Source: a virus. Taken from it: a stretch of 64,000 nt of DNA. The notes beneath the pieces are model-generated. The model was not told the origin of the DNA. It was given only the letters and a program-made list of their open reading frames with translations, and did no database searches. Shown one piece after another: positions 1 to 64,000 of this stretch. A program made the position numbers and the translations under genes. The first letter of the stretch is position 1. Every line of letters starts with the position of its first letter. The stretch lies in the IMG/VR virus record IMGVR_UViG_3300048912_000204. One strand, 5' to 3'.

Positions 1-701
1 GTCACGGAACCGGCGGGCAGGACCAGACCGGTCGCGTTGACGGTCCCGTTGACGGTGACGTTGCCGTTGACGGTGCCGCCCGTGGTCCGGTCCAGGAACT
101 TGGACGTGGCCCAGGACCGGTCACCGTGCGGGTCGGCTCCTCCGGCATGCGCGGCAACGGCTGCTGCACCCGCTCCGGCGACCTCTGCGCCGATGTTGGC
201 CGGGGTGAGCGGGTCACTTCCCCCGGTGGCGTGAGAGGACTTGTGAGGCAGCGCGGTGACGGTTGCGGAGCCGTCCACGGTGAGGTTCCCGGTGACCCGC
301 AGGCTGCCGTTGACGGTGCCTCCGCTGACGTTGCCGCCCCCGGTCGGCCCGACGGGGATGAGCGCGCCCATGCTGACGGACGGGGTGTTCTTGGTGAGGG
401 AGATGTGGAACGGATCGGGGGTGGGGACCCCGCTGAAGTTCATCTCGACCTTGTACGTCCAGCCGGTGGGGCTGATACCGGTTGCGTCCGGTGCAAGGAG
501 GACGGCGCTGTAGTTGCCGTCGGCATCGCAGTCTGCGGCGACCGCTCCGATGATCTGCGTGCTGGTGGCCGTGGCCACGATCCACGGTGCGTCAGGAGTG
601 AAGACGACCCGCCCGGTGAGGGGCTGCGGGGTGCCTCCGGTTCCGGGGCGCGTGGCCCGTCCGGTCACGGTCACGGTGGCTAAGCCAGGGGGTAACGCCA
701 T
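1..701 (-). CDS. Virion fibre/minor tail-like protein, truncated at the window edge
   Basis: Manual translation from ATG 701 (GGAG RBS): MALPPGLATVTVTGRATRPG...GWTYKVEMNF...HKSSHATGGSDPLTP. The N-terminal domain and the HxxSHAxGGSD motif are shared with 823..2292. Absent from the ORF track because it runs off the edge. Confidence 0.7.
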   Translation of the reverse strand, partial: MALPPGLATVTVTGRATRPGTGGTPQPLTGRVVFTPDAPWIVATATSTQIIGAVAADCDADGNYSAVLLAPDATGISPTGWTYKVEMNFSGVPTPDPFHISLTKNTPSVSMGALIPVGPTGGGNVSGGTVNGSLRVTGNLTVDGSATVTALPHKSSHATGGSDPLTPANIGAEVAGAGAAAVAAHAGGADPHGDRSWATSKFLDRTTGGTVNGNVTVNGTVNATGLVLPAGSV

Positions 702-822
702 CTGACACTCCTGCACTTATGACGCGTTGTTGTTTGAATGCCTCGATTGTCTCACGCACGGATCATGCCGGGTAGGTCCGGAGAAACGGCGCAGCCCCGG
801 CGGAAGGGCCGGGGCTGCGGGT

Positions 823-2292
823 CTAGGCGGGTGCGATCACGGTGACGGTGCCGCTGCTCCCCTTGTATTTCAAGGCGCCGCTCTCGACGTACATCACGCC
901 GCCCGATGTGGGGTTCGTGCTGGGCGGGGTCGTGCAGTTGTTGATCAGCATGGCCGCACCGTTGGCCCCGCCGAACGACCCACCCGAACCAAGCCGGAGG
1001 TTCTGGAGCTGACTTGTTCCGCTGCTCGTGAAGGTAGTGCCCGTCAAGGCGCCGGTAAGCGTGCCTCCGGTCAGTGGCAGGAGCGCGGCCAGAGCAGCGG
1101 TGAGCCCCGTTACCTGGGCCTGTGTGAGGGTAACGGCGTCGGACCCTCCGGCGGCGTGAGAGGCCGCGTGTGCTGCCGGTACCTGGGTGAGCGTGACGAT
1201 CGTCCCGTCGGACTGCCGGACCTTCGCCACGCCTCCTTCCGCGTAGAGGACGACGCCTCCGGCCGGATTGGAGGTCGGCACGGTGGTTGCGTTGGTCAGG
1301 CCCAGCAGACCGCCCGCTCCTCCGCCGAAGGATGACGTGGTCGCACCGAACTGCATGCCGACCACCGCGTACGCGGTGCCCTGTGCAACCAGGTTGCCGT
1401 TGGGTCCGATGCGGGTTGTGACGACGGAGGACGGGTTTTTCCACTCGAAGCTGTTGTTGACGCCGTCGCCGACGGTGGTCACTTTGCCGGTGAGCGTGCC
1501 GCCGGACAGGGGCAGCAGTGCCGCCAGAGCGGAGAGCAGCCCGGTGATCTGGGCCTGGGTGAGCGTTACCGGGTCGGATCCACCCTCGGCGTGGCTCGCG
1601 GCGTGTGCGGTAGGCGTACGGGCGTTCACGGTCGACGGGTCGTCCGACTTGAGGGCGATGGCCGAGCCTGCTCCGGCGGCACCCAGCGGGGGCTGAGGGC
1701 CGGTGGCTCCCGTGGGTCCTTGCGGCCCGATGTCTCCTTGCGGTCCGGTCGCTCCGGTTGCGCCGGTCGGGCCCGTCAGTCCCGTCGGTCCCGTGGCACC
1801 CGTGGGTCCTGCCGGGCCCTGCACGCCTTGCAAACCCTGGGGCCCAGTCGCTCCGGTCGCTCCGGTCGCTCCGACGGGGCCCTGAGGACCGGCCGGGCCC
1901 TGAGGTCCGATCGGCCCGGGGACGGTGATGTAGGAGCCGGTGGGGGTGTCCGCTGCGGGAGCAACCTCGGCCAGCTTGACGACCGGTGCAGCAGCGGGCA
2001 GGAGCAGCGGGTAGGTGCGGCCCTTCGCGCCGATCCACGACTCGGTGACGGTGTAGGCCCAGCCGGTGGGGTTGATACCTGCGGAGTCGCTGGCCAGGAC
2101 GGTGACCTCTGCGACCCCGCCCGCGACGGCGTCGAAGACCATGACGGCGCTGCCGATGATGAGGTTGTTGCCGTCGGCGTCGGTGATGAGCGGGGGCGCC
2201 GGAGTCAGCGTGATGGACCCGTACATCGGTTTGCCGTCGGGGTGAAAGCAGCGGGCTTGTATGGTTACGGTCTGTAAGTCGGGTAAGGCCAT
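823..2292 (-). CDS. Collagen-like fibre/minor tail protein
   Basis: Start MALPDLQTV at 2292 with AGGAG RBS. Gly-X-Y run ([22 protein letters not shown]...) at about 1690-1915 and two HAASHAxGGSDxVTLTQAQ repeats. Confidence 0.8.
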
Positions 2293-2321
2293 GTTCTCTC
2301 CTGCTGTGCCCCCGGATACGA

Positions 2322-2358
2322 CGAAAGCCCCGCAGTCCCGAAGGACTGGGGGCTTTCG
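2322..2358 (-). terminator. Intrinsic terminator
   Basis: Minus strand CGAAAGCCCCCAGTCC-TTCG-GGACTGCGGGGCTTTCG: UUCG-capped stem downstream of 2425..2817. Confidence 0.65.
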
Positions 2359-2424
2359 ATGGGTACAGCTATGGTAACGCGGCGGTAACTGGTAAAGCAC
2401 GTTCCGATTGAGTAACGCCGCAGG

Positions 2425-2817
2425 TCAGCCGCCGAGCCAGATCAGGGTGAAACCGAGCACGGTAGCCCAGGGCTTGCCCGCTTCGGGGAAGCCCCGCTCC
2501 CACACGTTCCGCAGCGGGATGTGCACGTCCTGGTGCTGGATCGTCTCGGGCGACCCGATGGTGCCGGTGGTGAAGTGGAGGTTGAAGGCACCGTATTCCC
2601 CGGCGACGCGGAGCAGACCGTACGCCTCGTCCTGGGTGACCTCCAGCAGGAGGCCCTTGCGGAACTCCTCGGTGACGTTGGCCCGCTCCAAGTGCTCGTG
2701 GAAGGTCCAGAGCCTGCGAATGGCGTTCTTGGCCGGGCTGTCGTCGTTCGTGAGAGGGCGCCGCTCGGGAGGGATGCGCTGGATGCGGTCCGGGGAGGTG
2801 AACTCGTCCACGGTCAT
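2425..2817 (-). CDS. Hypothetical protein (130 aa)
   Basis: ATG 2817 overlaps the stop of the upstream gene; high-GC3 codon pattern. Confidence 0.6.
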   Translation of the reverse strand: MTVDEFTSPDRIQRIPPERRPLTNDDSPAKNAIRRLWTFHEHLERANVTEEFRKGLLLEVTQDEAYGLLRVAGEYGAFNLHFTTGTIGSPETIQHQDVHIPLRNVWERGFPEAGKPWATVLGFTLIWLGG

Positions 2818-3380
2818 TCTCCGTTCGAGGGGACGGGGTCCGGCCCGGGGTAGACGGTCCGATACAGGGAGCGGAACTGGGGATGGTCGGGAAGACCGGC
2901 CCCGGGGCTCCAGGCCCACGGATAGTCGGCGTCCCACACGGAGAACAGGACATGTCCGGCGGGCGGCAGCTCGGTGATCTTGGCGAGGATCCCGGGGTTC
3001 TCCTTGTGGACATAGATGCCGCCCACGGTCAGCTCCACGGTGGGCTGCTTGGGCTTGACGTCCTGGATACCGGTGACCTGGACCCGGAAGATCTCGCGGG
3101 CCGCCAGCGCGTCGGCCGTCCAGCCGGGCAGGACGGGCTTGACCTCCGGGGCGCTTCTGGGGTTCAGGAAGCGGGCTTCCAGTTCGTCAGTCGATGCCCG
3201 GCCCAGAGCCGCGATCTCCTGCTGCCGCAGGGCGTGCAGGTACAGGGCGCGGATGTCTTCGAGCGGGATCTCGATCTCGGCGGTGGTGGACGTGTAGAAC
3301 TGCTCGGTCCTCGCGCGGACGGCGCTCAAGTCCCCGGCGAATTCGTACGTCTTGCCGGACGGGCCGGTGAAGTAGGGCAT
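2814..3380 (-). CDS. Hypothetical protein (188 aa)
   Basis: MPYFTGPSGKTY start with AAGGAG RBS. Confidence 0.65.
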   Translation of the reverse strand: MPYFTGPSGKTYEFAGDLSAVRARTEQFYTSTTAEIEIPLEDIRALYLHALRQQEIAALGRASTDELEARFLNPRSAPEVKPVLPGWTADALAAREIFRVQVTGIQDVKPKQPTVELTVGGIYVHKENPGILAKITELPPAGHVLFSVWDADYPWAWSPGAGLPDHPQFRSLYRTVYPGPDPVPSNGE

Positions 3381-3382
3381 GG

Positions 3383-3649
3383 TCAGGACTCCTTGGGCGG
3401 GAGGGGGATGGGAGGGCCGAAGTCGAAGGCGTCCCCGATGGCGAGGCGCAGGGCGTTCGCGTCGAGGAGGTAGAACTTGTCGGGCGGGCACAGGTAGCTG
3501 GGCCGGACCATCCAGAGGTTGCCGAGGCCGATCTCCTCGACCAGGGCTTGGACGGCTTCCTGCTGATCGGGTGAGCACATGATCAGCTTGGGGGCCGTTT
3601 GCTGGTAGAGCTGGGCCAGGCTGCGGATCTTGTCTTCGAACGAGGTCAT
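3383..3649 (-). CDS. Hypothetical protein (88 aa)
   Basis: ORF just downstream of a TAGGGT promoter-like motif at about 3682; packs tightly against the next gene. Confidence 0.65.
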   Translation of the reverse strand: MTSFEDKIRSLAQLYQQTAPKLIMCSPDQQEAVQALVEEIGLGNLWMVRPSYLCPPDKFYLLDANALRLAIGDAFDFGPPIPLPPKES

Positions 3650-3718
3650 GCAGAAGCCCCCTGAGGGTGAAAAGGTGTCTCTACCCTATCACATCAGGGG
3701 GCTTCGGGGCTCTCCGGT

Positions 3719-3910
3719 CTATTCCCAGGGATACAGGATGCCGACGTCCCGCAGGTACCTGTCGGCCATCTCCCGGTACTTCCTCCGCTGCTCCGGATCG
3801 ACGCCGTCCCGGTCGAAGTAGGACCAGCGGATCACGTCGATTGCCCGGCGCCGCTCGGCATCCGCTTCGACGTCTTCCTGCTCTTCATCTGTCAGCCGTA
3901 TACGAGGCAT
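3719..3910 (-). CDS. Hypothetical protein (63 aa)
   Basis: MPRIRLTDEEQEDV..., in frame within track ORF 3719..3997; fills the gap after the peptidase. Confidence 0.5.
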   Translation of the reverse strand: MPRIRLTDEEQEDVEADAERRRAIDVIRWSYFDRDGVDPEQRRKYREMADRYLRDVGILYPWE

Positions 3911-3923
3911 GCAGCGGAGTATG

Positions 3924-4763
3924 TCAGGCGGTGACGACAATCCCCTGCCGTTTGGCCCAAGCCTGGAGTGAGCGGTATGCGGCCAGCACGTCGGCATCCG
4001 TCACAGCGGGGACCGGTACAGGGACCGGGGCGGGCTGCGGGGCGTTGAAGTGGGGGACGGTCACGTCGCCCTGCTTGGACAGCAGCCACTGCATGTCGGC
4101 CTTGGAGATGTACGCGCGGCCCTGGATGCCCCAGCCGGTCCCCCAGGAGTTCGTGATGCCGTAGCGGCTCCGCTCGACGTCGAGTTCATCGATCACGTAC
4201 TCGTGGCCCCCCAGAACCTCTCCGGTGCGGTCGACGGTGAGCGTGCCGTCCGCTGCGGGGTCCTCCATGGAAGCCATCCACTGGGTTCCTGCCATGACCG
4301 GGCCGGACTGCAAGGCGGCGTCCAGGGAGGCCATGGTGAAGACGTGGGAGTACGTGTCGGCCTGGCCGAGGGCCTTGAGCGTCTTGGCTGCGGAGACGCC
4401 GTCGGAGCCGGTGTCGGTGGGCTTGTAGGTGCCCGCGAAGCTGTCAAGGCGGGTGTTCAGTTCGTAACAGAGGACGGCGAGGTCTTCGTCCACGGTGTGC
4501 GTTCCGGCGGTGAAGACGCCCCGGGTGGCGTCGGCCTGCGCGGTGGTCACGAGGATGCTGGTGGCTCCGGTGCGGCCTAAGGAGTCGGTGCCGATGAGTC
4601 CGGCCGCCGCGTTGCCGGTGCAGCTTCCTACCTGGCCCTGGTCGAAGACGGGGGCGCGACGGGTCCAACGGATGGACTTGATGGCGCCCTTGGGGAGAGG
4701 GCCGACGGAGTAGGCGAGGGAGCGGGGGTCGTGATTGACCTTGCGGCCGTAGGTACGGGACAT
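3924..4763 (-). CDS. Papain-like (C1A) cysteine peptidase
   Basis: Catalytic motifs QGQVGSCTG (Gln/Cys48), GGHEY (His) and ITNSWGTGWG (Asn). Pro-rich linker PAPVPVPVP precedes a short C-terminal helix. Confidence 0.85.
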   Translation of the reverse strand: MSRTYGRKVNHDPRSLAYSVGPLPKGAIKSIRWTRRAPVFDQGQVGSCTGNAAAGLIGTDSLGRTGATSILVTTAQADATRGVFTAGTHTVDEDLAVLCYELNTRLDSFAGTYKPTDTGSDGVSAAKTLKALGQADTYSHVFTMASLDAALQSGPVMAGTQWMASMEDPAADGTLTVDRTGEVLGGHEYVIDELDVERSRYGITNSWGTGWGIQGRAYISKADMQWLLSKQGDVTVPHFNAPQPAPVPVPVPAVTDADVLAAYRSLQAWAKRQGIVVTA

Positions 4764-5027
4764 CAGCGTGCAGCCTCTCGTGCAGCGGTAGTAAACAGCT
4801 AATTATCGGCGTTACCGCTGGAGACCCGGGTAAAGCGGGCATCACGAGTGGGTGAGAGCTTCCTGTGCCGACGGTCAGTAAAGAACGCGCAAGGGTTGTA
4901 CGGAAACCGTGACTTTTTGTGTGGGATAGCTCTCAGACATCTTTCGTTGCAGACCGGGTAAACGATTAGGTTACTCAGCGGTACGTGCAGGTTACGCGAC
5001 AGTACGTGATCCTTTTCGGGCAAAGAG

Positions 5028-5059
5028 AAGCGCCGGAGAGTCCCCACTCTCCGGCGCTT
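5028..5059 (-). terminator. Perfect 14-bp hairpin, probable terminator
   Basis: AAGCGCCGGAGAGT-CCCC-ACTCTCCGGCGCTT; CTCTTT follows on the minus strand. Confidence 0.55.
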
Positions 5060-5113
5060 GATCTGGAGCCCGTCTGCCTGAGCCCGTCTGAACTTGCGAT
5101 TCAACCAGCCGTA

Positions 5114-5281
5114 CTACTGCACGATCCGACGAAATTGAAGATCATTTTCCAGCGCTTCGGCTACCCAGTCCGGGAGAACCCGGACATTTTCATCTCCCGC
5201 ATTCTCGTCATTCTGGACAAGAGTGGCGAAAGGGTCCTCTGCTCCGAAAGCAGAGGTCATGAGGGTAGTAAAAACGGGCAT
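5114..5281 (-). CDS. Small acidic hypothetical protein (55 aa)
   Basis: AGGAG RBS 6 nt before ATG; MPVFTTLMTSAFGAEDPF... Confidence 0.45.
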   Translation of the reverse strand: MPVFTTLMTSAFGAEDPFATLVQNDENAGDENVRVLPDWVAEALENDLQFRRIVQ

Positions 5282-5387
5282 AGACGACTCCTGGAGCAAA
5301 ACGGCAAGCCGCCGTTGACCGTCCCCCCTGATGGAGACTTTGTGAAGGACACATTACTCCGAAGAACCGTCTGACCCCTAGTAGTGA

Positions 5388-5771
5388 TCACCGACCTTTG
5401 GTGACAGCCTTCGGGCTCCGCTTGCGCTTGTCCTGGGCGGAGAAGGTCACGCGCCACTTGCCCTCGCCGATCCGGTGGATCGGGTCCAGGGAGATACCCA
5501 CGTTCAGGTAAACGGCCGAGGCCCGGAGCCGACGCCACACCTCCTCGGCCATCTCCTGGGTCCTCGCGTCCACGCGCATGGCTGGCCGCTCGCGTCGGGC
5601 GGAGGGCTTGCCCGCGTCAGTCCACTTCTTGTACGCCTCGGTTACGAGGCCGTCGAAGTAGGTCTGCACCTCATCCCTCTTGTTGGGACGCTCGACTGCT
5701 CGCAGGGTCGTCTCGCCCGTGGCGAGGGTGGTGAGGTCTTCGGGCGACAGACGTTCGCGTTCGGTCTGCAT
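5388..5771 (-). CDS. Hypothetical protein (127 aa)
   Basis: AGGAG RBS 9 nt upstream of MQTERE; high GC3. Confidence 0.65.
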   Translation of the reverse strand: MQTERERLSPEDLTTLATGETTLRAVERPNKRDEVQTYFDGLVTEAYKKWTDAGKPSARRERPAMRVDARTQEMAEEVWRRLRASAVYLNVGISLDPIHRIGEGKWRVTFSAQDKRKRSPKAVTKGR

Positions 5772-6118
5772 TACAAGCATCTCCTGGGTGAGGGCTGTGG
5801 GTCGTGCATCCTGCGGGTGGTGCAACGGTTCTCACACATGGCAAAACCACCAGTACGTGTCTGTTACCCCGATTTGGCGGACACGTGCCTGGTATGTACT
5901 ACTTTCTTCATTTTGCCACGGAAGGGCTCCCCGGGATCGAGGAGCCCTTGTCTCTACACTAGCGCTATAACGACTCTATCACTCGTACATGACTGCTGTG
6001 TTACCTAAGAACGCTGCTTACAACCCGCGTTTTACTCGTCGGTAGCGACGAACATACTTTATCTGCGGGCTAACTCGCAACCGAACACCGCCTAGTTGAG
6101 TCGTCGGTTAGCGGTGCG

Positions 6119-6301
6119 TTAGAGGATGTCCCCGCGCCCTGCGTTCAGGATGTTGTAGGCGTTGAACTTGCGCTTCAGAACGCCGTCACCGCAGGTCAGA
6201 CACGTTGTGTCTACCAGCTTGTCCCGATCTTCCATCTTGGCCGTGAGGTCCGACTTTGCACCGCACTCAGGATTAGAACAGACGTACGAATACTGTGGCA
6301 T
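6119..6301 (-). CDS. FmdB-like zinc-ribbon protein
   Basis: MPQYSYVCSNPECG...CLTCG pattern typical of FmdB-family zinc ribbons; AGGAG RBS. Confidence 0.7.
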   Translation of the reverse strand: MPQYSYVCSNPECGAKSDLTAKMEDRDKLVDTTCLTCGDGVLKRKFNAYNILNAGRGDIL

Positions 6302-6302
6302 T

Positions 6303-6638
6303 TCATGCTCCTAACTTGTTGAAATTGAACCGAATATGACCGGGCGGAATTCGCCTGTCCGAAAGTAAGCACAAAGGGAAAAAACAGCCGCTCCTCTGAT
6401 TGCGATCCTCGACAGACGATCGCAACTGCAACGAGGAACACCCTGCATACCGGGACAAACCACGGCAACTCGCCCGCTGGTCCAGCAAATCGCTTGCACG
6501 GTCCGCCGTGGCCAGATACCCCTCCCAGACGGCCTCCGCTTCCCCGTACTCCCGGGACTGCTCCGCCGCCCGCAGCGCCCAGACCCGAAGGAGTTCCAGG
6601 CGTTGCGAGGACAGGCCCCCGTGTAACCAGGCGCCCAT
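6303..6638 (-). CDS. Hypothetical protein
   Basis: Start overlaps the upstream stop. The 5' half looks coding; the 3' half is AT-richer and contains a hairpin, so its extent is uncertain. Confidence 0.4.
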   Translation of the reverse strand: MGAWLHGGLSSQRLELLRVWALRAAEQSREYGEAEAVWEGYLATADRASDLLDQRASCRGLSRYAGCSSLQLRSSVEDRNQRSGCFFPLCLLSDRRIPPGHIRFNFNKLGA

Positions 6639-6895
6639 CAGAGCTTCCTGGCGATCTCGGCGAGGACGTGCGCGATGCCGTCCCGGGTGCGGTCACTGAC
6701 CACAGCCGCCCGGCGCCATTCGTTGTCGTCCTCGCGGGGCAGGAGACTGCGGGCGATGGCCGTGGTCAGCGGGTCCAGGCAGACGCACTCCGAGCTGTGG
6801 CCGGGGTGGTCCCCGTAGTGCTCCTGGACGGCTTGCGAGAGCTGCAACAGGGTCAGGTGGACACCCGGGGATACCGGGGTCTTGTACGGGCTCAC
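6638..6895 (-). CDS. Hypothetical protein (85 aa) with Cys/His cluster
   Basis: ORF track; HYGDHPGHSSECVC motif; AGGAG RBS. Confidence 0.6.
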   Translation of the reverse strand: MSPYKTPVSPGVHLTLLQLSQAVQEHYGDHPGHSSECVCLDPLTTAIARSLLPREDDNEWRRAAVVSDRTRDGIAHVLAEIARKL

Positions 6896-6903
6896 GGGGG
6901 CTC

Positions 6904-7293
6904 CTAGCAGGCGATCAGATGGGTGGTGGGTTGGAACGTGGAGGTCCGCTCGACCTGGTAGCCGTCACCGGTCGAATAGACGACCGTCTTCACGCCTGCC
7001 CGCTCGATAGCCGTCCAGCAGCGTTGGCACGGGCGGGAGAGGGCCAGGGAACCGGTCGGGGACAGGCGGACCACGTACAGGGTCGCTCCGGCGGCGTGTG
7101 TGCGCCGTAAGGCGGCTGCTTCGGCGTGGACGGAGGATCCGAGGTAGTTGATCGTCGGGGGGTTGCGGTGCTTGTTCGGGGAGCCCGCGAGGACCGCCCC
7201 GCCGCGTACGACCAGTGAGCCGTGCTTAAAAGGGCAGTCAGAGAGCGCTGCATTACGGGCTGCAAGTTCAAGAAACCGCAGGTGGCGACTCAT
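6904..7293 (-). CDS. Cytidine/deoxycytidylate deaminase family protein
   Basis: HAE (VHAEAAAL) and PCxxC (RPCQRC) zinc-binding motifs; HGSLVV segment. Confidence 0.85.
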   Translation of the reverse strand: MSRHLRFLELAARNAALSDCPFKHGSLVVRGGAVLAGSPNKHRNPPTINYLGSSVHAEAAALRRTHAAGATLYVVRLSPTGSLALSRPCQRCWTAIERAGVKTVVYSTGDGYQVERTSTFQPTTHLIAC

Positions 7294-7347
7294 TTACCCT
7301 CCCCGATCAACCTCCGCTCTACCCTACCACCGGGGCTAAAACAAGAA

Positions 7348-7378
7348 GAAGCCCCGCCTGGTGACCAGACGGGGCTTC
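7348..7378 (-). terminator. Intrinsic terminator
   Basis: GAAGCCCCG...CGGGGCTTC stem followed by TTCTTGTTTT on the minus strand. Confidence 0.65.
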
Positions 7379-7393
7379 TCGGGGTGCGGGGGT

Positions 7394-7639
7394 TCAGTCC
7401 TGCCGGTACGCCTTGGGGTTCCTGATCAAGTCGTAGGCCAGGAACGGCCAGGCTGCTACGAACACCAGCATGACCGGGGCCATGAGGAAGGCGAGGAGTG
7501 CCGGGTGGACGTACGGCCCTGGTGAGCGGGTGACCGCGTACCGGTAGGCACCTCCCAGGCCGTCGGGGAATGCCCACCCGATGACGGCCATTCCGACGCA
7601 ACCCCAGACGGCGAGCGCCAGGGTGATTTCGAGTGCCAC
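7394..7639 (-). CDS. Small membrane protein
   Basis: Two hydrophobic segments in 81 aa. Confidence 0.6.
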   Translation of the reverse strand: MALEITLALAVWGCVGMAVIGWAFPDGLGGAYRYAVTRSPGPYVHPALLAFLMAPVMLVFVAAWPFLAYDLIRNPKAYRQD

Positions 7640-7669
7640 AGTTGCCCCCGTGAGCGGTTGACGGTGTGT

Positions 7670-8200
7670 CTACCCTACCCGCCAGTCCGGGGAGTCTCCC
7701 AGGACTTCGGCGAGCCGCCGGAGGCTCTGCGGACCGACCCCGGGCACCCGGCGGATGTCCTTGACGGGCATCTCCAGCAGCAATTCGAGCGGGGTATCGC
7801 TGCGCACGAAGGCGTCTGACCAGGTGTTGGGGACGGGCTCGGTCCGGGACTGGGCCGGGAGCTTTGCGTACTCCCGCTGCACCAGGTAGTCCCGCAGGCG
7901 CCGCGCGGTGCGGTGGCCCACCTCGTCGTGTCCCAGCAGGTCGAACAGGGGCTGATCCTTGCAGCCGGGGGCGCAGGTGCTGGCGATTCTGGGTCCTCGC
8001 CGGGCGCGGTCCTGTTCCCGTTCCCGCCGGGTTGTGGCGTTGTCGGGATTGTGGGCGGGGCAGAAGTAGCGGCTGCCGCCCCTGCCTCCGCGTCGTACCC
8101 AGTTGTGCTGGTAGAGGAGCTGTTCGGCCTGGCGGATGAGCAGTGCCGGAGGGGTTTCGAAGGTGCTCTTGCAGCCTGTACGGCCACAGTTGATCAGCAT
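7670..8200 (-). CDS. Protein with N-terminal Zn-binding motif and C-terminal helix-hairpin-helix
   Basis: CGRTGC...FCPAH at the N-terminus; DIRRVPGVGPQSLRRL HhH-like motif at the C-terminus. Confidence 0.6.
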   Translation of the reverse strand: MLINCGRTGCKSTFETPPALLIRQAEQLLYQHNWVRRGGRGGSRYFCPAHNPDNATTRREREQDRARRGPRIASTCAPGCKDQPLFDLLGHDEVGHRTARRLRDYLVQREYAKLPAQSRTEPVPNTWSDAFVRSDTPLELLLEMPVKDIRRVPGVGPQSLRRLAEVLGDSPDWRVG

Positions 8201-8362
8201 GCTGTTGTCTCCTGTGTGCGGTCCGGTCCGGTTGCTGGTTCGTCCGGACCGCTACCCGGCAGGTACCGGGTCGGTCTTCTCACGTCGCATAGCGTTCACC
8301 TTTCCAGAAAGAGCACTGCCCCCGGCGGGTAGACCGGGGGCAGGTGGCGGGGTTGGCTGGAT

Positions 8363-8728
8363 TTAGTCGGCTTCCAGCTCGACGGAGAGACTGTTACCCG
8401 AGCCCAGCCGGACAATCAGGGTGTTGTCGCCCTGGATCCGGACGCGCCCCGTCTTCTCGTGGTGGACCTCGATGCCGCCCCACTTGTTGTCGAACTTGAC
8501 GCGGGCGTTCCGGGGCAGGTTCACCTTGTCGCTGATGCCGGGCTGGCCCATGACGCGGACGTTGCTCTCGGGGATGTCCCCGCGCAGCAGGTCCAGCTCT
8601 TCGCGGAGCCGGGCCACCGTGCGGCGCTCGGCGGCCAGCTTCTCCTGGACCCAGACGGGGAGCTTGGCCTCCCGGGGGTCTGGGCTGGCGGGGATGAAGA
8701 CGGGCTTGGGTTCGGGGAAGGCGCTCAC
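8363..8728 (-). CDS. Hypothetical phage protein (121 aa)
   Basis: GTG start with GGAG RBS; coiled coil followed by a beta-rich segment. Confidence 0.65.
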   Translation of the reverse strand: MSAFPEPKPVFIPASPDPREAKLPVWVQEKLAAERRTVARLREELDLLRGDIPESNVRVMGQPGISDKVNLPRNARVKFDNKWGGIEVHHEKTGRVRIQGDNTLIVRLGSGNSLSVELEAD

Positions 8729-8780
8729 GCGTGCTCCAGGAGGTTGGGGTGGGTGGGTAGGTGGGTGGGTGGGTCACGGA

Positions 8781-9053
8781 CTACCAGGCGTGCATGGGCG
8801 GGGCGGGGATGCCGTAGAGGCCGGAGCGCTCTTCCTCGGCGAGGAGCTGCTCGTAGTCCCCGGTGCCGACGATCTCCCGGCCGCAGTCGCCGTAGCGGCG
8901 GGCGATGGCCGCTTCCATCTCGGCTTCGGCCTGGGCTTCGGCGCGCTCGTACATCTCCTGGGCCGTGTAGAACTCGAACTCCTGCCCGGCCCAGAGGTCT
9001 CCGGCGGTGGCGTAGGCCCAAGAGGTGTTGCTGATACGGGTGTCGGTCGTCAT
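8781..9053 (-). CDS. Hypothetical acidic protein (90 aa)
   Basis: AAGGAG RBS; first gene after the promoter at about 9090-9120. Confidence 0.7.
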   Translation of the reverse strand: MTTDTRISNTSWAYATAGDLWAGQEFEFYTAQEMYERAEAQAEAEMEAAIARRYGDCGREIVGTGDYEQLLAEEERSGLYGIPAPPMHAW

Positions 9054-9087
9054 CGCCGGTCTCCTTCGTGGTGTCCGTGACTTGTTG

Positions 9088-9121
9088 TATCTACCCTAGC
9101 ACATGTCTAGGAAATGGCAAG
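9088..9121 (-). promoter_or_regulatory. Sigma70/HrdB-type early promoter
   Basis: Minus strand TTGCCA-N16-TAGGGT with extended -10 TG (GTGCTAGGGTAGATA); the motif recurs about 10 times in the window. Confidence 0.6.
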
Positions 9122-9601
9122 CCGGGTGGGGTGGAGATCTTTCTAGCACCCGGTGATAGCCCTAGTACATATCGCTGCGGTATCCTTTTACCCGCAGGGC
9201 GCGACAGGCCACACAGTGCTTAGGAACCCTGCAACGAACGGTGCACGGTTGAGGGGACCCCGGTCCTGCTGTACCGCTCGTCACGAAATGCCCCGCAAAG
9301 TTCCTTGGGTAGCGGTAGGCTTCGTGAAGCGTTCGCCGGGATACGGCCCGAACCAGGTAACTGGATCCTTCCCGCACCAGCGGTTACCCCGTCGGGGAGT
9401 TCACCCGCGCGGGATGCGGCCCCCGGGAACGCAATGCCTTGAGCCCCCGCTCACCTGACTTGAGCGGGGGCTCTCGTGCGCCCGGAGACAGCACAACGCC
9501 CGCTCCCGTAGAGGTCTGGCTTAGGAGCGGACGTTGTGTGGCCTTCGGCTCGACCGTGCTGGAGGAGCCGCGCTGGTCATGCGCTGCACGCAGCCTAGCG
9601 G

Positions 9602-10201
9602 CTAGATCTGCGGAGTGTGGACCGTTCCCCGGGATCCGGACAGGGCCACCGTGCGGATGATCTCCGGCATCAACTGCGGAATCTGCTGGCGCTGCGCATC
9701 CGACAGGCCCAGCGCGTCGACCACCCTCTCCAAGATCAGGAACATGGCGTCCGCCTGCTGCTCCTGCAACTGGAGCTGCCGCTCCTCCACACCGATGGCG
9801 TGGCAGAGCTTGATGCACTCCCGCAGCTCCTTGCGTTCCTGCATCCACAGGTCCAGCCAGGCCGCCTCGTGCGTCGGCAGCGACTGCACCGCGCTCTTGT
9901 CATCGAAATGCTCTTCGGTCAGCGGCAGCAGGGTCGGCGCCCACAGGGCCATCTGGGACTCGATCCACCGGACCATGCCCAGGGAGCGCCGGAACGCCTC
10001 CACGGCGGCTTCTGTGGGGGTGATGTCCTCGGGGACGTCGAACCCGCCGCCGAACGCTGCTTCGTCCAGGATCCGGCGCCGGATCTGCTGGGCCTTGCGG
10101 CGGTTTGCCACCTCTTCGTTGGTGGGCCGTCCCCGGCGGACCGGTAAGTCGTCGTTGCTGCGGGGGCTGCTGCCGCCGCTGTCGCCTAACTTGGGGCTCA
10201 T
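9602..10201 (-). CDS. Probable terminase small subunit-like protein
   Basis: WLDLWMQERKELRECIKLCHAIGVEERQLQLQEQQA resembles the helical terS-like proteins of actinophages (recognised from memory); two TTA codons like the late genes. Confidence 0.5.
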   Translation of the reverse strand: MSPKLGDSGGSSPRSNDDLPVRRGRPTNEEVANRRKAQQIRRRILDEAAFGGGFDVPEDITPTEAAVEAFRRSLGMVRWIESQMALWAPTLLPLTEEHFDDKSAVQSLPTHEAAWLDLWMQERKELRECIKLCHAIGVEERQLQLQEQQADAMFLILERVVDALGLSDAQRQQIPQLMPEIIRTVALSGSRGTVHTPQI

Positions 10202-10211
10202 ATCCCGTTCC

Positions 10212-12239
10212 TCACGTCGCGAACTCCTTGCCGTCAATCAGCATCGGCACACCCCGGCCGTTGAAGCCATTCTCGATGTAACCGAAGTAGTCGTGCCACA
10301 GACTGATGCCTGCCTTCTTGACCAGGAACGAGAACTCCTCCTGGAGATCCTGCGGGATCAGCGTGATCGCGGAGTCGTGGACCTCCATCAGCAGGCCCGC
10401 TCCTCCGATGCCTTCCAGCTCCGCACGCCGGTGAATCCCCAGCCGGGCGCAGATGCCTTCGATCTCCAGGAGCCAGTGCAGCATGTACTGGCCCAGGGAG
10501 CCCTGGACGTGCTGGTTCCAGCCCAGTCGGGTGTCCTCGCCGAACCGGATGTACCGGTTCTGCCCGCCGATCAGCGGGATGTACTTGTTGCGCTGGGCGA
10601 ACCGGTCCCACTTCTCGATCGCCCGGTTCAGCTCCGGGTACGTGCGGTGGAAGCCCGCGTGGACCTCCTTCAGCTCCCAGGGCTTCATCTTGACCTTGCC
10701 GCCGGTCATCTTGACCATCATGTTCCCGAGCGTGGTCGCTCCGGCGCCGTACTCCAGGGACAGGTTCGCGACCTTGCCGACCTGGCGCGGCGCCCCCAAC
10801 TGCCCGGCGGTGAACGTGTGCAGGTCGACGTCCTCGAAGTAGGCGGCGAGCATCTTCTTGCACTGGGCCAGCAGCGCCCCGAGCCTCAGTTCGGCCTGGG
10901 AGAGGTCGTACTCCATCAGGACCCAGCCGGGCATCGTGTCCCGGACCTGCTGGGCGATCAACTGGCGGGGCGTGGGCAGGTCGTCCAGACCGACGAACGC
11001 GAGCCCTTCGAGCTTGCGGTCATGGGGCATGGCCTGGAGGTTGGCGCGCTCGATGGAGAAACGTGTGGAGACGGTACCGACCTGGCGGATCCGGGCCCGG
11101 ATGCGGGAGTCCTTGCCGCACTTGTCGGCCCACCCGGTGTAGTACATCGACTGGGCGCGCTCCAGGAGGGTGTAGATCTGCCACTCCTTGGCCCAGGGCA
11201 CCTCTTCCTCGGCCAGCTCGCGCAGCGCCTCGGAGTTCAGGGAGGGGGCTCCGGTGTCCTCGGAGCGGTAGCGGGGGATGAGGCCCAGGGAGCGGTGGCC
11301 GCGCCGGTTGACGGTGGCGGGGTCGCCGTAGAAGTACGCCTTGGCGTGGTCGCCGGTCGGCTCGAACGGCAGGGTCTCCCCCAGCCGCTTCTTGGCCTCG
11401 GCGACGCGCTGTGCGGCCTTCCTGGAGGCGCCCACGGCGTAGGGCATGCCCCGCTTCTCCTCCTTCACCAGGAGGCGCAGGACGGGCAGCAGGACGTACT
11501 TGAAGTGGTGGTACTGGGGGTGTTCGTCGGAGCCGAACTCCCGCTTCTGGACCAGGTACAGGCGCAGCGCCTTGTAGGCGTCGTCGTCGGCGTACTGCTC
11601 CATGACCTCCCAGTTGGCGAGGTCGTAGCGGGGGCCGCCCTTGCCGCCCCGCTTCTTCTTCTGGTTCTTCAGGTGCTTCTTGAGGCGTTCCTGGGAGTCC
11701 TTCTGGCCCTCGTCCGGCCACAGCCGCTCGGCGGTCTCCTTCAGTCCGAGCTGTTCGCGGGGCCACAGGACGTAGTTGGCGAGCATCGTGTCCCAGTACA
11801 ACTGGTCGGACAGGTCGATGCCGAAGCCGTGGTCCCAGCGGTACTCCATGACGCCGCCGGTCGCCATGATCACGTCGAACTGGGCGTTGTGGGCGATGAG
11901 CCGCTGCCTGCTCAGCCAGGAGGTGAGAGCCTGCCACTCCTCCAGCGGGAGGTTGATCTCCTCGGCGGACCCGAAGAGGACTTCCTGCCCGTTCCAGTCC
12001 GGTTTGCCTTCCTCGCCCTGGGCGAAGGGGAACGCGGCGGTGCGGATGTGCTCCTCGTCCTGGATGTTGTCCTCGAACCAGGCAACCGACGCGGTGGCGA
12101 TGCCGCCCTCGTCGCAGTAGAGGGCGCTGGTCTCGAAGTCGAACGCGACGGGCGTGAACAGGCCCTCGGGGAGCTGTGAGGGCAGGATGGCCACCCGCTG
12201 GATGTGCGGTGCGGCGAAGGTTGCGGGCAGAGTCTGCAT
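10212..12239 (-). CDS. polA: DNA polymerase I-like (family A) with 3'-5' exonuclease
   Basis: Exo motifs DFETS, HNAQFD and YADDD; pol motif A DLSQAELR, motif B GKVANLSLEYG and motif C EVHDS. Confidence 0.92.
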   Translation of the reverse strand: MQTLPATFAAPHIQRVAILPSQLPEGLFTPVAFDFETSALYCDEGGIATASVAWFEDNIQDEEHIRTAAFPFAQGEEGKPDWNGQEVLFGSAEEINLPLEEWQALTSWLSRQRLIAHNAQFDVIMATGGVMEYRWDHGFGIDLSDQLYWDTMLANYVLWPREQLGLKETAERLWPDEGQKDSQERLKKHLKNQKKKRGGKGGPRYDLANWEVMEQYADDDAYKALRLYLVQKREFGSDEHPQYHHFKYVLLPVLRLLVKEEKRGMPYAVGASRKAAQRVAEAKKRLGETLPFEPTGDHAKAYFYGDPATVNRRGHRSLGLIPRYRSEDTGAPSLNSEALRELAEEEVPWAKEWQIYTLLERAQSMYYTGWADKCGKDSRIRARIRQVGTVSTRFSIERANLQAMPHDRKLEGLAFVGLDDLPTPRQLIAQQVRDTMPGWVLMEYDLSQAELRLGALLAQCKKMLAAYFEDVDLHTFTAGQLGAPRQVGKVANLSLEYGAGATTLGNMMVKMTGGKVKMKPWELKEVHAGFHRTYPELNRAIEKWDRFAQRNKYIPLIGGQNRYIRFGEDTRLGWNQHVQGSLGQYMLHWLLEIEGICARLGIHRRAELEGIGGAGLLMEVHDSAITLIPQDLQEEFSFLVKKAGISLWHDYFGYIENGFNGRGVPMLIDGKEFAT

Positions 12240-12272
12240 GCGGTCTCCCGGGCGCGGCGGTCCCCCTGATAG

Positions 12273-12311
12273 CCCAGTAGGGATCTCCGGCGTCGGGAGA
12301 TCCCTACTGGG
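12273..12311. terminator. 16-bp perfect hairpin between genes
   Basis: CCCAGTAGGGATCTCC...GGAGATCCCTACTGGG. Confidence 0.5.
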
Positions 12312-12361
12312 GGCTGAGGGTTTTCGGTGAGTGGTTGGGGGCCATGCGCGCTCCGGGAGGG

Positions 12362-12649
12362 TTAGTCGTCGGTGCTGCTGGCCGTGGACGGCTTGACGTA
12401 GATGTAGACGTTGTAGGTGCCGTCGTGCTGCTTGAGGGCGGAGGTCGCGACCTCGCCGTGGTACTGGACCCAGGGGCCGCGCTTGCCTGCGCGGATCTGG
12501 TGGGCCTTGAGGCGGGCGCCGTACTTCTCATGTCCTTCGGAGTACAGCACCTTGACGCCGGGGGTCTTGCGGGCGATGGCCATGGCCTCTTGCGGGGTGC
12601 GGACGGCCTTGGTCGGGGAGACTCCCGTGCTGCGGGTTGGCGTAGTCAT
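12362..12649 (-). CDS. Basic hypothetical protein (95 aa)
   Basis: MTTPTRST start downstream of a TGATAGACT -10-like element at about 12693-12701. Confidence 0.6.
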   Translation of the reverse strand: MTTPTRSTGVSPTKAVRTPQEAMAIARKTPGVKVLYSEGHEKYGARLKAHQIRAGKRGPWVQYHGEVATSALKQHDGTYNVYIYVKPSTASSTDD

Positions 12650-12785
12650 GTGTGGGCTCGCTTTCTGACAGATACCGGTCACTATGGTGACAGTCTATCA
12701 CGTGCTAGCCTAACACCCGCTCACCAGTTCGGCCCCCCGCGAGGATCCTCACGGGGGGCCGAATCAGCCGGTTGCTCCGGGGATC

Positions 12786-13421
12786 CTAGAACTCGTCCTC
12801 GGGCTCACCGGCCGCCTGCGGCGGGATGACCGCAACCGCGTCCTGCGGGCCCACGGCCCACGGGTCCTCGGCCGGAGCCGGGGCCACAGCCGCCGGGGCG
12901 GCAGCAGCCGCCTGCTTGGCCGCGTGCGCGTCCAGGTACTCGCGCGCCTCCTGCTCCATCGGCGAGACGGCCTGCGGGTAGTCCGCCTCGTCGTGCGCGG
13001 CCAGACGACGGACCTTCATCGAGATCTTCGGCGGGGTGCCGTAGGTGTCCGTGGTCGGGAAGACCAGGACGGTGGCCTCGTCGTTGATCAGCTCGTCGGT
13101 GTCGGTCTCCGGGACGTAGCCGAACGCGTGCAGCACCTTGGCGATGGCCCACTCGTTGCCGCCGTCCAGGGCCGTGTAGTACCAGATCTTCTCCAGGTAG
13201 CCCGCGCCCACCAGGTCCGGGTGGTAACGGCCGTCCAGGGTCAGCGTCCAGGTCCACTGGATCTTGTTCGGGTTCTTCCGGGTCGGCCCCTCCTCGCAGG
13301 AGACGAGCTTGTAGACGTACGCCTCACCGTTGCCGACGGGCAGCGGCTTCAGCTCCTCGCTCTTGTCCTCGTAGCCCTGGGACGTGGCGGCCTGGACCTG
13401 CTGCTTGGTGAGCTTCGGCAT
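12786..13421 (-). CDS. Single-stranded DNA-binding protein (DUF669-like)
   Basis: OB-fold-like beta core, acidic C-terminal tail ending EPEDEF, adjacent to an AAA recombination ATPase. Confidence 0.7.
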   Translation of the reverse strand: MPKLTKQQVQAATSQGYEDKSEELKPLPVGNGEAYVYKLVSCEEGPTRKNPNKIQWTWTLTLDGRYHPDLVGAGYLEKIWYYTALDGGNEWAIAKVLHAFGYVPETDTDELINDEATVLVFPTTDTYGTPPKISMKVRRLAAHDEADYPQAVSPMEQEAREYLDAHAAKQAAAAAPAAVAPAPAEDPWAVGPQDAVAVIPPQAAGEPEDEF

Positions 13422-13465
13422 GATTCTTGTCCTCGCGTAGAAAGTGTGTGCGGTGGTACAGGGGT

Positions 13466-14488
13466 TCAGGCGGCGCGCTGCTGCTTGCGGTTGAGGCGCT
13501 GCGCCTCGCCCGCCGCGCGGACCTGCCGGTAACGCTCGATCTCCGGGTCCGTCTCCACGGTCAGCTCACCCGTGACGTAGCCGTGGATGCGCTCGAAGGT
13601 GGGGTTGACCAGCTCGAAGGGCAGGACACCCAGCCTGTCCTTGCACTGCTGGGTGAGCAGGGCCTTCGTCTTCGCGACGACCAGGGTCTCCTGGGTGGCC
13701 GGGCCGGTCTTGACCGTCTCGGCGGTGAACCGCAGGACCAGGTCGACGTATCCGCGCAGGGAGGACGAGATCTTGTTCGGCAGCTCGGGGCCGATGGCCT
13801 TGGTGCCGTTCTCGTTCTGTGCGTCGTCCTTCTCCAGGGCGGTGACGACGAAGTGGCATCCGAGGTCACGGAAGCCACGAAAAATCGTCCGGGCCTGGTT
13901 GGTGAGAAGGCCGTAGTCCTGGAGCTGGGTCTCGTGCGGCGACTCGCGGAGCTTCTTGCCGTCGGCGGCACGCTTGTCCTTGAGGATCTGCGGAAGATCC
14001 TGGTCCTTCTGGTAAGCGTAGGCCGTGATGTCTCCGAGGAGACCGGCACAGAGGTCCGTGGCGGAGTCGAAGCCGACGCCCTTGATGCAGCCCGGGGAGC
14101 GCTGGAGCATGGCGCGCAGCCGGTACAGCAGGGTTTCCAGGGACTCGTACGTGATCTCCTCGCCCTTCTCGCGGTCGGGGAAGATCACCACCTTGGACGT
14201 GTCGACGCCGAGGTTCTTGAGCGCCTGCTTCTTCAGGCCGCCCTCGGCATTGATGATGACGGTCAGGCCGTCGCCGGGGAGGTTGGCGAGGAACGCCATG
14301 CAGGAGGTCTTGCCGGTTCCCGCGTCGCCGAAGAAGAGGGCGTTGGTGAACTCGGAGGCTTCCTCCAGGGCCACGAGGCCGAGGGCTTCCATCGGGTCGA
14401 ACGGACCGGACGGGGCCACGGTGAGAGCCGGGGAGCCGGGCGCGGGAGGCTTGGGAGCCCCTGCGGTATTGGGTAGATTGCGAGGCAC
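13466..14488 (-). CDS. AAA_24/Sak4-like ATPase
   Basis: Walker A GDAGTGKTS, GFDSAT Walker-B-like motif, CKDR C-terminal motif; sits next to SSB. Confidence 0.8.
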   Translation of the reverse strand: MPRNLPNTAGAPKPPAPGSPALTVAPSGPFDPMEALGLVALEEASEFTNALFFGDAGTGKTSCMAFLANLPGDGLTVIINAEGGLKKQALKNLGVDTSKVVIFPDREKGEEITYESLETLLYRLRAMLQRSPGCIKGVGFDSATDLCAGLLGDITAYAYQKDQDLPQILKDKRAADGKKLRESPHETQLQDYGLLTNQARTIFRGFRDLGCHFVVTALEKDDAQNENGTKAIGPELPNKISSSLRGYVDLVLRFTAETVKTGPATQETLVVAKTKALLTQQCKDRLGVLPFELVNPTFERIHGYVTGELTVETDPEIERYRQVRAAGEAQRLNRKQQRAA

Positions 14489-14655
14489 GCGAATCTCATT
14501 TCATACGGGTTGACGAGTCACTTCCGGATTGGCGCCGGATCGCTAGGTACTAGAGTAGACACTTCGTTTCGACAGTGTCAACTAGGTCCCTGTCCTGCTG
14601 CGCAGGCTTCGTTGCAGCAGAAATAATCACACTACAGGGACCCACTGACAACCCC

Positions 14656-15033
14656 TCAAGGAACCTGGGGGCCCGACTCGGCCCGGTTCACCTTGGCGAG
14701 CGTGGTCTCGAAGGCCAGCAGATTGAAGACGACCGCCGCCGCGTGGTCCTCGTCCGTGTCCCCCGCGATCCACTGCGCGAGGTGCCGTATCGCGGATGCC
14801 CGGAAGCGGTCCAGCTCTTCGACGGTCCCCGCCTTCTCCCAATTGCGCAGGCCGTACTTCTCCGCGCCGCGCGTCATCAGCTCCGCCACCCGGGTCAGAA
14901 ACTGGTCGGAGAACGGGACCCCTTGCGGGAACAGCAGGTCGAAGCGGGCCTTGCCGTCCTGAGTGTCGCGGACCATGCCGGTGGTGTACGCCTCGCGCTT
15001 GCCGCTGTCCTTGGTCGTGAACTTGCCGGTCAC
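14656..15033 (-). CDS. dATP/dGTP diphosphohydrolase domain protein (DUF5664-like)
   Basis: KDSGKREAYTTGMVRDTQDGKARFDLL...GAEKYGLRNWEK...SAIRH...EDHAAAVVFN signature. Confidence 0.8.
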   Translation of the reverse strand: MTGKFTTKDSGKREAYTTGMVRDTQDGKARFDLLFPQGVPFSDQFLTRVAELMTRGAEKYGLRNWEKAGTVEELDRFRASAIRHLAQWIAGDTDEDHAAAVVFNLLAFETTLAKVNRAESGPQVP

Positions 15034-15269
15034 AGGTACCCCTTCTCCTTCAGCTCGGCCGTGCGCCAGGCGACGTAGTTCTTGCTGTAGACGAACCCGT
15101 AGGCGAACGCGGAGGCCAGGAAGCCCCACTGGTGCGTGGTGACCGCGTACGCGCCCCACAGGCCCTGTGCTCCGAGGCCGACGGCCCATCCGACCGCTTT
15201 GCTCTTCCCGGCCAGCCACAGGCCGCAGATGCCGACGGCGGTCAGGAGGTAACTCCAGTACGGATTCAC
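15030..15269 (-). CDS. PnuC-like small membrane protein
   Basis: WSYLLTAVGICGLWLAG...GWAVG...W...HQWGF hydrophobic pattern. Confidence 0.6.
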   Translation of the reverse strand: MNPYWSYLLTAVGICGLWLAGKSKAVGWAVGLGAQGLWGAYAVTTHQWGFLASAFAYGFVYSKNYVAWRTAELKEKGYL

Positions 15270-15406
15270 CGGCCGTCCCCGTCCTTCTGCTTGGTCTGGA
15301 TCAGGTAGCGCTGGAGCACGTCGTCCGAGACGGTCAGACGGACCACCAGCAGGCGATGGCGGCGCGCTTCACGACGGGCCCGCCACCGGGCTATCCACGT
15401 CTTCAC
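15266..15406 (-). CDS. Small basic protein (46 aa)
   Basis: GTGA overlaps at both ends; MKTWIARWRARR... Confidence 0.5.
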   Translation of the reverse strand: MKTWIARWRARREARRHRLLVVRLTVSDDVLQRYLIQTKQKDGDGR

Positions 15407-15678
15407 AGCCCCTCCTGGGCGTACGTCTGGGCGCACGACGGGCACAGGTCGTGTTCCTCGGTGCAGGTCCAGCCCTGGCCCCGCAGGAACGAGCGGGCCA
15501 GCTCCAGCCGGTCGGGCTTCTCCATCCGGTCGGTGACGATGAAGTCGCCCCGGACGACCGTCCAGCACTCGTCGCAGTTGACGCCGATGGAGCAGGGATA
15601 CGGGGCGTCCGGGCCGGTGTCCGGGTCCCTCAGGATCGCGAGTACTTCCTCCGGGGTGATCGCGTGCCGCTCGTTCAC
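15403..15678 (-). CDS. Hypothetical Zn-binding protein (91 aa)
   Basis: CDEC and CPSC pairs. Confidence 0.65.
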   Translation of the reverse strand: MNERHAITPEEVLAILRDPDTGPDAPYPCSIGVNCDECWTVVRGDFIVTDRMEKPDRLELARSFLRGQGWTCTEEHDLCPSCAQTYAQEGL

Positions 15679-16400
15679 GGCGCCACCCGGCCGTTCTCCT
15701 CGAAAGCCTTCCAGGTGGTGGGGTAGAGGCCCTTGAAGGCGTCTTCCATCTTCTCGGCGACCATCTCGATCTCCCGCTGGGGGTTGGAGACGAACGTGGC
15801 GTCCGGCCGGTGCGTGCGCAGGGCCAGGAAGTGCATCAGGGAGCGCGGGTTGCAGGTCGCGTACATGGAGCTGAAGATGTTCAGCGGCAGGGCCATGCGG
15901 GCGACTTCGCGGGCGATGCTGAACGGGGGTTCCAGCATCCGCAGGTATGTGTTGTATGCCTCGATGCTGATGCGCTTGAGGTCTCCGGTGACGGCCGCGT
16001 GCTGCTGGTAGCTGCCGGGCTGGAAGGTGTAGGCGCCGGGCTTGCCGACCTGTACGAGGTTGCGTTCGGGGCCGGGGATGTAGAACACCGGGTCGAGGCG
16101 CCTATATCTTCCGCTCTCCTCGTTGTAACTCCAGCCAACCCTGTGACGCTGGAACTCGCGGAAGACGAAGATCGGCGCCTTGATCATGAAGGTCATGGAG
16201 CCGTGCTCGAACGGGCTGCCGTGCTTGTCCCGCATCAGATAGTTGATCAGTCCGGCGTTCTTGGTGGGGCAGCCCTCCCCCTGCGCCCGCTCTCCGAGGG
16301 TGGAGACGCGGGCGGCGTTGCAGAGGCTGGTGTCGTCCCCGGTGAACTGGACCAGCTCCACATCGACGTCGGACCTGAACGTGGGGATCGGATCGTTCAT
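15675..16400 (-). CDS. thyX: FAD-dependent thymidylate synthase ThyX
   Basis: RHRxxSxxxxSxR-type motif (QRHRVGWSYNEESGRY); HGSPFEH; AREVARMALP. Confidence 0.92.
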   Translation of the reverse strand: MNDPIPTFRSDVDVELVQFTGDDTSLCNAARVSTLGERAQGEGCPTKNAGLINYLMRDKHGSPFEHGSMTFMIKAPIFVFREFQRHRVGWSYNEESGRYRRLDPVFYIPGPERNLVQVGKPGAYTFQPGSYQQHAAVTGDLKRISIEAYNTYLRMLEPPFSIAREVARMALPLNIFSSMYATCNPRSLMHFLALRTHRPDATFVSNPQREIEMVAEKMEDAFKGLYPTTWKAFEENGRVAP

Positions 16401-16915
16401 CAGAACATCGCCTCCGAGAGGAACTTGGGCGCCGGTACGGGGGCCCAGATGATGCGGACGGGTATCTGTGCCTGCTTGGCGAGGCGGATGCAGTTCTTGG
16501 TGCCCCGGGAGACCCGGTAGGGGGCGGCGATGAGGACGGCCGCCTTGGGCTGCTTCTCGACCATCGCCCGGTTGCGGCGGACGCCTGCGGCGGGGCAGTA
16601 GTCGGGCAGCTTGCCGGGGTGGTACACGTCGCCGGGGCGCTTGCGGATGCGGTGGCCCTCGGGGCAGGCGGCCGTGCAGTGGTCCCAGTCGGCAGGCATG
16701 GCGTCTTCGATGACTCCGAGGGCTTCTCCGCAGTCGGCGATCCACTCGTGGACGGCTTGGTCCACGGAGTCCTCCCCGGGGCAGGCGCCGTGCCGGACGA
16801 CGACCCAGCCGGGGGCGTCCAGGACGATCCGGGCCAGCTCGGTGGTGACCTTGCGGACGTCCGGGTGGAACCGGGCTCCGGTGATGATGACGTGGGTGGT
16901 GGGTGCGTTGCTCAC
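16400..16915 (-). CDS. SLOG family (DUF2493/YspA-like) protein
   Basis: VIITGAR...VVRHGACPG...AGVRRNRAMV...SRGTKNCIRLAKQAQIPV signature. Confidence 0.75.
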   Translation of the reverse strand: MSNAPTTHVIITGARFHPDVRKVTTELARIVLDAPGWVVVRHGACPGEDSVDQAVHEWIADCGEALGVIEDAMPADWDHCTAACPEGHRIRKRPGDVYHPGKLPDYCPAAGVRRNRAMVEKQPKAAVLIAAPYRVSRGTKNCIRLAKQAQIPVRIIWAPVPAPKFLSEAMF

Positions 16916-17052
16916 GGCGCGGTGCTCCAGTTGGTGATCTTGCGGCAGTGTCCGCAGGCCATCCGCCCCTTCAGCCGGTCCCACAGGGCGCGGGTGACCG
17001 AGGCCGTGTTGCGGCAGGCGGCACAGGCGGCCTGAAGGGGGTCACGCTGCAT
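16912..17052 (-). CDS. Small zinc-finger protein (46 aa)
   Basis: Manual translation MQRDPLQAACAACRNT...CGHCRKITNWSTAP; GGAG RBS. Confidence 0.6.
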   Translation of the reverse strand: MQRDPLQAACAACRNTASVTRALWDRLKGRMACGHCRKITNWSTAP

Positions 17053-17254
17053 TGCTGTCCTCCGTGGACGTGTCGGCGAGGTGCTTCCAGGTGGCGCCGG
17101 ACAGGGCGCGGCGCATGGCCCCGGCGGTGACGCCGTACTTGGTGGCGAGGTCGGCGGGGCGGGCTCCCTGGCGGTGGGCCGTACGGGCTGCCTTGACGGC
17201 CTCTTCGGTGAGGACGGCCAGGTGGTGAGCGGATCCCTTGTGTGCAGGTGACAT
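17042..17254 (-). CDS. Stand-alone HTH protein resembling HNH C-terminal DNA-binding modules
   Basis: LTEEAVKAAR...ADLATKYGVTAGAMRRALSGATW aligns by eye with the C-terminus of the adjacent HNH. Confidence 0.6.
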   Translation of the reverse strand: MSPAHKGSAHHLAVLTEEAVKAARTAHRQGARPADLATKYGVTAGAMRRALSGATWKHLADTSTEDSNAA

Positions 17255-17262
17255 GAGCGGTC

Positions 17263-17760
17263 CTAACTGTTTGAGGAGACGTCGTTCCAGGTCTCGAACC
17301 GAAGGACGGAGTAGATGGAGCGGACCTTGACGCCGAACCTCGTAGCCAGGTCCCGCGCGGGGGTCTCGGGATGGGCCCGGATGTACCGGACGGCCTCCCA
17401 GGTGAGCTTCGCTTGCCCGTGACGCTCACCGGTCTGTCGTGTTCCGTGGCGGATCTTGTCCGCCATGTTTTCGGCCCGCGTTCCCCACCGGAGGTTGGCC
17501 GCCCGGTTGTCCGTGCGGTCCCCGTTGTCGTGGCAGACCTCGTGTTGTGGGGTCGGCGGGTCTCCCAGGAAGGCGCGGGCCATCAGGATGTGGACCCGTA
17601 CCGTCTTTTGCGTCTTGTTGCCGCCCCCGTTGTGGAGCGCGACGTTCTGGTAGCCGCCGGAGTCCGTACGGGGCTTCAACCAGCGCCCCGAGCGGCCCTG
17701 GATACGCCCATCGTCGGAGAGGACGTATCCGGGGTACTCCGGCAGGATCCGGACCCTCAT
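17263..17760 (-). mobile_element. Free-standing HNH homing endonuclease
   Basis: YVLSDDGRI...VHILMARAF...VCHDNGDRTDNRAANLRWGTRAEN plus C-terminal HTH; ATG overlaps the exonuclease stop. Confidence 0.85.
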
Positions 17761-18746
17761 GACGCCAGCCCGTTGAACTCGGTCGGGACCTGCTGGAAGC
17801 CGTGATCCGCCATGAGGTCCGCAATCGGGTGACCCTTGCGAGCGTCGATGTGGACTTCCTTGAAGGAACATTTCCAGCCGCATTCGCCCGGGTTGGGGCC
17901 GCTGTAGACCGGCAGGAAGCCGCCGAAGAGGGCCTGGGTCGTGGCGAGCGCGTCGCGGCGGATGGCGTCCAGCTCGAAGGGCGTGCGGGGGACCATGATC
18001 CGCTGGTGGCGCTTGTCCAGGGTCTGGGCCTTGCCCCGGCCGCTGTAGCCGGGGGCGTCTCCGGCGTTCATCGTCTTCTTGGCCTCGGAGCGGACGCACC
18101 CGTTGATGAACTGGGCCTGCGGGTGGTCGCTCTGACGGAACGCCCACTCATACAATCCGGTCTGGTCGTCCAGTTCGAGCGCGAACCGGGTGGACAGGCT
18201 GGCCGTCGACTTGGACTCGATGGCGAAGATGCCGCCCAGCTCGATGTCTTCGACCACGAGGTCGATGCGGTAGTCGAGGACGACGTCCCGGGGACCGTCC
18301 GGCGTGGTGATGGTGCCGAGGGGGGCCAGGCCCTTGTGTTCGACGTCGAGGATCCGCCACTGCGGGTCGCACCCGTAGAAGGCGATGTATCCGTCGTACA
18401 TCCAGCGCAGGGTGTCGTAGTCCTCGGCCGCCAGGTTGCTGTAGCTCTCGCCGCGCAGGGCGGCGGTGAGGCGGGCGTGCACGGCGTCGCGGGCGACGGA
18501 GAGGAGGCTGCACTCTTCGTCGGTGTCGCGCATCGGGGACAGGCCGGTGTCCGTGAAGTCCTGGTAGTCCTTGATCGTCTGGTAATGCGTTTCGAGGACG
18601 CATTCGTGCCAGGCGGAGCCGATCTGGAGCTTCTTGTCGGCGTGCAGGATCCGGTAGCCGTCCTTGTAGTGCCAGTGGTGCTTGAGGGGGCAGTCCCGGC
18701 CGGTGGTCAGGCCGGAATAGCTCACCTTCAGGGGCGGAAGGGGCAT
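17757..18746 (-). CDS. PD-(D/E)XK (RecB/Cas4-like) exonuclease
   Basis: CPLKHHW...GSAWH, RIDLVV...IESKS, QTGLYEW and C-terminal CGWKCSFKEV. Confidence 0.8.
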   Translation of the reverse strand: MPLPPLKVSYSGLTTGRDCPLKHHWHYKDGYRILHADKKLQIGSAWHECVLETHYQTIKDYQDFTDTGLSPMRDTDEECSLLSVARDAVHARLTAALRGESYSNLAAEDYDTLRWMYDGYIAFYGCDPQWRILDVEHKGLAPLGTITTPDGPRDVVLDYRIDLVVEDIELGGIFAIESKSTASLSTRFALELDDQTGLYEWAFRQSDHPQAQFINGCVRSEAKKTMNAGDAPGYSGRGKAQTLDKRHQRIMVPRTPFELDAIRRDALATTQALFGGFLPVYSGPNPGECGWKCSFKEVHIDARKGHPIADLMADHGFQQVPTEFNGLAS

Positions 18747-18967
18747 GGGAGGTGCCTCCGAGGCAGCGGGGATGAGAGTTCTACCCTAGCAACTCCTGGG
18801 GCAGGTACTACTACCCGAGAGCGGCAAGAGGCTGCTGGGCCCTGGGGATAGCCCCGATCATACGCGCAAAGGGCTCTGCAACAAACGCTGCGTACGGAAT
18901 CTGCACGGGGAAATGCAAAAGGGAGATACCGGATTGACCGGTATCTCCCTTTCGGAGGTAGGAGGGC

Positions 18968-19249
18968 TTAGCTGCCGGGAACGTCCCGCCGCTGTCCCGG
19001 GCGCTCGATCTCCCCGCGTTCCTGGGCGATCTTGACCGCGTCCGTCGGGCTCTCGGCACCGAGCGCTGCACTCGCGGCGCCGACGTAGGACCGGGCGGTA
19101 CCCACCGCGATCTCCATCTCTTCGGCGATCTGGGCGATCTTGAGGCCGTCCGCGTAGAGCTGGAGCGCCTGGGCCTGGCGGGGGTAGAGGGCGCGCTGAC
19201 GACCGCGCTTGTCGGACCAGACGCTGGTTTCGGGGGAAGTTGTAGACAT
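18968..19249 (-). CDS. LuxR-type HTH regulator
   Basis: LYPRQAQALQLYADGLKIAQIAEEMEIAVGTARSYV...ALGAES pattern; promoter-like motif at about 19285. Confidence 0.75.
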   Translation of the reverse strand: MSTTSPETSVWSDKRGRQRALYPRQAQALQLYADGLKIAQIAEEMEIAVGTARSYVGAASAALGAESPTDAVKIAQERGEIERPGQRRDVPGS

Positions 19250-19290
19250 AGAGAGTTCTCCAGGATTCAAGTGATGTGGTCTTATCTACC

Positions 19291-19920
19291 CTATGCCAGG
19301 GAGATACCTTCGACAAGCCCGGCGCGGATCAGGCCGTGCCACCAATGCAGCTCCGAGCTGCGCTGATGGTCTCCCGTGCTTCCCTTGGCCGCGTTCGCGC
19401 CGGGCGGGGAGACGGGCCGGATCTTGTTCTCCCGCAGCAGGCCGGAGATCGGGCCGGTGAGGATGGTGTTCGGCTGCCAGTCGACGTCGATGTGCGGGGC
19501 GAAGAGCATGCAGTGCATCCGGACGAAACCGATGAGCTGGGACGTCGGCATGGAGGAGCCGATCTGGGTGTACGCCTTCTCCTTGTCCAGCCGGTACATC
19601 TCGCCGTAGATGCCGTCGATGCCGGAGGTGTTGCGGACGAACCAGCGGATGAACGTGTCGGGGTCCATCTCGAACGTGTCGTAGACGCGCCATCCGGGCC
19701 ACTGGAGTTCGAACTTCCCGTCGATCTCCACGTAGTTGCGGCAGCCCAGCGTGACGCCGACGTGCCCTTCCTCGCCCTTCTTGTCCGACCCGCCCGGGTC
19801 GAATCCCATGATCACCGCGTCGTCCGGGGTGACCCGGGGGTAGACGATCGGCTCGGACCGCCGCGCAAGTCCCTGGGCGGGGACCTGCGCGACGGGGGTG
19901 GTGGGGGTGATGCTCGGCAC
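19291..19920 (-). CDS. RuvC-like (RNase H fold) nuclease/resolvase
   Basis: IMGFDPG motif, internal GE(M)YRL, C-terminal DHQRSSELH. Confidence 0.55.
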   Translation of the reverse strand: MPSITPTTPVAQVPAQGLARRSEPIVYPRVTPDDAVIMGFDPGGSDKKGEEGHVGVTLGCRNYVEIDGKFELQWPGWRVYDTFEMDPDTFIRWFVRNTSGIDGIYGEMYRLDKEKAYTQIGSSMPTSQLIGFVRMHCMLFAPHIDVDWQPNTILTGPISGLLRENKIRPVSPPGANAAKGSTGDHQRSSELHWWHGLIRAGLVEGISLA

Positions 19921-19923
19921 TGC

Positions 19924-20121
19924 TCAGTCCTCCAGCATTTCGACGGTGACCCGACCGGCGAAGACCTTGTACGGCGCGTCGAACAGCTCCGTCAGACGGG
20001 CGGCCTGCTTCTCCGCGTTGTCCTTGTCGCTCATGACGTAGTCGTTGCTGCCGCTGTGCGACAGGATGCGCTCGGCAACCTCGGCCGTGAGAGCGACGGC
20101 GTACAGGGTCCTCGTGGTCAT
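19924..20121 (-). CDS. Hypothetical protein (65 aa)
   Basis: GGAG RBS; downstream of the promoter motif at about 20155. Confidence 0.65.
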   Translation of the reverse strand: MTTRTLYAVALTAEVAERILSHSGSNDYVMSDKDNAEKQAARLTELFDAPYKVFAGRVTVEMLED

Positions 20122-20169
20122 GGGAGTCTCCTCGGTTGGTGTCTCTCGGGTATGTATCTACCCTAGCAC

Positions 20170-21738
20170 TTAGATGAGAGCCTTAACAACTCCCCAGACC
20201 AGATGGCGCATCTGCCGGTCCGTCTTCGTGGCCAGCAGCTCCCGCTTCTTCTCGTCCACCGTGCCCGGCGTGACGTAGTCCAGCGCGGTCACCGGGCGGG
20301 TCTGCCCCAGCCGGTGGATACGCCGCAGGGCCTGCTCGTTGCGGGACGGCTTCCAGGAGTGCTCCACGTAGATCACCATGTCGGCGGCCGTGAGCGTGAG
20401 CCCTTCCGAGATCGTCTCCAGGGAACCGACCAGCACATCCAGCTTGCCCGCCTGGAAGGCTTCCACGAAAGCCAGCCGGTCCCCCTTGCTCGTCCGGCCG
20501 TCGATCTGCTGGACCTTCTTACCAGCCCTGCGCGCGACCTCTGCACACGCGGTCACCGTGTCCTGGTAGTGCGCGACCACCAGCGTGGGCCGGGAACGCT
20601 CCATCAGGTCATACCGCAACTGCTCCAGCTTCCCCGACTCCCCGATGTCCCCGGTGAAGACTCCGAGGCCCGTGGCCATCTTGTCCAGCTTGATGTGAGA
20701 TGCGCCCTTGGACCAGGCCACCAGTTGGTTGCCGTCCAGGTCTGCGGCCAGGCACTCCTTCTTCATCTTCTTGTACTGCACGGTCTGCTTCGCCGTCATC
20801 GGGCACAGCACGGTCTGCACGTCCATCGGCGGGAGGTCGGTGAGCACGTCGTCCCGCTTGCGCTGGATGTACAGATCCCCCAGGTTCTCCCGGAAGAACC
20901 TCTCGTAGTGGTCGCACGGATCCCAGGCGGGCCTGGTCAGGCACTCGTCGTAGCAGTGCAGCAGCTCCTCGATGATCTGCGTGTGCTCGCCGCCGAAGCG
21001 GGACTTGGAGGTGCGGAACCACTTGGCGATCCACCGGGAGTAGCTGCCGAACTTCTGCCCGGGGCCGGACAGGCGCGGGTAGAGGAGCTGGAGCGGGGCG
21101 AACAGCTCGGGGGCGAAGTTGGATATGGGGGTGCCGGAGGCAAGCCAGACCCGGTCGGCCATCCGGGAGAGCATCTTCATGGCGAGGACCCAGCTTGTCT
21201 TGCGGCCCTTCAGAAGCTGCGCCTCGTCGCAGATGATCGTGTCCCAGTGCTGGAGGTATTCCGGGCGCGGCTCGGGGAGAACCTTGGAGACGGGGCGGGT
21301 GTGCTTGTGGCTGCCGTCCTTGTTCAGGACGGGGAACACGGGGCGTTCGGCGAAGGGGCCGATCAGCTCCCTCCATCCCGGCTCGGCTTCCAGCGTGGCG
21401 GTCTGCATCTTGCCGCTGATCCGGTTGTACCGCTGGTAGAGGGGTTTGCCGGGGATGGTCTCCCGGCGGCAGAGCGAGGTGTAGGGGGCGTAGGTGAACC
21501 GGCTGGGGTCGTCCGCCCACCGGTTGACCTCGTTCCGCCACGTCCCGGAGTCCAGGATCATGGCGGGGGCCAGTATGAGCGTGCGGCCTACGGAGGCTTC
21601 GAGGAGCTGGCGGGACTTGCCGAGGCCGGGGTCATCGGCCAGGTACGCACGCGGGTGGGTCCGCAGGAACTCCACGCCGTCGGCCTGGTAGGGACGCAGC
21701 GGCGGGTGCAGGGGCGCCTCGGTGGCGAGCGCGGTCAC
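20170..21738 (-). CDS. SNF2-like SF2 DNA helicase
   Basis: LRPYQ, ADDPGLGKS (Walker A), ICDEAQ (DExx), SGTPI, EGLTLTAAD, QALRRIHRLGQ. Confidence 0.9.
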   Translation of the reverse strand: MTALATEAPLHPPLRPYQADGVEFLRTHPRAYLADDPGLGKSRQLLEASVGRTLILAPAMILDSGTWRNEVNRWADDPSRFTYAPYTSLCRRETIPGKPLYQRYNRISGKMQTATLEAEPGWRELIGPFAERPVFPVLNKDGSHKHTRPVSKVLPEPRPEYLQHWDTIICDEAQLLKGRKTSWVLAMKMLSRMADRVWLASGTPISNFAPELFAPLQLLYPRLSGPGQKFGSYSRWIAKWFRTSKSRFGGEHTQIIEELLHCYDECLTRPAWDPCDHYERFFRENLGDLYIQRKRDDVLTDLPPMDVQTVLCPMTAKQTVQYKKMKKECLAADLDGNQLVAWSKGASHIKLDKMATGLGVFTGDIGESGKLEQLRYDLMERSRPTLVVAHYQDTVTACAEVARRAGKKVQQIDGRTSKGDRLAFVEAFQAGKLDVLVGSLETISEGLTLTAADMVIYVEHSWKPSRNEQALRRIHRLGQTRPVTALDYVTPGTVDEKKRELLATKTDRQMRHLVWGVVKALI

Positions 21739-21845
21739 TGGTCGTCCTCGCTGGGGGCGCCGGGGGCGAGACGGGCGATGGCCCAGATCCAGGCGATACC
21801 GGCGATCAGGAAACAGGCCCCGAGGATGTAGGTCCGGTGGGACAC
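21735..21845 (-). CDS. Small membrane protein (36 aa)
   Basis: Manual translation MSHRTYILGACFLIAGIAWIWAIARLAPGAPSEDDQ; AAGGAG RBS; GTGA overlap with the helicase. Confidence 0.65.
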   Translation of the reverse strand: MSHRTYILGACFLIAGIAWIWAIARLAPGAPSEDDQ

Positions 21846-22225
21846 GGTGCGGCTCCTTACGGTGTGCGGGAAATGAGTGACCCCCGACAGGGAGTCAAGG
21901 CTCGACCTGCCGGGGGTTTCACCGGGCCCTCCCCGGCCACCGTGCTTCTCTGATCAGCGGTAGCGAGGAGACTGATCAAGGAGTACGGCGGGGCTTTCAG
22001 GGTTGTGATCCCCCTCCGAGGTGGCCGGGCTTCTCGGTCCGGCCACCAGGGAGATGCAGATCACCGCCTAGGTCAGGGATGTTTCCATCGTGTCGGGCTG
22101 CTTGATCTTGATGCTGTCCGTCATGAGGGGCAATCACCTGACCTTTCGTTCGCCCGCTGGCGTTCCCAGCGGAAGAGCATGGGGCGATTGGTATCTACTG
22201 TAGCACTCAGGGCCGTTCACCCCTA

Positions 22226-22405
22226 TCACCTTGAGTGCAAGGCGAGGGTGTCGTCCACGCGGATGGTGAACCCCTGGACCACGAGGTTTTCCGCGTACTT
22301 GTTGGTGTGGTGGCCGCAGAACGTGAGGAAAAGCGCCCCGAGGCCCCAGGTCGTGTAGCCCTGCGCCCGGCACCGGTCGCATCGATCCTGCGCAGTATGC
22401 CGCAT
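22226..22405 (-). CDS. Small zinc-binding protein (59 aa)
   Basis: DRCDRC...LTFCGHH motif common in actinophage small proteins. Confidence 0.65.
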   Translation of the reverse strand: MRHTAQDRCDRCRAQGYTTWGLGALFLTFCGHHTNKYAENLVVQGFTIRVDDTLALHSR

Positions 22406-22465
22406 AGTCGTCACGCGAATCACCCCTGCTAGAAGCCCTGCGTACGAGTTGATCCTATAGTGCGA

Positions 22466-22501
22466 AGGGGCGGCAGCCCAGTACCGGCTGCCGCCCTTTT
22501 T
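22466..22501. terminator. Terminator-like hairpin after the holin
   Basis: AAGGGGCGGCAGCC...GGCTGCCGCCCCTT stem. Confidence 0.6.
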
Positions 22502-22507
22502 CACAGG

Positions 22508-22717
22508 TCAGGCGCCCTGGACCGGCTTCGCCTTGAGGGCCGCCTTGACGACGGCGAGAGCAGCCGGGATGGCTGCGAGAGCGGCGGCCTTGGTGGCGCC
22601 GAGGTCGGACAGGTTCGCGTAGTTGGACAGCTCCAGACCCAGGAAGGTCTGGACGTAGGTAGCGACGGTGCGCTCCAGTAAGTCCGTCAGGAACGCGCGG
22701 TTGCGGAATCTCTTCAC
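22508..22717 (-). CDS. Holin (r1t-like)
   Basis: DLLERTVATYVQTFLG...AAALAAIPAALAVVK pattern. Confidence 0.75.
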   Translation of the reverse strand: MKRFRNRAFLTDLLERTVATYVQTFLGLELSNYANLSDLGATKAAALAAIPAALAVVKAALKAKPVQGA

Positions 22718-22748
22718 AGGTACTCCCCTGCTTGCGACACGGGACCGC

Positions 22749-23330
22749 CTACCAGCCCCGCTGTACTGGGATCCGCACGATGAACCCCGGGGGTACGTCG
22801 GCGGCGCTCGGGTGGCCGTGAAGCTGGGCTATCCGGTCGGCGTCGGCGTTGGAGGGGGCGATCCAGCCGCAGGCCCTCATGAGCAGACGCAGGGGAAGCC
22901 CGGGGAAGACCGTGGCCGCCTGGAACGGGACTTGGCCCTCGGGACGCTTGATCGGCGGCGGGTGCGCCTCGGGGAGGTAGACCTGGTAGGCATCCGTGGC
23001 GTACTGGGGCCACATCTTGAGCCCGTTCATGTACGTCAAGGCGACGGCGGCCAGGCACTGGTTCGTCAGGCCGTCCAGGAGCCATTCCCGGTCCCGTGGG
23101 GTGCTGCGCCCGGTCGCGTCGGCCCGGGTCTCGATCTGGAAAGCCCCGACGCGCTCCCGGTCGTCCCGGAAGTCGTAGTTGACCAGGTCGATCTGGGCTT
23201 CGCCCTGGGAGCCGGAAGCCGCGAGGGCGACGGCAGCCAGGATCTCGGCCGTCTCGGGGTTGCGCCAGGTACCGGTGCGGGCCCCGGCGGCGATGAGGGC
23301 CTGCCGGAGCTGCGCGCGGGTGGCGCGCAT
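22749..23330 (-). CDS. Lysozyme-like/transglycosylase-fold protein with LysM-like C-terminus, apparently lacking the catalytic Glu
   Basis: AVALAASG in place of the usual A-x-A-E-S-G, followed by GAFQI and WPQY...YQVYL; C-terminal IAQLHG...VPPGFIVRIP. Located next to the holin. Confidence 0.55.
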   Translation of the reverse strand: MRATRAQLRQALIAAGARTGTWRNPETAEILAAVALAASGSQGEAQIDLVNYDFRDDRERVGAFQIETRADATGRSTPRDREWLLDGLTNQCLAAVALTYMNGLKMWPQYATDAYQVYLPEAHPPPIKRPEGQVPFQAATVFPGLPLRLLMRACGWIAPSNADADRIAQLHGHPSAADVPPGFIVRIPVQRGW

Positions 23331-23713
23331 CAGTCGCCCGGGGGCTGCGGGGGGACGTGCACCGGCTCGTCGTCGGTGAGCGTCCACAGCAGGGCTTCCA
23401 GCTCCGGGGGCGTGCCGTGCGTGGGGTTCACGGCGTTGCGGCGCATGTCGGAGCGGAGGTCCAGAATGTGCCTAAGGGCCAGCCGAAGTAATCGTTCCAC
23501 CTTGATCGTCTTCGCTTCCTGGTCTTCTTGGCGCTTCTCGAACTCTTCCATGCGCTCTTGGTAAGCCTTTTTGAAAAGCTCGAAGTCGCTGCTGTTGAGT
23601 TTGCGGTCTTCGGTAGCCCGGGTGTTACGGGACGTGAATCGGGCTCCGCCTAGCACGCATAAGCTCCCTACAACCGCCGCTCCGGCGCTTGCGAGGCTAT
23701 CCATGACACTCAC
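23330..23713 (-). CDS. Membrane-anchored coiled-coil protein of the lysis cassette
   Basis: N-terminal hydrophobic segment, then a charged coiled coil. Confidence 0.65.
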   Translation of the reverse strand: MSVMDSLASAGAAVVGSLCVLGGARFTSRNTRATEDRKLNSSDFELFKKAYQERMEEFEKRQEDQEAKTIKVERLLRLALRHILDLRSDMRRNAVNPTHGTPPELEALLWTLTDDEPVHVPPQPPGD

Positions 23714-23788
23714 TTGATTTGCCTCTCGGGAACTGATTCTCGGTTTATCCGATCATAACAAAGCGGGCTATTTCGTCTGAATACCCTC

Positions 23789-24067
23789 TTAGCCCTGCGG
23801 CGGGGGCTCCGAGACGGTGAAGGTCCGGCGGCCGTTCTCCTGCACCTGGACCAGAGACGTCACGACCCACGGCAGACCCTCGCACGCGCCTTGCAACGCG
23901 ACGCACAGTTCATCGATCTGATCGTCCGTGAGCAGCATGTTCGTGTTGATCGTGCCGTTCACCGAGGAGCCGTCCGTACCGGCCACGGTGTAACTCACCT
24001 GGACCTGCGTGTCGGTGGGTCCGAAGTCCGAGGACCCGCTCGGATAACGCCGTATGAGATCACCCAT
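23789..24067 (-). CDS. Hypothetical protein at the end of the tail module (92 aa)
   Basis: AAGGAG RBS before MGDLIRRY. Confidence 0.6.
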   Translation of the reverse strand: MGDLIRRYPSGSSDFGPTDTQVQVSYTVAGTDGSSVNGTINTNMLLTDDQIDELCVALQGACEGLPWVVTSLVQVQENGRRTFTVSEPPPQG

Positions 24068-24078
24068 GGAAATGCTCC

Positions 24079-25041
24079 TTATGCCAGCTCGGCGGTGCCG
24101 CCGAGGCGTACGAAGTTGGAAGCCGCCCACGCTCCGCCACCGGGAGTCGGAGAGGCGCCGAAACGGCTGAGTGCGGTACTGGTGAGCGACGTGTACGACC
24201 ACAGGGATATCGTCGTCGCTGTTTCCGCCTGGCCCACGACCAGAAGACGGTTCGAACCCGCTACCGCCTGGCCGGGGAAAGGGGTGACCAGGAAAGCGTT
24301 GGACGAGATGTTGAACGGGAGCCCTGTGATCGTCCAGGTGCCGGTGCCGAAGGTCGTGTCCGCCGCGATGGAAAGCGCGATGGAGAAGATCACGGCCTTG
24401 CCCTGGATCTGGTAGCGGATCGTCAGGGAGCCGCTGTTGACCGACATGGTGCCGGACGTCGGCGTGATCGTGAGGTTCGCGGTGTTCCAGGCACCCGCCT
24501 GAACGAGCGTCACCCACGAGGTGCCGTTGTACAACTGATCCGACGCCAGATCCGTGCGGTAGCAGCGGTCCCCGTTCGTCGGCGCCGGGAAGGCGGCGTC
24601 ACGGGCCGTCTGCGTCGGGAACCGGGGGATCACCAGCGGATCGAGCTTGGCGGCGAGCGCCTGTTCCAGCGGGTCGGCGGTGTTGTACGGCAGCGTGGAC
24701 TTGGTCGTGTAGCTCAGGGCCGACGCGTCCGCCGTGCGCTGTACCGCGATGGCCTGAGTAGCTGCCAGGTCCACGGCCTTCGGGGACAGCGCCCAGCGCA
24801 CCCCGCCGCCGAAGTCCAGCCACAGGGTGCCGATGTAGTTGTCGGGCCCGTAGAACGCCACCTGCCCGTACGGGTCGGACGTCACCGAGCTGATCGCAGC
24901 GCCGGTCAGGGTCTGGAGGTCCGTAATCGGGGACCCGCCGCTGCGCGAGTTGTAGACGGACGCCGCCGCGTTGGCATACGGCAGGCCCGAGGTCCGGACG
25001 ACTTCTCCGTCCCCGCCCGCCCCGTACAGGTACCGCGTCAT
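24079..25041 (-). CDS. Minor tail/fibre protein B (paralog of 25041..26105)
   Basis: MTRYLYGAGGDG start overlapping the upstream stop; ARDAAFPAPxxGDRCYRTD motif. Confidence 0.8.
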   Translation of the reverse strand: MTRYLYGAGGDGEVVRTSGLPYANAAASVYNSRSGGSPITDLQTLTGAAISSVTSDPYGQVAFYGPDNYIGTLWLDFGGGVRWALSPKAVDLAATQAIAVQRTADASALSYTTKSTLPYNTADPLEQALAAKLDPLVIPRFPTQTARDAAFPAPTNGDRCYRTDLASDQLYNGTSWVTLVQAGAWNTANLTITPTSGTMSVNSGSLTIRYQIQGKAVIFSIALSIAADTTFGTGTWTITGLPFNISSNAFLVTPFPGQAVAGSNRLLVVGQAETATTISLWSYTSLTSTALSRFGASPTPGGGAWAASNFVRLGGTAELA

Positions 25042-26105
25042 CAGTTGACCCTCTCCCAGAACCAGCCGTAGATCGTGACCGCGTTGAGGGGGCTGGACGC
25101 GCTCCACTGCACGGTCAGGGAGGCGCTGGTGGGCACCGTCGTGTCCCGGGTGATCTCGGATGAGCCGTCACAGCGGACCGACGCTCCCGTGGTCGTCAGA
25201 GCCGTTGTGCTGGTCATCAGGGAGTGCGAGGTGAGGTTGCCGAACCAGGTGCCGCTGGTCCCGGTGGACGTGATCGTCACGTGGGCCGTGAGCTGGAAAG
25301 GCCGCGTGGCCGAGGCGGGGTTCGAGGCCGCCGTGTACCAGTTGGAGCCCATGATCGTGCCGGTGATGCCGCCGAGACGGAACCTGATCGCCAGGTCGGG
25401 CGTCGTGTTGAGGATGACGGTCGTGATGCCGTAGGCGGTGAGCCGGTACGTGGTGCCGACGGGCATGTTCGCCCCGATCGGCACATTGATCAGCTCGACC
25501 TCGGACGCGGTCCACTGCATAGCGACCGACCCGGAGGTACCCCGGTTGGCGGCGAAGCTGGCGTTGAACCAGCCGGTCATCGCGGCGTTGTACACCTGTT
25601 CCGCGCGGATGTCCGTGCGGTAGCAGCGGTCACCGTCCTGCGGGGCAGGGAACGCCGCGTCCCGGGCCGCCGCCGTGGCGAACCGGGGGATGACGAGCGG
25701 GTCCAGCTTGTTCGCCAGGGCCTGTTCCAGGGGGTCGGCCGCGTGGTACGGCAGGGCCGCCTTGGCGGTCGTGGAGGCTCCGGCGGCGTCGGCTGCGCGC
25801 TGCGTCGCGATGACGCGGGAGGCGGTGAGGTCGACGGCCTTGGGCGACAGGGCCCAGCGGACCCCTCCGACACCGAAGTCCAGCCACAGGACCCCGATGT
25901 AGTTGTCGGGGCCGTAGAAAACGGCTTGGCCGTAGACGTCGGTGGTGACGGAGGTGACCGCCGACCCGGAGATGTTCTGGAGGTCGGTGATCCGTGTGCC
26001 GCCGGTACGGGCGTCCCACACGGAGGCGACGGAGTTGGCGTAGGGGGCGCCGGACATCTGGATAATGTCTCCGTCGCCGCCTCCGCCGTATATGAAACGC
26101 GTCAT
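25041..26105 (-). CDS. Minor tail/fibre protein A
   Basis: N-terminal about 185 aa closely similar to 24079..25041; unrelated beta-rich C-terminus. Confidence 0.8.
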   Translation of the reverse strand: MTRFIYGGGGDGDIIQMSGAPYANSVASVWDARTGGTRITDLQNISGSAVTSVTTDVYGQAVFYGPDNYIGVLWLDFGVGGVRWALSPKAVDLTASRVIATQRAADAAGASTTAKAALPYHAADPLEQALANKLDPLVIPRFATAAARDAAFPAPQDGDRCYRTDIRAEQVYNAAMTGWFNASFAANRGTSGSVAMQWTASEVELINVPIGANMPVGTTYRLTAYGITTVILNTTPDLAIRFRLGGITGTIMGSNWYTAASNPASATRPFQLTAHVTITSTGTSGTWFGNLTSHSLMTSTTALTTTGASVRCDGSSEITRDTTVPTSASLTVQWSASSPLNAVTIYGWFWERVN

Positions 26106-26118
26106 CGGTCAGTTCCCC

Positions 26119-26757
26119 TTACGCGCCCGGCAGGACAATGCCGTCGATACCGACCCAGGACGTCTGTACGCCGCTGCCCATGTAGACGACGATGCTGCCG
26201 CTGGCGGTGATGGAGATCTTGGCGGTTCCGGGAGGTGAACTCGTACCGGATACCGAAATGGTGGAAGCACCTTCGTAGTAGGGCTGGACACTACTGACGG
26301 CGACGGCGGCCGGAAGGGTTCCCAGCGTGGTATTGCTTCCGATGTTCGTGCTGTTTACGGTGCCGATGTTTCCCCAGAGCGTCCACGTATTCGTCACCGA
26401 GTTGTAGACGGCGATGGGGTTCTTGCCGTTGGCGGCCTGGAATCCGTCGGCGAGGTTGATGGCGACGGGGACCGGGGCCACGGGGGCGGTCCAGACGGTC
26501 GACCAGACGGACGTCCCGACGTCGGAGGTCTTCACGTATACGCCGGTCACCACGGTTGTGCCGCTGTTGCGGACCACGCAGATGACGCCGGACGGGGCGT
26601 TGAAGAACTTGCTGTCCCGGTCTGCCGTCGAGGTGGCCGCGAGGACTAATCGTCCGTCCATGGCGGCCACTAACTGGGATAACCAGTAGGGCATGTCGTT
26701 GGTCCCGGCACTATCCGGTATCGGTAGTCCCGAGAAGGCGCTGTACAGTGCTCCCAC
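26119..26757 (-). CDS. Minor tail protein
   Basis: Position in the tail module; AAGGAGG RBS. Confidence 0.75.
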   Translation of the reverse strand: MGALYSAFSGLPIPDSAGTNDMPYWLSQLVAAMDGRLVLAATSTADRDSKFFNAPSGVICVVRNSGTTVVTGVYVKTSDVGTSVWSTVWTAPVAPVPVAINLADGFQAANGKNPIAVYNSVTNTWTLWGNIGTVNSTNIGSNTTLGTLPAAVAVSSVQPYYEGASTISVSGTSSPPGTAKISITASGSIVVYMGSGVQTSWVGIDGIVLPGA

Positions 26758-26794
26758 GGATTTTCCCTCCTTTACTGTCGATCAACTATACCGA

Positions 26795-27556
26795 CTAAAC
26801 CGCCCGGAAACCGCCCGAGACCTTGCTGAAAATCGCGTAGCTGGCGCTTGCCGGGGTCAGTGTTGTGGGCTGTATCGCGAACCCTTTGATGGTGGGTGTG
26901 GCTGCCGTAATAGCCGTCCACCAGTCAGCCGGGATGGGGATGGTGCGGACCTCCCCCACCTCCAGTCGGAAAAACACCGGGCTGAAGGAATCCGTTCCCA
27001 GCGTGAGCACCGTCGGCAGCGCGTTGAAGTTGTGCGGGCAGAGCTGTAATTCGATGGCTTCCCGCTGGCCGTGCAGGGCGGCGATGCGGGCGACGGTGAC
27101 GGTCATGGACGTCTTGGTGGTGCCGTTCGCGGGCAGGGCGTTCGTGGTGCCGTTGTAGTACGACCAGGCCAGCAGGCCGGGGCTGTCACCGGTCGCGCTG
27201 GTATAGCCCACGTAGCCCTCGTAGCCGGGGTCGGAGGATCCCCGGACGCGCATGGTCTTCATGTCGTAGACGGCCCACCCGGTGTTCTGGGTCGTGGGGG
27301 CGAGCCAGGAGGAGTCGGTGCCGCCGACCCGGCCGACGACCAGCCAGGCGTTGCGGCCGAGGTTCAGCACCTGCACCACGTCGCCGATCTTGCGGTTGGT
27401 GTAGGAGGCCAGGCAGGGGACGCCGAAGATCTGTGCGGTGCCGTAGCGCAGGTTCACCAGGCCGTCTTCGCGGTAGGCCGAGACGAGGGCCCGCAGCGTG
27501 GTGACCGAGCTGCCGTTGGTGGTGAGCTTGGATAAAAGGCTGGCGGCATCAGACAT
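26795..27556 (-). CDS. Minor tail/baseplate protein
   Basis: N-terminal OB-like segment (PCLASYTNRKIGDVVQVL...WLVVGRVG); tail module position. Confidence 0.75.
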   Translation of the reverse strand: MSDAASLLSKLTTNGSSVTTLRALVSAYREDGLVNLRYGTAQIFGVPCLASYTNRKIGDVVQVLNLGRNAWLVVGRVGGTDSSWLAPTTQNTGWAVYDMKTMRVRGSSDPGYEGYVGYTSATGDSPGLLAWSYYNGTTNALPANGTTKTSMTVTVARIAALHGQREAIELQLCPHNFNALPTVLTLGTDSFSPVFFRLEVGEVRTIPIPADWWTAITAATPTIKGFAIQPTTLTPASASYAIFSKVSGGFRAV

Positions 27557-28697
27557 GGACGGTCAGCTCCTGCTTGGTGCTTCGAGTGGTGTACGCCGCG
27601 ACTCCCGAGGCCCACGTGTAGCTGATGGAGTCCACGACGTGGCGTTCCTGGCGGCCGTCGAGACGGCTGACGATGATGACGTCCCCGGCCTCCTGGCAGG
27701 GGTGGTAGCGGCCGGTGAGGCTGAGGGTCTTGGACTCGCCCACGAGGTCGGCGAGGATGGCCCGGCCCACCTGCCATGCCTGCCGGTCGCTGACGATGAG
27801 CGGGGAGTCGTAGCGGTAGGGCTTGACTCCGAAGTGCCCGGCCAGCTCGGGGTGCCCGATGGGGTCGGGGCCCGCGTACGTCTTGGAGTTGACGTCGTCG
27901 TCCCAGACGAAGATGGGGCCGACGGGGGCGCTTCCGTCGGCGGGGGTTCCGCTGACGGAGATGAGGTTGAAGACGTTCTGCCGGTCGTAGGCGAACGAGG
28001 CCGAGATCTTGGTCAGGGCGTCCTCGGAGACGGTCCAGACGGGTTCGTCGCTCAAGGAAGGGCGCGGGACGAAGGAGAACGCCCCGGAGGCGTCACAGAG
28101 GGCGTCTGCGGCCAGCGCGGTGGCGATGGAGGCGTCGGAGGAGGTGCCGTGGACGACCGACCAGCGGTCCGAGTCGACGGTCATGGTCACCATCGCGGTG
28201 GTGGAGGCCAGGCCGCTGTCCCAGTAGAACCGGGCGTCCGGGACGGCCTCGGTGATCAGCTTCTCCGCCTGCCTGCGGTACGTCATGGACCGGTTGTCGG
28301 GGAGGTTGCGGGCCACCGGGAACTGGGAGTCGATGACGTCCTGCTCGAAGGAGACGCCTTCAACGGTCAGGTTGGCGAAGTTCTCCGTGATGGAGGTGAG
28401 CGTGTACAGCCCGGCGGGGATGTATTCGGGGGACGAGCCCAGGAAGCTGACGGCCAGGCGTAATCGCAGACGGCAGCCGTAGGGGTGGATGCCGTCGTAG
28501 CCGACGGCCAGCGTGCGGGCGATGGTAGCGGACAGCGTCCACCGGGACGTGCTGGTGCGGTCCTGGGTGTGGCTGCCGCTGACGATCTCCAGCGGGTACC
28601 AGTTCTTCCAGTCCGGGGACCAGTCCAGCAGGGGCGTGATCTTCAGCGCGGTGCCGTCGGAGAGGGCCCGGCGCAGTCGTTCCGAGTGCGCGAGCAT
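27549..28697 (-). CDS. Minor tail protein (hub/Tal-like, DUF5047-like)
   Basis: MLAHSERLRRAL start; ends with the usual PxxEAGDVIxV...HVVDSISY motif. Confidence 0.75.
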   Translation of the reverse strand: MLAHSERLRRALSDGTALKITPLLDWSPDWKNWYPLEIVSGSHTQDRTSTSRWTLSATIARTLAVGYDGIHPYGCRLRLRLAVSFLGSSPEYIPAGLYTLTSITENFANLTVEGVSFEQDVIDSQFPVARNLPDNRSMTYRRQAEKLITEAVPDARFYWDSGLASTTAMVTMTVDSDRWSVVHGTSSDASIATALAADALCDASGAFSFVPRPSLSDEPVWTVSEDALTKISASFAYDRQNVFNLISVSGTPADGSAPVGPIFVWDDDVNSKTYAGPDPIGHPELAGHFGVKPYRYDSPLIVSDRQAWQVGRAILADLVGESKTLSLTGRYHPCQEAGDVIIVSRLDGRQERHVVDSISYTWASGVAAYTTRSTKQELTVHV

Positions 28698-30037
28698 CAG
28701 ATGTTCTCCAGGCTCACCGTGTCGAAGTAGGCCACCTGTCCCGGGGCGGTCGCGTTGACCAGCACGGTGCAGGCCGCGAGGGATGCGCCCGGGGCGGGGG
28801 TCACGGACAGGCTGACCTTGGTCCAGGTCAACGGGGTCAGCGTCACGGTGCGGCCCCACTCCGACAGGGAGTCTCCGGTGAGGTAGCCGCCTGCTCCGTC
28901 GAGCCAGTCGAGCTGGAGGTCGGCCACCAGGCCGGTCGCCGAGTACATCCAGGCCGAGAACGTGTAGGTGCGGCCCTGCTGCACGCCGTACCGGGGGAGG
29001 GCGAGACCGCCCATGAGGCCCGAGGAGGCGGAGGTGAGGCGCCGCGAGTACGTGCCCTTGAAGGAGATGGTGGAGACCCGCAGGATCGAGGTGTTGCTGT
29101 TGAAGGAGTTCCAGCCGGTGCCGGGCAGGGACGTGGTCTCGCCGTCGGCCGTGTAGTCGTCCATCATGTTGCCGCCCTGGACGGCATCGAACGGCTGCGC
29201 GGGCACGTCGGTGAAGAGCGGGTACTGCTCGGTGGAGTCGCCGAAGGAGAACCGGGGGACGGAGACGGTCTGTCCGTAGGTGGAGGGGCGGCTGACCTCG
29301 ATCAGGCCCAACTGCCAGGCGTAGACCTCGCGGCCGGTGCCCGAGGCTTGCGCGGCGTAGGAGGCGTCGTCCACGGTGAAGTAGCCGTCCGGGCGCTCCC
29401 ACAGGGACGACTTGCGCATGATGACGCTCTGGGTCAGGAGCTGCTGCATGGCGGCGAACTCCTGCGGTCCCACGGTGATGAGGGATATGGAGGTGGAGAG
29501 CCCGTTGCGGGTGTCCGGGGTTACCACCGGGTAGGGGCTGCCGAGGATGACCTGCTTGTCGCTGCGGCCGTTGTAGCTGCCGCCGAGCGTGGAGGTGCCC
29601 CGGGCCTGTACGGAGGCGGCGGGGTTCTCCAGGTTGACCAGCCACATGTCCGGGGCGTTGAAGCCGCCTGCCGGTGCTGCCGTCCTGATGGCCGCAGCGG
29701 CGGACGGCTGCCCTAAGGAGCCGTCCACCTTGACCGGTACGGCGTAGTAGGAGACGTCCTGGCCGAGCGGGGCCTCCTGGTCGTACAGCCAGCCCTTCCC
29801 GGCGTAGTTCAGGTAGGGGTCTCCCCCGCGCACGGTGTGGATGCTGCCGTCGGCGTTGCGGCGGTAGACCGTGCACTGGAACGGGGCGGCCCAGACGCCG
29901 AGTTCCGTCGAGTAGTCGATCTTGATCCGGACGCCGCCGTAGGCCGGGTCGTCAATGACCCGGATGCGCCCGTCGAATGACGTGGCGTCCGTGATCGAGG
30001 TCGCTATCGGGGAACTTGCGGGGACTACGACCGGCAT
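28697..30037 (-). CDS. Distal-tail-like minor tail protein with C-terminal carbohydrate-binding-like domain
   Basis: First gene after the tape measure; DQEAPLGQDVSY and YTFSAWM motifs. Confidence 0.75.
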   Translation of the reverse strand: MPVVVPASSPIATSITDATSFDGRIRVIDDPAYGGVRIKIDYSTELGVWAAPFQCTVYRRNADGSIHTVRGGDPYLNYAGKGWLYDQEAPLGQDVSYYAVPVKVDGSLGQPSAAAAIRTAAPAGGFNAPDMWLVNLENPAASVQARGTSTLGGSYNGRSDKQVILGSPYPVVTPDTRNGLSTSISLITVGPQEFAAMQQLLTQSVIMRKSSLWERPDGYFTVDDASYAAQASGTGREVYAWQLGLIEVSRPSTYGQTVSVPRFSFGDSTEQYPLFTDVPAQPFDAVQGGNMMDDYTADGETTSLPGTGWNSFNSNTSILRVSTISFKGTYSRRLTSASSGLMGGLALPRYGVQQGRTYTFSAWMYSATGLVADLQLDWLDGAGGYLTGDSLSEWGRTVTLTPLTWTKVSLSVTPAPGASLAACTVLVNATAPGQVAYFDTVSLENI

Positions 30038-30038
30038 G

Positions 30039-33000
30039 TCACTTCTTCTTTCCGGCTGCGGCCACGATCTCGGTCACCTTCTCTTCAACGACCTTTTCCG
30101 TGTGGGCCTTGAACTTCTTTCCGTCGATGCTGACCATAATGGTATGCGGTGCGGTGACCGTTATCTTGGCGCTGCCGAGGGCCTTTGACTGCTTCTTCAG
30201 GGTGCTCAGTCCGAAGCCGTCGTCGGCGGCGGAGTCCGCGTACTTCCCGGACACCTTCTCCAGCTCCTTGTATTCCGCGTTCAGCTTCTTGAGGTCGCCC
30301 GCCGAGGAAGTGCGGGCCAGGGACTGGGCAAGCTGTCCGCCCTGCTCCGGACCCATCGCCGCGACCTGCTGGATGAGCGCCGGGGACAGGCCCAGCTTGG
30401 CCAGCGTGTGCAGGTTGACCTGGAAATCCTTGATGGCCTTGATCTTCGCCTGGAGCTGCTGGGTGAACCCGGCGGCCCGGTTGCCGGTCAGGCCGGACAA
30501 CTGCCCCGTCTGCACGGCCGCGTCGTAGTAGCCGGTGCGGGCGTCGGTCGCGACCTGAATCTTGGCGTCGATCGCGGCCTTCTTGCCCGCAATGTAGTCC
30601 TGCGCGGCCTTCCGCTCCTTCGCCATTTCGGCATCGCGGGCCTTTTTCTTCGCAGCGGCGAGAGTCGCGGCGTCCTTGCGCTCCTGCTCCACGGCCTTGG
30701 AAGCGGCCTTGTACCGCTTTTCGTTCAGCTTGATCAGCTTGTTGTCGGCCGCGATTTCCTTGTTGGCCTTGTCGATCTGCTTGTCGTACTTGGCCATTTC
30801 CCGCTTCGCGGCGGCCTGCTCCTTGGCCGTCGTCGCGTTCAGGTACTTCTTGTGCGCGGCGTCGTACTTCTTCTCCGCTGCGTCGCGGCGGGCGCGGTCC
30901 TTGTCGCGCTCCTCGTAGGCGTCCCGGACCACGGCCCGCTGATGCCGGGTGCCCGACGCGTAGCCGTGCAGGCTGCCCATCGACGCCATGCGCAGGGAGT
31001 CGCGGTTGTTGTAGACCGTCTCGCCGCCGTGGAAATTGACCAATTCGGGGCCGCGCTCGCCGACCCAGGCCAGGCCCGGGGCTGCGCCGTCGGTGCCGGT
31101 CCAGTAGCCCTTGGGGGCCTTGGAGGCGTTCGCCTGCTGGACGTTGCTGATGTTACCGTAGGTAGCTACGATGTAACGGATTGCAGCCGCGACGTTCGCA
31201 ACCGGGTCTGTGATTCCGCGTCCCCGCAGGCTGGAGGGCACGTAGGCGTTGAAGGTCGACGGGATCGTTTGCGCCAGGCCCTGAGACGGGTGACCGGCCT
31301 TCGCGTTCGAGTCGGTCAGGTTGATCGCCTTGGGGTTCCAGCCGCTCTCACGCGTGATCAGCGTGTTCAGGCCCGCCTGCCAGGCCGCGAGGGTGCCCGG
31401 CGGGGGAACCTTGGCCGCCTTCAGCGCCGCGTTGATGACCGCCAGGTGCTGCCCGGTGGGGATCGTCCCGTTGCGGGCGTGGAACGAGACCTTCTTGTCC
31501 TCGCTGTGGACGAAGTCCTTGATCTCCTTCAGCGGCTTCTTCATGATCCCAGCGGCGAGGTTGCTCCAGTCGCCGCTGCCCGGAACCAGCTTGTCGATCG
31601 TGGAGTTGGCCTTGTTGATGACCGGGTCCACCACGACCGCGAGAGCGCCCAGCGCGGCGTTCTCCAGGGCGTCCAAGCCCTTGCTGGCGGCGCTCTTCAT
31701 GGAGGAGCCCGCGTCCTCGATCCAGCCGCCCAGACCGAACCGGCCGGAGCTGTTGGCGCCCTGGACGCTCCGGCCTCCGTGCAGGGCGGAGCGGAACGCC
31801 TTGACGCGCTCGTGGCCGCCCATCGCGGCGACGTCCTCACGGGTGAAAACGTGCTCGTCGGGCATCAGGACGGCGTTGACGGAGTCCTTGCCCGGCGTGG
31901 ATCCCGGCGTGTGCGGGACGGCGCCGCCCTGGGCGAAGTGCGGGATCTTGTCGGTGTTGATCCGGCCCAGCGGGTTCTTCGTGTTGACGAAGCTCGCGAT
32001 CTTGTCCATGATCGCGTAGATCGCGTCATTCCAGACATACTTGGCAACCCAGTAAATAGGCGTACCAATAGCCTTCTTGACGTTGTCCCAGACCTTCTGG
32101 ATGCCCTTCCAGGCCGAGTCGAACGCGTCGATCAGGCCCTTCTTCATCGTCGTTCCCCAGCCGGGGATGGTCTTGGTGAAGAACGTCTTCATCGGCGCGA
32201 AGACGTTGTCCTTGATGGCCCGCCACTTCTCCCCGATCCAGTCCTGGATGCCCTGGAAGATCGGCTTGATGTACTGCGTCCACAGCGCCTTCGCCGCCCC
32301 GGCCACGGCGTCCCAGGCGGGCTTGATGATGTGGTTGTAGACCCACCGGAAGCCGTTGCCCATGGCCTTGAAGCCGTCGCCGATCCACCCGAACACCGGA
32401 CCGAGGGTGTGGTTATACGTCGTCACAGCCGCAGAGGCGAACGCCTCCCAGGCAGGCTTCAGCAGGTGGTTGTACACCCACCGGAAGCCCGCGCCCAGAG
32501 CGTGCCACCCGGCCATGATCCAGCCGAAGACCGGCTTGAGGACGAAGAGCCACAGCGCCTTCACGGCGGCTTCCAGCAGGATGAAAACGACCTTGAAGAT
32601 CGTGGAGTAGACGGTCCACCAGATCTTCGCCAGGAAGACGAACGCGTCACCGATGAAGACCAGCGCGGGCTTGATGGTGTGCCACAGCCACAGAGCCCCG
32701 GCGGCGGTCGCCTCCCAGGCGGGCTTGAGCGCGTGGGTCCACAGCCACATGCCCCACTTGCCGACCTCCTGGAGGCCCGTCCAGATGCCCTGGAACATCG
32801 GCTTGAGGGCGTTGTTCCACACCCACAGGGAGGCCGTCTTGATTGCCGCCCAGGTGTAGGACCAGATCGTCTGGAACCAGGTCGTCTTGGTGGCGATCAC
32901 GACCACGACTGCGATCAGCGCGACGATCGCGGTGACGATCACACCGATCGGGCTGAGACCCCACGCGATCGTCAGGGCGATCCACGCGGTCTCCACGGCC

Positions 33001-34790
33001 TCGATCACGGTCACGAGGAAGCCCCAGACCGCCACGGCCGCGTTCCATCCGATGATGGCCAGCTTCCAGGCGATCATGGCGTCCGCGATCAGCCGGATCG
33101 TGCCCGGCGGCAGCGCGTTGACGATGTCCACGATCGCCTTGGAGGTGATCCCGATGACCGGGGCCAGCTCGATCGCCACGTCAGAGATCGACTGGAAGAT
33201 CTCCCCCAGGGCCTTGACCGCTGCGGGCTTGAGGTTGGAGATCGCCAGGTTGATCGTGTCCAGCACGTCCGCGATGGCGTGCCCGTTGCTGGTGCCCGTC
33301 CCGTCGAGGATGTCCCAGATGTGCTTCACCGTCGTGATCAGGCCGAGGAAGATCGGCTTGAGCTGGTGCCAGGACTGCATGAACCGCTCACGGAAACGTT
33401 CCGCCCCGCCGTTCTTGCCCCAGGCGCTCGCACGGTCGCCGAGCGTCTTGAAGTAGCCGGACATCTTCTCCGCGACCGGCCCGAAGGCCCGGACCAGCGC
33501 CCCGCCCGCCGTGGCGAAGCCCCGGAACGCCAGGATCGTGTTCCGGACGATCGGGATGCCGTACGTACGCAGGAAGGTCACGAACCGGGTCAGACCGTCG
33601 CCGGACATCCAGTTCTTGAGGCCGTCCGCGACATCCTGGATGACCGGGGCCATCTCCTTGATCAGCGGGATGAACTTCGGCAGCGCCAGCGCCGCGCCCT
33701 GGATGACCGTGGTGACCGGGGCCAGCGTGTACTTGCTGGTAGCCCCGATGAACGACTGCCAGGCACCCTTCGTCTGCTCCAGGGAGTTGTTGAACTTCTT
33801 CTCCGCCGGGGTGAGGTCATCAATGGCCTTCTTGTGGGCCTTCTCCGCCTCGGTGACGTCCTTCAGCGCCTTCTTGTACGCCTCGGTGCCCGCCGTGGTC
33901 CCGGCGAGGCGTTCCTGCGCCTTCTCCAGGGCGATCTGGGTCTGGTCGACGGCCTTCTTGTGGGCGACGGCCTGCTTGACCGCGCCCATCGTGGCCCCGG
34001 CGTAGATGCCCATGGCGCCACCGGCCGCGACACCGAACGAGGCGGCGGCAGCGGTCGCCCCGCCCAGCAGGTTCGTCAGCGCGGGGAGCTGAGGCAGGAC
34101 CGAGGCGATGAGCCCTGGAAGGCTCATGAGGGAACCCAGGTGCAGGTTCAGCGGGTCCTTGATCTTGCGGACCCTGCGCCGCGAGGTGTCGTCATCGTCG
34201 TCCGTGTCGCCGTCGCCGAGGTCCGGGACGCGCGGGGCATCCGGGTCCGGGTCGGGAGTCGGGTCTCCCCCGCCGCGCCGGGCAGGACTGACACGCGGGT
34301 TGGGCCCGGTCGCGGTGCGGATCGTGATGGGGGCAGCGGCTGCGGCGCGGATGGCGGCGATGGAGGCTGCGGCGTTGCGGGTGTCCACGTCGGCGTGGAT
34401 CGTGAGCGTCCGGGCGCTCATGGCGGTGATCGCTGCATCTAAGGACGCGAGCGTCGCCAGGGCGGCCGTGTCGTCCACCTGGGCCCGGACGGTGATGGCC
34501 GTGTGGTTCAGGTGGTCGGCCTGGGCCTGTAACGAGGTGAGCTGTGCGGAGAGATCGGCGTAGCCCGATAAGGACGCGGTGACGGAGATGTCCCTAAGGC
34601 TGCGTAACTCCTCCTTCAAGGCGGTGATCTTGGCCTTGGCTTCGGTGTCGTCCAGCTCGATTTTCGGGGTGTACTTCTGCTTGGCGAACTCCTCGGCGTC
34701 CTTCTTGGCCTGCTGAAGGTCGCGGTTGAACTCGGAGCGGTCTAATCGAAGGTTGGCTTCGATGCTGCCAGCATTGTAAGAACCCGACAC
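30039..34790 (-). CDS. Tape measure protein with lytic transglycosylase (SLT) domain
   Basis: 1583 aa with Trp-periodic helical repeats; TLITRESGWNPKAIN...SQGLAQTIPSTF SLT motif; FAQGG and VGERGPELV motifs. Confidence 0.93.
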   Translation of the reverse strand: MSGSYNAGSIEANLRLDRSEFNRDLQQAKKDAEEFAKQKYTPKIELDDTEAKAKITALKEELRSLRDISVTASLSGYADLSAQLTSLQAQADHLNHTAITVRAQVDDTAALATLASLDAAITAMSARTLTIHADVDTRNAAASIAAIRAAAAAPITIRTATGPNPRVSPARRGGGDPTPDPDPDAPRVPDLGDGDTDDDDDTSRRRVRKIKDPLNLHLGSLMSLPGLIASVLPQLPALTNLLGGATAAAASFGVAAGGAMGIYAGATMGAVKQAVAHKKAVDQTQIALEKAQERLAGTTAGTEAYKKALKDVTEAEKAHKKAIDDLTPAEKKFNNSLEQTKGAWQSFIGATSKYTLAPVTTVIQGAALALPKFIPLIKEMAPVIQDVADGLKNWMSGDGLTRFVTFLRTYGIPIVRNTILAFRGFATAGGALVRAFGPVAEKMSGYFKTLGDRASAWGKNGGAERFRERFMQSWHQLKPIFLGLITTVKHIWDILDGTGTSNGHAIADVLDTINLAISNLKPAAVKALGEIFQSISDVAIELAPVIGITSKAIVDIVNALPPGTIRLIADAMIAWKLAIIGWNAAVAVWGFLVTVIEAVETAWIALTIAWGLSPIGVIVTAIVALIAVVVVIATKTTWFQTIWSYTWAAIKTASLWVWNNALKPMFQGIWTGLQEVGKWGMWLWTHALKPAWEATAAGALWLWHTIKPALVFIGDAFVFLAKIWWTVYSTIFKVVFILLEAAVKALWLFVLKPVFGWIMAGWHALGAGFRWVYNHLLKPAWEAFASAAVTTYNHTLGPVFGWIGDGFKAMGNGFRWVYNHIIKPAWDAVAGAAKALWTQYIKPIFQGIQDWIGEKWRAIKDNVFAPMKTFFTKTIPGWGTTMKKGLIDAFDSAWKGIQKVWDNVKKAIGTPIYWVAKYVWNDAIYAIMDKIASFVNTKNPLGRINTDKIPHFAQGGAVPHTPGSTPGKDSVNAVLMPDEHVFTREDVAAMGGHERVKAFRSALHGGRSVQGANSSGRFGLGGWIEDAGSSMKSAASKGLDALENAALGALAVVVDPVINKANSTIDKLVPGSGDWSNLAAGIMKKPLKEIKDFVHSEDKKVSFHARNGTIPTGQHLAVINAALKAAKVPPPGTLAAWQAGLNTLITRESGWNPKAINLTDSNAKAGHPSQGLAQTIPSTFNAYVPSSLRGRGITDPVANVAAAIRYIVATYGNISNVQQANASKAPKGYWTGTDGAAPGLAWVGERGPELVNFHGGETVYNNRDSLRMASMGSLHGYASGTRHQRAVVRDAYEERDKDRARRDAAEKKYDAAHKKYLNATTAKEQAAAKREMAKYDKQIDKANKEIAADNKLIKLNEKRYKAASKAVEQERKDAATLAAAKKKARDAEMAKERKAAQDYIAGKKAAIDAKIQVATDARTGYYDAAVQTGQLSGLTGNRAAGFTQQLQAKIKAIKDFQVNLHTLAKLGLSPALIQQVAAMGPEQGGQLAQSLARTSSAGDLKKLNAEYKELEKVSGKYADSAADDGFGLSTLKKQSKALGSAKITVTAPHTIMVSIDGKKFKAHTEKVVEEKVTEIVAAAGKKK

Positions 34791-34961
34791 TGGCCCGACC
34801 TCTCCTCGCCCGAGTACGCATGTCGGATATGTAGCCGACGCTCCAAGATTACCTTTTGGGGGTCGGGCAGTATAGAGCGATCTCCCGTTTATGAAAATGC
34901 TCGTGGGGTCGGAGCTATTTCAGCTCCGACCCCACGATCTCCACCCGGCACGGCGAGTCTT

Positions 34962-35566
34962 TTAGACCCCTGGAGGAAGGTCGTCCCAGCTCGTCAATTC
35001 GACGGCGCCTCCCGACGAACCACCGTCGTCGTCCTCCCCATGGAACTCAGGGTCCTGGTTTAGTTGTTCGACGTACATCCGCTGGTCGTGCCAGGGAAGT
35101 GCGTCCCACTGCTGCCGGGTGAGGCCGAGGATTTTCAGCACCGTGTAATACAACCGGCGCTGGTCCTCTCCTCCGGTCAGTCCGTCGTAGCGGCCATCAA
35201 TTTTCCCGGGTTGAACTGCTCCTGGAGCCACCGGGAGAAGAGAACCTTGTGGCGCCAGGGAAGCTGGGCCAGGATCTCGACGGACGGGGTGTTCTTGCAC
35301 AGACGCGCAGTGAGGGCGTCCATCTTCTTCTCCAGCTCATCGGCGCGGTCGGAGATCTTGTCCATCTCCTCGTCCGATAACTGCTCGGGGTCGATGTCCT
35401 GGACGTCCTTGTACTCGCGGACGACGGCGAGGACGGCCTTGCGGTAGCCCGCCATGGCCTGCTGGGACGGCTCGGGAACCGTGCCCTTGGCCTCGGGGCC
35501 CTCCACGAAACCGGTGAAGTCGTAGTCCAGCGGCTCGACGGCCGTTGCTGCGGTGAAACCTGCCAT
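34962..35566 (-). CDS. Tail assembly chaperone pair G/GT (129-aa G ends at 35177; -1 frameshift extends to 34962)
   Basis: Between MTP and TMP; the frames overlap at NPGKLM / GKIDG. Confidence 0.88.
35201..35207 (-). other. Programmed -1 frameshift slippery site G GGA AAA
   Basis: Plus strand TTTTCCC equals minus GGGAAAA, an X XXY YYZ heptamer near the G stop. Confidence 0.88.
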
Positions 35567-35628
35567 GGTGCTGTAGTCCTTCTCGCTGTGCCGGGTGAAT
35601 AGTTCGATGTGAGGGATCACGAAGGCCC

Positions 35629-36222
35629 TTAGAGAGCGGCGGCGATCATTTCCTGGATGACGACCTGGGACGGCGCGCACGTGCCTTCGAACTGGAAGCT
35701 GTACATGCGCTTCTCGTTGGACCGGCGGAACGAGGTGTCCACGTTCGATCCGACGACGCCCTGCGGGATCAGGTACCGGCGCCAGTAGCCCTGGACGTTG
35801 ACCGTCTCCAGGCCGATGGCCCAGGAGTTGAGGTTGTCCTGGAGCGTGAGCGTCTGGTAGCCGGGGATGCCGGTCGCCGCAGCGGTGGTGACGAGCGTGC
35901 CGCCGCCGTAGGCCCACAGCGCGTGCTGAAGGTTGTCCTCGGCGAGGTCGCCTGACACCTGGTAGCTGTGGCTGTCGGCGAGGACGAGAGCGGGGGTGCT
36001 CTGCTCCTCGATGTTGATGGTCTTGGTCGACGTGCCGATCTGGAGCTTCCAGCCCTGGTCGGTGGCGCCGAGGTTCTGCCAGTTACCGCCCCAGTCAGCC
36101 CCCTTGGCGACGGTAACCGCCGGTAAGAGAGCGGGGATCGCCGGGTCGTACGGCTGGATCCAGGCACTTGCGACGCCGACGACGACGTTCTTCGGATTGA
36201 TCGATCCGGGCGTAGTAACCAC
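35629..36222 (-). CDS. Major tail protein
   Basis: LGATDQG...EEQSTP...LAEDNLQHALWA motifs; upstream of the chaperone. Confidence 0.85.
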   Translation of the reverse strand: MVTTPGSINPKNVVVGVASAWIQPYDPAIPALLPAVTVAKGADWGGNWQNLGATDQGWKLQIGTSTKTINIEEQSTPALVLADSHSYQVSGDLAEDNLQHALWAYGGGTLVTTAAATGIPGYQTLTLQDNLNSWAIGLETVNVQGYWRRYLIPQGVVGSNVDTSFRRSNEKRMYSFQFEGTCAPSQVVIQEMIAAAL

Positions 36223-36357
36223 TTCCCTAAATAGCTCTTCCGGTCCCCCGGATAGAGGCGTTTTCCTGGTCCGCGTTTGTTGGCCTTACGCCCGGACCTT
36301 AGAAGCCTGCCAGTGGCAAGTATAAAGTCGCGGATCACCAATGCCAACTACGGGCTA

Positions 36358-36585
36358 TTACGCGCTTTCGCGGTAACGGATCCCGTACTTGAGGCACATC
36401 ATGCGGACGATGTCCGCGTCCCGGGGCGAATAGCCGGTGCCCGCAGGAGTGAGGTCGGGAAGGCCCACGCCGCCCAACTGGAACAGCGTGTTCGGGTGCT
36501 CCAGGTAGAGGTACACCAGCGGCTCCGGAGCCTCGGGTGCCTTTTCCACCTGCGCCTTCGCCGGTGAAGCCTTTTCTACTGCCAT
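36358..36585 (-). CDS. Small tail-region protein (75 aa)
   Basis: MAVEKASPAK start with GAGGA RBS. Confidence 0.6.
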   Translation of the reverse strand: MAVEKASPAKAQVEKAPEAPEPLVYLYLEHPNTLFQLGGVGLPDLTPAGTGYSPRDADIVRMMCLKYGIRYRESA

Positions 36586-36595
36586 GACGTTTTCC

Positions 36596-37039
36596 TCAGC
36601 TCTCGTAAATGCTGGATTCGGCTTCGACCACATACATGGCCTGAAAGGACGGCCGGTTGGCACTGTCCAGGGGCTGCCCGGCCGGGCTGCCCTGCGGGGT
36701 CGAGCCGAACCGGGAGATGTAGACGACCTGCTCACCACCGATGACCGGGCGCCCGGCCGTGATGATGACCTTGTCGATGTCCCGGGCCAGTTGCTCCGTC
36801 TCGGCGAACACGTCGTTCCACGTCGCCGCAGACAACCCCATCCGGCCAACGACCTTCACCTGAAAGGCGCGGGCCTCGATGTGACCGTCGACCTGCATGC
36901 TCCCGCCGCCGACCGGAGTCACCACGAGGTACTTCCGGGGCTCCGACGGCGGACCCACGGGCCCTTGGTAGATGACCGGCATCTCCTGGCCGTCCAGGGG
37001 CTGCTCTCCCAGCCAGTTCATGAAGTCTCTGGTGAGCAT
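36596..37039 (-). CDS. Tail terminator-like protein
   Basis: MLTRDF start overlapping the upstream stop; AFQVKVVG and LDSANRPSFQAMY motifs. Confidence 0.75.
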   Translation of the reverse strand: MLTRDFMNWLGEQPLDGQEMPVIYQGPVGPPSEPRKYLVVTPVGGGSMQVDGHIEARAFQVKVVGRMGLSAATWNDVFAETEQLARDIDKVIITAGRPVIGGEQVVYISRFGSTPQGSPAGQPLDSANRPSFQAMYVVEAESSIYES

Positions 37040-37493
37040 CAGAAGATCCCCAGCGCCTTCAGTTCCTGCTTGGCCCGCAGCTCGTCCTCGGTGAGGCGGT
37101 GCACGTTCGGCGGGCGGTGGTAGACCTGGTCGGTCCCGTCCAGCACTTCCGGGGAGCCCGACGCCCGCAGGTCGTGGAACTCCCGGGGGGCCAGCTCGTA
37201 GTACTCCAGGTTGAGGTCTTCCATGGACTCGGCCATCGCCCGGTGCATGGCCTCCCGGCCGTCCAGAATGGCGTCTGCGAGCTTGTGCAGGATCTCGGGG
37301 TTCTTGTTCATCAGCGCCGTGGCCAGAGCCAGCGCGATACCGCCCTGAGGGTGGTTGAACTCGATGCCGACTTCCTGGTAGTGAGCATAAACTGTATGCT
37401 AGGTCTGACCTGATCAACAGTGAGAGTGCCAGTTAAGTCGGTGGCACTCGCGTTGATCAGTTCGTCAATCCCTTCGGAGAAGGAATTACCCAT
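37039..37493 (-). CDS. Head-tail connector/tail-completion gene interrupted by a 17-nt out-of-frame gap (37390..37406); 145 aa if bypassed
   Basis: GGAGG RBS 8 nt before ATG 37493. Codons 1-29 end TVDQV and the motif resumes YAHYQE...NHPQGG in another frame after 17 nt. Confidence 0.7.
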
Positions 37494-38025
37494 GGACATC
37501 ACCTCCTCGAACTCCGCCGAACCCGCAACCGGTTCCAGCACCTGCGCTGTGGACGACTGCACGAGCGCCGTGTGGGCCCGCAAGATGTGCTCCCGCCATT
37601 ACCAAAACTGGCGGCTGTACGGCTCCCCACACGGCACTGGATGGCACGATCCCGACAACATCCGGGATCGTCGTATCGCGTTCTTCTGGGAGAACGTGAC
37701 CAAGCAGGGACCTGACGACTGTTGGCCCTGGAATCGCAAGCCCACGGCCAACGGTTACGGACAACTCCGCTGGCTGACAGGCACCGTTTCTGCGCATCGC
37801 GCCGCCTACGAGATCGCTTACGGACAACCCCCGAAGGCGATCGACGGCAAACGCGTGAACATAGACCACACCTGCCATGACCCGGCGGTATGCAAGCTGA
37901 AGACGGATTGTCCGCACCGGCTGTGCTGCAACCCGGCCCATCTGGAAGCTGTGACCTGGAGAGAGAATTTGGACCGAGGAGACACCAGTCGTCCCGGAAA
38001 CGGCGGCCTGCCCACGGCGCGATAG
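37492..38025 (+). mobile_element. Free-standing HNH homing endonuclease on the opposite strand
   Basis: CWPW...GYG...AHRAAYE...IDHTC...CCNPAHLEAVTWREN; N-terminal CAVDDC...MCSRHY. Confidence 0.88.
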
Positions 38026-38030
38026 CAACC

Positions 38031-38483
38031 TCACCACCACTCCCGGCTGAGGTTGAACTGCTCCAGGCTGAACATGGAGCCCTCGTAGGCGTTCTCCACG
38101 ACGGGGTTGTCCGTGCGCTGGGTGGACGCGGCGCCCGGGAGGGACAGCATGATTTCCCCGGTGCGGATCTTTTCCAGCGTCGCCATGGCGGACCCGGCCT
38201 TGACCTGCACCGGGTGGTTCTGCGCGATGGGGATGCTGCCGAGGTAAGTGATCGTGGCGTAGGACGCGGCAAGGTCACGCGAGAGCATGCGCACGATGGG
38301 CGGGACGGCGGAGGCCTCGATCGGCAGGGAGTATCGGGCGGTCAGGTAGCCGTCGATGAGCGCGTCGGCTTCATCGATCTTGTCCTGGATGTCCGGGTCC
38401 GGTAACACGGCGGCGCTGGTGGGGTCCATCAGCCCGCCGGAAGCGAGGGCCGTTCTGACGCTCGCTAACGTGGAGTACGACAT
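38031..38483 (-). CDS. Head-to-tail adaptor (Mu gp36/DUF1320-like)
   Basis: MSYST...EADALIDGYLTARYSLPI...LEKIRTGEIML. Confidence 0.8.
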   Translation of the reverse strand: MSYSTLASVRTALASGGLMDPTSAAVLPDPDIQDKIDEADALIDGYLTARYSLPIEASAVPPIVRMLSRDLAASYATITYLGSIPIAQNHPVQVKAGSAMATLEKIRTGEIMLSLPGAASTQRTDNPVVENAYEGSMFSLEQFNLSREWW

Positions 38484-38507
38484 TACGGCCCTCCCCTCTC
38501 GTAGGTG

Positions 38508-38807
38508 TTACTCGGCAGCCTTGGGGCGGCCCGGACGGCGCGCGGGGGCCTTCGGCTCCTCGGCCTTCTCCTCGGCCTTCTCCTCGGCCTTCTCCTCGGA
38601 CTCCTTCGGCCCCTCGGCCTCGGGCTCCGCGTCCGCGTCGGGCTCCACGATCTCGCCGACGCCGTTGCGCACGTGGTACTCCGCGATGGACTGGGGGAGC
38701 TTGATCGACTCGCCCGTCTGTACCGGAAGCAGGCTGACGCCCCGGTCGGGATGGAAGATCGACGTGTTCGGCCGGGTGACCCGGAACAGAACGTTCGCTT
38801 CTGCCAT
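38508..38807 (-). CDS. Small head-region protein with acidic/basic tail
   Basis: AAGGAG RBS; EEKA repeats; RRPGRPK end. Confidence 0.65.
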   Translation of the reverse strand: MAEANVLFRVTRPNTSIFHPDRGVSLLPVQTGESIKLPQSIAEYHVRNGVGEIVEPDADAEPEAEGPKESEEKAEEKAEEKAEEPKAPARRPGRPKAAE

Positions 38808-38912
38808 TTACCTGACTCCTTGTGTCACTATGCCGGGCTGTGAAATAGCCTCAATGGGTCTTATCAGACAGACCCAATTCTGACACAAAAGTCAAGGCCG
38901 GGCCATAGTGGG

Positions 38913-39749
38913 CTATTTCCCCGGGACGTACTTCTTACCATTCAGAATGTCCGACAGAAGCGGGGCCGAAATAGCCTCCTGCTGCGCGAAAGCCGTCCTC
39001 GTACCCCTGTGACCAGCAAACCTAGCCCGGATCTCCTCCGCCCGCTCCACCGTCATCTTCACCCGAGGCTTCCCACCCGACGGCACATAATCCGGATCCA
39101 CCCACGTCTGGTTCGCCAGCAGATACGTGATAGTCGCCTTCACCACGCCATACTCCGCCGCCAGTTCGCCGTGCCGGTAGTTGCCTGTCGCATACTTCGC
39201 CCGGATCTCCCGGACTAGGGGCCACGTCAACTCGGCGGCAGGATTGTTGTCTCCCCGGCGGTGCTCCCCGCCCAGGTTGCTGAGGGGGACATAAGCGGGG
39301 TCGTGCCACAGCTTGTTCTGGAGGACGTCCTGCACGGTAGACCGATCGACCTGGAACCGGGCCGCCAAGTCGGCCTGCGTCCACTTGCGGGTGGCGAACA
39401 GTTCGCGCAACCACGTGGCATCCGTGCGCGACAGAGCGGTGGTGCCGTTGATGACGCGGTCGTCCGACTGTTCAGCAGCGGTTCCCCAGCAGAGGTTGGA
39501 GAAGTGGTTGTTGAACGGGTTGCTGTCCCGGTGCCGTACCTGCGCCTCCGGGAAGGGCTTCGCCCCGTGGAACGCCTCGCAGACCAACGTGTGGACGCGC
39601 CGGGAGTACTTCTTGCCGTCGAGGTGCACGATCACTTGCAGGTAGCCGTGGTTGCCTATCACCGGCTTCACCACCGAGCGCGGGCCGGTGATCTGCCCGT
39701 CTTCGCGGATCCGGTACAGGGTGAACGTGGGGTGTGTGAGTTCCAGCAT
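38913..39749 (-). mobile_element. HNH homing endonuclease with three tandem HTH modules
   Basis: VHTLVCEAFHG...VRHRDSNPFNNHFSNLCWGT, followed by three repeats of the RELF/REIR...LAxxY/FxV...W motif. Confidence 0.85.
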
Positions 39750-39778
39750 GCCCTACATGCTACATCATTACTAGAACG

Positions 39779-39810
39779 CCAGAACCCCCTCCGTTTGGAG
39801 GGGGTTCTGG
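39779..39810 (-). terminator. Terminator-like hairpin after the major capsid gene
   Basis: CCAGAACCCCCTCC-N4-GGAGGGGGTTCTGG perfect 14-bp stem. Confidence 0.7.
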
Positions 39811-39840
39811 CAGCTCGTAGGCCTGTGACCTGCGGGTATG

Positions 39841-40755
39841 CTAGATACCCGTTATCACACGTCCTGCCTTCGGCTGGTCGAGGAAGATCGCCGACTGGCG
39901 GACGACGTTGCAGCGCCACGTCTCGTTCGTGGAGTTGTGCTCCAGCGGCGTGACGTCAAGGGCGCGCTCGTCGGCGATGCCGCCGATGGTGCCCGCCTCC
40001 AGGAGGATCGCGCTGTTGGTCGGCACGCGCCACGACTTGACGACGCGGAACTGACCGAAGAGCAGGCCCGGCAGGGACAGCTTGTCGGCGGACGCGGTGC
40101 GGTCCGAGCCGACGAAGTACTTGTTCATGTCCGAGTTGAGCGCCAGGTCCATCGCCCGCGCGTGGTGCAGGATCAGGGTGTTCGGCTCGAAGCCGAACTT
40201 GGCCACGCCGGTCTGGTTCGTGGTCTCCGCGTCGGCGAGCTGGATGGCCAGCATCGCGTTCGCCAGGGTCGAGCGGACGTCCGTGGCGGTCGCCCACGCG
40301 GTGCCGGAGGCGGTCGACGCGAGGCCCGCGATGGCCTGGGCCAGGAACGCGTCCTCCCAGGCGGCCTTCATCGAGTTCACGACCTGCGTGATCGACGTGT
40401 TGACCCTGTCCATGTCATTCCTGCGCCGCATCTCTTCGGTGAACTCGATACCGAAGGCCCGCTTGATGGTGCGCGCGGCCTTGCCGATGCCGAGGTTCGC
40501 CGTGATCAGCGGGATCTCGCCGCCTTCAGCGACCACCGAGGGGCCGCCGTTGGCGTAGAGCGGCGTGGACTCGTTGTACAGGACGACGCCGCTGGGGACG
40601 TCCTGTACCTTGCGTAACACCGTGTCGGTGATGAACTGCTGGTCGGCCAGGGAGAGGATCCTCTCCTTGATGACCGCCGGGCGCTTCAGCAGGGTGTTGA
40701 CTGTGAGGCGGTAGCCGTCGTTGCTCGAAACGGTTCCGACCGTGGTCTGAGGCAT
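39841..40755 (-). CDS. Major capsid protein
   Basis: 304 aa after the scaffold and decoration genes; VAEGGEIP...KRAFGIEFTEEM HK97-fold pattern. Confidence 0.88.
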   Translation of the reverse strand: MPQTTVGTVSSNDGYRLTVNTLLKRPAVIKERILSLADQQFITDTVLRKVQDVPSGVVLYNESTPLYANGGPSVVAEGGEIPLITANLGIGKAARTIKRAFGIEFTEEMRRRNDMDRVNTSITQVVNSMKAAWEDAFLAQAIAGLASTASGTAWATATDVRSTLANAMLAIQLADAETTNQTGVAKFGFEPNTLILHHARAMDLALNSDMNKYFVGSDRTASADKLSLPGLLFGQFRVVKSWRVPTNSAILLEAGTIGGIADERALDVTPLEHNSTNETWRCNVVRQSAIFLDQPKAGRVITGI

Positions 40756-40787
40756 GTCTCAGTCGTCCTTTCTAGTTCTTCTCGGGA

Positions 40788-41249
40788 TCAGACGCCGAGA
40801 CGGAGGTCGACCGGGCCGGTCGAGCCGTTGGAGATGGCGGCCTGCGCGATGCCGATGATCGCGGCCGGGGAGTCGGTGCCGGACACCCACGGAACGACGG
40901 TTCCGGCGGCCCCGGCCTTGAGGACGTCGAACGCGGCGACGGCGCCTCCGGCGAGAAGGTTCCAGACACCGGCCTTGGAGACGGCGACGTAGTCGACCAT
41001 CGTGGAGGTGTCGAAGGCCTTGCGGGTCACGCCCGTGCCGTAGGTGATGTCGTTGTCCGGGACGGAGGTACCGACCGCGTCGTCAGTCGCGACACCCGCG
41101 ACCTTGAGCGAGGTGACGGCCGCTTCCTGGACCTTGGTGGTGCTGGACTCGGTGACGAACTCGACCAGGCGCCCGGCGCGGACGGCGCCGGAGCTGATGA
41201 CCTGGAAGGTCTGCGGTGAACCGTGCTTGAAGACGGGGCTCACACCCAT
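40788..41249 (-). CDS. Capsid decoration/cement protein (DUF2190-like)
   Basis: VAGVATDDA...AGGAVAAFD...IIGIAQAA pattern directly upstream of the MCP. Confidence 0.75.
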   Translation of the reverse strand: MGVSPVFKHGSPQTFQVISSGAVRAGRLVEFVTESSTTKVQEAAVTSLKVAGVATDDAVGTSVPDNDITYGTGVTRKAFDTSTMVDYVAVSKAGVWNLLAGGAVAAFDVLKAGAAGTVVPWVSGTDSPAAIIGIAQAAISNGSTGPVDLRLGV

Positions 41250-41285
41250 TGTTTTCTCCTTCGAGAGGTCTGCCGGGAGCCCCGG

Positions 41286-42884
41286 TCAGTAGTCGTACTG
41301 CTCGCCCCAGAGGGAGGCGAGCTTCTTGTCTTCCTGGGCCGCCAGGGCTTCGACGTCGTCGCGGTCCGGGGAGTAGCTGTGACCCCGTTCACGGGCGAGG
41401 TCGATGTAACCCGTGGCGGAGTCGAGGAGCTGCCGCACAACGGCTGCTGCGTCCACGGTCTCGATGCCGCCGATCGCGTTGGAGAACTCCAACGTGGCTG
41501 CGGGTCCGGCCAGCAGGACCGGACGGGCCAGGTCGACCAGCGCGGCCGGGACGCCCTTGCGGACGTAGTCGGCCTTGAGGCTGTCGAACTGCTGCGCGGC
41601 GAGCTGGGACTGAAGGACAGCCACCTGGTTGGACAGGGCGACGACCTCGGGGCCCGCCTCGTTGGACAGGGAGACCGCTCCGGCTCCGACCAGCTCGCGG
41701 GATTCGGCCGGGGCCTCCTCCTGGACGGCTGCCGCCTGCTCTTCAGCGATGGCGGCGGCCTCTTCGGATCCGGCGGCCTGTGCGGCAGCGTCCTTGGCCT
41801 CGGCCTCGGCCCACAGCTTGGCCATCTCCTCGTCAGAGAAGCCTTCCAGGGAGTCGTCCTCCCCGAGCGTGGGGTCTTCGGTGCCCAGGCCGCTGTTGAA
41901 GTCGCCGGAGGCCAGGCGTTCGACCAGTTCGTCGTCCGTCGGCTCGGCCGTAACCTCGGCGACGGCCTCGGTCTCCTCGGAGACGGTCTCTTCGGCGGTG
42001 GCCTCGGTCTCGTCGGTGTTCTCCGCGCCGGTCTCGGTGTCGAGGCCCAGTTCGGCGGCCAGCTCGTCCAGTTCGGCGTCCGAGAGGGCTTCGACGGCGG
42101 CGGCGATGTCCTCCTCGGAGGGGATCCCGGCCTCTGCTTCGGCGTCGGCGAGGAAGTCGGCTTCACCCGGCTCTTCGATGAGTTCGTCGTCGTCCACCTC
42201 GGCGGTGGCGGTTTCGTCGGTGTCGAAGGCGGAGCCGAAGATTTCCAGCTCGTCGTCCGTCATTCCGAGGGCGTCCAGCGCTTCGGGGGTCATTCCGGCA
42301 GCCGTGGCCACCTGCTGTAAAAGGTCGGCACGTGTGGCCATGTGCTCCAACTCCTCGTAAGAGGTTGCGGACAGGTCGATCACGTTTTCCGCCGGACCTC
42401 CGTTGGACAGCGCCACCTCTTCCCAGGTGCCGAGTCCTGGAATGACCGGGTCTAACGTGCCCAGAACATGCTGAAGCGCCCGGGGGAAATGTTTCCCGTC
42501 CGAGCGCTGGTAGTTTTCGAGGATGCGGGCGGACACGCCTAACTTCGGGTTCTCGTCCAGAACCTTGGCTGCGTCCGGGGTGACCTGGAAGACGGCGTAC
42601 AGGCCGTCTTCATCGACCTCTACTGACTTGACCTCGCCACGGAACCGCTCGGGGTCGAGGGTGTGGGAGTTGTTGTCGGGGGCCATCATGAAGGCCACCT
42701 GGTCGTAGGCGCCCTGATGGAAGGAGTTCGCCAGGTCGGTGAGGTAGGCGTCATCGAAGCGGATTTTGCGGCCCTTGTAGTTGATCGTGGCCTTCGGGAG
42801 GATCCTCTTGCGATACACCTTCTGGGACAGCGCGATGGCGGCACCGTCGTCCTGAGGGGACAACAGTAATTCGCTCTCGGGCAT
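41286..42884 (-). CDS. Mu gpI-like prohead protease fused to acidic scaffold
   Basis: N-terminal protease (H in NSHT, GVSA serine, LQHVLGTLDPVIPGL) followed by a very acidic coiled-coil scaffold region. Confidence 0.82.
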   Translation of the reverse strand: MPESELLLSPQDDGAAIALSQKVYRKRILPKATINYKGRKIRFDDAYLTDLANSFHQGAYDQVAFMMAPDNNSHTLDPERFRGEVKSVEVDEDGLYAVFQVTPDAAKVLDENPKLGVSARILENYQRSDGKHFPRALQHVLGTLDPVIPGLGTWEEVALSNGGPAENVIDLSATSYEELEHMATRADLLQQVATAAGMTPEALDALGMTDDELEIFGSAFDTDETATAEVDDDELIEEPGEADFLADAEAEAGIPSEEDIAAAVEALSDAELDELAAELGLDTETGAENTDETEATAEETVSEETEAVAEVTAEPTDDELVERLASGDFNSGLGTEDPTLGEDDSLEGFSDEEMAKLWAEAEAKDAAAQAAGSEEAAAIAEEQAAAVQEEAPAESRELVGAGAVSLSNEAGPEVVALSNQVAVLQSQLAAQQFDSLKADYVRKGVPAALVDLARPVLLAGPAATLEFSNAIGGIETVDAAAVVRQLLDSATGYIDLARERGHSYSPDRDDVEALAAQEDKKLASLWGEQYDY

Positions 42885-43031
42885 CCCGTTACCTCACTTC
42901 ACTTTCGACTGCGCATCATCTTAACTGACTAGTCCCAGTATTGGCTATCATGCGCCCTTGAATCAAGCAATACCAGGATGAGCTGGGCATGCTTTTTACG
43001 GGCTATTTCCGCGGGCTATTTCAGTGGGCCT

Positions 43032-44840
43032 TTATCGGCGTTCCAGGGAAATCCAACTGCCTGCGCCCAGCGTCGCCGTCTGCCCTGCGGTTCCCGAGGC
43101 GAACGTGACCGTCAGGTTCCCGGCCGTTCCGGTAGTGATCAAGGACCCCGTGAGCATCGCCGTCTTGTTGGCGCCGGACCCGGACCATGTGTCGATCGAG
43201 GAGATGAGCGGGAAGCTCGTCGCCACCGAGTCGCCCCAGATCATCGTGGCGCCGGACGGCCCCGTGAAGCCGTGGGTGAAGGACACACCCGCCGGGGACT
43301 GGATGACCAGGCAGCCGCGCAGCAGGTACGTGGTGTTCGCCTCCACGGCGATGACGAGCTGCGTGGAGGCGGTCTGCGCGGTCACGGTGACGTTCTGGGC
43401 CGTGGACGCCAGCGCGGACAGGGTGTTCTGGATCACGATGATCGCGCCGTTGGCCTGGCGCACCTTCAGGGTGTTGTTCTCGCAGTACATGACGGCGGCA
43501 TTGGGGTTGGCGTTGGGGACCGTGGTGGCGTTCGTGAACGCGATCAGTGCGCCGTTGCCTCCGCCGAACGATCCGGACGACCCCATGCGCAGGTTCGCCA
43601 ACTGGCTGGTTCCGGAGGCCGTGAACGACGTGCCGGTGAAAGTCGTGCCCGTGAGGCCGCCGGTCAGGGTGCCGCCTGAGAGCTGGAGGTAGCGGGCGTC
43701 GCCCAGCGTCTGGGTCAGATAGCGGGCGTCGTTCGGGTCACCCGTGGTGCCACCGCCGATGTTGCCCCGGACCAGGCTGCCCGCGCCTGCGAGTTCCAGC
43801 GGGCCCTGCGCCAGGGTGCCGGAGACGATCAGGGTGTTGCCCTGGATGTTGTTGCTGCCGGTTCCTCCGGTGCTCTCCTCGCGGATGAGGGAGCGCCCGG
43901 CGCCGTTGGTCGGGGCCGAGCGGATGGTGTTGCCCTGGACGACGTTGTTGATCGCACCGGACTCCAGGCGGATGCCGGAGGCGGTTCCGGCCGTGCCGAG
44001 GGCGCCGACGCCGAAGATCGTGTTGGAGGTGGCAGTGCAGTTGGGGGCGGCGATGAAGACGGCGTCCCCTCCGAGGCTGTCGAAGGTGCAGCCCAGGAGC
44101 TGTGTGCTGCCGACGGTCTGGATGCGGATGCCCTTGGCGGCGTTGGTGCCGCCGCCTACGAAGTTGCATTCCGAGACGGTCTGGAAACCGGCCAGGTCCA
44201 GGATGTGCACGGCGGTTCCGGTGCCGGTGCCGCCGGAGCCTCCGAGGGTTTCGAAGTCGCAGCCGATGATCTGGTTCTCGGTGCTGGACGACATGGTCAG
44301 GCCGCGTCCCGGGCCGGTCGAGCCGGTGGAGTTGTCGAAGAGGCAGCCGATGACGCGGTTGTTGTGGCCGAAGCTGCCGCCGGACATGCCGCCGAGGTAC
44401 AGGGCGTCGTCGCGGCAGGCGGTGAAGTGGACGTTGTCGAACCGGCAGGCGATGGCTCCCAGGGCGTTGATGCCGCCGGAGCTGCCGAGGGTTCCCTGCG
44501 AGAGGCAGTTGCCGTCGATCGTCAGGTCCCGCATGGTAATCCGGGTGTCGGCCCCGGTCATCTGGAAGATGTAGCAGTTCTTGTTGGCCTTGAGCTGAAT
44601 GCGGGTGCCCCATCCGGCGCCGAAGATGCTCAGGCCCTCCCCGGCCGGGATGCTGATCGTGGAGGAGACCGCGTACGTACCGGCGGGTAAGTAGACGGAG
44701 GTGTGCGCGGAGGACGCGTCGTTGATCGCGGCCTGGAGTGCGGCCGTGTCGTCGGCCACCCCGTCGCCGATCGCTCCGTATGCGGGGCTCTTGACGTTGA
44801 TGCCAGCGGACGCCCAGGGGCCCTCGATCATGTAAGCCAT
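43032..44840 (-). CDS. Right-handed beta-helix (pectate-lyase-3-like) fibre/spike protein
   Basis: YGAIGDGVADDTAALQAAI N-terminus and repeated GN(T/N)I beta-helix turns; C-terminal module shared with 823..2292. Confidence 0.82.
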   Translation of the reverse strand: MAYMIEGPWASAGINVKSPAYGAIGDGVADDTAALQAAINDASSAHTSVYLPAGTYAVSSTISIPAGEGLSIFGAGWGTRIQLKANKNCYIFQMTGADTRITMRDLTIDGNCLSQGTLGSSGGINALGAIACRFDNVHFTACRDDALYLGGMSGGSFGHNNRVIGCLFDNSTGSTGPGRGLTMSSSTENQIIGCDFETLGGSGGTGTGTAVHILDLAGFQTVSECNFVGGGTNAAKGIRIQTVGSTQLLGCTFDSLGGDAVFIAAPNCTATSNTIFGVGALGTAGTASGIRLESGAINNVVQGNTIRSAPTNGAGRSLIREESTGGTGSNNIQGNTLIVSGTLAQGPLELAGAGSLVRGNIGGGTTGDPNDARYLTQTLGDARYLQLSGGTLTGGLTGTTFTGTSFTASGTSQLANLRMGSSGSFGGGNGALIAFTNATTVPNANPNAAVMYCENNTLKVRQANGAIIVIQNTLSALASTAQNVTVTAQTASTQLVIAVEANTTYLLRGCLVIQSPAGVSFTHGFTGPSGATMIWGDSVATSFPLISSIDTWSGSGANKTAMLTGSLITTGTAGNLTVTFASGTAGQTATLGAGSWISLERR

Positions 44841-45104
44841 CAGGCACCCCGCCCGGGTAAGTCGCTTGGCATCCCGTTTACCCCCACTAGATAGATCCAT
44901 CTCATGTTACGGGTTCAATGCCCGATTTCCTACGCCTGGAAGGCTTCCCTCCAGCTTCTTGCAGCGTTGCTTGCAGTGCTGGCTGTAGAGGGCTCGGGCA
45001 GGGGTCGGCAGCCGTCCACGAGGCGGTTACCCCATTCTGAAAGATGAGGTCGCCCCCTCCCCCGGGCGTGTGCGCGCGTACACGTACATGGATCACATCT
45101 CAAA

Positions 45105-45295
45105 ACAGGGTAACGAGGTAACTCACATGCATTTACGCAGGTCAGAGCACATATTTGGGTTACTTTTTACGAGGTAACTTAGGGGTAACTAGAGGGTAAC
45201 CAGGGCTGTTCCATGATCAACTAGCCAAGACTTTGTCCTGACATTTGAGCGACCAAGATCAAGTTACTTCCCTGGTTACCCCGCCGAAGTAACCG
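45105..45295. repeat. Iteron-like GTAAC repeat cluster, putative replication origin
   Basis: Nine GTAAC cores in both orientations (GGTAAC at 45109, 45117, 45173, 45184, 45195) in an AT-rich non-coding stretch. Confidence 0.6.
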
Positions 45296-45394
45296 TGGAC
45301 ACCTTGTGATCACGTGTTAGGGTGTGCCCCTGAAACGTAAGAACCCCCGACCGGCGGTCACCAGTCGGGGGGCTACTGAGAGGGCAAGCTCTCT

Positions 45395-47218
45395 ATGACG
45401 GAGAATATCTCCCCTACCACCCCGGCAGCAACCACCCTCGCCGCCACCCCGGTTACGAAAGCCACCCTCGACACGGGCTGGCTGATGACCCGGGACAACG
45501 TCGTCCACGTGATCACGCGTGGACGCGACCCCCAGGACTCCTCCCAGTACATCCTGGACGAAGAACCCTACGGTGATTTCGACATCGTGGCACTCGGCAT
45601 CATCGCCGACGACAAGACCGAGCGCCGGGCCTGGGACGTCGTGATCGTCCGGCAGAGCGACGGCAAGGAGCTGCGCCGCATCCTGGACGAGAAAACCCTC
45701 GCGGACAGCAAGAGGCTGACGCTGTGGCTGACCTCGGCCGGAGTCTCCGTGATGTGCCCCGACGGCGCGCTCGGCGGCGGTGTTGCCCAGGGCGTGCGCC
45801 TGCTGCGCTACATCAACGCGCAGAAGCCGCCGGAGGCCACGATCGTGGACCAGGTGGGCTACCACCCCGACCTGAACGTTTTCGTGGCCCACGAGGGCGT
45901 CCTGCGCCCGGGAGACACCGCGTTCGACCCCAAGGCGCCCTACCGTCCCTCTGCGCAGCTCTCCACGTCCGGGGACGCCCCCTTCGCCTACGGGTTCGCG
46001 CCGAAGGGTCTGGAGGAGGTCCGGGACGTGCTGGCGCAGGTGCTGACGTTCCATGACGAAACGCCCCTGGCGGTCGCTGCGTCGTGGATGGTGATGTCCC
46101 TGGTGCAGTCCGCGATCATCCAGCACACGTCGCATTTTCCCGTGATGGCCATCGAGGCGCCGTCGGGGTCGGGCAAGACCACGGGTGCCCTGTCGATGCT
46201 CCGGCAGTTGCTCACGGGCAACACCTCCGGGCCCTCCCAGGGAACGATCCCCGACGTCCGCCAGAAGATCGCGTCCACCCGGTCCGGATTCGTCCACATT
46301 GACGACCTGGACGACCCGAAAGCCGTGTTCGAGATGCTGCGGCTGTCGACGGCCGACGGCACCAAGATGATGCGCTCGCACGCCTCGGGGTTCATGGCCT
46401 CCCAGCACTCCCAGCTCACCGGAACGATTCTGCTGACCGGCGAGTACCTGGGCCTGCGGTCCCAGAAGGCGCTGGTGGACCGGATTCTGATGCTGGAGCT
46501 GACGGACCCCACCAACCGCAAGTCCCAGATCCCCGGCCGGGAGCACATCTCCCAGTGGGCCGACGTGACGGCCCTGTCCCGCCGCTACCCGGGCAGTGAG
46601 GGCATGTCCGTCCTCGCGGGCACGGTCGTTGCGGAGATCCTGCGCTGGCTGGACGACATCGAAGCGCTGCTGGACGAGGTCAAGCCGTGCCCGGGACGTC
46701 TGGGTGACAAGTACGCGACGGTGCTGGCCGGGGCCTGCTTCGTGGATCACCTGCTCGGCGACTCCAAGGCGTGGATCAAAAAGGGTGATACGTACGCGCA
46801 GGTGATGGCCTGGGTCGAAGAGGACATGCAGTTCGCGAACTCCTGGGACAACGCCCTGACGACCGAAATCCTCCCCTGGGCCCTGCACGAGTACGGCGGC
46901 TGGGCCGGGGTGGACATCAACGCCTACGAACCGGTCAAGATCTCCGGCAAGACCTTCGTCACCGCGCCCGGCTTCTACAAGGAGGACGGGGACAACGGGG
47001 AGGGCATCTTCATTCACCCGCGCACCCTCGCCGACGCCTGGCGGGCCTACGTCGGTCACAAGGCCGAGGACCGTGTCCACTCGTCCGCCGCCATCGTCGC
47101 GCAGGCCAAGATCGCCGGGTTCGTGGAGAAGGTCATCAAGGTCCCCGGCGGCAAGTCCGTCAAGGGCTGGATCCTCCACGGCGACAAGGTGGAGATCATC
47201 CGCCAGCGCGCAAGCTGA
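45395..47218 (+). CDS. Replication P-loop NTPase/helicase (DUF927/Cch-like) without an obvious primase domain
   Basis: Walker A APSGSGKTT, Walker B VHIDD, LRLSTADG; 607 aa with high GC3. Confidence 0.75.
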   Translation: MTENISPTTPAATTLAATPVTKATLDTGWLMTRDNVVHVITRGRDPQDSSQYILDEEPYGDFDIVALGIIADDKTERRAWDVVIVRQSDGKELRRILDEKTLADSKRLTLWLTSAGVSVMCPDGALGGGVAQGVRLLRYINAQKPPEATIVDQVGYHPDLNVFVAHEGVLRPGDTAFDPKAPYRPSAQLSTSGDAPFAYGFAPKGLEEVRDVLAQVLTFHDETPLAVAASWMVMSLVQSAIIQHTSHFPVMAIEAPSGSGKTTGALSMLRQLLTGNTSGPSQGTIPDVRQKIASTRSGFVHIDDLDDPKAVFEMLRLSTADGTKMMRSHASGFMASQHSQLTGTILLTGEYLGLRSQKALVDRILMLELTDPTNRKSQIPGREHISQWADVTALSRRYPGSEGMSVLAGTVVAEILRWLDDIEALLDEVKPCPGRLGDKYATVLAGACFVDHLLGDSKAWIKKGDTYAQVMAWVEEDMQFANSWDNALTTEILPWALHEYGGWAGVDINAYEPVKISGKTFVTAPGFYKEDGDNGEGIFIHPRTLADAWRAYVGHKAEDRVHSSAAIVAQAKIAGFVEKVIKVPGGKSVKGWILHGDKVEIIRQRAS

Positions 47219-47230
47219 CCCCGAGAACGC

Positions 47231-47265
47231 GAGACCCCCGCCGGACGTATCCGGCGGGGGTCTTC
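47231..47265. terminator. Bidirectional terminator between convergent genes
   Basis: AGACCCCCGCCGGA-CGTA-TCCGGCGGGGGTCT stem. Confidence 0.7.
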
Positions 47266-47275
47266 TGCTGCAAGG

Positions 47276-47497
47276 TCAGGAAGCGGGGTTCCGCTTCGCC
47301 AGCCGCTCGCGGACCGCCTTCTTCACCATGTCCGTGCGGCCCCGGCGCTGACGGGCCTCCTGCTCCCGGGCGAACGCCGCACGCTCCTCGGCGGTCACCG
47401 CCACCGGGATCACCTGCATCTGCATGCGCTCCTGGACCTGGGCGATGTGCTCGTCCAGCCCTGCCTGGTCGTTGTCGTTGCTCTCGGGACCGCTCAT
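47276..47497 (-). CDS. Small hypothetical protein (73 aa)
   Basis: GGAG RBS; directly follows the 1697-aa gene. Confidence 0.55.
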   Translation of the reverse strand: MSGPESNDNDQAGLDEHIAQVQERMQMQVIPVAVTAEERAAFAREQEARQRRGRTDMVKKAVRERLAKRNPAS

Positions 47498-47548
47498 GAA
47501 CCGTCTCCTAGTAGTTCCTGCCAGTGTAGAACCGCTTGCCTGTTCGGA

Positions 47549-50500
47549 CTAATCCCATTCGTCGGTGGGGACGATCTCCACGACGATGTAGCGCTTGCCG
47601 CTGTACGGCTTGGTTCCGTCCGGCGGGGACGCCTGGTCCGAGACCACCCGGTACTTGGTGCCGCGCGGCAGCAGGATCTCCTGCTCGTGGGAGAACTTGG
47701 ATCCCGTCGCGTAGTTGGCGTCGATGACCTTGTGCCCCTTGGGGATGCGGACTTCCATCCACACGTTGCCGCTGAAGGCGTTCTTGTCCTTGGCCGTCGA
47801 ACCGTACGCCAGGTCCTGGTAGACGTTGCCGGGGTCCATCGGCGGCGGGAAGTCCGGGAACTGGCCGTTGGTGCCCATCTTGCGGACCGTGACGAGGTCG
47901 TGGGCCAGCGGCGGCGCCTGCCGGAACGCGTCGTCCATGTGCTTGATGGTGTCGTCCCAGTCACCGCCCGTGGCCCCGACCGGCGGCGTGATCATGGTGC
48001 CGTCGTAGTCGAAGTGGCCGCGAAGCTGACCGTTGATCTCCGAGTGCTCGTGACCCGTGTACGTGTACACGGCGGACGACGCCTTGCCCTTGGGCTTCCA
48101 GCCGTTGCCGATGTCCACACCGTTGGTCGCGGCCGTGTACCCGGCGGCGTGTGCCCCGGCGAACTGCGTCTTGGTGTGCGCCAGGACCGCGTCTTCGTCG
48201 CCCGCCTCGGCGGCCGTCATCCCCTTGGGGACCGCCTTGGCCGGGTCGAAGGACGCCGGATCGAACGGCGAGCTGTAGTGCGCGTCCCAGTCCTTCTTCG
48301 CCTGCTTGTACAGGGCGATCTGCGCCGGGGTCGCGTTCGGGCCGTGGGCCTGGTCGTACAGCTTCTTCAGCAGTACCGCGTTCGCCTTCTTGGTGATACC
48401 CAGGCCGGTGTACTTGACCTCCGGAGCCGTCACCACGTCGGGCGAAAGACCCTGGCTCTTGAGGTACGTCTTCGGCGAGTTCTGGGCCTGCGCGATGTCC
48501 AGCGTGGACGCGCCCGCCTTCTCGGCGGCTTCCTTGAGGTCGATGGACTTGTCATAGTCCCAGTGGTCACTGTTCTGCGGCAGGTTGTGCTCGGCCAGGG
48601 CCTTGAGCGCCGCCTGCTTGGCGGAGAGCGAACCGGTACCGGACGGTGCCGCCGCAGCCGCAGCCGTCGCCGGGTTGTTCTGCTTGTCCAGTTCGGCCTG
48701 GGCCTCGGTGTTCCAGTGCTTGTTGATGACGCCCTGCTTGAAGTCAGCGAACGCCTGCGGGTTCTCGTTCTTCCACTTGGCGAACTCCTCCTTCGTGAAG
48801 TTCTTGCCGCCGTAGTTCTTGGCCATCCACTCGGCGGCGAGCTTGGCCTCCTTCTGCGTCTTGAACTTGTGCGAGCCCATCTTCATGCCGTCGGCCTGCG
48901 TCACCGACCAGCCGGAGCCACCGAGGGCCTTGTGGACCACGAGGTTCTTGGGACCGGCCACGCCCTGGGACATGTGCGTGTTGCCGTCGGCGTCCTTGAC
49001 CCCGTGCTCCACCTTGGACCACTTGGCCTTCGGCTTGAACGGGTCCGTCTTCGGGCCGGACGGGGCCGCCGGAGCCGACGCGTCCGCCTCAGGGGCCTTC
49101 TTCTCCGCCGGAGCAGCCGCGCTCTCCTTGGCCTTCAGCGCCTTCAGCGTCTCGTCCGACTTGTAGTACGCCGCGTGGATCTCGTCGGGGGTGGCCCCGG
49201 CGTTGATGGCGGCGTTCTCCAGCTTCTCGGACGTCTGGTGGTTCCAGTCGGCGGTGTTGTCGTCGTGCTCGTGCGCGGCGAGCGCCTTGAGCGCCTTCTC
49301 CTTCTCCGACAGGCCCTGGGGCGCCGGAGTAGGTGCAGAGGACTTGGAGACCTTGTCCAGGAACGCCTTCGGGTTCTGGATGGCGGCGATGACTTCCTTG
49401 GGGTCCGCGCCCAGGTCGATGGCCTTCTGCTTCAGGGTCGTGTATTCGCCGGGCTCCCACTCTTCCCCGGAGGCCATCTTCTCGGCCATGGTCTTGATCA
49501 CGGCGTCCTTCGCCGACAGACCGGAGTCCTTCGCAGAAGGCGACGGGGCCGAGGGGCTGTTGGCGAGGAAGGCGTCCGGGTCCTTGACCACGGAGGTGAT
49601 TTCCGCCTTCGTGGCGCCCGCCGCGAGAGCCTTCGACTTTGCGACCTTGTAGTCGGTCTCGTTCCAGTCGTTGTCATCGATCTTCATCATCTCGGCGATG
49701 GCCTTGAGCGCGGCGTCCTTCTCCGCCGAACCGCCGGAACCGGCCTCCGGGGCATCGGCAGCCTTGGCCGCCTTCTGCGCCGGAGCAGCGCCCTGCTTGC
49801 CCTTGTCGGGCAGGTCGTCGTAGAGCTTCTGGAAGTCCTTGCCCAGGCTGTTCTTGTGGGCAACGATCTTGTCGAGGAACTTCTCCTCGGTGTCGACGCC
49901 GCCCGGGAACTTGTGGCCGCTCGCGAGGGCCTGCTTGGCGTACGGGGCGAAGAGCCGCTTGAACTCCTCGTCCGGCATGTCCTGGATTGCCTTGATCGTT
50001 TTGGCGAACTCGTTGTCCCCGGACGGGTCCGGGAGCTGGATCTTGCCTTCCTTGGCAGCCTGCCACAGGGCGGGGTACACGGCCGAGTGCGCGTTCGGGC
50101 CGTACGTGGTCAGCGGGTCGCCCTTGGACTTGCCGCCGTCGCCCTTGTACGGGTCGCCGTTGGAGGCGCCCACGGTGTACTTGAACGCCTGGCCCTGGTC
50201 GATCGACATGAGGCCGGTCGACGGGGACTTGATCCACTGGCCGTTGTGGGAGTCCTGGTTGCCGGTGGCGTAGTCCAGCACCTGGTGCTGGAGCATCTTC
50301 ATGATGTCCTCGGGGGGCATCTTCGCGGCCATGTCGGCGTTGAACTTGTAGCCCGGGAACGCGTCCTCGGCGCCGGGGATCATGCCCTGGAGGTGACCGT
50401 CCTTGGTCTTCACGAACACCGGGGTCGGCAGGCCGACCTTGCGGTGCAGCGCGGCGACGGCGGGGTCAAGGCTGCGGGAGTACTCGTCCGTCTTCGCCAG

Positions 50501-52642
50501 CCACAGGTTCCCGTCCTCGTCCTTCATCAGCTTGCTGCCGTGGGAACCGAGCGTCTTGCCGGTGTACGTCAGCTTGCCGACCGGCTTGAGAACCTTGCCG
50601 TCGTCGGCCGCGTCGACCTTCTTGACCGGAGCGGACGGAGCCTCGGCGGCCTTCTTGGTCGCGGCGGCGTCGGCCGCGTCACCGTGGTGCTGGACCAGGT
50701 TCTTGAACTTGTTGACGGCCCAGTCCTTGGGCTCGTCCTTGTCCTGCTCCGCCTTGAGGGCCTTCGCAGCCGCCTGACCGGCCGCCTGGTGGTCCTTGTG
50801 GTCCCCGGTGATCTCGGCGATGGACGACAGCGCGTTCGCCTTCATGGCGGGGCTGTCCGCCTTGTCGGCGAGTTCCGCGACCTTCTTGTAGTTCTCGATC
50901 GCCTTGTCTTTGTCCCCGGCCGTCAGGGCGTCGTCAGCGGCGTTGAACGCCTGCCCGGCCTGCTGGAGCGCCTGCGACTTCTCCGACTCGGCCTTGGCGG
51001 CAGCAGTGGCCTGCTCGCCGTGCTGGGTCGCCTTGGCCATGTGGCCCTGGGCGGCCTCCTTGTGGTCCGCCGCCAGGCCCTGGAAGCCCGCGTCCAAGGC
51101 GGCCTTCTCCGCGTTGGAGTGCAGCAGGGCCGCTTCCAGGTGCTTGGCGTTCAGCGTGTCGTCGCTGGCCTTGGCGTAGGTCGCCTCGTGCACCTCGGAC
51201 GTCTTGGCGTGCGCCTTCTTGCCGTGGGCGTCGTACGCCTGCATCTTCGCGAGCGCTTCGGCGTTCTTCTTGTCGACCTCGGCGGCCTTGGCCTTGTACG
51301 AGGCGGCGTTCGCCTTGTGGTCCTCGGCCTCGTCGTGCAGACCGGCGGCCTTCGCAGCCTGGTGCGCCTTCTCGTACTTGGCGGCGGCGTCCTTGAACGC
51401 GGTCGACGCCGAACCCGAGTCCCCCAGCGCGTGGCCCTTGTTGGCGGCCTCGTCGGCGGCCTTGGCGTGCTTGGCGATCTCGGCCTGGGCCGCCTTCTGC
51501 TTGGCCTCGTGCTCGTCGTGCTGCTTCTGGAGCCCGGCCGCGATCTCCGCGTGCTTGGCCTCGTGCTGCTTGTGCTCGTTGACGGACTCGTCGTTGCCGA
51601 TCTGCCCGTGCGCGTTCGCAGCCTGCCCGTGCGCCTGGGCGGCCTGGTTGTGCGCGTGCGCCTGCGCGGCCAGCGGGGTGTCACCCTCCTCGCTGGCAAT
51701 CGACGCGCTCTTGGACTTCTTGTAGGCGCCGTCCGACATGGTGGCGGCGGCCTTGTCCAGTGAGTCGTGCGTCTTCTGCTGGTTCTCGGCGATCTTCTCG
51801 TGCTTGGCCACCGCTCCCGCGTGGGCCTCGCCGACGAACTTGTTCCCGGCCTCCTCGTTGGCGTGCTGCGCGTTCAGGTGCGCGGCAGCAGCCTTCGTGT
51901 GCAGCTCGGCGGCCTGCTTCGGCGTGTGGTTGCCGCCCTTGATCGAGGCGGTGAGTTCGTTCGCCTCGGCCGTGAGCTTGGTCGCCTTGGCCTTGGCGTC
52001 CGCCAGCTTCTTGGCCGCCGCAGCCTTCTCGGCCTCCAGCGCCTTGGCCGCGTCCTCCTTCGCACCCTGCTCCAGCTTCGTCGCCTTCGAGGCGTGGATC
52101 GCGGAGTGCGCGGAGTGCGTGAGGACACCCGACTTCAGGCCGTCCTTGCCCATGCCCTGGAAGTGGTGGGCGGCGTCGGCGTGCTGAGTCGCCGCGACCT
52201 TGTGGGCCGCCGCCAGAACGGCCTTGGAAGCGCCGGACTCTTCGAGCTTGTGCACCATGTTGGTGGCGCGCTCGGCCTTCTGGACGGCTGCCTTCGCCGC
52301 TTCCTGCTTGGCCGCGACACCCGCCGCGCCCTTCTTGACCTCGGCCTCCCAGTCCGCCTTGGAGGCGTACCGGTTGACGGCCTTGAAGGAGATCTTGCCG
52401 TCGGCGCCCTTGACGAAGTGGCCGGTGGTGTGACCGCCGGAGATGTGGCCGTGCTGACGGGCGAGACCGCCGCCGGACAGACCACGGGAGGGGATCAGGG
52501 GGTTGATCAAGATCCATCCGTGGCGGTATCTAAATGCAAGGGCGCCAGCGGGATTTTTCGAGAAATCTAAGGTGTGAGCGTCAACAACCCTCACATTCTT
52601 AGGTAACACCCCGACGAACGCTAACTCATATTCCACGTTCAC
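47549..52642 (-). CDS. 1697-aa multidomain head-associated protein: Ala/Lys/His-rich stalk, PI3/4-kinase/HipA-like kinase domain, helical repeats, C-terminal VIP2-like ADP-ribosyltransferase
   Basis: Kinase: WLAK...DYATGNQDSHNGQW...IDQG (about 49800-50560). ART: TVRK, YGSTA, HEQEILLPRG (about 47550-48070). Confidence 0.75.
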   Translation of the reverse strand: MNVEYELAFVGVLPKNVRVVDAHTLDFSKNPAGALAFRYRHGWILINPLIPSRGLSGGGLARQHGHISGGHTTGHFVKGADGKISFKAVNRYASKADWEAEVKKGAAGVAAKQEAAKAAVQKAERATNMVHKLEESGASKAVLAAAHKVAATQHADAAHHFQGMGKDGLKSGVLTHSAHSAIHASKATKLEQGAKEDAAKALEAEKAAAAKKLADAKAKATKLTAEANELTASIKGGNHTPKQAAELHTKAAAAHLNAQHANEEAGNKFVGEAHAGAVAKHEKIAENQQKTHDSLDKAAATMSDGAYKKSKSASIASEEGDTPLAAQAHAHNQAAQAHGQAANAHGQIGNDESVNEHKQHEAKHAEIAAGLQKQHDEHEAKQKAAQAEIAKHAKAADEAANKGHALGDSGSASTAFKDAAAKYEKAHQAAKAAGLHDEAEDHKANAASYKAKAAEVDKKNAEALAKMQAYDAHGKKAHAKTSEVHEATYAKASDDTLNAKHLEAALLHSNAEKAALDAGFQGLAADHKEAAQGHMAKATQHGEQATAAAKAESEKSQALQQAGQAFNAADDALTAGDKDKAIENYKKVAELADKADSPAMKANALSSIAEITGDHKDHQAAGQAAAKALKAEQDKDEPKDWAVNKFKNLVQHHGDAADAAATKKAAEAPSAPVKKVDAADDGKVLKPVGKLTYTGKTLGSHGSKLMKDEDGNLWLAKTDEYSRSLDPAVAALHRKVGLPTPVFVKTKDGHLQGMIPGAEDAFPGYKFNADMAAKMPPEDIMKMLQHQVLDYATGNQDSHNGQWIKSPSTGLMSIDQGQAFKYTVGASNGDPYKGDGGKSKGDPLTTYGPNAHSAVYPALWQAAKEGKIQLPDPSGDNEFAKTIKAIQDMPDEEFKRLFAPYAKQALASGHKFPGGVDTEEKFLDKIVAHKNSLGKDFQKLYDDLPDKGKQGAAPAQKAAKAADAPEAGSGGSAEKDAALKAIAEMMKIDDNDWNETDYKVAKSKALAAGATKAEITSVVKDPDAFLANSPSAPSPSAKDSGLSAKDAVIKTMAEKMASGEEWEPGEYTTLKQKAIDLGADPKEVIAAIQNPKAFLDKVSKSSAPTPAPQGLSEKEKALKALAAHEHDDNTADWNHQTSEKLENAAINAGATPDEIHAAYYKSDETLKALKAKESAAAPAEKKAPEADASAPAAPSGPKTDPFKPKAKWSKVEHGVKDADGNTHMSQGVAGPKNLVVHKALGGSGWSVTQADGMKMGSHKFKTQKEAKLAAEWMAKNYGGKNFTKEEFAKWKNENPQAFADFKQGVINKHWNTEAQAELDKQNNPATAAAAAAPSGTGSLSAKQAALKALAEHNLPQNSDHWDYDKSIDLKEAAEKAGASTLDIAQAQNSPKTYLKSQGLSPDVVTAPEVKYTGLGITKKANAVLLKKLYDQAHGPNATPAQIALYKQAKKDWDAHYSSPFDPASFDPAKAVPKGMTAAEAGDEDAVLAHTKTQFAGAHAAGYTAATNGVDIGNGWKPKGKASSAVYTYTGHEHSEINGQLRGHFDYDGTMITPPVGATGGDWDDTIKHMDDAFRQAPPLAHDLVTVRKMGTNGQFPDFPPPMDPGNVYQDLAYGSTAKDKNAFSGNVWMEVRIPKGHKVIDANYATGSKFSHEQEILLPRGTKYRVVSDQASPPDGTKPYSGKRYIVVEIVPTDEWD

Positions 52643-52658
52643 AAGCGGTTCGCTCCTT

Positions 52659-53174
52659 TCAGCGTGCCGTCTTCGAGCGGTAGTAAGAGCGGTCCGCTGT
52701 CCGCTTTGCTTCCAGTTCCTCGGGCGTCCAGGACGCCCGACGTGCGGCTGCCTTGTCCCTCATGCAGGCCAGGCAGTAGCGCCGGTTCTTCTTGTCCCGA
52801 CGCGTGTTCTCCGGGGTGTACTCGTGCTGTTGAGGGCAGTGAGTCTTTCGACCGTTCCCGTTCTGGGTGCCCCGTGCTGCGTGCATGCGACGCTTGTTCT
52901 CTTCTGGTGTCACCCATTCGAGGCAGTCCGGATTTACACAGTTGCGGACCCTGCACAGGTGATCCGGCTCCAGCCCTTCCGGGCAAGGACCGACCAGCAG
53001 TTCCCAGACCAGCCGGTGAACCCGCCAAATCTTCAGCTTCCACGTCACCACGGCGTAGCCCGATTTGCTGGTATCTCCTGTCCAGCGCCAGCAGATCCCA
53101 TCGGGTTCTACTCGCGCCCACAGTCGTTCCTCGCGCTGAGCATCCGTCACCATCATGAGATAAGTATACCTCAT
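52659..53174 (-). mobile_element. HNH homing endonuclease
   Basis: CWRW...GYA...VHRLVWE...DHLCRVRNCVNPDCLEWVTPEEN, then KTHCPQQHEY...YCLAC. Confidence 0.88.
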
Positions 53175-53195
53175 GATGATAGCGGAAAGCGCAGG

Positions 53196-55088
53196 TCAGA
53201 GGCACTTTTTGCCCTTCTGACGCCGCTTCTTCTGCGCCTTGATCGCCGCATCCGCCAGGTAGCGCTTCGGATACTTCGTGGTCAGGCTGTTGACTGTGAG
53301 CCGTGCCCCGTCCTGGGAACTCCCGGTGGGTACGGTGACCTGCTCCGATGCCATGGGCTGGGACAGGTTGACGTTGTTGCGGAGGTTGTCCTTGATCTCT
53401 TCCTGCTGGGCCTCGTAGTGGTCCAGCAGCCGGACCTGGGTCGGGGTTAGCGGCCGACCGGCCTTCTTGTCCGCGAGGGCCTGACGGGTGGCGTCGGAGA
53501 TCAGCTTCTGCTTGGCCTTGGCCTTCGCCGCCTTCTCCTTCGCCGCCTGCTTCTGCGCCCGGAGCTTGGCCACCTCCGCCTTCTTCTTGGCCATCTCCTT
53601 GGCGTGCGCGGCCTTCTTGGCGGCAGCCGCCTTGGCCCGCGCCGCCCGCTTGGCCTCGGCCTCGTGGTGCTTCTTGGCGGAAGCGGCCTTCTTCGATGCC
53701 TTCTTGGCGTCGGCGGTGGCCTTGTTCTTGTACGCCTGGGCGATGGCCGCCTTGGTGGCGTCGGTGTGACCGGTCATGTCCTTGATCTCCTGCGCAGACT
53801 TGTCTTTCTGCGAGGGACCGACGGGGTTGCCGTTCTTGTCGACGGGGACCCAGTTGTGTTTCCAGCCGACGGCGCCCGGGGGGAGCTGGTGCTTGCCGTG
53901 CGGGTTGTCCTTCGGCTTCTTGTCCTTGGCCTTCGGCTTGTGCGCCTTCTCCGGCCGGGGGCCGGAGGATCCCGCGATATCCGCCGGGACGGCCAGGTCG
54001 ATCGCAGAGGAGCCGTCCAGGACGGCTCGCAGGAACGTCATCGGCTGGGACAACGTCACCTCCTCCCCCGGGTCGGATGCTGCGTGGGTAACGGTGACCA
54101 CGGGGAACTCTCCTTCGTGTGAGACGTGTGTGACGTGCAGGCGGGTGCCGCGCGGCAGGACGGTTTCGTCTCCCCGGACGGGGATGATCGGGGCGCCCTT
54201 GCGGCCTTGGATGCGGAAGAGAACCTTTTTGCCGGTCTCGTGTCCGCGTTCGTGCATGTAGTACTCCGCCACGTCCCGGGAGAACGCGGCGGATCCGTAG
54301 CCCTTGTCGTGCAGGACGGAGCCGGGCGTGAGCGCGGCGATCTGGTCGTCGGTGAGGGAGGCCCCGCGCCACAGGTCGGCGTCCCGGCTCAGGGACGCCT
54401 TGGCGGCCACCGAGTCGAGTCCCTTGTTACGGGCCTCCTCCTCGGCGTCCAGGGCTTCCCCGTTGCGCAGCTTGCGGTTGATCCGCAGCGTGTCCTTGTC
54501 GAAGGCCACGTAGTCGTTGACGGCCGCGTGGTCACTCTTGCCCAGAACGGCTTCCCGCAGATGGGTGTTGCCGCCCGGCAGGGAGTCTGTGTCGGCGTCC
54601 GATACGGCCTTGCCGTGCACGGCGACGTTGGCCCAACTGCCCTTGTGGTCAACGGTCGGGTAGGGGCGGTCTTCGCCCTCTTCCTCTTCGGCCATGGCCA
54701 GCAGAGCCTTCATGGCGTCCATGGCCGACCACTTGCCGTCCGGGGTGCGGGGCTCGTCGGGGTTGAAGTTCGCCAGCTTGACCGTACGGCCCTTGTTCGG
54801 TGTCGCGTGGGCCCTGGCCTTGGAGGCTTCCCAGTCGGCCAGGGCGGCGGATGCGGCAGCGCGTACTTCGGGGCGGACGTTGCCGCGCCCGGAGGCCCAG
54901 TTTTTGATGGTGCCGAGGGCCGTGGCGATGGCCCGGGACTTGTCCATGCCCCGCTTGGTCATCAGGCTGTGCGCGATGTTTTGCACGTACGGCGGAAGGC
55001 TCAGGGAGCGGTCCCCGAAGAGACCGGGTCCTCCCGGCTTCCCGAGCGGGTGCGGTGTGACCGCTAACGCCGCTGTCTCGGCACTCAT
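53196..55088 (-). CDS. 630-aa head-associated protein with VIP2-like ADP-ribosyltransferase domain
   Basis: INRKLR...LWRG...GYGSAA...GDETVLPRGTRL (about 54120-54540); FNPDEPRTPDGKW and GWKHNWVPV motifs; Lys/Ala-rich C-terminus. Confidence 0.75.
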   Translation of the reverse strand: MSAETAALAVTPHPLGKPGGPGLFGDRSLSLPPYVQNIAHSLMTKRGMDKSRAIATALGTIKNWASGRGNVRPEVRAAASAALADWEASKARAHATPNKGRTVKLANFNPDEPRTPDGKWSAMDAMKALLAMAEEEEGEDRPYPTVDHKGSWANVAVHGKAVSDADTDSLPGGNTHLREAVLGKSDHAAVNDYVAFDKDTLRINRKLRNGEALDAEEEARNKGLDSVAAKASLSRDADLWRGASLTDDQIAALTPGSVLHDKGYGSAAFSRDVAEYYMHERGHETGKKVLFRIQGRKGAPIIPVRGDETVLPRGTRLHVTHVSHEGEFPVVTVTHAASDPGEEVTLSQPMTFLRAVLDGSSAIDLAVPADIAGSSGPRPEKAHKPKAKDKKPKDNPHGKHQLPPGAVGWKHNWVPVDKNGNPVGPSQKDKSAQEIKDMTGHTDATKAAIAQAYKNKATADAKKASKKAASAKKHHEAEAKRAARAKAAAAKKAAHAKEMAKKKAEVAKLRAQKQAAKEKAAKAKAKQKLISDATRQALADKKAGRPLTPTQVRLLDHYEAQQEEIKDNLRNNVNLSQPMASEQVTVPTGSSQDGARLTVNSLTTKYPKRYLADAAIKAQKKRRQKGKKCL

Positions 55089-55115
55089 TCTGTCTACCTC
55101 GCCGTGCCGGTCAGG

Positions 55116-55439
55116 TCAGTGGAATGCGGCGATCTTGATGGTCGCCACGGACGCGGTGACCTTGACGGTGTCTCCGGTGACGGAGTACGGGAAGTCCGCC
55201 GGGGCCAGGAGGTAGAACGTGCTCGCGGAGAGCGTGTAGACCTTGTCGGGCACGACCAGGCCGGTCGGCATGGTCACGTTGGACTTGACGGTGAGCGTGC
55301 CCCCGGCGGTGCCGCCATCGACGTACAGCCAGGTCTGGCCGTCGTTCTGGAAGGTGTTGCCGGTGATGTCGGCGACGGCGGTGGCGATGGTCGCCAGGCC
55401 GACGGCCGAAGCAGAAACGACGTTTAACGCAGTAGCCAT
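55116..55439 (-). CDS. Small beta-rich virion structural protein (107 aa)
   Basis: Thr/Val/Ala-rich, head module position, GGGAG RBS. Confidence 0.6.
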   Translation of the reverse strand: MATALNVVSASAVGLATIATAVADITGNTFQNDGQTWLYVDGGTAGGTLTVKSNVTMPTGLVVPDKVYTLSASTFYLLAPADFPYSVTGDTVKVTASVATIKIAAFH

Positions 55440-55531
55440 TAGGGGTCTCCCTCACGCGAGTTTTCAGGCAGGCATGCCGGATACCAAACTACCCGTTTAT
55501 CCGTCAATAAGGGAGGCTAGTACACGTCGAG

Positions 55532-56152
55532 CTATTTCCTTCTCAGATGTTCCGGAAGGGCCGTCACCACTGGTTTTCCTTCGTAGGCGGGAAGGGGGTA
55601 GCAGCGGCAGCGCGGGTGTCTTCCTCCGGGGTGCAGTCCTTCCGGGGGTGTGCTCGCGGAGTAGTTCTTTCCGATAAGCCACCGACAGTCGGGGGTGGTG
55701 TTGTCGTCCAGAATTCCGCCCCAGCCGAGAGTGTCGCTGGATGTGGTGGTCTGCATGTTCACGGAGCCCTTGGCGGCGGCTATCCGGCGGGCGCACGCCT
55801 GTTGGTGCTGGGCGAACAGAGCCTTCTCCCGGGCGAGGGCTTTGCCCAGGTCAGGGGCGTCTGCGAGGCGTCGGACGGCTGCGGCGAGGTAGGCGGCCCG
55901 GTAGCGCATGTTCTCCCGGCGGGCTGCGGCGACGGGGTCCGTGCCTTTTGCGAGGGCCTTCTTACCGGGCTTGTACTTCATCGCGGCGAGGATCCCGAGG
56001 ACGAGCTTTTTCGGGGTTTTCAGCACAGCGGAAATAGCCTGTATTGCGGCGATGAGAGGAGGTCCCGCCAATAACACGGCGAGAACAGCCGCGATCTCGG
56101 CATCGTGCTGAGAAGGGGCCTTTTGGGCTATTTGCTGGTCTTGCTCGTCCAT
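55532..56152 (-). CDS. MuF-like minor head protein
   Basis: WGGILDDNTTPDC...HPGGRHPRCRC motif; follows the portal. Confidence 0.82.
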   Translation of the reverse strand: MDEQDQQIAQKAPSQHDAEIAAVLAVLLAGPPLIAAIQAISAVLKTPKKLVLGILAAMKYKPGKKALAKGTDPVAAARRENMRYRAAYLAAAVRRLADAPDLGKALAREKALFAQHQQACARRIAAAKGSVNMQTTTSSDTLGWGGILDDNTTPDCRWLIGKNYSASTPPEGLHPGGRHPRCRCYPLPAYEGKPVVTALPEHLRRK

Positions 56153-56240
56153 GCGCTCTCCCGGTAACATCCGTTTCGGGTGGTTGGGTGATCGAACCCC
56201 CGCTAGTCGAAGCACTGCTCCTAGCGGGGGTTCGGTTTTT

Positions 56241-57821
56241 TTATTTGCCCTTCCCGGCACCCTGACTACCGGTGGAACCCTTTGCCGCAGCGGCCTTCTG
56301 CTGGACCATCTTCGCGGCCTTGTTGATGCTCGCCCCGGCCTTCGCCAGCTCCGCCTTGCGCTGCACGTTCGCAGCCCCCACGGCCGCGCCCGACTGCGGG
56401 CCGCCCTGGGCCGCGAGCTGCTTCTGCGCGTCCAGACCCGTGCGCTTGGTCTCCAGCTCCAGGTCCATGCGCTCGTCAATGCGGTCGGCGAGCTGCTTGA
56501 ACTCCTGGTTGACCTCTTCCATCGGCATGTCGAGGTAGGTCCCCATCATGCGGGTCAGCTCCGTCATGAACGCCTGGGGGACGCGGAGTTCGGTCGGGGT
56601 CGTGCCGAACGCCGTCAGCAGCTCCTTGACGACGGTCAGGTCACCCTCGGACAGCGGCCCGAACTCGAACGTCGGGCAGACCGCGCCGGGGCCGAAGTTG
56701 TACATGACCAGGTCGGCGATCACGTAGTTCGTGATCGATTCGGCCAGCTCCCGCGCGGTGCCCGTCAGGGACTGGAGGAAGAAGTCGCTCTGGTCCTTGG
56801 ACAGGGCGTACGAACCGCCGGGGCTGTCGGGCAGGTTGGTGAACCCGGCCAGCACGGACGCGGCCATCTGGTTGTCCAGGTAGTCGATGAACTCCTTGAA
56901 CAGGGCGGCGGCCCCGGTGCCCAGCTCCAGCGTGCTGATGTCCGTCTCGGTCGACGTGCCCAGCACACCGCCGTTCTTCAGGTGCCGCAGCGCCTGCGCG
57001 TACTGCCGGGCCCGGGTCTCGTCCTCGGCCCGCACGACGTACCGGCCGGTGGCGTTGGCCTCCAGGAACGTCGCCCAGAGGAACAGCACCTTCTGCTTCT
57101 TGTCGTGGAGCCAGTAGATCAGCTCCATGTCGGAGTGACCGCGCGCGGCGTTGATGTGCTGGTTGTTCAGGTGCACCCAGGCGTACTGGGCGGGGATGTC
57201 CACCCAGATGTCCGGCCAGATCTCCCCGCCGACCGACACCGGGCGCTGCCGGAAGCCCCGGAACGCGCCGGACTTGGGGTCGCGGGCGATGGCCGTGGTG
57301 GGTGAGGGGCGGAACGCCAGCCGGTCGTAGACGACCTTGCCGTCCTTGTCGGTGAAGACCTTCTCGAAGCAGGCCTTGCGGTAGGTACGCGCGGAGAGAG
57401 CCTGCGCGATGACCAGGCGCATCGGGGTCTTCATGCCGCCCTGGTTCGCCGGGGTCGTCAGCGCCTTGGTGACGAACTCGGCCTCGCCCTTGTCCCCCGG
57501 TCCGGCGACGATCTTCCACGGCGCGGAGCGGATCGGGAGGGTGAGCACCTGCTGGATCGTGCGGGCCTTGCCGTCCTTGGCGAGCATTTCGTCAAGGGAC
57601 AGCGACCCCCATTCGTCCTCGTCCAGGAGAATGCGGCCGGGGATACCGGACCACGATGCGACATAAGCGTCGGTTGTGGTGAAAAGGCTACCGGCCTCCG
57701 TGTCAAGAACGACGTCGGGAGCCCCCTTCACCGTCTTGGTCGGTGCGGCCTTTTCAGGCGCGTTACCCGACGCGTAAAAGGGTGCCGATAACGGCACATC
57801 GCCAGCCTGCTCTGCGCCCAC
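56241..57821 (-). CDS. Portal protein (DUF935/Mu gp29-like)
   Basis: Follows terL; YRKACFEKVF, GHSDMELIYW, GSYALSKDQSDFF motifs. Confidence 0.88.
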   Translation of the reverse strand: MGAEQAGDVPLSAPFYASGNAPEKAAPTKTVKGAPDVVLDTEAGSLFTTTDAYVASWSGIPGRILLDEDEWGSLSLDEMLAKDGKARTIQQVLTLPIRSAPWKIVAGPGDKGEAEFVTKALTTPANQGGMKTPMRLVIAQALSARTYRKACFEKVFTDKDGKVVYDRLAFRPSPTTAIARDPKSGAFRGFRQRPVSVGGEIWPDIWVDIPAQYAWVHLNNQHINAARGHSDMELIYWLHDKKQKVLFLWATFLEANATGRYVVRAEDETRARQYAQALRHLKNGGVLGTSTETDISTLELGTGAAALFKEFIDYLDNQMAASVLAGFTNLPDSPGGSYALSKDQSDFFLQSLTGTARELAESITNYVIADLVMYNFGPGAVCPTFEFGPLSEGDLTVVKELLTAFGTTPTELRVPQAFMTELTRMMGTYLDMPMEEVNQEFKQLADRIDERMDLELETKRTGLDAQKQLAAQGGPQSGAAVGAANVQRKAELAKAGASINKAAKMVQQKAAAAKGSTGSQGAGKGK

Positions 57822-57879
57822 GGCACTCCCCTACTCCTGCGTATCTATCCGGCTTATGCTAACATTCGCGATTTTTGCG

Positions 57880-59586
57880 CTACCAGCCCGCGAGTTCCAT
57901 ATCCGAGGAGGAATCCCACTTCTCCACGACGGTCTCGGTATCGACGGGCGGGGCGTACCTCTCGTCCGGGTCCTTCCATCCGGAGTCCTTCATCTCCTCG
58001 GCGCTCTGCACGACCGAGGGGAGCCAGAAGGCGTGGATGATGGCGTCCGCGCGGTCGGTGGACCGGCCCAGACGCTTCTTGATGTCATCCTTCTTTTCGA
58101 TCTTGTACTTCGGGGTACCGGGCTGCGTGTCGAAGCGCGGGCAGGTCAGCTCCGCCAGCAGCTTTTCGTCCCTCGGGAACGCGATCGTCGCCCCGCCCCG
58201 GCGCGCCGGATTCAACAGCTCCCGCAGGTTCCACCAGGCCGCCGCACGGTCGTTGACGAACCCCATCTTCTTGGTGGTGTCCTTGCGCCCGGAGTTCGCC
58301 GCCGCGATGAACGCGTACGTGTCCTGAGAGTCGCGGCGCAGCTTGGCCACCACGCCGGAACCCACACCGATGCCGTCCACGATGTACTTCGCGTTCGTCG
58401 GGGCGCCGTGCTTGACCGCGATCTGCTGAAGGTCGTCGGCCGTGGTCAACGGGTCCTTGGAGGGGAACGCCAGCAGCTCGCGGACCACGTCGCCCTGACG
58501 GACCGCAGCCGTCGTCTCGTCCTCGCCGCCGTCGGAGATGTCCGCGCCGATGACGATGTCACCGGGCTGCTGCTGCTTCGGCTCGACCAGGCAGACCGGC
58601 TCCTCGGTGTCCGGGTCGATGATGTACGTGCCGTCCCGCCAGCGCTCCCAGCGGGCCATGGCAGCCTCGGCCCAGGCCAGCGGGATGACGCCCTCGGAGG
58701 ACGTCTCGGGGAACAGGGCCCGCACCTTGGACATGAACAGGGAACTGTCGGCGCCCCAGCCGACCATCGACTCGTAGACCCAGGTCGGGCCGACCAGCGT
58801 CTTCTGGAGCGTCGGGGAGACCTCTTCGGTGGAGAAGGGGATGCCCTCCGCCTTCATGTACTCCACCAGCTTGGGATACCGGGAGCATGCCTCCTCGGTC
58901 ATCAGCGGGCTGCGTAAGGCGTCGATGCGGATCTTGTTCCACTTCTCGCCGAGCGGAGACTCCGGGTTGCACACGGAGCGGAAGTGGGAGCCCGGGTCGG
59001 TGGGGTTCCCGATGGCCAGCACGCGGGAGGACTCGTTGGTGACCAGGGAGTCGACGGCGTCCCAGATGGACCGGTCGACGCCGCACGCCTCATCGATCAC
59101 GACCAAGATCTTTTCGGCGTGGAAACCCTGGAACGCGGAGTCTTCCTTGTCCGGGGGCTTCTGGCCGATACCGACCAGCTCGCCGTTGATCTTCCACGAG
59201 GGGATCGGGGAGGACAGGATCTGACCGGGGATGGGGAAGCCGCGTTCGGCCGCGAGGTTGTGGGCGCGCTGGATGTAGCGCCACAGGATGGAGGCCACCT
59301 GGCGGGCTGTGGGCGCCGTGGTGACGAGGAAGACCTCGTTCATGGGGATGGTGGCGATCCACCAGGCTGCGAGCCGGGATGCGAGGTGGGACTTGCCTGC
59401 GGCGTGACAGGACTGGACGGCTGTGAATCGGTGGTCCCGGACGGATTCGCAGATCTGTGTCTGCATGGACCACATGTCCTCGCCGAGGACGTCGTTAACC
59501 CAGCGGGCGGGATTGCGGTGGTCGTCCTTTTTGGCCTGTAACTCGTAGAGAACGGCAAGCCTGTCCGCCCATGCGCTACCTGCCAC
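57880..59586 (-). CDS. terL: Terminase large subunit
   Basis: Walker A SCHAAGKS, Walker B VVIDEA, IGNP coupling motif, nuclease IGADIS...DGIGVG...STDRADA. Confidence 0.92.
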   Translation of the reverse strand: MAGSAWADRLAVLYELQAKKDDHRNPARWVNDVLGEDMWSMQTQICESVRDHRFTAVQSCHAAGKSHLASRLAAWWIATIPMNEVFLVTTAPTARQVASILWRYIQRAHNLAAERGFPIPGQILSSPIPSWKINGELVGIGQKPPDKEDSAFQGFHAEKILVVIDEACGVDRSIWDAVDSLVTNESSRVLAIGNPTDPGSHFRSVCNPESPLGEKWNKIRIDALRSPLMTEEACSRYPKLVEYMKAEGIPFSTEEVSPTLQKTLVGPTWVYESMVGWGADSSLFMSKVRALFPETSSEGVIPLAWAEAAMARWERWRDGTYIIDPDTEEPVCLVEPKQQQPGDIVIGADISDGGEDETTAAVRQGDVVRELLAFPSKDPLTTADDLQQIAVKHGAPTNAKYIVDGIGVGSGVVAKLRRDSQDTYAFIAAANSGRKDTTKKMGFVNDRAAAWWNLRELLNPARRGGATIAFPRDEKLLAELTCPRFDTQPGTPKYKIEKKDDIKKRLGRSTDRADAIIHAFWLPSVVQSAEEMKDSGWKDPDERYAPPVDTETVVEKWDSSSDMELAGW

Positions 59587-59663
59587 ACCCGCCCCTTTTC
59601 CCCGCTAAATCCGACCCTTGTACACGCATTGTACGGAAAGATCCAGCGGGGAAAACAGGTGAG

Positions 59664-60032
59664 CTATTTGGATCCGGTGCCGCCCCCGTATCCGTGCTCT
59701 TTCACGAATGCTTCGACGGCTTCATTGAGGGATTCTCCGGCCTTGTCGGTGAGCGTTCCGACGTACCGGCTGAACGTCATCAGTTCGTGCCCGGTCTTCA
59801 CCCGCTCCGTGGTGACGATGTAGGGCCACTCGTCGCCGTCGGGGTCATGCCGGTCCAGCCAGTGCTGGACGAACGACCGGGTGTCCGGTCCGCCCTTCTC
59901 GGCCAGCTCCGGGGCGAACGTGTTCAGCAGCCGCAGGTGAATGCTCTTGGTGTCCCCGAAGCCCTGGTCCAGGACCACGATCAGGGTGTCTCCGTCGTGC
60001 GTGGCGGTGACCCGGGCCCGCCGGTCCCACAT
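59664..60032 (-). CDS. Thermonuclease (SNase-like) family nuclease
   Basis: DGDT, RLLNTFAPE and TFSRY motifs. Confidence 0.78.
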   Translation of the reverse strand: MWDRRARVTATHDGDTLIVVLDQGFGDTKSIHLRLLNTFAPELAEKGGPDTRSFVQHWLDRHDPDGDEWPYIVTTERVKTGHELMTFSRYVGTLTDKAGESLNEAVEAFVKEHGYGGGTGSK

Positions 60033-60377
60033 TCAGTACTCTCCGGCCGAGGTCTCAGGCATCGCGGCCAGGTCTTCCTTCATGTGGCGCTTCATCCGCG
60101 ACCGGGCGTCCTCGCGCAGCCGCGTCTTGAGCCGGTGGTCCCGCAGCTCCTCCTTGAGCGAGGCGCGGGCCGCGAACGACCGGGCCTGGGACTCGAAGAA
60201 GTCCGCGAAGGCGCCGACGACCGCGCCGATGGCGTCCAGGGCGTCGATGAGCAGGCACGTCGGCGTCCAGCGCAGGGACGGCAGATCGGTGCTCTCGATC
60301 TTCCCCGCCACGTACACGGCGGTGAGAGCGTCGTCCTCGGAGTCGAAGTGTTCGTCAGACATGGGATCCTCCGTCAC
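60033..60377 (-). CDS. Hypothetical protein
   Basis: Start overlaps the phosphoesterase stop; helical content. Confidence 0.6.
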   Translation of the reverse strand: MTEDPMSDEHFDSEDDALTAVYVAGKIESTDLPSLRWTPTCLLIDALDAIGAVVGAFADFFESQARSFAARASLKEELRDHRLKTRLREDARSRMKRHMKEDLAAMPETSAGEY

Positions 60378-61627
60378 AGAATTTCAAGGTCGGACCAGCC
60401 GTCCGAACCCACGGAAAACACCAGGAGCCCCGCACGGGAGTCGTCCCCGCTGGTGTTCGAGTACCAGGAAGACCCGTTGTCGAGGGCCGGAGCCTGGAGC
60501 CAGAGCTTCCCGGACCCCACCTCTTCCGCCCGGAAATGGTGGAAATGCCCGGTCAGGAGGATGCGGGCGGCAGCGACCGGCTGCTCCCCGAACGTCTGGC
60601 CGCGCCACCAGTCCACGATCTTGCCGGGGCTGCGGACCTGGTGGCCGTGCGAGAGACCGACGACGGTCCCGGCGACGTCCACGGACACGGTCTCCTGCCA
60701 CTTCTCCGGCAGGACGAACCGCACGTGGCCGTAGGCGTCGGGGTTGCAGTTGAACGCGTCGGCGACCTGCTGCATCGTCTCGATGCCCCAGTCATCGCTG
60801 GGCGGGCCGACCATCTTCCCGTTCACCCGGTGCTGGGCGTGGTTGGAGGCGGCGACCGCTGCGGTGACGGAGTCGAACTGCCGGGCGAGCCGGTTGAGCC
60901 CGTCGAAGGTCAGGCGCCTGTGCAGGCGGACCATCTCGGTCATCGTCAGGTCGTTCGTGCCGAGCTGCGCGGCCACGTTCTGCTGGCCCTCGATGCAGTC
61001 CCCTGCGTCCATCCAGAATGCGGAGTCGACCGGGCGGCCCACGGCCTTGAGGTCGCGGACGTGGTCCTGGAGCCGGTCGAACTTCTCGGCTACGCGGGCG
61101 ATCAGCTCGGGGGTGCCGCCCCGGCGGTCGACCTTGCCGGTCTGGGGGTCGGCGTAGGCGACCACGAGGCCCCGGGAGGCCGCTGCGAGGCGCCTGGGGG
61201 TCCTCTTGACCCTCATGGCGTCCCGGACCATCGTCGCGACGTCCTCGGCCCCGTAGCCCGCCATGGTGGCCGGTGCGACACGGAACTTCAGGCGCCAGAC
61301 GGCCTGGGTGACGGCGTCCTCGCCCTCGGCCGCGCGGGTCCAGGCGGCCGGGTCGTACTTGGCCTCGGCAAGCTGGACGGTCCAGCCCTCGGGAACGGTG
61401 AGCCCCAGCTCCTCGACGGCAGCCTTCCAGGCGTTCTGGTCCTGCGGTCCGGTCGTGGTGGGGGCGGTGACGACGGTCATGGAGCCGTCGGCACCGAAAG
61501 CGACGCCGGGCTGCCACTCGCGGCCGACGGGGGCCGTGGGGTTCACTCCGGCCCTGGACGGTGCTGCCTGGCCCTGGGAGAGCCGCAGCAGGTCGTCCAG
61601 GTCGCGGGATAACCCGCTGCCGCTCAC
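60374..61627 (-). CDS. Calcineurin-like metallophosphoesterase
   Basis: ADPQ, AGDCIEG, SNH, SHGH and TGHFHH motifs. Confidence 0.85.
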   Translation of the reverse strand: MSGSGLSRDLDDLLRLSQGQAAPSRAGVNPTAPVGREWQPGVAFGADGSMTVVTAPTTTGPQDQNAWKAAVEELGLTVPEGWTVQLAEAKYDPAAWTRAAEGEDAVTQAVWRLKFRVAPATMAGYGAEDVATMVRDAMRVKRTPRRLAAASRGLVVAYADPQTGKVDRRGGTPELIARVAEKFDRLQDHVRDLKAVGRPVDSAFWMDAGDCIEGQQNVAAQLGTNDLTMTEMVRLHRRLTFDGLNRLARQFDSVTAAVAASNHAQHRVNGKMVGPPSDDWGIETMQQVADAFNCNPDAYGHVRFVLPEKWQETVSVDVAGTVVGLSHGHQVRSPGKIVDWWRGQTFGEQPVAAARILLTGHFHHFRAEEVGSGKLWLQAPALDNGSSWYSNTSGDDSRAGLLVFSVGSDGWSDLEIL

Positions 61628-61890
61628 GCGGCTTCCTGCGGGCAGTGGCAGCCGGAGGACTGGCCGCGCTTGCGGTGGCGCAGGACGGTCTTGTCGGCGA
61701 CCGGGTAGCCGTTGCTGGTGAGGGCTCCGGCGATGACGGAGCCGGGGATCTCGGGGTTGTCGATGACGCGGGTGAGGTTGGTGCGCTCGTCCTCGGAGAG
61801 CTGGCTCATGATCCGGGCGACGGTGCACTGCGGTCCCGGGAAGGTGCCCCGCCGGGACTCGATTTTCGACAGGTCGGCTATGAGGCTCAT
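61624..61890 (-). CDS. Small Cys/His protein coupled to the phosphoesterase
   Basis: CTVA...LRHRKRG...CHC; GTGA overlap. Confidence 0.7.
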   Translation of the reverse strand: MSLIADLSKIESRRGTFPGPQCTVARIMSQLSEDERTNLTRVIDNPEIPGSVIAGALTSNGYPVADKTVLRHRKRGQSSGCHCPQEAA

Positions 61891-62127
61891 GATCCCCTAC
61901 AGGTGCGTACAGGTCCCGTGTAAGTGGACCGATTATTTCCGGCTACTTGCACGTTAGCTTACCGGGGACGTTTAAGGGAGCCTGCAACTAAGCCTGCAAA
62001 AGGCCGATCGAATCTTCTCGGATAAGAGGATAGATATAGCAGGTTGACGGTATCCCCTAAGATTCCTCTGAGCCTCCTGGGACGCCAGCCCCTGTAGAGG
62101 CCCCAACTCACTCCAGGGGGAGCCCAC

Positions 62128-62622
62128 ATGAGCCAGACGACGCAGCCGGTGACGCCCCAGGCCGAGCCGCCCAAGAAGAAGCGCAAGGGCCTGTACTTCC
62201 TTCTGATCGTCGCGGTCTTCGTCGTGATCGGGATCGCGGCGTCGTCCAACGGCGACAAGGACTCCTCGGAGCCCCCGGCCTTCTCCAAGGGCACCGGCAG
62301 CCACCAGAGCGCCGCGAAGCCGGAGCCGAAGGCCGTGGACGCGTTCAAGGCGTACGTGGAGAAGAACGGCACGGCCGTCGAGAAGGCCGCCGCCAAGCAC
62401 GTCACCAAGGTCCAGGGCGCGGACGGCAACAACGACATCCTGGACGCGGCGGACATCTACACCGACTACGCGGGTGACATGGTCAGCGACGACGCCGGAC
62501 GCGGCAAGCTGCTCGCCGCCGCGTTCGCCGACTGGCAGCAGAGCCGGGGCAAGGAGTCCAAGAACGGCCTGGTCACCGTCTACAACAATACCGGCGACAT
62601 TCTCAGCAACGGCAAGTACTAG
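62128..62622 (+). CDS. Membrane-anchored exported protein
   Basis: KKKRK followed by one transmembrane helix and a polar extracellular domain; GGGGAG RBS; strongly GC3-biased. Confidence 0.75.
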   Translation: MSQTTQPVTPQAEPPKKKRKGLYFLLIVAVFVVIGIAASSNGDKDSSEPPAFSKGTGSHQSAAKPEPKAVDAFKAYVEKNGTAVEKAAAKHVTKVQGADGNNDILDAADIYTDYAGDMVSDDAGRGKLLAAAFADWQQSRGKESKNGLVTVYNNTGDILSNGKY

Positions 62623-62633
62623 ACCCGCACGCG

Positions 62634-62671
62634 CCGAAGGGGCAGGGAGAGTGATCTCCCTGCCCCTTCGG
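62634..62671. terminator. Bidirectional terminator
   Basis: 17-bp perfect stem CCGAAGGGGCAGGGAGA-GTGA-TCTCCCTGCCCCTTCGG. Confidence 0.75.
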
Positions 62672-62674
62672 CAT

Positions 62675-62752
62675 TTAGCGTCTGTTTGCGGTCCACGGGT
62701 GGGCCTTGTAGGGGTAGGGCATCTTGGGGAAGGGCGGGAGGGAGAGGGGCAT
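62675..62752 (-). CDS. 25-aa Pro-rich peptide with its own promoter
   Basis: MPLSLPPFPKMPYPYKAHPWTANRR; GGAG RBS; TTGCAC-N18-TAGGGT promoter upstream. Confidence 0.4.
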   Translation of the reverse strand: MPLSLPPFPKMPYPYKAHPWTANRR

Positions 62753-62782
62753 GCTGAACTCCATGTACTTGACGATATATCT

Positions 62783-62812
62783 ACCCTAGCAAGGAAGGGC
62801 GGGAGGGTGCAA
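62783..62812 (-). promoter_or_regulatory. Sigma70/HrdB-type promoter
   Basis: Minus strand TTGCAC-N18-TAGGGT with extended TG. Confidence 0.65.
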
Positions 62813-62823
62813 ATCCCCGCCCC

Positions 62824-62991
62824 TCAGTCCTGCTTGGTCTGCCGGACGACCGGCGGATCCGGGCACAGCGGGTCCGTCACGCCGCCGCCCAGATCGTGCG
62901 CCCAGGCGAGTCCGGTCCGGAACTTCTCGTACACGATCCGCCCCCCGCACCACGGGCAATGCGTCAGCGGAACGTCCGCCGATGTGTGCAT
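62824..62991 (-). CDS. Small zinc-binding protein (55 aa)
   Basis: Manual translation MHTSADVPLTHCPWCGG...WAH...CPDP; better frame than track ORF 62786..63010. Confidence 0.6.
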   Translation of the reverse strand: MHTSADVPLTHCPWCGGRIVYEKFRTGLAWAHDLGGGVTDPLCPDPPVVRQTKQD

Positions 62992-63072
62992 AGTGATCAC
63001 TTCCTGGCATACCGACCCGGAATATCTACACTAGCGCGCGGCCGTGGCGCGGGGTGGCGGAACGGGGCGTAC

Positions 63073-63618
63073 TCAGGTGTCCAGGAACGTCAGGATGACC
63101 GGGTCCACCCCGTACACGGCCTGGAAGCCGCTGTAGAGGGCCTGGCCGGGCAGCGTGAGGGTTTCCTTGGTGACCTGGAAGTACCGGCCCAGGCGGGCGT
63201 CCCAGAGGCTCTGGTGGGTCGATCCGAGGAACACCGCCACCAGCAGGGGCACGCTGAGATCGTCCTGCCCGAGGGTTCCGAACAGCGCCCGGCGGAGCGG
63301 GCTGGTCTCCCCCTCCCCTTCCGCTGCCGTGACCAGCTTTTCGAGTGTCATCGAGTGATCGAACCAAGAGTTGCGGTGCTCGTAGGGCACAAAGACCTGG
63401 GAGCACTCGGGGCTGACGCACACGTCCGGTCGGTTGATCATGAGGCGGGGCCGGGAGAGGTAGGCGGTCACGTCAACGTGGCAGTTGTTGCCGTACACGT
63501 TGGGGCCGGGGACATCTCCGTCGGTCATCGCCTCGGGGACGATCATCCAGGCGAACAGGCCGCCCTCCCCCGAGTCGGTCAGGTCCAGCGTGCCCGGCCA
63601 GTTGACCAGTTCTTCCAT
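63073..63618 (-). CDS. Hypothetical protein (181 aa)
   Basis: GAGGA RBS; coding-like codon use. Confidence 0.6.
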   Translation of the reverse strand: MEELVNWPGTLDLTDSGEGGLFAWMIVPEAMTDGDVPGPNVYGNNCHVDVTAYLSRPRLMINRPDVCVSPECSQVFVPYEHRNSWFDHSMTLEKLVTAAEGEGETSPLRRALFGTLGQDDLSVPLLVAVFLGSTHQSLWDARLGRYFQVTKETLTLPGQALYSGFQAVYGVDPVILTFLDT

Positions 63619-63671
63619 GGGAATTCCTCTCTAAACGGGTGAAGGGGCCCCGAAGGGCCCCTTGTTGGGTG

Positions 63672-64000
63672 TTACCAGCCCATCTTGTCTGCACAGATGG
63701 GGCCGATGCCCTTCGCGACGGACTCTGCGTTCGTCAGGAGCTTGGAGCAGATGCAGCAGTGTCCCGTCTTTTTGCCGAACTTCGCCGCCTGCGCCTCCGT
63801 CAGCTTGTCGGCCAGCGTCAGGGTCTTGACGATGCCCGGGGCGTAGGCCCACTTGGAGTGCCCGCCGGTCCAAACCTTCGCGTACTTCGCGCCCGACGTC
63901 TTCGAGGTCTGGACCTTGTAGACGTTGTCGCCTACGCAGTAGAAGCCCTCAGGGACGATCTCCGTGGCAACCGCCTTGACCTGCGTGCTCTGCGTGCCCG
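63672..64000 (-). CDS. DUF6011-like zinc-finger protein, truncated at the window edge
   Basis: Manual translation ends GHCCICSKLLTNAESVAKGIGPICADKMGW. Confidence 0.75.
   Translation of the reverse strand, partial: GTQSTQVKAVATEIVPEGFYCVGDNVYKVQTSKTSGAKYAKVWTGGHSKWAYAPGIVKTLTLADKLTEAQAAKFGKKTGHCCICSKLLTNAESVAKGIGPICADKMGW

Follow-up and report, generated by a model that had tools for sequence, protein, structure and literature searches.

Why should the packaging, virion and lysis genes of a phage be rich in one rare leucine codon? In Streptomyces, UUA is decoded by a single, scarce tRNA, that of bldA, which matures and is charged late. We analysed 64,000 nt of the IMG/VR virus record IMGVR_UViG_3300048912_000204 (the window), from an uncultured actinophage lineage seen solely in metagenomes of root, rhizosphere and soil. 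Genes were called with a GC3/codon-usage caller, their starts were curated against relatives and public gene calls, and functions were assigned via PHROGs and Pfam (Table 1). The main comparison genome was a complete 125-kb relative (G001), alongside about 20 metagenomic relatives at ~75% nucleotide identity; 8.5 kb of the same phage genome past the window edge (13 genes) were also examined. Genes were classed as late (34 virion, packaging and lysis genes) or other (40 genes), and the papain-like peptidase at 3924..4763, probably a lysin-type enzyme sited among non-late genes, was placed in the latter class.

By our own gene calls, 25 genes contain in-frame TTA codons, 43 in all. A first-pass annotation of this DNA had reached the same figures by hand, and, as it claimed, nearly all of these codons lie in packaging, virion or lysis genes (39 of 43 in the late class). 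Its counts were reproduced for the terminase (2), portal (1), 107-aa (1), 630-aa (1) and 1697-aa (3) proteins, tape measure (5), four minor tail proteins (7 together), major capsid protein (1), adaptor (2), holin (1) and left-end fibres (2 each), while for the connector, to which it gave one, the TTA at 37390 does not serve as a codon in that gene's reading frame. TTAs at 13532, 15252, 17266, 2415, 2388 and 4802 were rejected as codons, being upstream of starts. TTA makes up 4.4% of leucine codons in late genes (39/892; 22 of 34 genes TTA-bearing) versus 0.66% in other genes (4/609; 3 of 40), an odds ratio of 6.9 (Fisher test, p = 5.7e-6 for codons, 2.2e-7 for genes). The proposed late marking is also borne out in G001, with 33/989 late versus 1/1734 other (odds ratio 60, p = 5e-14).

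In both the window and G001, TTA is the top outlier of all synonymous codons in the late-versus-other contrast when usage is normalised by amino-acid family, and CTA, TTG, AGA and ATA did not differ significantly in the codon comparison by class. Composition at third positions is equal between late and other genes of the window (GC3 0.904 and 0.905; A3 0.048 and 0.049), and relative to CTA, which shares amino acid and third base, the TTA:CTA ratio in G001 is 33:12 in late versus 1:37 in other genes (p = 6e-12). The clearest contrast is in frame, at 0.98 TTA per kb in late versus 0.15 in other genes; in the +2 frame late genes have no excess over others. Late genes of the window also have more TTA in the +1 frame than other genes do (0.43 versus 0.10 per kb; 15 versus 2 sites), so frame specificity is incomplete.

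The marking follows gene function rather than gene location. Two fibres, a GH25 lysozyme and papain-like amidases/peptidases bear TTA off the main late block, and inside that block the HNH genes and the antisense primase/polymerase bear none; the latter serves as an internal control, and its G001 orthologue likewise lacks TTA. Nor is the marking exclusive: 12 of the 34 late genes are TTA-free, and outside the late class TTA occurs in the dCMP deaminase, in an unknown-function protein (9602..10201; no match in a Pfam search) and, past the window, in an Acb2/Tad1-like gene and two other genes, TTAs outside the class numbering four in the window and four in the 13 genes of the extension. Replication and nucleotide genes had been described as TTA-free, which holds for polA, ThyX, the exonuclease, SNF2 helicase and HNH genes and fails for the deaminase, with its one TTA. 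These data support a TTA excess that is codon-specific, clearest in frame and concentrated in late-function genes.

Table 1. Features of the window, with in-frame TTA codons and, in brackets, the positions of their first bases in the window.
Feature	Coordinates	Strand	Match	TTA codons (positions)	Remarks
Tail fibre, runs past window's left edge	3..701	-	PHROG tail fibre	3, 7 (695, 683)	Both in G001 fibre genes, codons 3 and 7
Tail fibre	823..2292	-	PHROG tail fibre	3, 6 (2286, 2277)	Conserved
Papain-like peptidase	3924..4763	-	phrog_16701 peptidase, E = 1e-49	62 (4580)	
dCMP deaminase, early-type, exception	6904..7293	-	phrog_174	62 (7110)	Codon 62 TTA in one relative, CTA in one
Unknown-function protein (first-pass "terS-like")	9602..10201	-	phrog_3678	5, 19 (10189, 10147)	Codon 5 kept in 2/2 relatives
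Replication/nucleotide-metabolism block	10212..21845	-	PHROG matches	None in ~3,700 codons	polA, Sak4-like ATPase, MazG-like, ThyX, HNH, exonuclease, SNF2 helicase
Holin	22508..22717	-	phrog_443	13 (22681)	
Lysis-region protein	23330..23713	-		18, 75 (23662, 23491)	Codon 18 kept in 2/2 relatives
Minor tail protein	26119..26757	-	phrog_22620	26, 29, 37 (26682, 26673, 26649)	Match spans residues 8-192, supporting the long start; codon 26 kept in 2/2 relatives
Minor tail protein	26795..27556	-		8, 170 (27535, 27049)	
Minor tail protein	27549..28697	-	phrog_1887 tail protein	79 (28463)	44-46% identity with BI-cluster Streptomyces phage minor tail proteins
Minor tail protein	28697..30037	-	phrog_11649	108 (29716)	
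Tape measure protein, 1583 aa	30039..34790	-	PHROG tape measure	16, 62, 74, 87, 117 (34745, 34607, 34571, 34532, 34442)	Each kept in 3-7 of 10 relatives; other 1,466 codons TTA-free
Tail assembly chaperone position	35177..35620	-		81 (35380)	TTA in 6/10 relatives
Major tail protein	35629..36222	-		33 (36126)	TTA in 9/12 relatives; gene 72-74% nucleotide identity with BI-cluster phage counterparts
Head-tail adaptor	38031..38483	-	phrog_195	6, 27 (38468, 38405)	
Major capsid protein	39841..40755	-	phrog_1650, E = 2e-60	47 (40617)	TTA in 16/20 relatives; CTC in Microdon
532-aa head-module protein (first-pass protease/scaffold)	41286..42884	-		6, 115, 144, 189 (42869, 42542, 42455, 42320)	Kept in 15/16, 16/16, 5/16, 8/16 relatives
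Beta-helix fibre or tailspike	43032..44840	-	PHROG tail fibre/spike	51 (44690)	
Primase/polymerase, antisense inside late block	45395..47218	+	phrog_5177, E = 6e-100	None in 607 codons	
1697-aa head-module protein, C-terminal ADP-ribosyltransferase domain	47549..52642	-	PF03496	7, 13, 25 (52624, 52606, 52570)	G001 orthologue TTA at codons 6, 33, 43
630-aa protein	53196..55088	-		8 (55067)	
107-aa protein	55116..55439	-		5 (55427)	TTA in 3/3 relatives
MuF-like or maturation-protease-like protein, 206-aa model	55532..56152	-	Weak PF04233	27 (56074)	Start set by public gene call and G001 orthologue; 34% identity with Microdon protein annotated capsid maturation protease
Portal protein	56241..57821	-	phrog_113	11 (57791)	G001 TTA at codon 6, so position turned over
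Large terminase	57880..59586	-	phrog_2	16, 224 (59541, 58917)	Alignment with BI-cluster terminases from residue 8 onwards shows codon 16 to be coding; its TTA kept in 2/2 relatives
Exonuclease/phosphoesterase-like protein, head of late block	60374..61627	-	phrog_284	6 (61612)	G001 orthologue TTA at codon 12

In-frame TTA is strongly biased towards gene starts (median position codon 27; Mann-Whitney p = 3e-15), and out-of-frame TTAs are less so. The TTA share of late leucine codons is 35% at codons 2-10, 17.5% at 11-30, 5-7% at 31-120 and 2.5% at 121-250; past codon 250 it is 0 of 384-391, the denominator varying with one gene's start call. Over half of the late-gene UUA codons fall in the first 30 codons, and TTA-bearing late mRNAs carry one to five each, all within the first 250. 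G001 has the same gradient. Generally AT-rich 5' ends, which the first-pass annotation had raised as a competing account, fail as a full explanation: A3 at codons 2-10 of G001 is similar in early and late genes (0.102 vs 0.111), yet TTA supplies 0/101 leucine codons there in early genes versus 9/32 in late genes, and the enrichment is still present at codons 31-250, beyond any initiation-region effect. In partial favour of that account, late 5' ends of the window are somewhat richer in other A/T-ending codons (A3 without TTA at codons 2-10, 0.118 late vs 0.072 other). TTA bias to gene starts is a hallmark of the streptomycete bldA regulon, reported to be streptomycete-specific (PMC4255298), and the late genes of this phage share it.

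The positions of TTA are also conserved, a check that the first-pass annotation had proposed: 50% of the codons aligned to window TTA sites in relatives are TTA, versus 10-30% retention for most other rare codons. Presence of TTA per gene is concordant between the window and G001 (odds ratio 24, p = 2e-6), and in all of the ~20 relatives the late orthologues contain TTA, with 0-2 TTA in other genes. The comparison shows selection acting specifically on the in-frame, 5'-proximal TTA of late-function genes, lineage-wide; against TTA-specific selection stands CTA, next after TTA, whose retention of 37% nearly matches it.

The host is probably a streptomycete. A 90-aa module of the fibre at 823..2292 matches Streptomyces phages only (42/42 records), the nearest terminase and tail proteins are those of Streptomyces phages, and the lineage comes from root, rhizosphere and soil habitats; a search for isolate, CRISPR or prophage links found none, and the sole chromosomal relative, 30% identical, is in Dietzia. 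A search for RNA runs also came back empty. As first reported for the window, no tRNA-Leu(UAA) was found there, and the same held for the 8.5-kb extension and for the 97%-complete relative; MiaA and TilS were not found in the phage. With no tRNA-Leu(UAA) found in these sequences, the phage would have to use a host UUA decoder. Its genome does encode one tRNA, a tRNA-Leu(CAA) lying 1.27 kb past the window, and among near-cognate anticodons CAA alone has been suggested to misread UUA as leucine (PMC4932002). This tRNA could read UUA as leucine, in which case decoding may not depend solely on the host.

The best explanation overall, to which we give an even chance, is that late-gene translation is gated by the supply of a UUA decoder, most likely the host bldA tRNA. 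TTA codons would then form a translational control layer over the late regulon. The early and middle set, with its genes for replication, nucleotide metabolism and most non-virion, non-lysis functions, avoids UUA and would be translatable in any host state, while most virion, packaging and lysis mRNAs would need UUA decoding early in the reading frame. A shortage of functional tRNA-Leu(UAA) would stall ribosomes near the start, where a stall costs little and can block further initiation, and late proteins would be jointly held down while DNA replication continues; once the tRNA becomes available, assembly and then lysis would follow. Since 22 of the 34 virion, packaging and lysis genes bear TTA and few others do, the making of particles probably hinges on a single scarce tRNA. 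If this is the bldA tRNA, as we infer, virion production and lysis would wait on a host tRNA and replication would not, a variant of the bldA/TTA control already known in Streptomyces, here as tagging of phage late genes. The original proposal of bldA-gated assembly is partly supported, by the codon-specific, 5'-biased late TTA and the failure to find tRNA-Leu(UAA) in the sequences searched; bldA dependence and coupling to differentiation themselves are putative. Linking the effect to host physiology or development, as a matter of timing or gating, is, taken by itself, a tentative and somewhat doubtful step. Young hyphae are the usual target of phage infection and are considered poor in bldA tRNA, so it is not obvious what advantage such gating would bring. 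Whether bldA exerts strict control over timing is under debate in its own right, and bldA mutants are able to express TTA-containing genes (PMC13500790, PMC4932002).

Judging from sequence comparison, late-gene TTA marking appears to be a derived state. Whereas the late genes of this lineage are TTA-marked, Microdon, the nearest isolated phage (Streptomyces), has 0 TTA in 15,400 codons and carries CTN, Ile or Val codons at the homologous sites; relatives farther off have 0-8 TTA, without 5' bias.

In-frame TTA codons in the window are concentrated in the genes for packaging, virion structure and lysis. Counting from curated gene starts, we found 43 TTAs in 25 genes, the same figure that the first-pass annotation had reached by hand, and 39 of these fall in 22 of the 34 late genes (those with virion, packaging or lysis functions). 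The other four are shared by three of the remaining 40 genes (p = 2e-7 for the number of genes with a TTA), namely a papain-like peptidase, a dCMP deaminase, which had been listed as free of TTA and carries one, and gene 9602-10201. The replication block has no in-frame TTA, nor do the HNH genes and the antisense primase located inside the late block. Several TTAs precede the true start within a longer open frame, and these were left out of the count; where a TTA near the 5' end depends on the start chosen, protein alignments with relatives extend through it, and for terL the alignment to terminases of isolated phages begins at residue 8. With these starts TTA accounts for 39 of 892 leucine codons in late genes, a density of 4.4%, and for 4 of 609 in the others; an earlier start for one gene gives 40 of 898 and 4 of 609 (OR 7, p = 6e-6). 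Expressed per kilobase, in-frame TTA occurs 0.98 times in late genes versus 0.15 times in other genes. The same contrast is found in G001, a metagenomic relative, where TTA makes up 33 of 989 late and 1 of 1734 other leucine codons (OR 60, p = 5e-14) and is present in 21 of 36 late genes versus 1 of 150 others (p = 4e-17).

The window has a GC content of 66% and a siphovirus-type layout that reads from right to left, and its genes are almost all encoded by the minus strand. Searches with several TTA-bearing proteins of unassigned function gave no informative match in Pfam or PHROGs. The closest isolates are BI-cluster Streptomyces phages (41-43% protein identity in terL, 72-74% nucleotide identity in the major tail protein gene), and about 20 closer relatives are present in IMG/VR, with 85-97% identity in the major capsid protein (MCP) and nucleotide identity of about 74-82%. 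G001 is a contig collinear with the window, 124,939 bp long and rated 97% complete, and the window therefore represents about half of a genome of about 125 kb. Two public contigs, L047 and L048, are 100% identical to window positions 53073-64000 and run 8.5 kb and 7.0 kb past its right end, respectively. The phage is found in root, rhizosphere and soil metagenomes from many studies.

Order and coordinates of the features discussed (window positions unless a contig is named; L047 continues the genome of the window, L029, L030, L031 and L046 belong to G001, and L028 belongs to G002, a second relative; genes in the layout rows were assigned with PHROGs and Pfam)
Feature	Position	Strand	Remark
Exonuclease/phosphoesterase-like gene, HNH, terL, portal, MuF/protease-like gene		minus	start of late block, right end
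Head-module proteins of 107 aa, 630 aa and 1697 aa (ADP-ribosyltransferase)		minus	
Primase/polymerase		plus	opposite strand, within late block
Beta-helix fibre, 532-aa head protein, scaffold, MCP			leftward of primase/polymerase
HNH, connector, adaptor, major tail protein, chaperone, tape measure			leftward of MCP
Four minor tail proteins, two fibres, lysis cassette with holin			leftward of tape measure
Replication block: SNF2 helicase, exonuclease, ThyX, Sak4-like ATPase, polA	10212-21845		
Small genes, dCMP deaminase, papain-like peptidase, two more fibres			left end
terL, homology-supported start	57880-59586		TTA at codon 16
terL, public automatic call	L047 13024-14610		starts 40 codons downstream
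Lysis-region gene	23330-23713		
Gene 9602-10201	9602-10201		two TTAs
Connector gene	37039-37493	minus	
17-nt insert in connector gene	37390-37406		
Lower-GC stretches	4764-5387; 5772-6637		
Doubtful ORF	6303-6638		two TTAs
GAAATAGCYC or CAAATAGCYC motif	23765, 34912, 38910, 43000, 43013, 55529, 56125, 59661	minus	
tRNA-Leu(CAA), genome of the window	L047 7135-7217		1.27 kb beyond the window
Early-type operon by the tRNA: ADP-ribosylglycohydrolase, Acb2/Tad1-hairpin-like protein, RNase H	L047 5039-8168		
tRNA-Leu(CAA), G001	L029 1500-1575		
tRNA-Leu(CAA), G002	L028 1500-1575		
GH25 lysozyme, G001	L030 13547-15094		2 TTAs
Papain-like C92 amidase, G001	L031 18898-19398		4 TTAs
Tyrosine recombinase, G001	L046 1462-2526 (~18.3-19.4 kb)		354 aa, PF00589

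The marking follows gene function and not location. Outside its main late block, G001 carries TTA only in one RyR-domain gene and in the genes for two tail fibres, a GH25 lysozyme and a papain-like amidase. Both fibres, which are 20 kb away from the late block, have TTA at codons 3 and 7, like the fibres of the window, and the lysozyme and the amidase are found among TTA-free early genes, so that the tag goes with lysis-type enzymes regardless of where in the genome they are encoded. Exceptions to the late restriction include the deaminase, gene 9602-10201 and an Acb2-like gene past the right end of the window.

Base composition does not account for these differences. GC3 is 0.904 in late and 0.905 in other genes of the window and A3 is 0.048 and 0.049, which rejects both AT-richness in general and a late module that differs in composition. 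Normalization by amino-acid family leaves TTA as the most significant codon of all, while AGA, ATA, CTA and TTG show no contrast between late and other genes (OR 0.8-0.95 for TTG), which rules out a general rare-codon effect. Late genes of the window contain more TTA (39) than TTG (28) or CTA (4), an order opposite to that expected from third-position bias and to that of related phages. Counts of TTA and CTA in G001 stand at 33:12 for late genes and at 1:37 for the rest (p = 6e-12).

In late genes of the window the TTA share of leucine codons decreases steeply along the gene, from 35% at codons 2-10 to 17.5% at codons 11-30, 5-7% at codons 31-120 and 2.5% at codons 121-250, and beyond codon 250 it is 0 of 391 (0 of 384 with the final start of one gene). 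This gradient is also present in G001. The median codon position is 27 for TTA versus 224 for other leucine codons (p = 3e-15), and the first 30 codons hold 56% of TTAs versus 8% of other leucine codons. The first-pass annotation had named AT-rich 5' ends, equally present in early genes, as a possible trivial cause. This was checked in G001, where the 5' ends of early and late genes have A3 of 0.102 and 0.111, yet TTA occupies 0 of 101 early and 9 of 32 late leucine codons. Additionally, 17 of the 39 late TTAs in the window (44%), and about half of those in G001, are located at codons 31-250, where the contrast between late and other genes stays and A3 is equal in both classes. Since equally A-rich early 5' ends have no TTA and the contrast extends over codons 31-250, generic AT-rich gene starts do not explain the pattern. 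The late 5' ends of the window are somewhat richer in other A-ending codons, and there is therefore some room for a ramp component.

Such signals can be hidden by gene callers that trim rare-codon N-termini. The public automatic call of terL loses the TTA at codon 16, and a score-maximising gene caller likewise trimmed the TTA-bearing N-termini of the 1697-aa gene and of the lysis-region gene. Tags at 5' ends may thus be missing from automatic annotation.

In related phages, TTA is retained at 127 of 253 aligned codons (50%). Other rare codons are mostly retained at 10-30%, with CTA next at 37%. A leucine stands opposite 87% of the TTA sites, versus 75-80% for other leucine codons. Individual sites are conserved in most relatives: TTA is found at MCP codon 47 in 16 of 20 and at codon 33 of the major tail protein in 9 of 12, and the 532-aa head protein has it at codon 6 in 15 of 16 and at codon 115 in all 16. 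There is also turnover of position with a 5' TTA kept, as in the portal gene (codon 11 in the window, codon 6 in G001). When scored per gene between the window and G001, TTA is present in both genomes for 15 genes, in neither for 34 and in one for 10 (p = 2e-6). Each of the close relatives has TTA at about 2-5% of leucine codons in its late orthologues and a total of 0-2 TTAs in the other orthologues. The pattern is real and extends to the whole lineage. Microdon, a BI-cluster phage and the nearest isolated Streptomyces phage, lacks TTA throughout its 15,400 codons and uses CTN, isoleucine or valine codons at the homologous sites, and more distant metagenomic relatives (30-39% identity in MCP) have 0-8 TTAs without 5' bias. 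This rules out inheritance from the nearest isolates, and the tags are therefore a derived trait kept in this lineage. Taken together, these observations make it highly probable that selection acts on in-frame, 5'-proximal TTA in genes with late functions.

No tRNA gene of any kind is present in the window, in agreement with the earlier remark that it lacks a tRNA-Leu(UAA), and no tRNA-Leu(UAA) was found in the window, the 8.5-kb extension of the same genome, G001 or G002. The single tRNA of the window's genome is an 83-nt tRNA-Leu with anticodon CAA and a long variable arm; G001 and G002 each encode a 75-nt tRNA-Leu with the same anticodon, a short variable region and diverged stems. Codons matching this anticodon (TTG) number 48 in the window and 141 in G001, which is 3-5% of leucine codons, and are spread genome-wide. 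Other phage routes to a change in UUA decoding or bldA expression were sought in G001, with no match to MiaA, TilS, AraC/AdpA-like or WhiB family proteins. The tRNA is surrounded by early-type genes, one of which encodes the Acb2/Tad1-hairpin-like protein with a TTA at codon 6, a likely anti-CBASS/Thoeris sponge. The frames of the window are open under translation table 11, with TTA read as leucine in the standard code.

The host is probably a Streptomyces species, judging from several features of the genome and its occurrence. A 90-aa fibre module is common only to Streptomyces phages (42 of 42 records, from many host species), the best matches of terL, the minor tail and the major tail protein are to Streptomyces phages, and the root, rhizosphere and soil habitat points the same way. 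There is also an internal pointer, in that early genes strongly avoid TTA relative to CTA and TTA is biased to gene starts; such a bias towards gene starts has been reported for streptomycetes (Streptomycineae) and not for other actinobacteria (PMC4255298). A scan of genomes for the MCP gave a 30%-identical Dietzia prophage as the sole chromosomal match, a protein search gave metagenomic relatives only, and the phage tRNA, compared by BLAST with 401 actinomycete genomes, reached about 80% identity at best and gave no pointer to a host. G001 encodes a tyrosine recombinase, which suggests that the lineage may be temperate; the longest frame of this gene has TTA at codon 2, and its true start is uncertain.

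The first-pass annotation had proposed that TTA marks late genes so that assembly and lysis wait for host differentiation. The late-gene-specific, 5'-biased use of TTA and the selection behind it are now well supported, while the part played by bldA, the Streptomyces gene for the tRNA-Leu(UAA) that reads UUA, in limiting translation and in timing assembly and lysis is something that we infer. In this model, the most economical one, translation of late genes would be limited by the UUA decoder and, as no cognate phage tRNA was found, the decoder would be the tRNA-Leu(UAA) of the host. Early placement of TTA would make stalls cheap, allow initiation to be blocked and hold the whole late set down jointly. 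The limiting tRNA is presumably that of bldA, its supply would vary with the state of the host, and the varying supply could time assembly and lysis. The temporal role of bldA is debated (PMC13500790, PMC4932002), and for the model as a whole we see about equal grounds for belief and doubt. A stronger version is possible, though we lean against it: UUA would be a dedicated "password" codon for the entire virion and lysis programme, a sense-codon counterpart of the stop-codon-recoding switch, with replication and spread in growing hyphae first and particles and lysis once a UUA decoder is present, either host bldA tRNA maturing at the onset of differentiation or accumulated, early-expressed phage tRNA-Leu(CAA) acting by a C-A mismatch. 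One tRNA would then be the clock for lytic growth of a 125-kb phage.

The placement of TTA could instead reflect a constant throttle. UUA would be the slowest host codon, and early in highly transcribed late mRNAs it would space ribosomes, cap output or silence leaky late or toxic genes (holin, lysins, ADP-ribosyltransferases), with no sensing of the developmental state of the host. The steep 5'-to-3' gradient suits a ramp, as does the mild enrichment of AGA, ATA and GCA at late 5' ends of the window; 5' clusters of rare codons that tune or delay synthesis are known elsewhere (PMC6456624), and leak-proofing would pay in a phage with a possible temperate life, as the recombinase of G001 suggests. 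We nevertheless regard this explanation as rather unlikely, because the other rarest codons (AGA, ATA and CTA) show no late excess after family normalization, because late and early 5' ends of G001 that are equal in A3 when TTA is left out differ so sharply in TTA, and because abundant early proteins (SSB-position and Sak4-like) use no TTA. It also rests on scarcity of the same tRNA, and differs from gating by bldA only in whether the supply varies.

Alternatively, the switch could be autonomous to the phage. The tRNA-Leu(CAA) of the early operon, rising with genome copy number, would read UUA by a third-position C-A mismatch and insert leucine, and late translation would come on as the tRNA accumulates, as a sense-codon counterpart of the phages that recode stop codons with suppressor tRNAs. 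A published analysis names CAA as the sole near-cognate anticodon that could misread UUA with the amino acid unchanged (PMC4932002), which keeps phage-autonomous decoding a live rival. It is also the sole tRNA anticodon in all three genomes, though the tRNA bodies have diverged; the gene sits among early-type genes (RNase H, the Acb2/Tad1-like protein, ADP-ribosylglycohydrolase), and the use of TTG, not being enriched in late genes, does not tie the tRNA to them. Against this, C34 normally pairs with G alone, and tRNA-Leu(CAA) is not known to read UUA efficiently. The genome-wide use of TTG is a sufficient reason for carrying the tRNA, a single C-to-T change at position 34 would give a true UUA reader and is absent in three diverged lineages, and G001 has no match to TilS or MiaA. 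We therefore consider an autonomous switch unlikely.

Selection at the RNA level, in which A/U-rich 5' ends lower mRNA structure for initiation or UUA sites bind a translational repressor or an RNase, would favour TTA as the most A/T-rich leucine codon. GC3 at codons 2-10 of the window does fall to 0.71 in late versus 0.84 in other genes, late genes exceed the others in +1-frame TTA as well (per kb, 0.43 versus 0.10 in the window and 0.70 versus 0.41 in G001), and the base after TTA is non-random in both genomes (A in 6% versus 25% for other leucine codons, C in 42% versus 24%). The +2 frame has no late excess, however, so that the out-of-frame difference is less consistent than the in-frame one, and the other two frames have 19% and 36% of their TTAs within the first 30 codons, compared with 53% in frame. 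The TTAs at codons 31-250 are past any effect on initiation structure and keep their contrast at equal A3, early genes of G001 are as A-rich at their 5' ends and have no TTA, and no shared DNA or RNA motif was found around the TTAs. Explanations of this kind are very unlikely.

More improbable still is titration of the tRNA, by which abundant late mRNAs would absorb scarce bldA tRNA and block AdpA and other TTA-dependent development, antibiotic and defence genes of the host. Late transcripts are normally the most abundant ones of a phage, and here they do carry dozens of UUAs; host development and secondary metabolism in turn need UUA decoding (PMC4255298). Titration, however, needs neither placement at gene starts nor restriction to late genes, early transcripts would act sooner, and a cell near lysis would gain little. 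The absence of any function can practically be set aside: although some 5'-proximal TTAs hinge on start choice (the public terL call is 40 codons shorter and loses one), mutational bias, a foreign late module or artefacts of gene starts and annotation are opposed by identical GC3 in the two classes, the near absence of CTA where TTA is common, a signal that survives using codons beyond 30 alone, the match of TTA sites to conserved leucines and to TTA in relatives, and the same pattern in about 20 diverged genomes.

Gating of late genes by a single codon has parallels in other viruses. In crAss-like and Lak phages, as Borges and colleagues reportedly described in 2022, the late genes for structure and lysis are enriched in a reassigned stop codon, which a suppressor tRNA of the phage decodes. 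Here too one codon is avoided early and concentrated in structural and lysis genes, and late translation would be conditional on one tRNA. The codon is, however, a sense codon in the standard code for which no cognate phage tRNA was found, and its conditional decoder would be that of the host or possibly the phage tRNA-Leu(CAA). Stop recoding or an alternative code is ruled out by the alignment of TTA with leucine in relatives. T4-type phages encode tRNAs matched to codons over-used in their late genes, and the present phage resembles them in having a rare leucine codon far commoner in late than in early genes and in carrying a leucine tRNA. Unlike in those phages, the CAA tRNA does not match UUA, the UUG that it does match is not enriched in late genes, and UUA is confined to the 5' parts of genes; no phage tRNA matched to late codon usage was found, CAA being the only anticodon in the window with its 8.5-kb extension, in G001 and in G002. 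In papillomaviruses, rare codons in late capsid genes are said (Zhou and colleagues, 1999) to restrict translation to differentiated keratinocytes. The gating proposed here would likewise tie virion protein synthesis to host differentiation through matching of codons and tRNAs, the difference being that papillomaviruses are eukaryotic viruses with a global bias over many codons, and the phage has a single tag codon near gene starts.

At 4.4% of leucine codons, TTA in late genes is probably far above host levels in published codon tables. The bldA/TTA regulon of the host depends on a single tRNA-Leu(UAA) and comprises about 2-3% of Streptomyces genes, all non-essential (Lawlor, Leskiw, Chater; PMC4255298, PMC2000904). 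The phage resembles that regulon in that an otherwise very rare in-frame TTA tags functionally coherent genes that are late or dispensable, is avoided where a gene is needed first and crowds gene starts. Both would require one cognate tRNA, which for the phage would presumably be bldA of a presumed Streptomyces host. Unlike the host regulon, where TTA is mostly found in one regulator per pathway, the marked set of the phage is a virion and lysis module with up to five TTAs per gene.

For the terminase of phiHau3, of prophage StrepC.1 and of a prophage in S. catenulae, a translational bypass associated with UUA has been proposed (Smith et al. 2013; Antonov et al. 2023, PMC10732093). Both systems place a rare UUA in an essential late gene of a Streptomyces phage, here a presumed one, and for phiHau3 a role as a sensor of host growth stage has been proposed. 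In phiHau3 the UUA heads a frame-breaking insert of 7-10 nt and functional protein is proposed to be made without the tRNA, whereas the phage described here has 43 sense TTAs at conserved leucines in intact frames of about 25 genes rather than one, with the tRNA needed, which is the opposite logic. A bypass of the phiHau3 type at TTAs is ruled out, as all 43 are located in uninterrupted frames, aligned to leucine codons of relatives, and the one frame-breaking insert in the window starts with AGA after GTC. Phage CW39 has nine TTA genes, encoding HNH and hypothetical proteins (PMC13350457), and our literature search yielded no case in which the late genes of a phage are tagged systematically with TTA near their 5' ends. 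For host genes, the bldA/TTA regulon is well established.

It has been suggested that avoidance of TTA guards against foreign DNA and phages, and UUA is usually reported to be lacking in phages of Streptomyces (PMC10732093). A whole phage lineage does the reverse: its virion and lysis genes are rich in TTA at their 5' ends and have kept it through extensive divergence. If the decoder is the host bldA tRNA, translation would link the output of phages in mycelial bacteria to the physiology of the host, with a bearing on the ecology of soil and root phages and on phage outbreaks in antibiotic fermentations, and strains that are bldA-null or TTA-engineered could serve to probe phage growth or to limit it. 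Nature would then offer a clean case of a late viral programme gated by a single codon. Should the "password" reading be true, bldA would be a point of phage-host conflict as well as a developmental regulator.

Several further features of the window were noted. The two lower-GC stretches have no convincing gene, and the matching region of G001 also has no called genes; the doubtful ORF falls in the second of them. The motif GAAATAGCYC or CAAATAGCYC has exactly eight copies on the minus strand, and with one mismatch allowed on both strands it has 15 matches versus 5 expected. Most copies lie at gene boundaries of the late block, and the motif may serve as a late promoter, as a terminator or in processing; as the copies are located between genes, it is ruled out as a shared context of the TTAs. 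In the connector gene, a 17-nt insert, AGACCTAGCATACAGTT, splits a frame that is uninterrupted in 15 of 15 relatives. It is preceded by a GTC codon, begins with the rare codon AGA and ends in GTT, so that take-off and landing could use the same tRNA-Val, and we regard it as a candidate translational bypass. The insert is identical and ungapped in contigs from three sequencing runs, at least one of which comes from an independent sample.

Follow-up and report, generated by a model that had tools for sequence, protein, structure and literature searches.

The question raised by this locus is how a conserved gene in the neck region of a soil actinophage of about 126 kb can be read when a 17-nt out-of-frame insert breaks it, next to an HNH endonuclease gene (Table 1). 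The window, i.e., the whole stretch of DNA analysed here, comprises 64,000 nucleotides, and all positions refer to it. On its minus strand, the letters at the break are GAT CAG GTC AGA CCT AGC ATA CA GTT TAT GCT CAC. Frame A opens with the ATG at 37493 and encodes MGNSF..TVDQV, followed by 31 unrelated codons up to the TGA at 37313-37311, and frame B is closed by a TAG within the insert, then running from YAHYQEVGIEFNHPQGG… to the stop at 37039. Deletion of 37406..37390 joins 29 and 116 codons into one frame of 145, by which the full-length protein of the family is restored; the frames thus confirm the out-of-frame gap that a preliminary description of this DNA had pointed out. The break falls inside the gene's most conserved motif, between VDQV and YAHYQE, and the segment that follows it shares 71-85% identity with 20 intact relatives.

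Table 1. Features of the interrupted locus in the window, followed by the inserts of the other gapped alleles (codon before the insert first).
Feature	Position	Strand	Remarks
Free-standing HNH endonuclease gene	37492..38025	+	177 aa, antisense to the split gene
Head-tail adaptor gene (Mu Gp36-like)	38031..38483	-	Upstream neighbour; fixes the cassette synteny
Segment 1 of the split gene	37407..37493	-	29 codons, MGNSF…TVDQV; aligns with N-termini of intact homologs
Proposed take-off codon GTC	37409-37407	-	Last codon of segment 1
Non-coding insert (coding gap)	37390..37406	-	17 nt; absent from all HNH-less relatives
Candidate A-site codon AGA	37406-37404	-	
TAG closing frame B	37401-37399	-	Inside the insert
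Proposed landing codon GTT	37392-37390	-	First GUN triplet downstream, whatever the frame
Segment 2 of the split gene	37039..37389	-	YAHYQEVGIEFNHPQGG…LGIF, 116 codons + stop; resumption would be at TAT 37389-37387
TGATG	37309..37313	-	Frame-A TGA (37313-37311) overlapping frame-B ATG (37311-37309), the start of a 90-aa ORF reported by gene callers
L013 insert			GTC TTATACA GTA; displacement 10 nt
L096 and L178 insert			ATA TTAGC ATA; displacement 8 nt
L176 insert			ATT TTAGC ATC; displacement 8 nt
L011 insert			GAA TTACA GAG; displacement 8 nt
L012 insert			TAT TGAAT; displacement 5 nt

The same letters recur in independent assemblies and samples. The Logan contigs of two runs, of 2017 (X1) and 2025 (X3), match positions 36800-38585 with 0 differences, as does a 455-nt contig over 37134-37588 from a run that had not been flagged as a possible source (X8), and for the JGI and ENA contigs the identity is 100% (L004) and 99.8% (L005). 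Therefore, the insert is not an assembly error, an alternative for which the preliminary description had asked for a check and which is rejected here. The contigs of several samples carry the gapped form alone, with no joints. The phage, whose own contigs reach 126 kb (125-130 kb in its relatives), is unchanged across many samples over 8 years (2017 to 2025), and its recurrence in independent samples implies that it circulates and is presumably viable. Within the 64-kb window, a crude scan for further start-less coding-like regions returned only the site at 37406..37390, and tblastn found no second intact copy of the split gene; a megablast of the region against GenBank phages gave no match.

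The motif given in the preliminary description as contiguous is real, as VDQ[VIL]YAxYQ runs uninterrupted in about 55 intact homologs inspected, comprising gp19 of the Streptomyces phages Stuff and Marky, 20 close relatives and 34 more distant ones. These intact homologs are 142-174 aa long, and the most conserved block of the family is YAxYQ…HPxGG, with Q27, Y29, A30, G44 and G45 as invariant residues. Regarding the function, no Pfam or PHROG match was obtained for the protein, and Foldseek retrieved nothing at E 1e-3 or better from the PDB and only its own family from BFVD; the best hit of a VIA wide search, a proteasome-like sandwich (Z 5.2), is not credible. The earlier designation as a head-tail connector gene is a label from synteny only, no domain or fold match having been obtained.

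The HNH gene fills the space from the stop of the adaptor gene to the start of the split gene, both ATGs overlapping in CCATGG. Its ORF is intact and matches PHROG HNH families at E 1e-22, and its match to HNH_3, with 24.5 bits, is slightly below the Pfam cut-off of 24.8. The columns of the DH..CCNPAH..N motif are invariant among 21 HNH homologs, and the HNH genes of three contigs described below (L096, L176 and L178) show dS ~1.7 and dN/dS ~0.12, indicating purifying selection. In L003 and L006-L010, where the neighbouring gene is 71-85% identical, the HNH gene is absent from the locus and the adaptor gene abuts the intact gene. An intact motif, purifying selection and sporadic presence among relatives are the sequence features of a free-standing homing endonuclease cassette, as which 37492..38025 can be putatively classed.

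What is new at this site is that six other phage contigs have HNH homologs, 46-58% identical, at the identical position, likewise antisense between the adaptor gene and the split gene, and that each of these loci has a short out-of-frame insert. These loci were found HNH-first, by sampling homologous HNH genes antisense on the 5' side of the gene. Counting the window, 7/7 distinct loci with an HNH gene on the 5' side carry an out-of-frame insert, against 0/7 distinct loci without it, which bears out the co-occurrence that the preliminary description had proposed. None of 82 further loci lacking the HNH gene on that side was gapped either (0/82), but they were picked by the intact motif; because the family-profile scans searched with this pattern, and were thereby blind to alleles gapped between DQV and Y, they count as biased controls only. 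A first metagenome scan with the C-terminal protein gave no confirmed match.

The seven inserts are confined to one stretch of 9 codons (27 nt), the most conserved DNA of the gene. The matched codons noticed in the window recur in its relatives, as in 6/7 alleles the insert ends with a synonym of the codon just before it (GTC/GTT in the window, GTC/GTA, ATA/ATA twice, ATT/ATC and GAA/GAG). Moreover, the two flanking codons co-vary, being ATA/ATA in L096 and L178 and ATT/ATC in L176, and in each of the six matched alleles no cognate triplet lies between take-off and the landing codon. The first codon of the insert is TTA five times, TGA once (L012) and AGA in the window. The L012 allele is without a cognate landing codon; a CAG-to-CAG hop was considered for it, which is a perfect match 11 nt apart but would lose two conserved residues. 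After the insert, 116-137 family-like codons stay open in the gapped alleles, except in L176, where 96 codons precede a second 1-nt break. The window allele is an outlier, as its gap measures 17 nt where the others have 5-10, starts with AGA and not UUA, and was seen in a single phage lineage, and its insert has TAGCATA in common with that of L096/L178 and ATACAGT with that of L013.

The similar inserts of 5-10 bases in six phages with the same HNH arrangement suggest that ribosomes hop over the insert. The window itself combines the features expected for bypassing, namely the out-of-frame halves of one conserved protein, putative take-off and landing codons that one tRNA could read, and an A-site codon that is predicted to be poorly decoded. 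The explanation regarded here as probable is, then, an HNH homing cassette with a micro-insert that ribosomes pass over by translational bypassing, from GUC to GUU. A mobile HNH cassette would have entered the junction of the adaptor gene and the neck-module gene, made up of the HNH gene in antisense, the first 29 codons of the neck-module gene in a diverged copy and a short AT-rich micro-insert, placed within the most conserved DNA, which codes for VDQVYAxYQHE. Segment 1 is less similar to the relatives at the nucleotide level (identity 0.59-0.68) than the next 87 nt (0.75-0.83). In phages devoid of the HNH gene, the VDQVYAxYQHE-coding stretch would be the target of the enzyme, and the insert would shield its carrier from it.

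The insert is proposed to be left untranslated because the gene is needed. With peptidyl-tRNA-Val on GUC, the ribosome would stall at AGA in the A site, as this is the rarest sense codon of the phage (3 occurrences, 0.22 per 1000, in 36 window genes with 13,944 codons); the tRNA would then unpair, the mRNA slide by 17 nt and the tRNA re-pair with GUU, after which decoding would restart at UAU and yield the normal 145-aa protein. The two other codons of the insert described earlier as rare are ATA and CCT, with 0.79 and 2.0 per 1000 in the same genes. In a genome with 66% GC, any AT-rich insert would be expected to bring in rare codons, and the matched flanking codons could come partly from the origin of the insert, e.g., duplication during repair. 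The testable predictions made for a bypassed homing insert all held and this interpretation is supported, the hop and the cleavage specificity of the HNH enzyme being inferred from the comparison of alleles. On the broader proposal made at the close, the AT-rich insert may also make output of the neck protein depend on how much of a rare tRNA (for AGA or UUA) is available. A promoter role is speculative, in which the antisense strand of the insert would give the HNH gene a -10-like element, TANNNT; this element was noted by eye in 5/7 alleles and missed by the scan for sigma-70 promoters and terminators, which returned nothing over 36900-38600.

It is unlikely that the gene is simply dead, the 17 nt being a repair scar or by-product of homing that knocked out a dispensable gene, or the phage being defective, with no decoding across the break. 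This reading accounts for an out-of-frame insert devoid of classical recoding signals and for its likeness to inverted copies of its flanks (AGGTC-A-GACCT; AGCATA-CAGTT-TATGCT), possible from error-prone break repair, and the window allele comes from a single near-clonal lineage, hence its age is not measurable. However, the family is kept at the same genomic position in >130 phage sequences, the phage persists unchanged as described above, and at all seven independent HNH loci the frame is broken and yet long open stretches follow. Substitution rates also stand against a dead gene. The TTAGC insert is common to L096, L176 and L178 despite synonymous-site saturation, their structural genes differing by dS of ~0.7 to saturation, mostly 1 or more, and segment 1 together with the 25 codons directly after the gap shows dN/dS of roughly 0.1-0.5, mostly 0.2-0.3. 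As judged by these rates, purifying selection acts on the gapped genes both before and after the insert in the lineages that have one insert in common, and since this insert occurs in lineages with diverged HNH and structural genes, the gapped state is old.

The same rates bear on a division into two genes, which is less likely still, where a 60-aa frame-A product and a 90-aa product restarted at TGATG would work jointly, or the second alone. The gene callers report this 90-aa ORF, and the window has Met in a column that is mostly Leu in the 20 close relatives, with Trp in two and never Met, and therefore an ATG that overlaps the frame-A stop, an arrangement that also fits reinitiation. However, Met is found at this column in some intact homologs of the more distant set as well, and the remaining gapped alleles have their first post-gap Met 9 to ~50 codons on, at non-equivalent places. 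A 90-aa product would lose the YAxYQ…HPxGG block with all of its invariant residues, and the AlphaFold model (pLDDT 90) puts residues 1-48 inside the fold. Moreover, the intervening frame-B codons, which would go unread, are under purifying selection (dN 0.22 with dS saturated between L096 and L176). The two-ORF alternative of the preliminary description is thus at odds with the purifying selection directly after the gap, in the lineages with one shared insert.

A programmed frameshift of -1 (or +2) inside the insert is very improbable. Such a shift would leave 5-6 extra residues (…DQV RPSIQ x YAHYQ…), and it is favoured by insert lengths of 17, 8 and 5 nt, all 2 mod 3, for which a -1 shift restores the frame in most alleles, and by a shift window open from 37398 onwards. 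Against it, there is no slippery X XXY YYZ heptamer between 37398 and 37389, no codon competent for re-pairing between the TAG and the TAT at 37389 and no downstream structure, and the extra residues would enter an invariant motif that has no insertion there in any of the ~55 intact homologs read. In addition, L013 carries 10 nt (1 mod 3) at this very site, hence requiring the opposite shift; as the same-site lengths of 8, 10 and 17 nt differ by non-multiples of three, no fixed frameshift decodes all of them, and the -1 shift offered earlier as an alternative comes off worse than bypassing.

RNA signals were sought at the gaps as well. The inverted repeat AGGTC-A-GACCT, to which the preliminary description had drawn attention, is present across the junction, but local folding at the window gap is no better than that of shuffled sequences (z = +1.1 for 61 nt and -1.5 for 101 nt), with only a 4-bp (AGGU/ACCU) and a 6-bp hairpin. 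Around all seven gaps, folding is like that of shuffled sequence except for L013 (z = -2.5), and a structure as shared signal was rejected, L013 alone departing from the shuffles. No Shine-Dalgarno-like element (GGAG/GAGG) lies in or just before the window gap. Pre-translational removal of the 17 nt, by cleavage and ligation of the RNA or as a mini-intron, or a gapped DNA that is one of several genome forms, has nothing direct in its favour and is hardly credible, as 5-17 nt are far below any self-splicing intron, Rfam has no family at the gap with E up to 1 (two sub-threshold sRNA hits lie ~600 nt away), contigs of several samples are gapped only, and synonymous flanks with a rare or stop first codon are what skipping at the level of translation predicts, not splicing.

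Among known bypass systems, an HNH cassette with a bypassed insert resembles T4 MobA/gene 60 in its logic and phiHau3 in its geometry. The bypass of T4 gene 60 is reportedly linked with MobA, an HNH homing endonuclease (Bonocora et al. 2011). Both cassettes have a free-standing HNH gene beside a highly conserved gene (essential in T4, presumably so here), a non-coding insert a short way into the downstream segment, a take-off codon that matches the landing codon, and a stop or rare arginine codon after take-off (AGG in MobA clade 5, AGA in the window); in both, the region from the endonuclease to the insert is a host-gene copy that has diverged, and close relatives either have the cassette or lack it. 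Meanwhile, the inserts here have 5-17 nt compared to 50, the HNH gene lies antisense and shares overlapping start codons with its neighbour, the host gene has not become two genes, and a take-off stem-loop, a Shine-Dalgarno element and a nascent-peptide signal are not evident; the phages are high-GC actinophages instead of T4-like myoviruses, and a neck-module gene is affected instead of a topoisomerase. In MobA/gene 60 cassettes, a stop or rare arginine codon follows take-off, and the insert protects against MobA (Manning & Atkins, bioRxiv 10.1101/2022.08.31.505936).

Smith et al. 2013 and Antonov et al. 2023 (PMC10732093) have described UUA-mediated short bypass for the terminase of Streptomyces phage phiHau3 as well as the StrepC.1 and S. 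catenulae prophages, a junction peptide backing it in the phiHau3 terminase (Antonov et al. 2023, PMC10732093). The phiHau3 gaps read GGC TTACTCC GGT and TCT TTAACGG TCC, i.e., a sense take-off codon, a rare codon, a few nucleotides and a synonymous landing codon where decoding resumes, as in GTC TTATACA GTA of L013. TTA likewise opens the gap in 5/7 alleles of the window's family (L013, L096, L176, L178 and L011, with 8-10 nt), and the hosts are high-GC actinobacteria in both cases. In contrast, the window gap starts with AGA, spans 17 nt and lies in a different gene, and the only annotated HNH of phiHau3 is 1.4 kb away, whereas the gap here is strictly tied to the adjacent HNH cassette. The family would thus fit the UUA-bypass type, with the window allele as a variant. 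The phiHau3 papers proposed a regulatory, bldA-sensing role, and homing endonucleases are not mentioned (0 occurrences in PMC10732093).

Two further systems bear on the size of the hop. The Byps inserts of Magnusiomyces capitatus mitochondria are 27-55 nt long. They are short mobile inserts in conserved genes that the ribosome skips (Lang et al. 2014, in PMC5009743), with an unused or rare codon after take-off and a landing match that is sometimes imperfect, as in L012. They differ in being mitochondrial, present in dozens per genome and without an endonuclease gene, compared to one site in the 64-kb window. In non-programmed "hungry codon" bypassing in E. coli (Gallant & Lindsley 1998), peptidyl-tRNA leaves a codon whose successor is decoded slowly and slides to a match as far as tens of nucleotides downstream with no elaborate signals, and a 17-nt hop is therefore mechanistically feasible; it is a low-efficiency laboratory phenomenon under starvation, unlike an evolved and conserved arrangement.

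The locus is a putative second endonuclease-plus-bypass cassette, apparently unrelated to T4 MobA/gene 60. To our knowledge, efficient programmed bypassing is established in very few systems, and its link with homing endonucleases in essentially one, T4 MobA/gene 60 and homologs. The locus and its relatives provide a natural allelic series, with gaps of 5, 8, 10 and 17 nt, four take-off codons and UUA, AGA or UGA in the A site, and as the elaborate gene 60 signals are missing from it, the minimal requirements of hopping become directly testable, as does the idea that bypass inserts evolve as immunity to their own homing enzyme. The series also ties the UUA-bypass observation in phiHau3 to the biology of mobile elements. 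Tentatively, and short of calling it probable, it can be proposed that, in high-GC actinophages, HNH homing endonucleases routinely shield the phage that carries them through hungry-codon micro-inserts of 5-17 nt in a conserved target gene, over which ribosomes hop. If this is true, short-range programmed bypassing would be a recurrent and evolvable partner of homing that arose independently of T4 MobA/gene 60, and gaps of the phiHau3 type would be explained, such cases being hidden in databases as "split" or "truncated" genes. For annotators, short frame breaks beside actinophage HNH genes may be functional and not errors or pseudogenes.

The sequence that the preliminary description quoted for the neck-module gene matches the minus strand as read from the window, and once the 17-nt insert is deleted, the 29 codons before it in frame A (segment 1) and the codons after it in frame B (segment 2) join into 145 codons. 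Logan contigs of the metagenome runs X1 (2017) and X3 (2025) show no differences over 36800-38585, a 455-nt contig of X8, a run not flagged as a possible source, is an exact match to 37134-37588, and a JGI contig (100%) and an ENA contig (99.8%) are identical to the window over 5.3 kb. As contigs of several runs and assemblies match, an assembly artefact is excluded, and the window is part of a large actinophage recurring unchanged in rhizosphere and root metagenomes. The 90-aa ORF extracted by gene callers is present on 11 contigs, the longest of 126 kb, and the contigs of relatives reach 125-130 kb.

The gene was found in 11 Streptomyces phages by tblastn, with an uninterrupted …VVVDQVYAKYQHERMDLKHPNGG… in gp19 of Stuff and Marky (148 aa). 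DQ[VILM]YA is contiguous in all 20 close relatives (71-85% identical) and in 34 more distant ones, so the motif given in the preliminary description was correct. The 17 nt fall where the protein is most conserved; in the homologue alignment, Q27, Y29, A30, G44 and G45 are invariant. In a confident AlphaFold model of an intact relative (pLDDT 90), residues 4-25, which form an N-terminal helix and strand, belong to one fold together with the helix at 30-35. Pfam, PHROG and structure searches gave no match that would assign the protein a function, its 'connector' label being only synteny-based.

The split gene is located in a phage structural module. Between the major capsid gene and a 99-aa gene, both of which look intact with no micro-gap seen, is another HNH endonuclease gene, larger than the antisense one; at this position the relative L003 retains just a fragment similar to its C-terminal HTH part, and neither L007 nor L008 has any trace of it. 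TTA codons (28 in the 13,944 of the window) cluster within the first ~35 codons of structural genes, and tRNA supply for UUA could gate late-gene translation in this phage.

Features of the window and of the compared phage loci, with the reading of each insert
Feature	Position	Strand	Reading or remark
Major capsid protein gene	39841-40755	-	
Larger HNH gene	38913-39749	-	278 aa; HNH_3 + HTH domains
99-aa gene		-	
Mu Gp36-like head-tail adaptor gene	38031-38483	-	TTA at codons 6 and 27
Antisense HNH gene	37492-38025	+	
Split gene	37493-37039	-	then further small genes, major-tail region, tape measure
Frame A start	ATG 37493	-	preceded by GAGGAGG Shine-Dalgarno
Frame A reading	stop TGA 37313-37311	-	MGNSFSEGIDELINASATDLTGTLTVDQV, then 31 unrelated codons
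Frame B	TAG 37401-37399; stop at 37039	-	closed by TAG, then YAHYQEVGIEFNHPQGG… 116 codons
Window insert	37406-37390	-	GTC AGACCTAGCATACA GTT TAT; displacement 17 nt
L013/L014 insert			GTC TTATACA GTA TAC; 10 nt
L096 insert			ATA TTAGC ATA TAC; 8 nt
L178/L179 insert			ATA TTAGC ATA TAT; 8 nt
L176/L177 insert			ATT TTAGC ATC TAT; 8 nt
L011 insert			(…YQHE) GAA TTACA GAG GGC; 8 nt
L012 insert	L012:2270-2300	-	(…YAQY) TAT TGAAT CAG; 5 nt
Second frame break	L176:1230-1290	-	GGC GAG TCA CCT ATG
CATG start overlap	37491-37494		
CATG overlaps from HNH start coordinates	L096 about 1936-1940; L176:1617-1620; L178 about 1524-1527		
TANNNT hexamers	37381-37420	+	equivalent antisense stretches in L013, L096, L176, L178
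Remnant of larger HNH	L003:1550-2050		
phiHau3 gaps	L262:2590-2650; 2900-2960		GGC TTACTCC GGT; TCT TTAACGG TCC
Other TTA-bearing genes	41286-42884; 47549-52642; 53196-55088		codon 6; codons 7, 13, 25; codon 8

Regarding the association between the insert and the antisense HNH gene, the close relatives compared at the DNA level (L003, L006-L010) have neither HNH gene, and the adaptor gene directly abuts the intact gene. A search from the HNH side recovered homologs, 46-58% identical, in six other distinct phage contigs, all of them at the equivalent site, antisense and directly after the adaptor gene, and in all six the adjoining gene carries a short out-of-frame insert within the same 9-codon stretch. 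The proposed co-occurrence of gap and HNH is thereby borne out, with 7/7 distinct HNH loci gapped against 0/7 without HNH (Fisher exact p about 3e-4, hand-calculated from distinct unbiased loci only). In L016, where the HNH is two genes away, the gene is intact; a family profile gave 82 further loci with none split and no HNH beside the gene, but this is a biased control because the scan required an intact motif. In the window and, by HNH start coordinates, in at least the three distant cassettes L096, L176 and L178, the divergent starts of the HNH and split genes overlap at CATG, therefore each ribosome-binding site falls inside the other gene, which suggests that the overlap is part of the mobile unit. 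In addition, segment 1 of the window has 0.59-0.68 nucleotide identity to relatives and the following 87 nt 0.75-0.83, a step that HNH-less relatives do not show among themselves, modestly supporting that segment 1 belongs to the transferred cassette, as does the diverged homologous region of MobA. When the AT-rich inserts of the window, L013, L096, L176 and L178 are read in the direction of the HNH gene, the hexamers TATGCT, TAAACT, TAATAT, TAAAAT and TATACT appear some 70-100 nt before its start codon and may serve as its -10 elements, although a sigma-70 consensus scan called none of them.

Removal of the insert restores a full-length family member for each of the seven alleles. In six of them, the pre-insert codon and the final triplet of the insert are synonymous, one tRNA being able to read both, and no cognate triplet precedes the landing codon in any frame; the pairs vary by lineage (GTC/GTT, GTC/GTA, ATA/ATA, ATT/ATC, GAA/GAG). 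This matching could partly be due to how the insert arose, since that of the window resembles inverted copies of its own flanks. Five inserts open with TTA and that of L012 with TGA. The window allele, recorded from one near-clonal lineage, has the longest gap and is the sole one to begin with AGA, the rarest sense codon (3 occurrences in 36 window genes, 13,944 codons). Any insert of high AT content would be expected to contain rare codons. Neither significant RNA structure in the folded gap region nor an SD-like element in or just before the window gap was found. L012 has no cognate landing codon, as AAT, not a Tyr codon, precedes the resume codon; its TGAAT puts a UGA stop right after TAT, just as T4 gene 60 does, and an alternative hop between perfectly matched CAG…CAG, 11 nt apart, would delete two conserved residues. 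Towards the 3' end of the gapped L176 allele the frame breaks once more, the …V T Y D R P P… expected from the family lying one base out of frame there. Either an assembly error of 1 nt, the contig being long-read-style, or another recoding site could account for this.

The preliminary reading of a bypass within a homing cassette is supported by this independent comparative evidence, and the 17-nt insert is probably skipped by translational bypassing. A dead gene is unlikely. L096, L176 and L178 have the TTAGC insert in common, while their HNH proteins are 70-76% identical and synonymous sites of the HNH genes are saturated (dS about 1.7; dN/dS about 0.12). In their structural genes, dS ranges between about 0.7 and saturation, with most values at 1 or above, and dN/dS is roughly 0.1-0.5, for the most part 0.2-0.3, whether computed over the 29-31 codons preceding the gap or over the 25 following it. 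The gapped arrangement is thus old in these lineages, with both segments kept under protein-level constraint in their correct frames, which a dead gene would hardly explain. Two separate products made by reinitiation seem quite improbable: an ATG overlaps the frame-A stop of the window, where close relatives mostly have Leu, so a termination-reinitiation product may be a by-product or an alternative there, but a downstream Met as restart site fits poorly with those three lineages, whose first Met comes 9, 20 and roughly 50 codons beyond the gap. Frameshifting is very improbable, because three inserts sited after DQ[VI] have common sequence (TAGCATA; ATACAGT) yet lengths of 8, 10 and 17 nt, restoring different frames at an identical site, and no single rule decodes them. 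RNA-level removal, or another process, has an equally slight chance.

Among known systems, short UUA-led non-coding blocks interrupt the terminase genes of phiHau3, a Streptomyces phage (two of 10 nt), and of two prophages (7 nt in that of S. catenulae, no length stated for StrepC.1), with support for bypassing from an E. coli experiment that yielded a junction peptide (PMC5009743, 2016 review; PMC10732093, Antonov et al. 2023). Read directly, both phiHau3 gaps consist of a take-off codon, TTA plus 4 nt and a synonymous landing codon, exactly the L013 geometry. No HNH adjoins that terminase gene, the sole annotated one of the region being gp1, 1.4 kb upstream, and homing endonucleases go unmentioned in these papers (PMC5009743; PMC10732093). 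The T4 gene 60 bypass belongs to the mobile element of MobA, an HNH enzyme whose nicking is prevented by the insert, and in some clades the rare Arg codon AGG replaces the stop after take-off (Manning & Atkins, bioRxiv 2022.08.31.505936), a close parallel to the AGA of the window. On comparative sequence grounds, the description that best suits the element is that of an HNH homing cassette carrying a bypassed micro-insert, which in its logic would be a novel form of the MobA/gene 60 type and in its proposed mechanism one of the phiHau3 type.

Follow-up and report, generated by a model that had tools for sequence, protein, structure and literature searches.

A soil actinophage most likely tags its own head protease and a presumed cargo protein with an ADP-ribosyltransferase-like block with a putative protease cut site at module borders

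Processing of head-internal proteins by a prohead protease is established for T4 and the phiKZ-like giant phages, and T4 gp21 and the giant-phage proteases cut after Glu, in the motifs L/I-x-E or S/A/G-x-E. The T4 substrates are IPI-III and Alt, and the T4 targeting peptide is N-terminal and about 10 residues long. Alt, as two sources describe it, is an ADP-ribosyltransferase (ART) cargo packaged with the DNA (PMC5512222, PMC10052503). The available part of the former source ascribes the processing of polyvalent proteins to zincin-like metallopeptidases and not to a prohead protease (PMC5512222). In herpesviruses, the protease is fused to the scaffold; the R site follows the protease, and the C-terminus is shortened by about 37 residues when the M site is cut (PMC4498786). 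The pseudorabies virus (PrV) sites, YLQA-T and VQA-S, share a hydrophobic P3 and a small P1' (PMC4498786). For Mu gpI, we found no published cleavage specificity for comparison.

The DNA analyzed here, a stretch of 64,000 nt designated as the window, carries a head module of the Mu type, in which a portal gene (Portal_Mu match at 5.9e-43), a MuF gene and a protease gene are arranged in this order with the capsid protein downstream, and the synteny is the same in Streptomyces phage LazerLemon and in the Amycolatopsis prophage locus L004. The features of the locus are listed in Table 1. A preliminary description of this DNA had proposed that recurring motifs at domain borders are prohead-protease cut sites. 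This core proposal is supported by the predicted fold of the protease, the conservation of the sites, the cassettes around inserted modules, the register of a shared N-domain and the co-occurrence of protease and cargo. It is most likely that this soil actinophage tags its own head protease and its presumed ART-like cargo with a putative cut site at module borders, and we consider it probable that the phage's own prohead protease, i.e., aa 20-159 of the 532-aa protein, recognizes [VI]-x-Leu when Ser/Ala comes next. Cleavage would most likely occur at the bond from Leu (P1, where Met and Phe are tolerated) to Ser/Ala (P1'), and P3 would be Val/Ile.

Table 1. Positions in the window of the protease, cargo and neighboring features
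Feature	Coordinates	Strand	Basis or remark
532-aa protein P0001: protease, acidic linker and presumed C-terminal assembly domain	41286..42884	-	translation
Conserved C-terminal domain, aa 420-532, with VDLAR (450), VLLAG (456) and IDLAR (494)	41289..41627	-	
Sites 4 and 5, VSLSN (aa 404) and VALSN (aa 415); second doublet, before C-terminal domain	41628..41675	-	
Acidic low-complexity linker, aa 174-403, with a site doublet on either side	41676..42365	-	sequence
Site 3, IDLSA, aa 169-173; second half of first doublet	42366..42380	-	
Site 2, VALSN, aa 157-161; C-terminal edge of fold, R-site analogue; predicted cut L159|S160	42402..42416	-	
Protease domain, aa 20-159, with invariant His74, Ser118 and His139	42408..42827	-	AF2 model, fold matches, invariant columns
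Site 1, IALSQ, aa 17-21; N-terminal edge of protease fold; predicted cut L19|S20	42822..42836	-	
1697-aa protein P0004 with C-terminal ART	47549..52642	-	PF03496 at 6.2e-13
Degenerate candidate site TLDFS, aa 24-28 of 1697-aa protein	52559..52573	-	
HNH endonuclease gene, flanked by the cargo genes of P0004 and P0005	52659..53174	-	translation; equivalent gene of relative L006 has PF13392
630-aa cargo protein P0005: N-domain, ART-like block, junction cassette, basic Lys/Ala module, C-terminal tail	53196..55088	-	
Site VNLSQ, aa 573-577, before 53-residue C-terminal tail	53358..53372	-	
Basic module, aa 368-572: GW motif and long Lys/Ala-rich helix (aa 443-542)	53373..53987	-	
Junction cassette VTLSQPM...(14 aa)...IDLAV, aa 344-367 (VTLSQ at aa 344, IDLAV at aa 363)	53988..54059	-	homologue alignment
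Inserted ART-like block, aa 108-343	54060..54767	-	weak PF03496 match
Site VKLAN, aa 103-107, between N-domain and ART-like block	54768..54782	-	
Helical N-domain of ~95 residues, starts M-SAET	54783..55088	-	common to homologues
Separate MuF-like head morphogenesis gene, 206 aa	55532..56152	-	homologous to PF04233-bearing genes of L006 and L007
VPLSA, aa 9-13 of Mu-type portal	57783..57797	-	not supported as a site

By its predicted structure, the N-terminal domain of the 532-aa protein has the assemblin/T4 gp21/Mu-I fold of prohead proteases. The AF2 model of the domain (pLDDT 89) aligned in VIA-align with the varicella-zoster virus (VZV) protease (Z 11.1, rmsd 2.6 A, 111 residues aligned), the pseudorabies protease (Z 10.4) and T4 gp21 (Z 9.2, rmsd 3.2 A, 115 residues), and the top 48 Foldseek matches in the PDB were all herpesvirus proteases (E 1.5e-4), to which the phage domain is only 10-14% identical in sequence. 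In 63 sequences, His74, Ser118 and His139 are invariant and follow the His-Ser-His order of assemblins. They suggest the Ser-His-His chemistry of those enzymes and are probably the catalytic triad, an assignment made from invariance and residue order. Unlike assemblins, the phage domain has only 140 residues and is devoid of the dimer helices. The best Swiss-Prot structural match was the FluMu I protein, and the gene order (Mu-type portal, MuF, protease, capsid) is also that of the Mu gpI/FluMu I system. However, the 532-aa protein falls below every Pfam threshold, with no Pfam or PHROG match, and a separate small gene is annotated as the scaffolding protein here. P0001 did not match PF10123 (Mu-like_Pro) even at E <= 1, and 9 of 63 homologues matched it weakly (best E 3e-4). 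Given the absence of this match and the structural match to FluMu I, P0001 is a distant relative and not a recognized member of that family. We found 277 homologues, and the family search yielded 742 representative clusters, i.e., a family of at least 742 clusters at 50% identity. In annotations of cultured Streptomyces phages, the family is listed as 'hypothetical protein'.

The architecture of the 532-aa protein resembles that of herpesvirus UL26/UL26.5, in which a protease sharing the fold stands at the N-terminus and a linker connects it to an assembly domain at the C-terminus. This last domain (aa 420-532) is presumed to be scaffold-like in the phage protein. At the sequence level only, the R/M layout is also shared: one site, VAL|S (aa 157-160), is found where the fold-aligned range ends, and another, IDL|A (aa 494-497), is located 36 residues from the C-terminus (37 in PrV) as an M-site analogue. 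The fold-aligned range of the model extends from residue 19/20 to residue 159 in most rows and coincides with the predicted cuts L19|S20 and L159|S160. The phage motif has the hydrophobic P3 and small P1' of the herpesvirus sites, but its P1 would be Leu (Met/Phe tolerated) and not Ala. In addition, unlike the herpesvirus protein, the phage protein has a long acidic linker bracketed by site doublets, and separate cargo proteins carry the same code. In homologues of 368 aa from 54-kb Streptomyces phages, the linker is shorter by about 160 aa.

Strict [VI]xL[SA] sites were located by a regex scan of the translated genes. All ten that the preliminary description had listed were at the places it gave, and two further matches, VDLAR (aa 450) and VLLAG (aa 456), were found in the 532-aa protein. 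Among 120 homologues of this protein, the site 1 column contains L in 110 and S in 108; the site 2 columns contain W (119), V (110), L (118) and S (113); the site 3 columns contain D (116), L (91) and T/S (119); and site 4 reads x-S-L-S-N, with L in 104, S in 100 and N in 90. Site 5 reads I-[DE]-L-A-N, and the columns around sites 4 and 5 are variable and gapped. The Leu and Ser/Ala of each site are thus kept in 90-118 of the 120 homologues, even within poorly conserved, gapped linkers. The conservation of VDLAR (450) and IDLAR (494), which lie in strongly conserved blocks, may be structural; for IDLAR, this follows from its nearly invariant flanks, G-Y-I-D-L-A-R-E-R-G-H.

In the 630-aa protein, the AF2 model has pLDDT < 50 at aa 96-108, 335-412 and 576-597, and all four sites are in or at the edge of these segments. 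The ART-like block matched PF03496 with E 7.8e-4 and 19.3 bits, under the 23.4-bit cut-off; the 72%-identical homologue P0128 scored 33.8 bits. Of the motifs that mark the PF03496 family (R, S-x-S and E-x-E), the catalytic loop reads G-D-E in this block versus E-Q-E in the ART of the 1697-aa protein. Most homologues of the 630-aa protein lack the ART-like block. A recurring motif at cargo module borders, by which cargo of the T4 IP/Alt type is recognized, was found in the 630-aa protein and its homologues. The system resembles those of T4 gp21, phiKZ gp175 and SPN3US gp245 in that a prohead protease of the same fold is predicted to cut head-internal proteins at a short recurring motif. Unlike the short T4 peptide, the likely address here is the folded 95-residue N-domain, and unlike T4 cargo, the modules are exchanged between duplicated cassettes. 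The cargo also resembles MuF-domain polymorphic toxins (PMC5576092) and polyvalent proteins (PMC5512222) in its presumed association with the head, its variable effector domains (ART and others) and the position of its genes beside the portal. Unlike the MuF toxins, neither cargo protein matches PF04233 (MuF), which resides in a gene of its own.

The N-domain, a presumed head-targeting module, is fused to ART, peptidoglycan-binding, zeta-toxin and Peptidase_S78 domains among its homologues. It is N-terminal in 20 proteins, which start M-SAET, and internal in 21, in which x-[LMF] directly precedes SAET. Given that the domain starts at M-SAET when terminal and follows hydrophobic-x-L/M/F when internal, its natural start corresponds to P1', which places the predicted cut at Leu|Ser. 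The site that follows the N-domain, VKLAN, aligns with IFLAN in LazerLemon gp8 and with V-x-L-S in other homologues. What are two genes in the window form one gene in LazerLemon gp8 and in P0142, with the join at a site or at most ~25 residues from it. These observations bear on the possibility that the motif serves docking or assembly, as a short linear motif to which a partner binds without cutting it. It might, for example, add a beta-strand to the protease, the scaffold, the capsid interior or the portal, thereby recruiting or arranging head-internal proteins. A conserved motif in disordered linkers would fit any short linear motif, and the copies at aa 450 and 494 are located within conserved blocks of the C-terminal domain. 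However, docking leaves unexplained why the free N-terminus of the N-domain is exactly the residue after Leu, why the motif is present at both ends of the protease fold and why genes split and fuse near the sites; we therefore regard it as unlikely, although it is the strongest of the alternatives.

Whether the phage's own protease would be the enzyme that cuts is a separate issue, because the motif is not tied directly to the active site of the 532-aa protein here, and a host protease or another phage peptidase might act instead. However, it is in the protease protein itself that the motif reaches its highest density, with a copy at either border of the fold, and motif-bearing cargo co-occurs with the protease family in distant loci: L004 and L005 encode such cargo together with a protease of the 532-aa family (E ~1e-45). 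Two fusions of the N-domain with an HK97-type S78 protease hold 0 and 1 motif, an anecdotal observation in the same direction. We accordingly give a foreign enzyme little chance.

The junction cassette has invariant V, L, S, Q, P, M and L in 14 homologues, and in P0128, P0138, P0142 and P0145 it is duplicated around the inserted modules, which are bracketed by V-x-L-S-Q-P-M...A-[VI]-[ED]-L-A cassettes. Likewise, R-N-[ND]-V-x-L-S-Q-P at the VNLSQ site is kept in 18 homologues. Such modules between duplicated cassettes are what exchange at conserved joints would give, and the cassettes could be recombination joints or inert linkers that undergo no proteolysis and are kept as places of module exchange, like the conserved peptides at the borders of variable domains in polymorphic toxins. 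Nevertheless, the same motif occupies fixed, non-exchanging positions in the protease protein, the conserved core is just 4-7 residues long, and the sites in the window vary at P2 and, in part, in their choice of synonymous codons (Val as GTG/GTC; Leu as CTG/TTG/CTC). This explanation is about as improbable as that of a foreign enzyme, and the roles of recombination joint and cut site are compatible with each other.

In the 532-aa protein, eight [VI]xL[SA] matches were found versus a shuffle mean of 1.15, and none of 20,000 shuffles reached eight; the 630-aa protein had four versus 0.78 (P = 0.006; 20,000 shuffles). The narrower [VI]xLS[NQ] occurred 4 times versus 0.017 expected in the former and twice versus 0.014 in the latter (20,000 shuffles). 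The density was 10.3 per 1000 aa in these two proteins versus 1.5 in the other 56 gene calls, so that the claim of a motif above background holds for these two proteins, with the rest of the window at background. Since the motif had been defined after looking, we also scanned both proteins with all 8000 single-residue a.bc patterns; V.LS ranked at the top (5 versus 0.34 expected, p = 3e-5), with a Bonferroni-corrected value of ~0.24. By itself, the window is therefore no more than suggestive, and it is the homologues that carry the weight: 260 representatives of the protease family contained 1175 motifs versus 170 expected (6.9-fold), counts that are not independent events among homologues. 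Chance recurrence of a tetrapeptide in Ala/Leu/Val-rich high-GC proteins, with which the corrected value would agree, is highly improbable in view of the shuffles, this enrichment and the position-by-position conservation.

For the preferred reading, recognition by the phage's own protease, the following processing can be proposed. The protease would free itself inside the prohead by cutting at L19|S20 and L159|S160, excise its own acidic linker at the two site doublets and clip the last 36 residues off its C-terminal assembly domain. Cleavage of the 630-aa cargo by the same protease inside the prohead would yield five products: the targeting domain from the N-terminus, the ART-like module in free form, a spacer of 19 residues, the basic Lys/Ala module and the C-terminal tail. 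We infer cleavage, the bond cut, cargo packaging and ejection in this analysis; no cleavage product, virion proteome or N-terminus was found for the phage or any relative. Gene position and the fused effector domains are what suggest that the cargo is in the virion and is ejected with the DNA.

We somewhat favor the wider view that a very large unannotated family of Mu-I-like proteases, with one cut code (P3 V/I, P1 L/M/F, then S/A), defines exchangeable cargo addressed by the N-domain. The shared 95-residue N-domain would address the cargo and have SAET as its mature N-terminus, and the exchangeable modules would include ART, peptidoglycan-binding or hydrolase and zeta-toxin domains. On this view, genes would be joined or divided at cut sites or next to them, since selection would see nothing but the cleavage products. 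If this is true, the set of effectors that these phages and prophages inject could be read from sequence. The same logic would operate in a different, uncharacterized branch of the protease fold, and its rule, Leu|Ser/Ala, is nearer to the Ala|Ser of herpesviruses. Should this rule be right, it would provide a function for a protein that many cultured actinophages encode and that is annotated as hypothetical, make mature capsid cargo (for example, a free ADP-ribosyltransferase and a basic DNA-associated module) predictable in actinophages and actinobacterial prophages, and explain gene fusion, splitting and module swaps at fixed joints.

The major capsid protein, the annotated scaffolding protein, the MuF protein and the portal lack a conserved site, and the substrate set is therefore narrow. 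VPLSA, noted earlier in the portal, is indeed present at aa 9, but the portals of the close relatives L006 and L007 and of LazerLemon lack it, and it is not supported as a site. Likewise, the 1697-aa protein does have the looser YELAF and ALAF close to its N-terminus, but they are not supported as sites. Because this protein contains no strict motif over its 1697 aa (shuffle mean 1.6), we rejected it as a multiply cut polyprotein; it has at most one degenerate N-terminal site. The candidate, TLDFS, aligns with AIELS in the L002 relative, VLELA in P0142 and VLDFA in LazerLemon gp8.

The short motif [VI]xL[SA], with a predicted cut (↓) between Leu and Ser/Ala, is a real feature of two head-module proteins: P0001, a 532-aa protein with a protease domain, an acidic linker and a C-terminal domain, and P0005, a 630-aa putative cargo protein. 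Every strict copy listed for them in the preliminary description was present where stated, and two more in P0001 had been overlooked (VDLAR, aa 450; VLLAG, aa 456). We propose that the motif is the cut-site code of the prohead protease in scaffold and cargo; the proposal is unproven, though well supported. In this model, protease-scaffold and cargo proteins would be built into the prohead, and the protease would then cut at V/I-x-L↓S/A, freeing itself, destroying the acidic linker and releasing the C-terminal tail; the 630-aa protein would be cut into a targeting domain, an ART-like module, a spacer, a basic module and a tail. The nearest precedents are herpesvirus UL26 for the predicted self-processing layout of P0001, and T4 gp21 with IPI–III and Alt for cargo processing. 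In the literature consulted, which included the phiJoe, ArV2 and KS10 papers and few subscription journals, we found neither a cleavage specificity for Mu-I-like proteases nor a description of the motif.

The window has a G+C content of 66% and carries its late genes on the minus strand; gene order was established from Pfam and PHROG scans, homology to relatives and a gene call based on G+C by codon position. P0001 was found on contigs of ~125–130 kb, and its cultured relatives occur in 54-kb Streptomyces phages such as LazerLemon, whose homologue, gp13, is annotated as 'hypothetical protein'; in Streptomyces phage Intolerant, too, gp13 is the homologue of the protease and gp8 that of the fused cargo. 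The tailspike-like gene and the opposite-strand 607-aa gene split the head module, separating the cargo genes from the protease; the match of the 607-aa product to a DNA polymerase/primase PHROG (6.4e-100) covers the C-terminal two thirds of that family. In two relatives' loci (L002 and L003), the opposite-strand gene is kept and the tailspike-like gene is absent. An HNH gene likewise separates the two cargo genes in the related locus L006, while in L007, which has no HNH gene, they abut; L002 has another HNH gene immediately upstream of the protease gene.

Features of the head module and its neighbours in the window
Feature	Position	Strand	Remarks
Large terminase	57880-59586		
Mu-type portal	56241-57821		PF06074, 5.9e-43
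MuF-like gene, 206 aa	55532-56152	-	missed by codon-position filter
107-aa gene			between MuF-like gene and P0005
P0005, 630-aa protein	53196-55088	-	
HNH endonuclease	52659-53174	-	between 630-aa and 1697-aa cargo genes
P0004, 1697-aa protein	47549-52642	-	C-terminal ADP-ribosyltransferase, PF03496, 6.2e-13
Primase/polymerase-like gene, 607-aa P-loop protein	45395-47218	+	
Beta-helix tailspike-like gene	43032-44900	-	PF12708, tail-fibre PHROGs
P0001, 532-aa protein	41286-42884	-	
153-aa protein			between P0001 and major capsid protein; 'head scaffolding' PHROG match
Major capsid protein	39841-40755		
278-aa protein	38913-39749	-	downstream of capsid gene

P0001 had no match in Pfam or PHROG. 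Its residues 1–185, searched against 1.84 billion representatives, gave 742 clusters, and His74, Ser118 and His139 were invariant in an alignment of 63 of them. The AlphaFold model of the protease domain built on this 63-sequence alignment was confident (pLDDT 89); the top 48 Foldseek matches in the PDB were herpesvirus proteases without exception, with T4 gp21 next, and VIA-align gave Z scores of 11.1 with the varicella-zoster virus (VZV) protease (rmsd 2.6 Å, 111 residues), 10.4 with the pseudorabies protease and 9.2 with T4 gp21. The top Swiss-Prot model was the Mu-like prophage FluMu I protein, and PF10123 (Mu-like_Pro) matched weakly in 9 of the 63 homologues. These structural and PF10123 matches make P0001 a distant member of the assemblin/gp21/Mu-I fold, and the protease named in the preliminary description is therefore real. 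The assemblin triad has the order His-Ser-His (PMC4498786), and the putative triad His74-Ser118-His139 follows the same order. A protease-family profile search of PDB sequences returned chance-level matches only. Short family members could have been protease domains that occur alone in nature and stop at a site like the herpesvirus R site, but most proved to be fragments or frameshifted calls and gave no information.

A complex prediction pairing the protease domain (aa 22–156) with the junction cassette described below scored 0.02 in a run without controls, a value that weighs neither way. The motif might be cleaved by an enzyme other than P0001, but the placement of the sites in P0001 points to the protease itself. 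In nearly all structural rows, the fold-aligned range of P0001 was 19/20 to 159; these limits coincide with Leu19 of IAL↓S and Leu159 of VAL↓S, so that each border of the fold carries the motif. The post-protease VALSN is followed 12 residues later by another site, IDLSA, and a comparable doublet, formed by VSLSN and VALSN, stands ahead of the C-terminal domain; the two doublets bracket the ~230-residue acidic linker; the only other doublet in the window is in P0005. The site IDL↓A (aa 494–497) lies 36 residues before the C-terminus, and the pseudorabies virus M site removes 37 residues (PMC4498786). In sequence, the motif layout thus mirrors both herpesvirus sites, the R site after the protease and the M site near the C-terminus. 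In a MAFFT alignment of 120 homologues, the Leu and Ser/Ala of each P0001 site were kept in 90–118 sequences, and the fourth site (x-S-L-S-N) was likewise conserved despite gapped and variable surrounding columns. As judged from aligned sequences, this shows that the P0001 sites are maintained across the family.

The motif could also serve for docking and not be cleaved, or the cut could fall after Ser/Ala; the position of the cargo N-domain bears on both. This domain is N-terminal in 20 proteins, which begin M-S-A-E-T, and internal in 21, where the residue directly before S-A-E-T is Leu (16), Met (2) or Phe (3) and V/I/L stands two residues earlier in 17 of the 21 (e.g., V-I-E-L↓S-A-E-T). The module thus naturally begins with the residue that follows Leu, a coincidence predicted neither by docking nor by a cut after Ser/Ala. 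The register is as expected from Leu↓Ser cleavage or initiator Met removal, and we infer that the mature product would start with Ser. Elsewhere the N-domain is fused to peptidoglycan-binding, zeta-toxin and Peptidase_S78 domains, partners that fit its putative role as a head-addressing module. In the metagenomic homologues P0156 and P0173, it is joined directly to an HK97-type Peptidase_S78 domain; the N-domain may therefore be a general device that brings proteins, even a protease, into the prohead.

P0005 and its homologues share a basal plan consisting of the 95-residue N-domain, a junction cassette (V-x-L-S-Q-P-M, 14 residues, A-[VI]-[ED]-L-A), a basic region that contains a GW motif and a long helix rich in Lys/Ala, and R-N-N-V-x-L-S-Q-P followed by a short tail. 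Additional modules are placed between duplicated cassettes, an arrangement that could be read as recombination joints without proteolysis. In P0005 the insert is an ART-like block, placed after VKL↓AN and before the cassette; P0128 combines this block with another module and three copies of the cassette, the cassette of P0142 is in tandem, and P0138 and P0145 carry a large module past the C-terminal site that is closed by another V-A-L-S-Q-P. In the AF2 model, each of the four P0005 sites falls within or borders a segment of pLDDT <50; with a mean pLDDT of 58.6, the model is too poor for a structure search to confirm an ART fold. The P0005 block is weakly assigned to ART, scoring 19.3 bits where the cut-off is 23.4 bits, and its catalytic loop reads G-D-E instead of E-x-E; the 72%-identical homologue P0128 passes the cut-off with 33.8 bits. 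Public gene calls start P0005 34 codons downstream (596 aa, P0127), and we favor the 630-aa reading, which homology with relatives and the conserved start M-SAET both support. Two short conserved motifs, F-N-P-D-E-P-R-x-P-D-G-K-W and G-W-K-H-x-W-x-P, tend to open modules right after predicted sites (P0005 aa 108–120 and aa 405–416; P0004 aa 30–47) and may be module-start signatures; the counterpart of the latter in the 1697-aa protein is F-R-Y-R-H-G-W-I-L.

Chance recurrence of the motif is the weakest alternative, given its frequency in the two proteins and in the family. The pattern [VI]xL[SA] occurs 8 times in P0001, where shuffling gave a mean of 1.15 (none of 20,000 shuffles reached 8), and 4 times in P0005, where it gave 0.78 (P = 0.006), both above background. 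For [VI]xLS[NQ], the numbers were 4 against 0.017 and 2 against 0.014, respectively, with a single match among the 56 other gene calls of the window; all these counts cover 64 kb, about half of a phage of roughly 126 kb. That single match, VPLSN, is probably due to chance and lies in the 278-aa protein, which by eye is HNH-type endonuclease-like with repeated helix-turn-helix-like units. Because the motif had been picked post hoc, all 8000 a.bc patterns were scanned without bias in P0001 and P0005; V.LS ranked first with p = 3e-5, or ~0.24 after Bonferroni correction. The window by itself is therefore suggestive, and the case for the motif rests on the homologues, where 260 family representatives contained 1175 occurrences against 170 expected, counts that are non-independent.

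The proposal that the 1697-aa protein is also a polyprotein did not hold. LazerLemon gp8 (1175 aa) and P0142 are each a single chain corresponding to two genes of the window, joined at V-L-D-F↓A-K-N-P or V-L-E-L↓A-K-N-P. In the 1697-aa protein, the aligned T-L-D-F↓S-K-N-P lies 24 residues downstream of the start, and the canonical A-I-E-L↓S-N-N-P occupies this position in a close relative. The 1697-aa protein therefore probably loses only a short N-terminal piece; no other candidate site was found in it. YELAF and ALAF, the looser versions initially noted there, are at non-homologous positions, and only TLDFS, 15 residues on, aligns with the canonical sites of relatives. VPLSA of the portal, put forward in the same way, is not conserved in relatives. 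Depletion of the motif in the 1697-aa protein and its relatives was not significant (P 0.05–0.6). The MuF-like protein has V-L-L-A-G-P-P in an N-terminal hydrophobic helix, a type of heptapeptide that recurs as V-L-L-A-G-P-A within the C-terminal domain of P0001. Two distant loci, L004 (an Amycolatopsis taiwanensis prophage) and L005 (a metagenomic phage), encode N-domain cargo with such sites together with a protease of the P0001 family (E ~1e-45). Their major capsid proteins (L004 15011-15928 and L005 20125-21036) end V-V-D-L-A-G-A and I-V-L-L-S-G-V, placing motif-like sequences 3–5 residues from the C-terminus; the capsid protein of the window ends differently.
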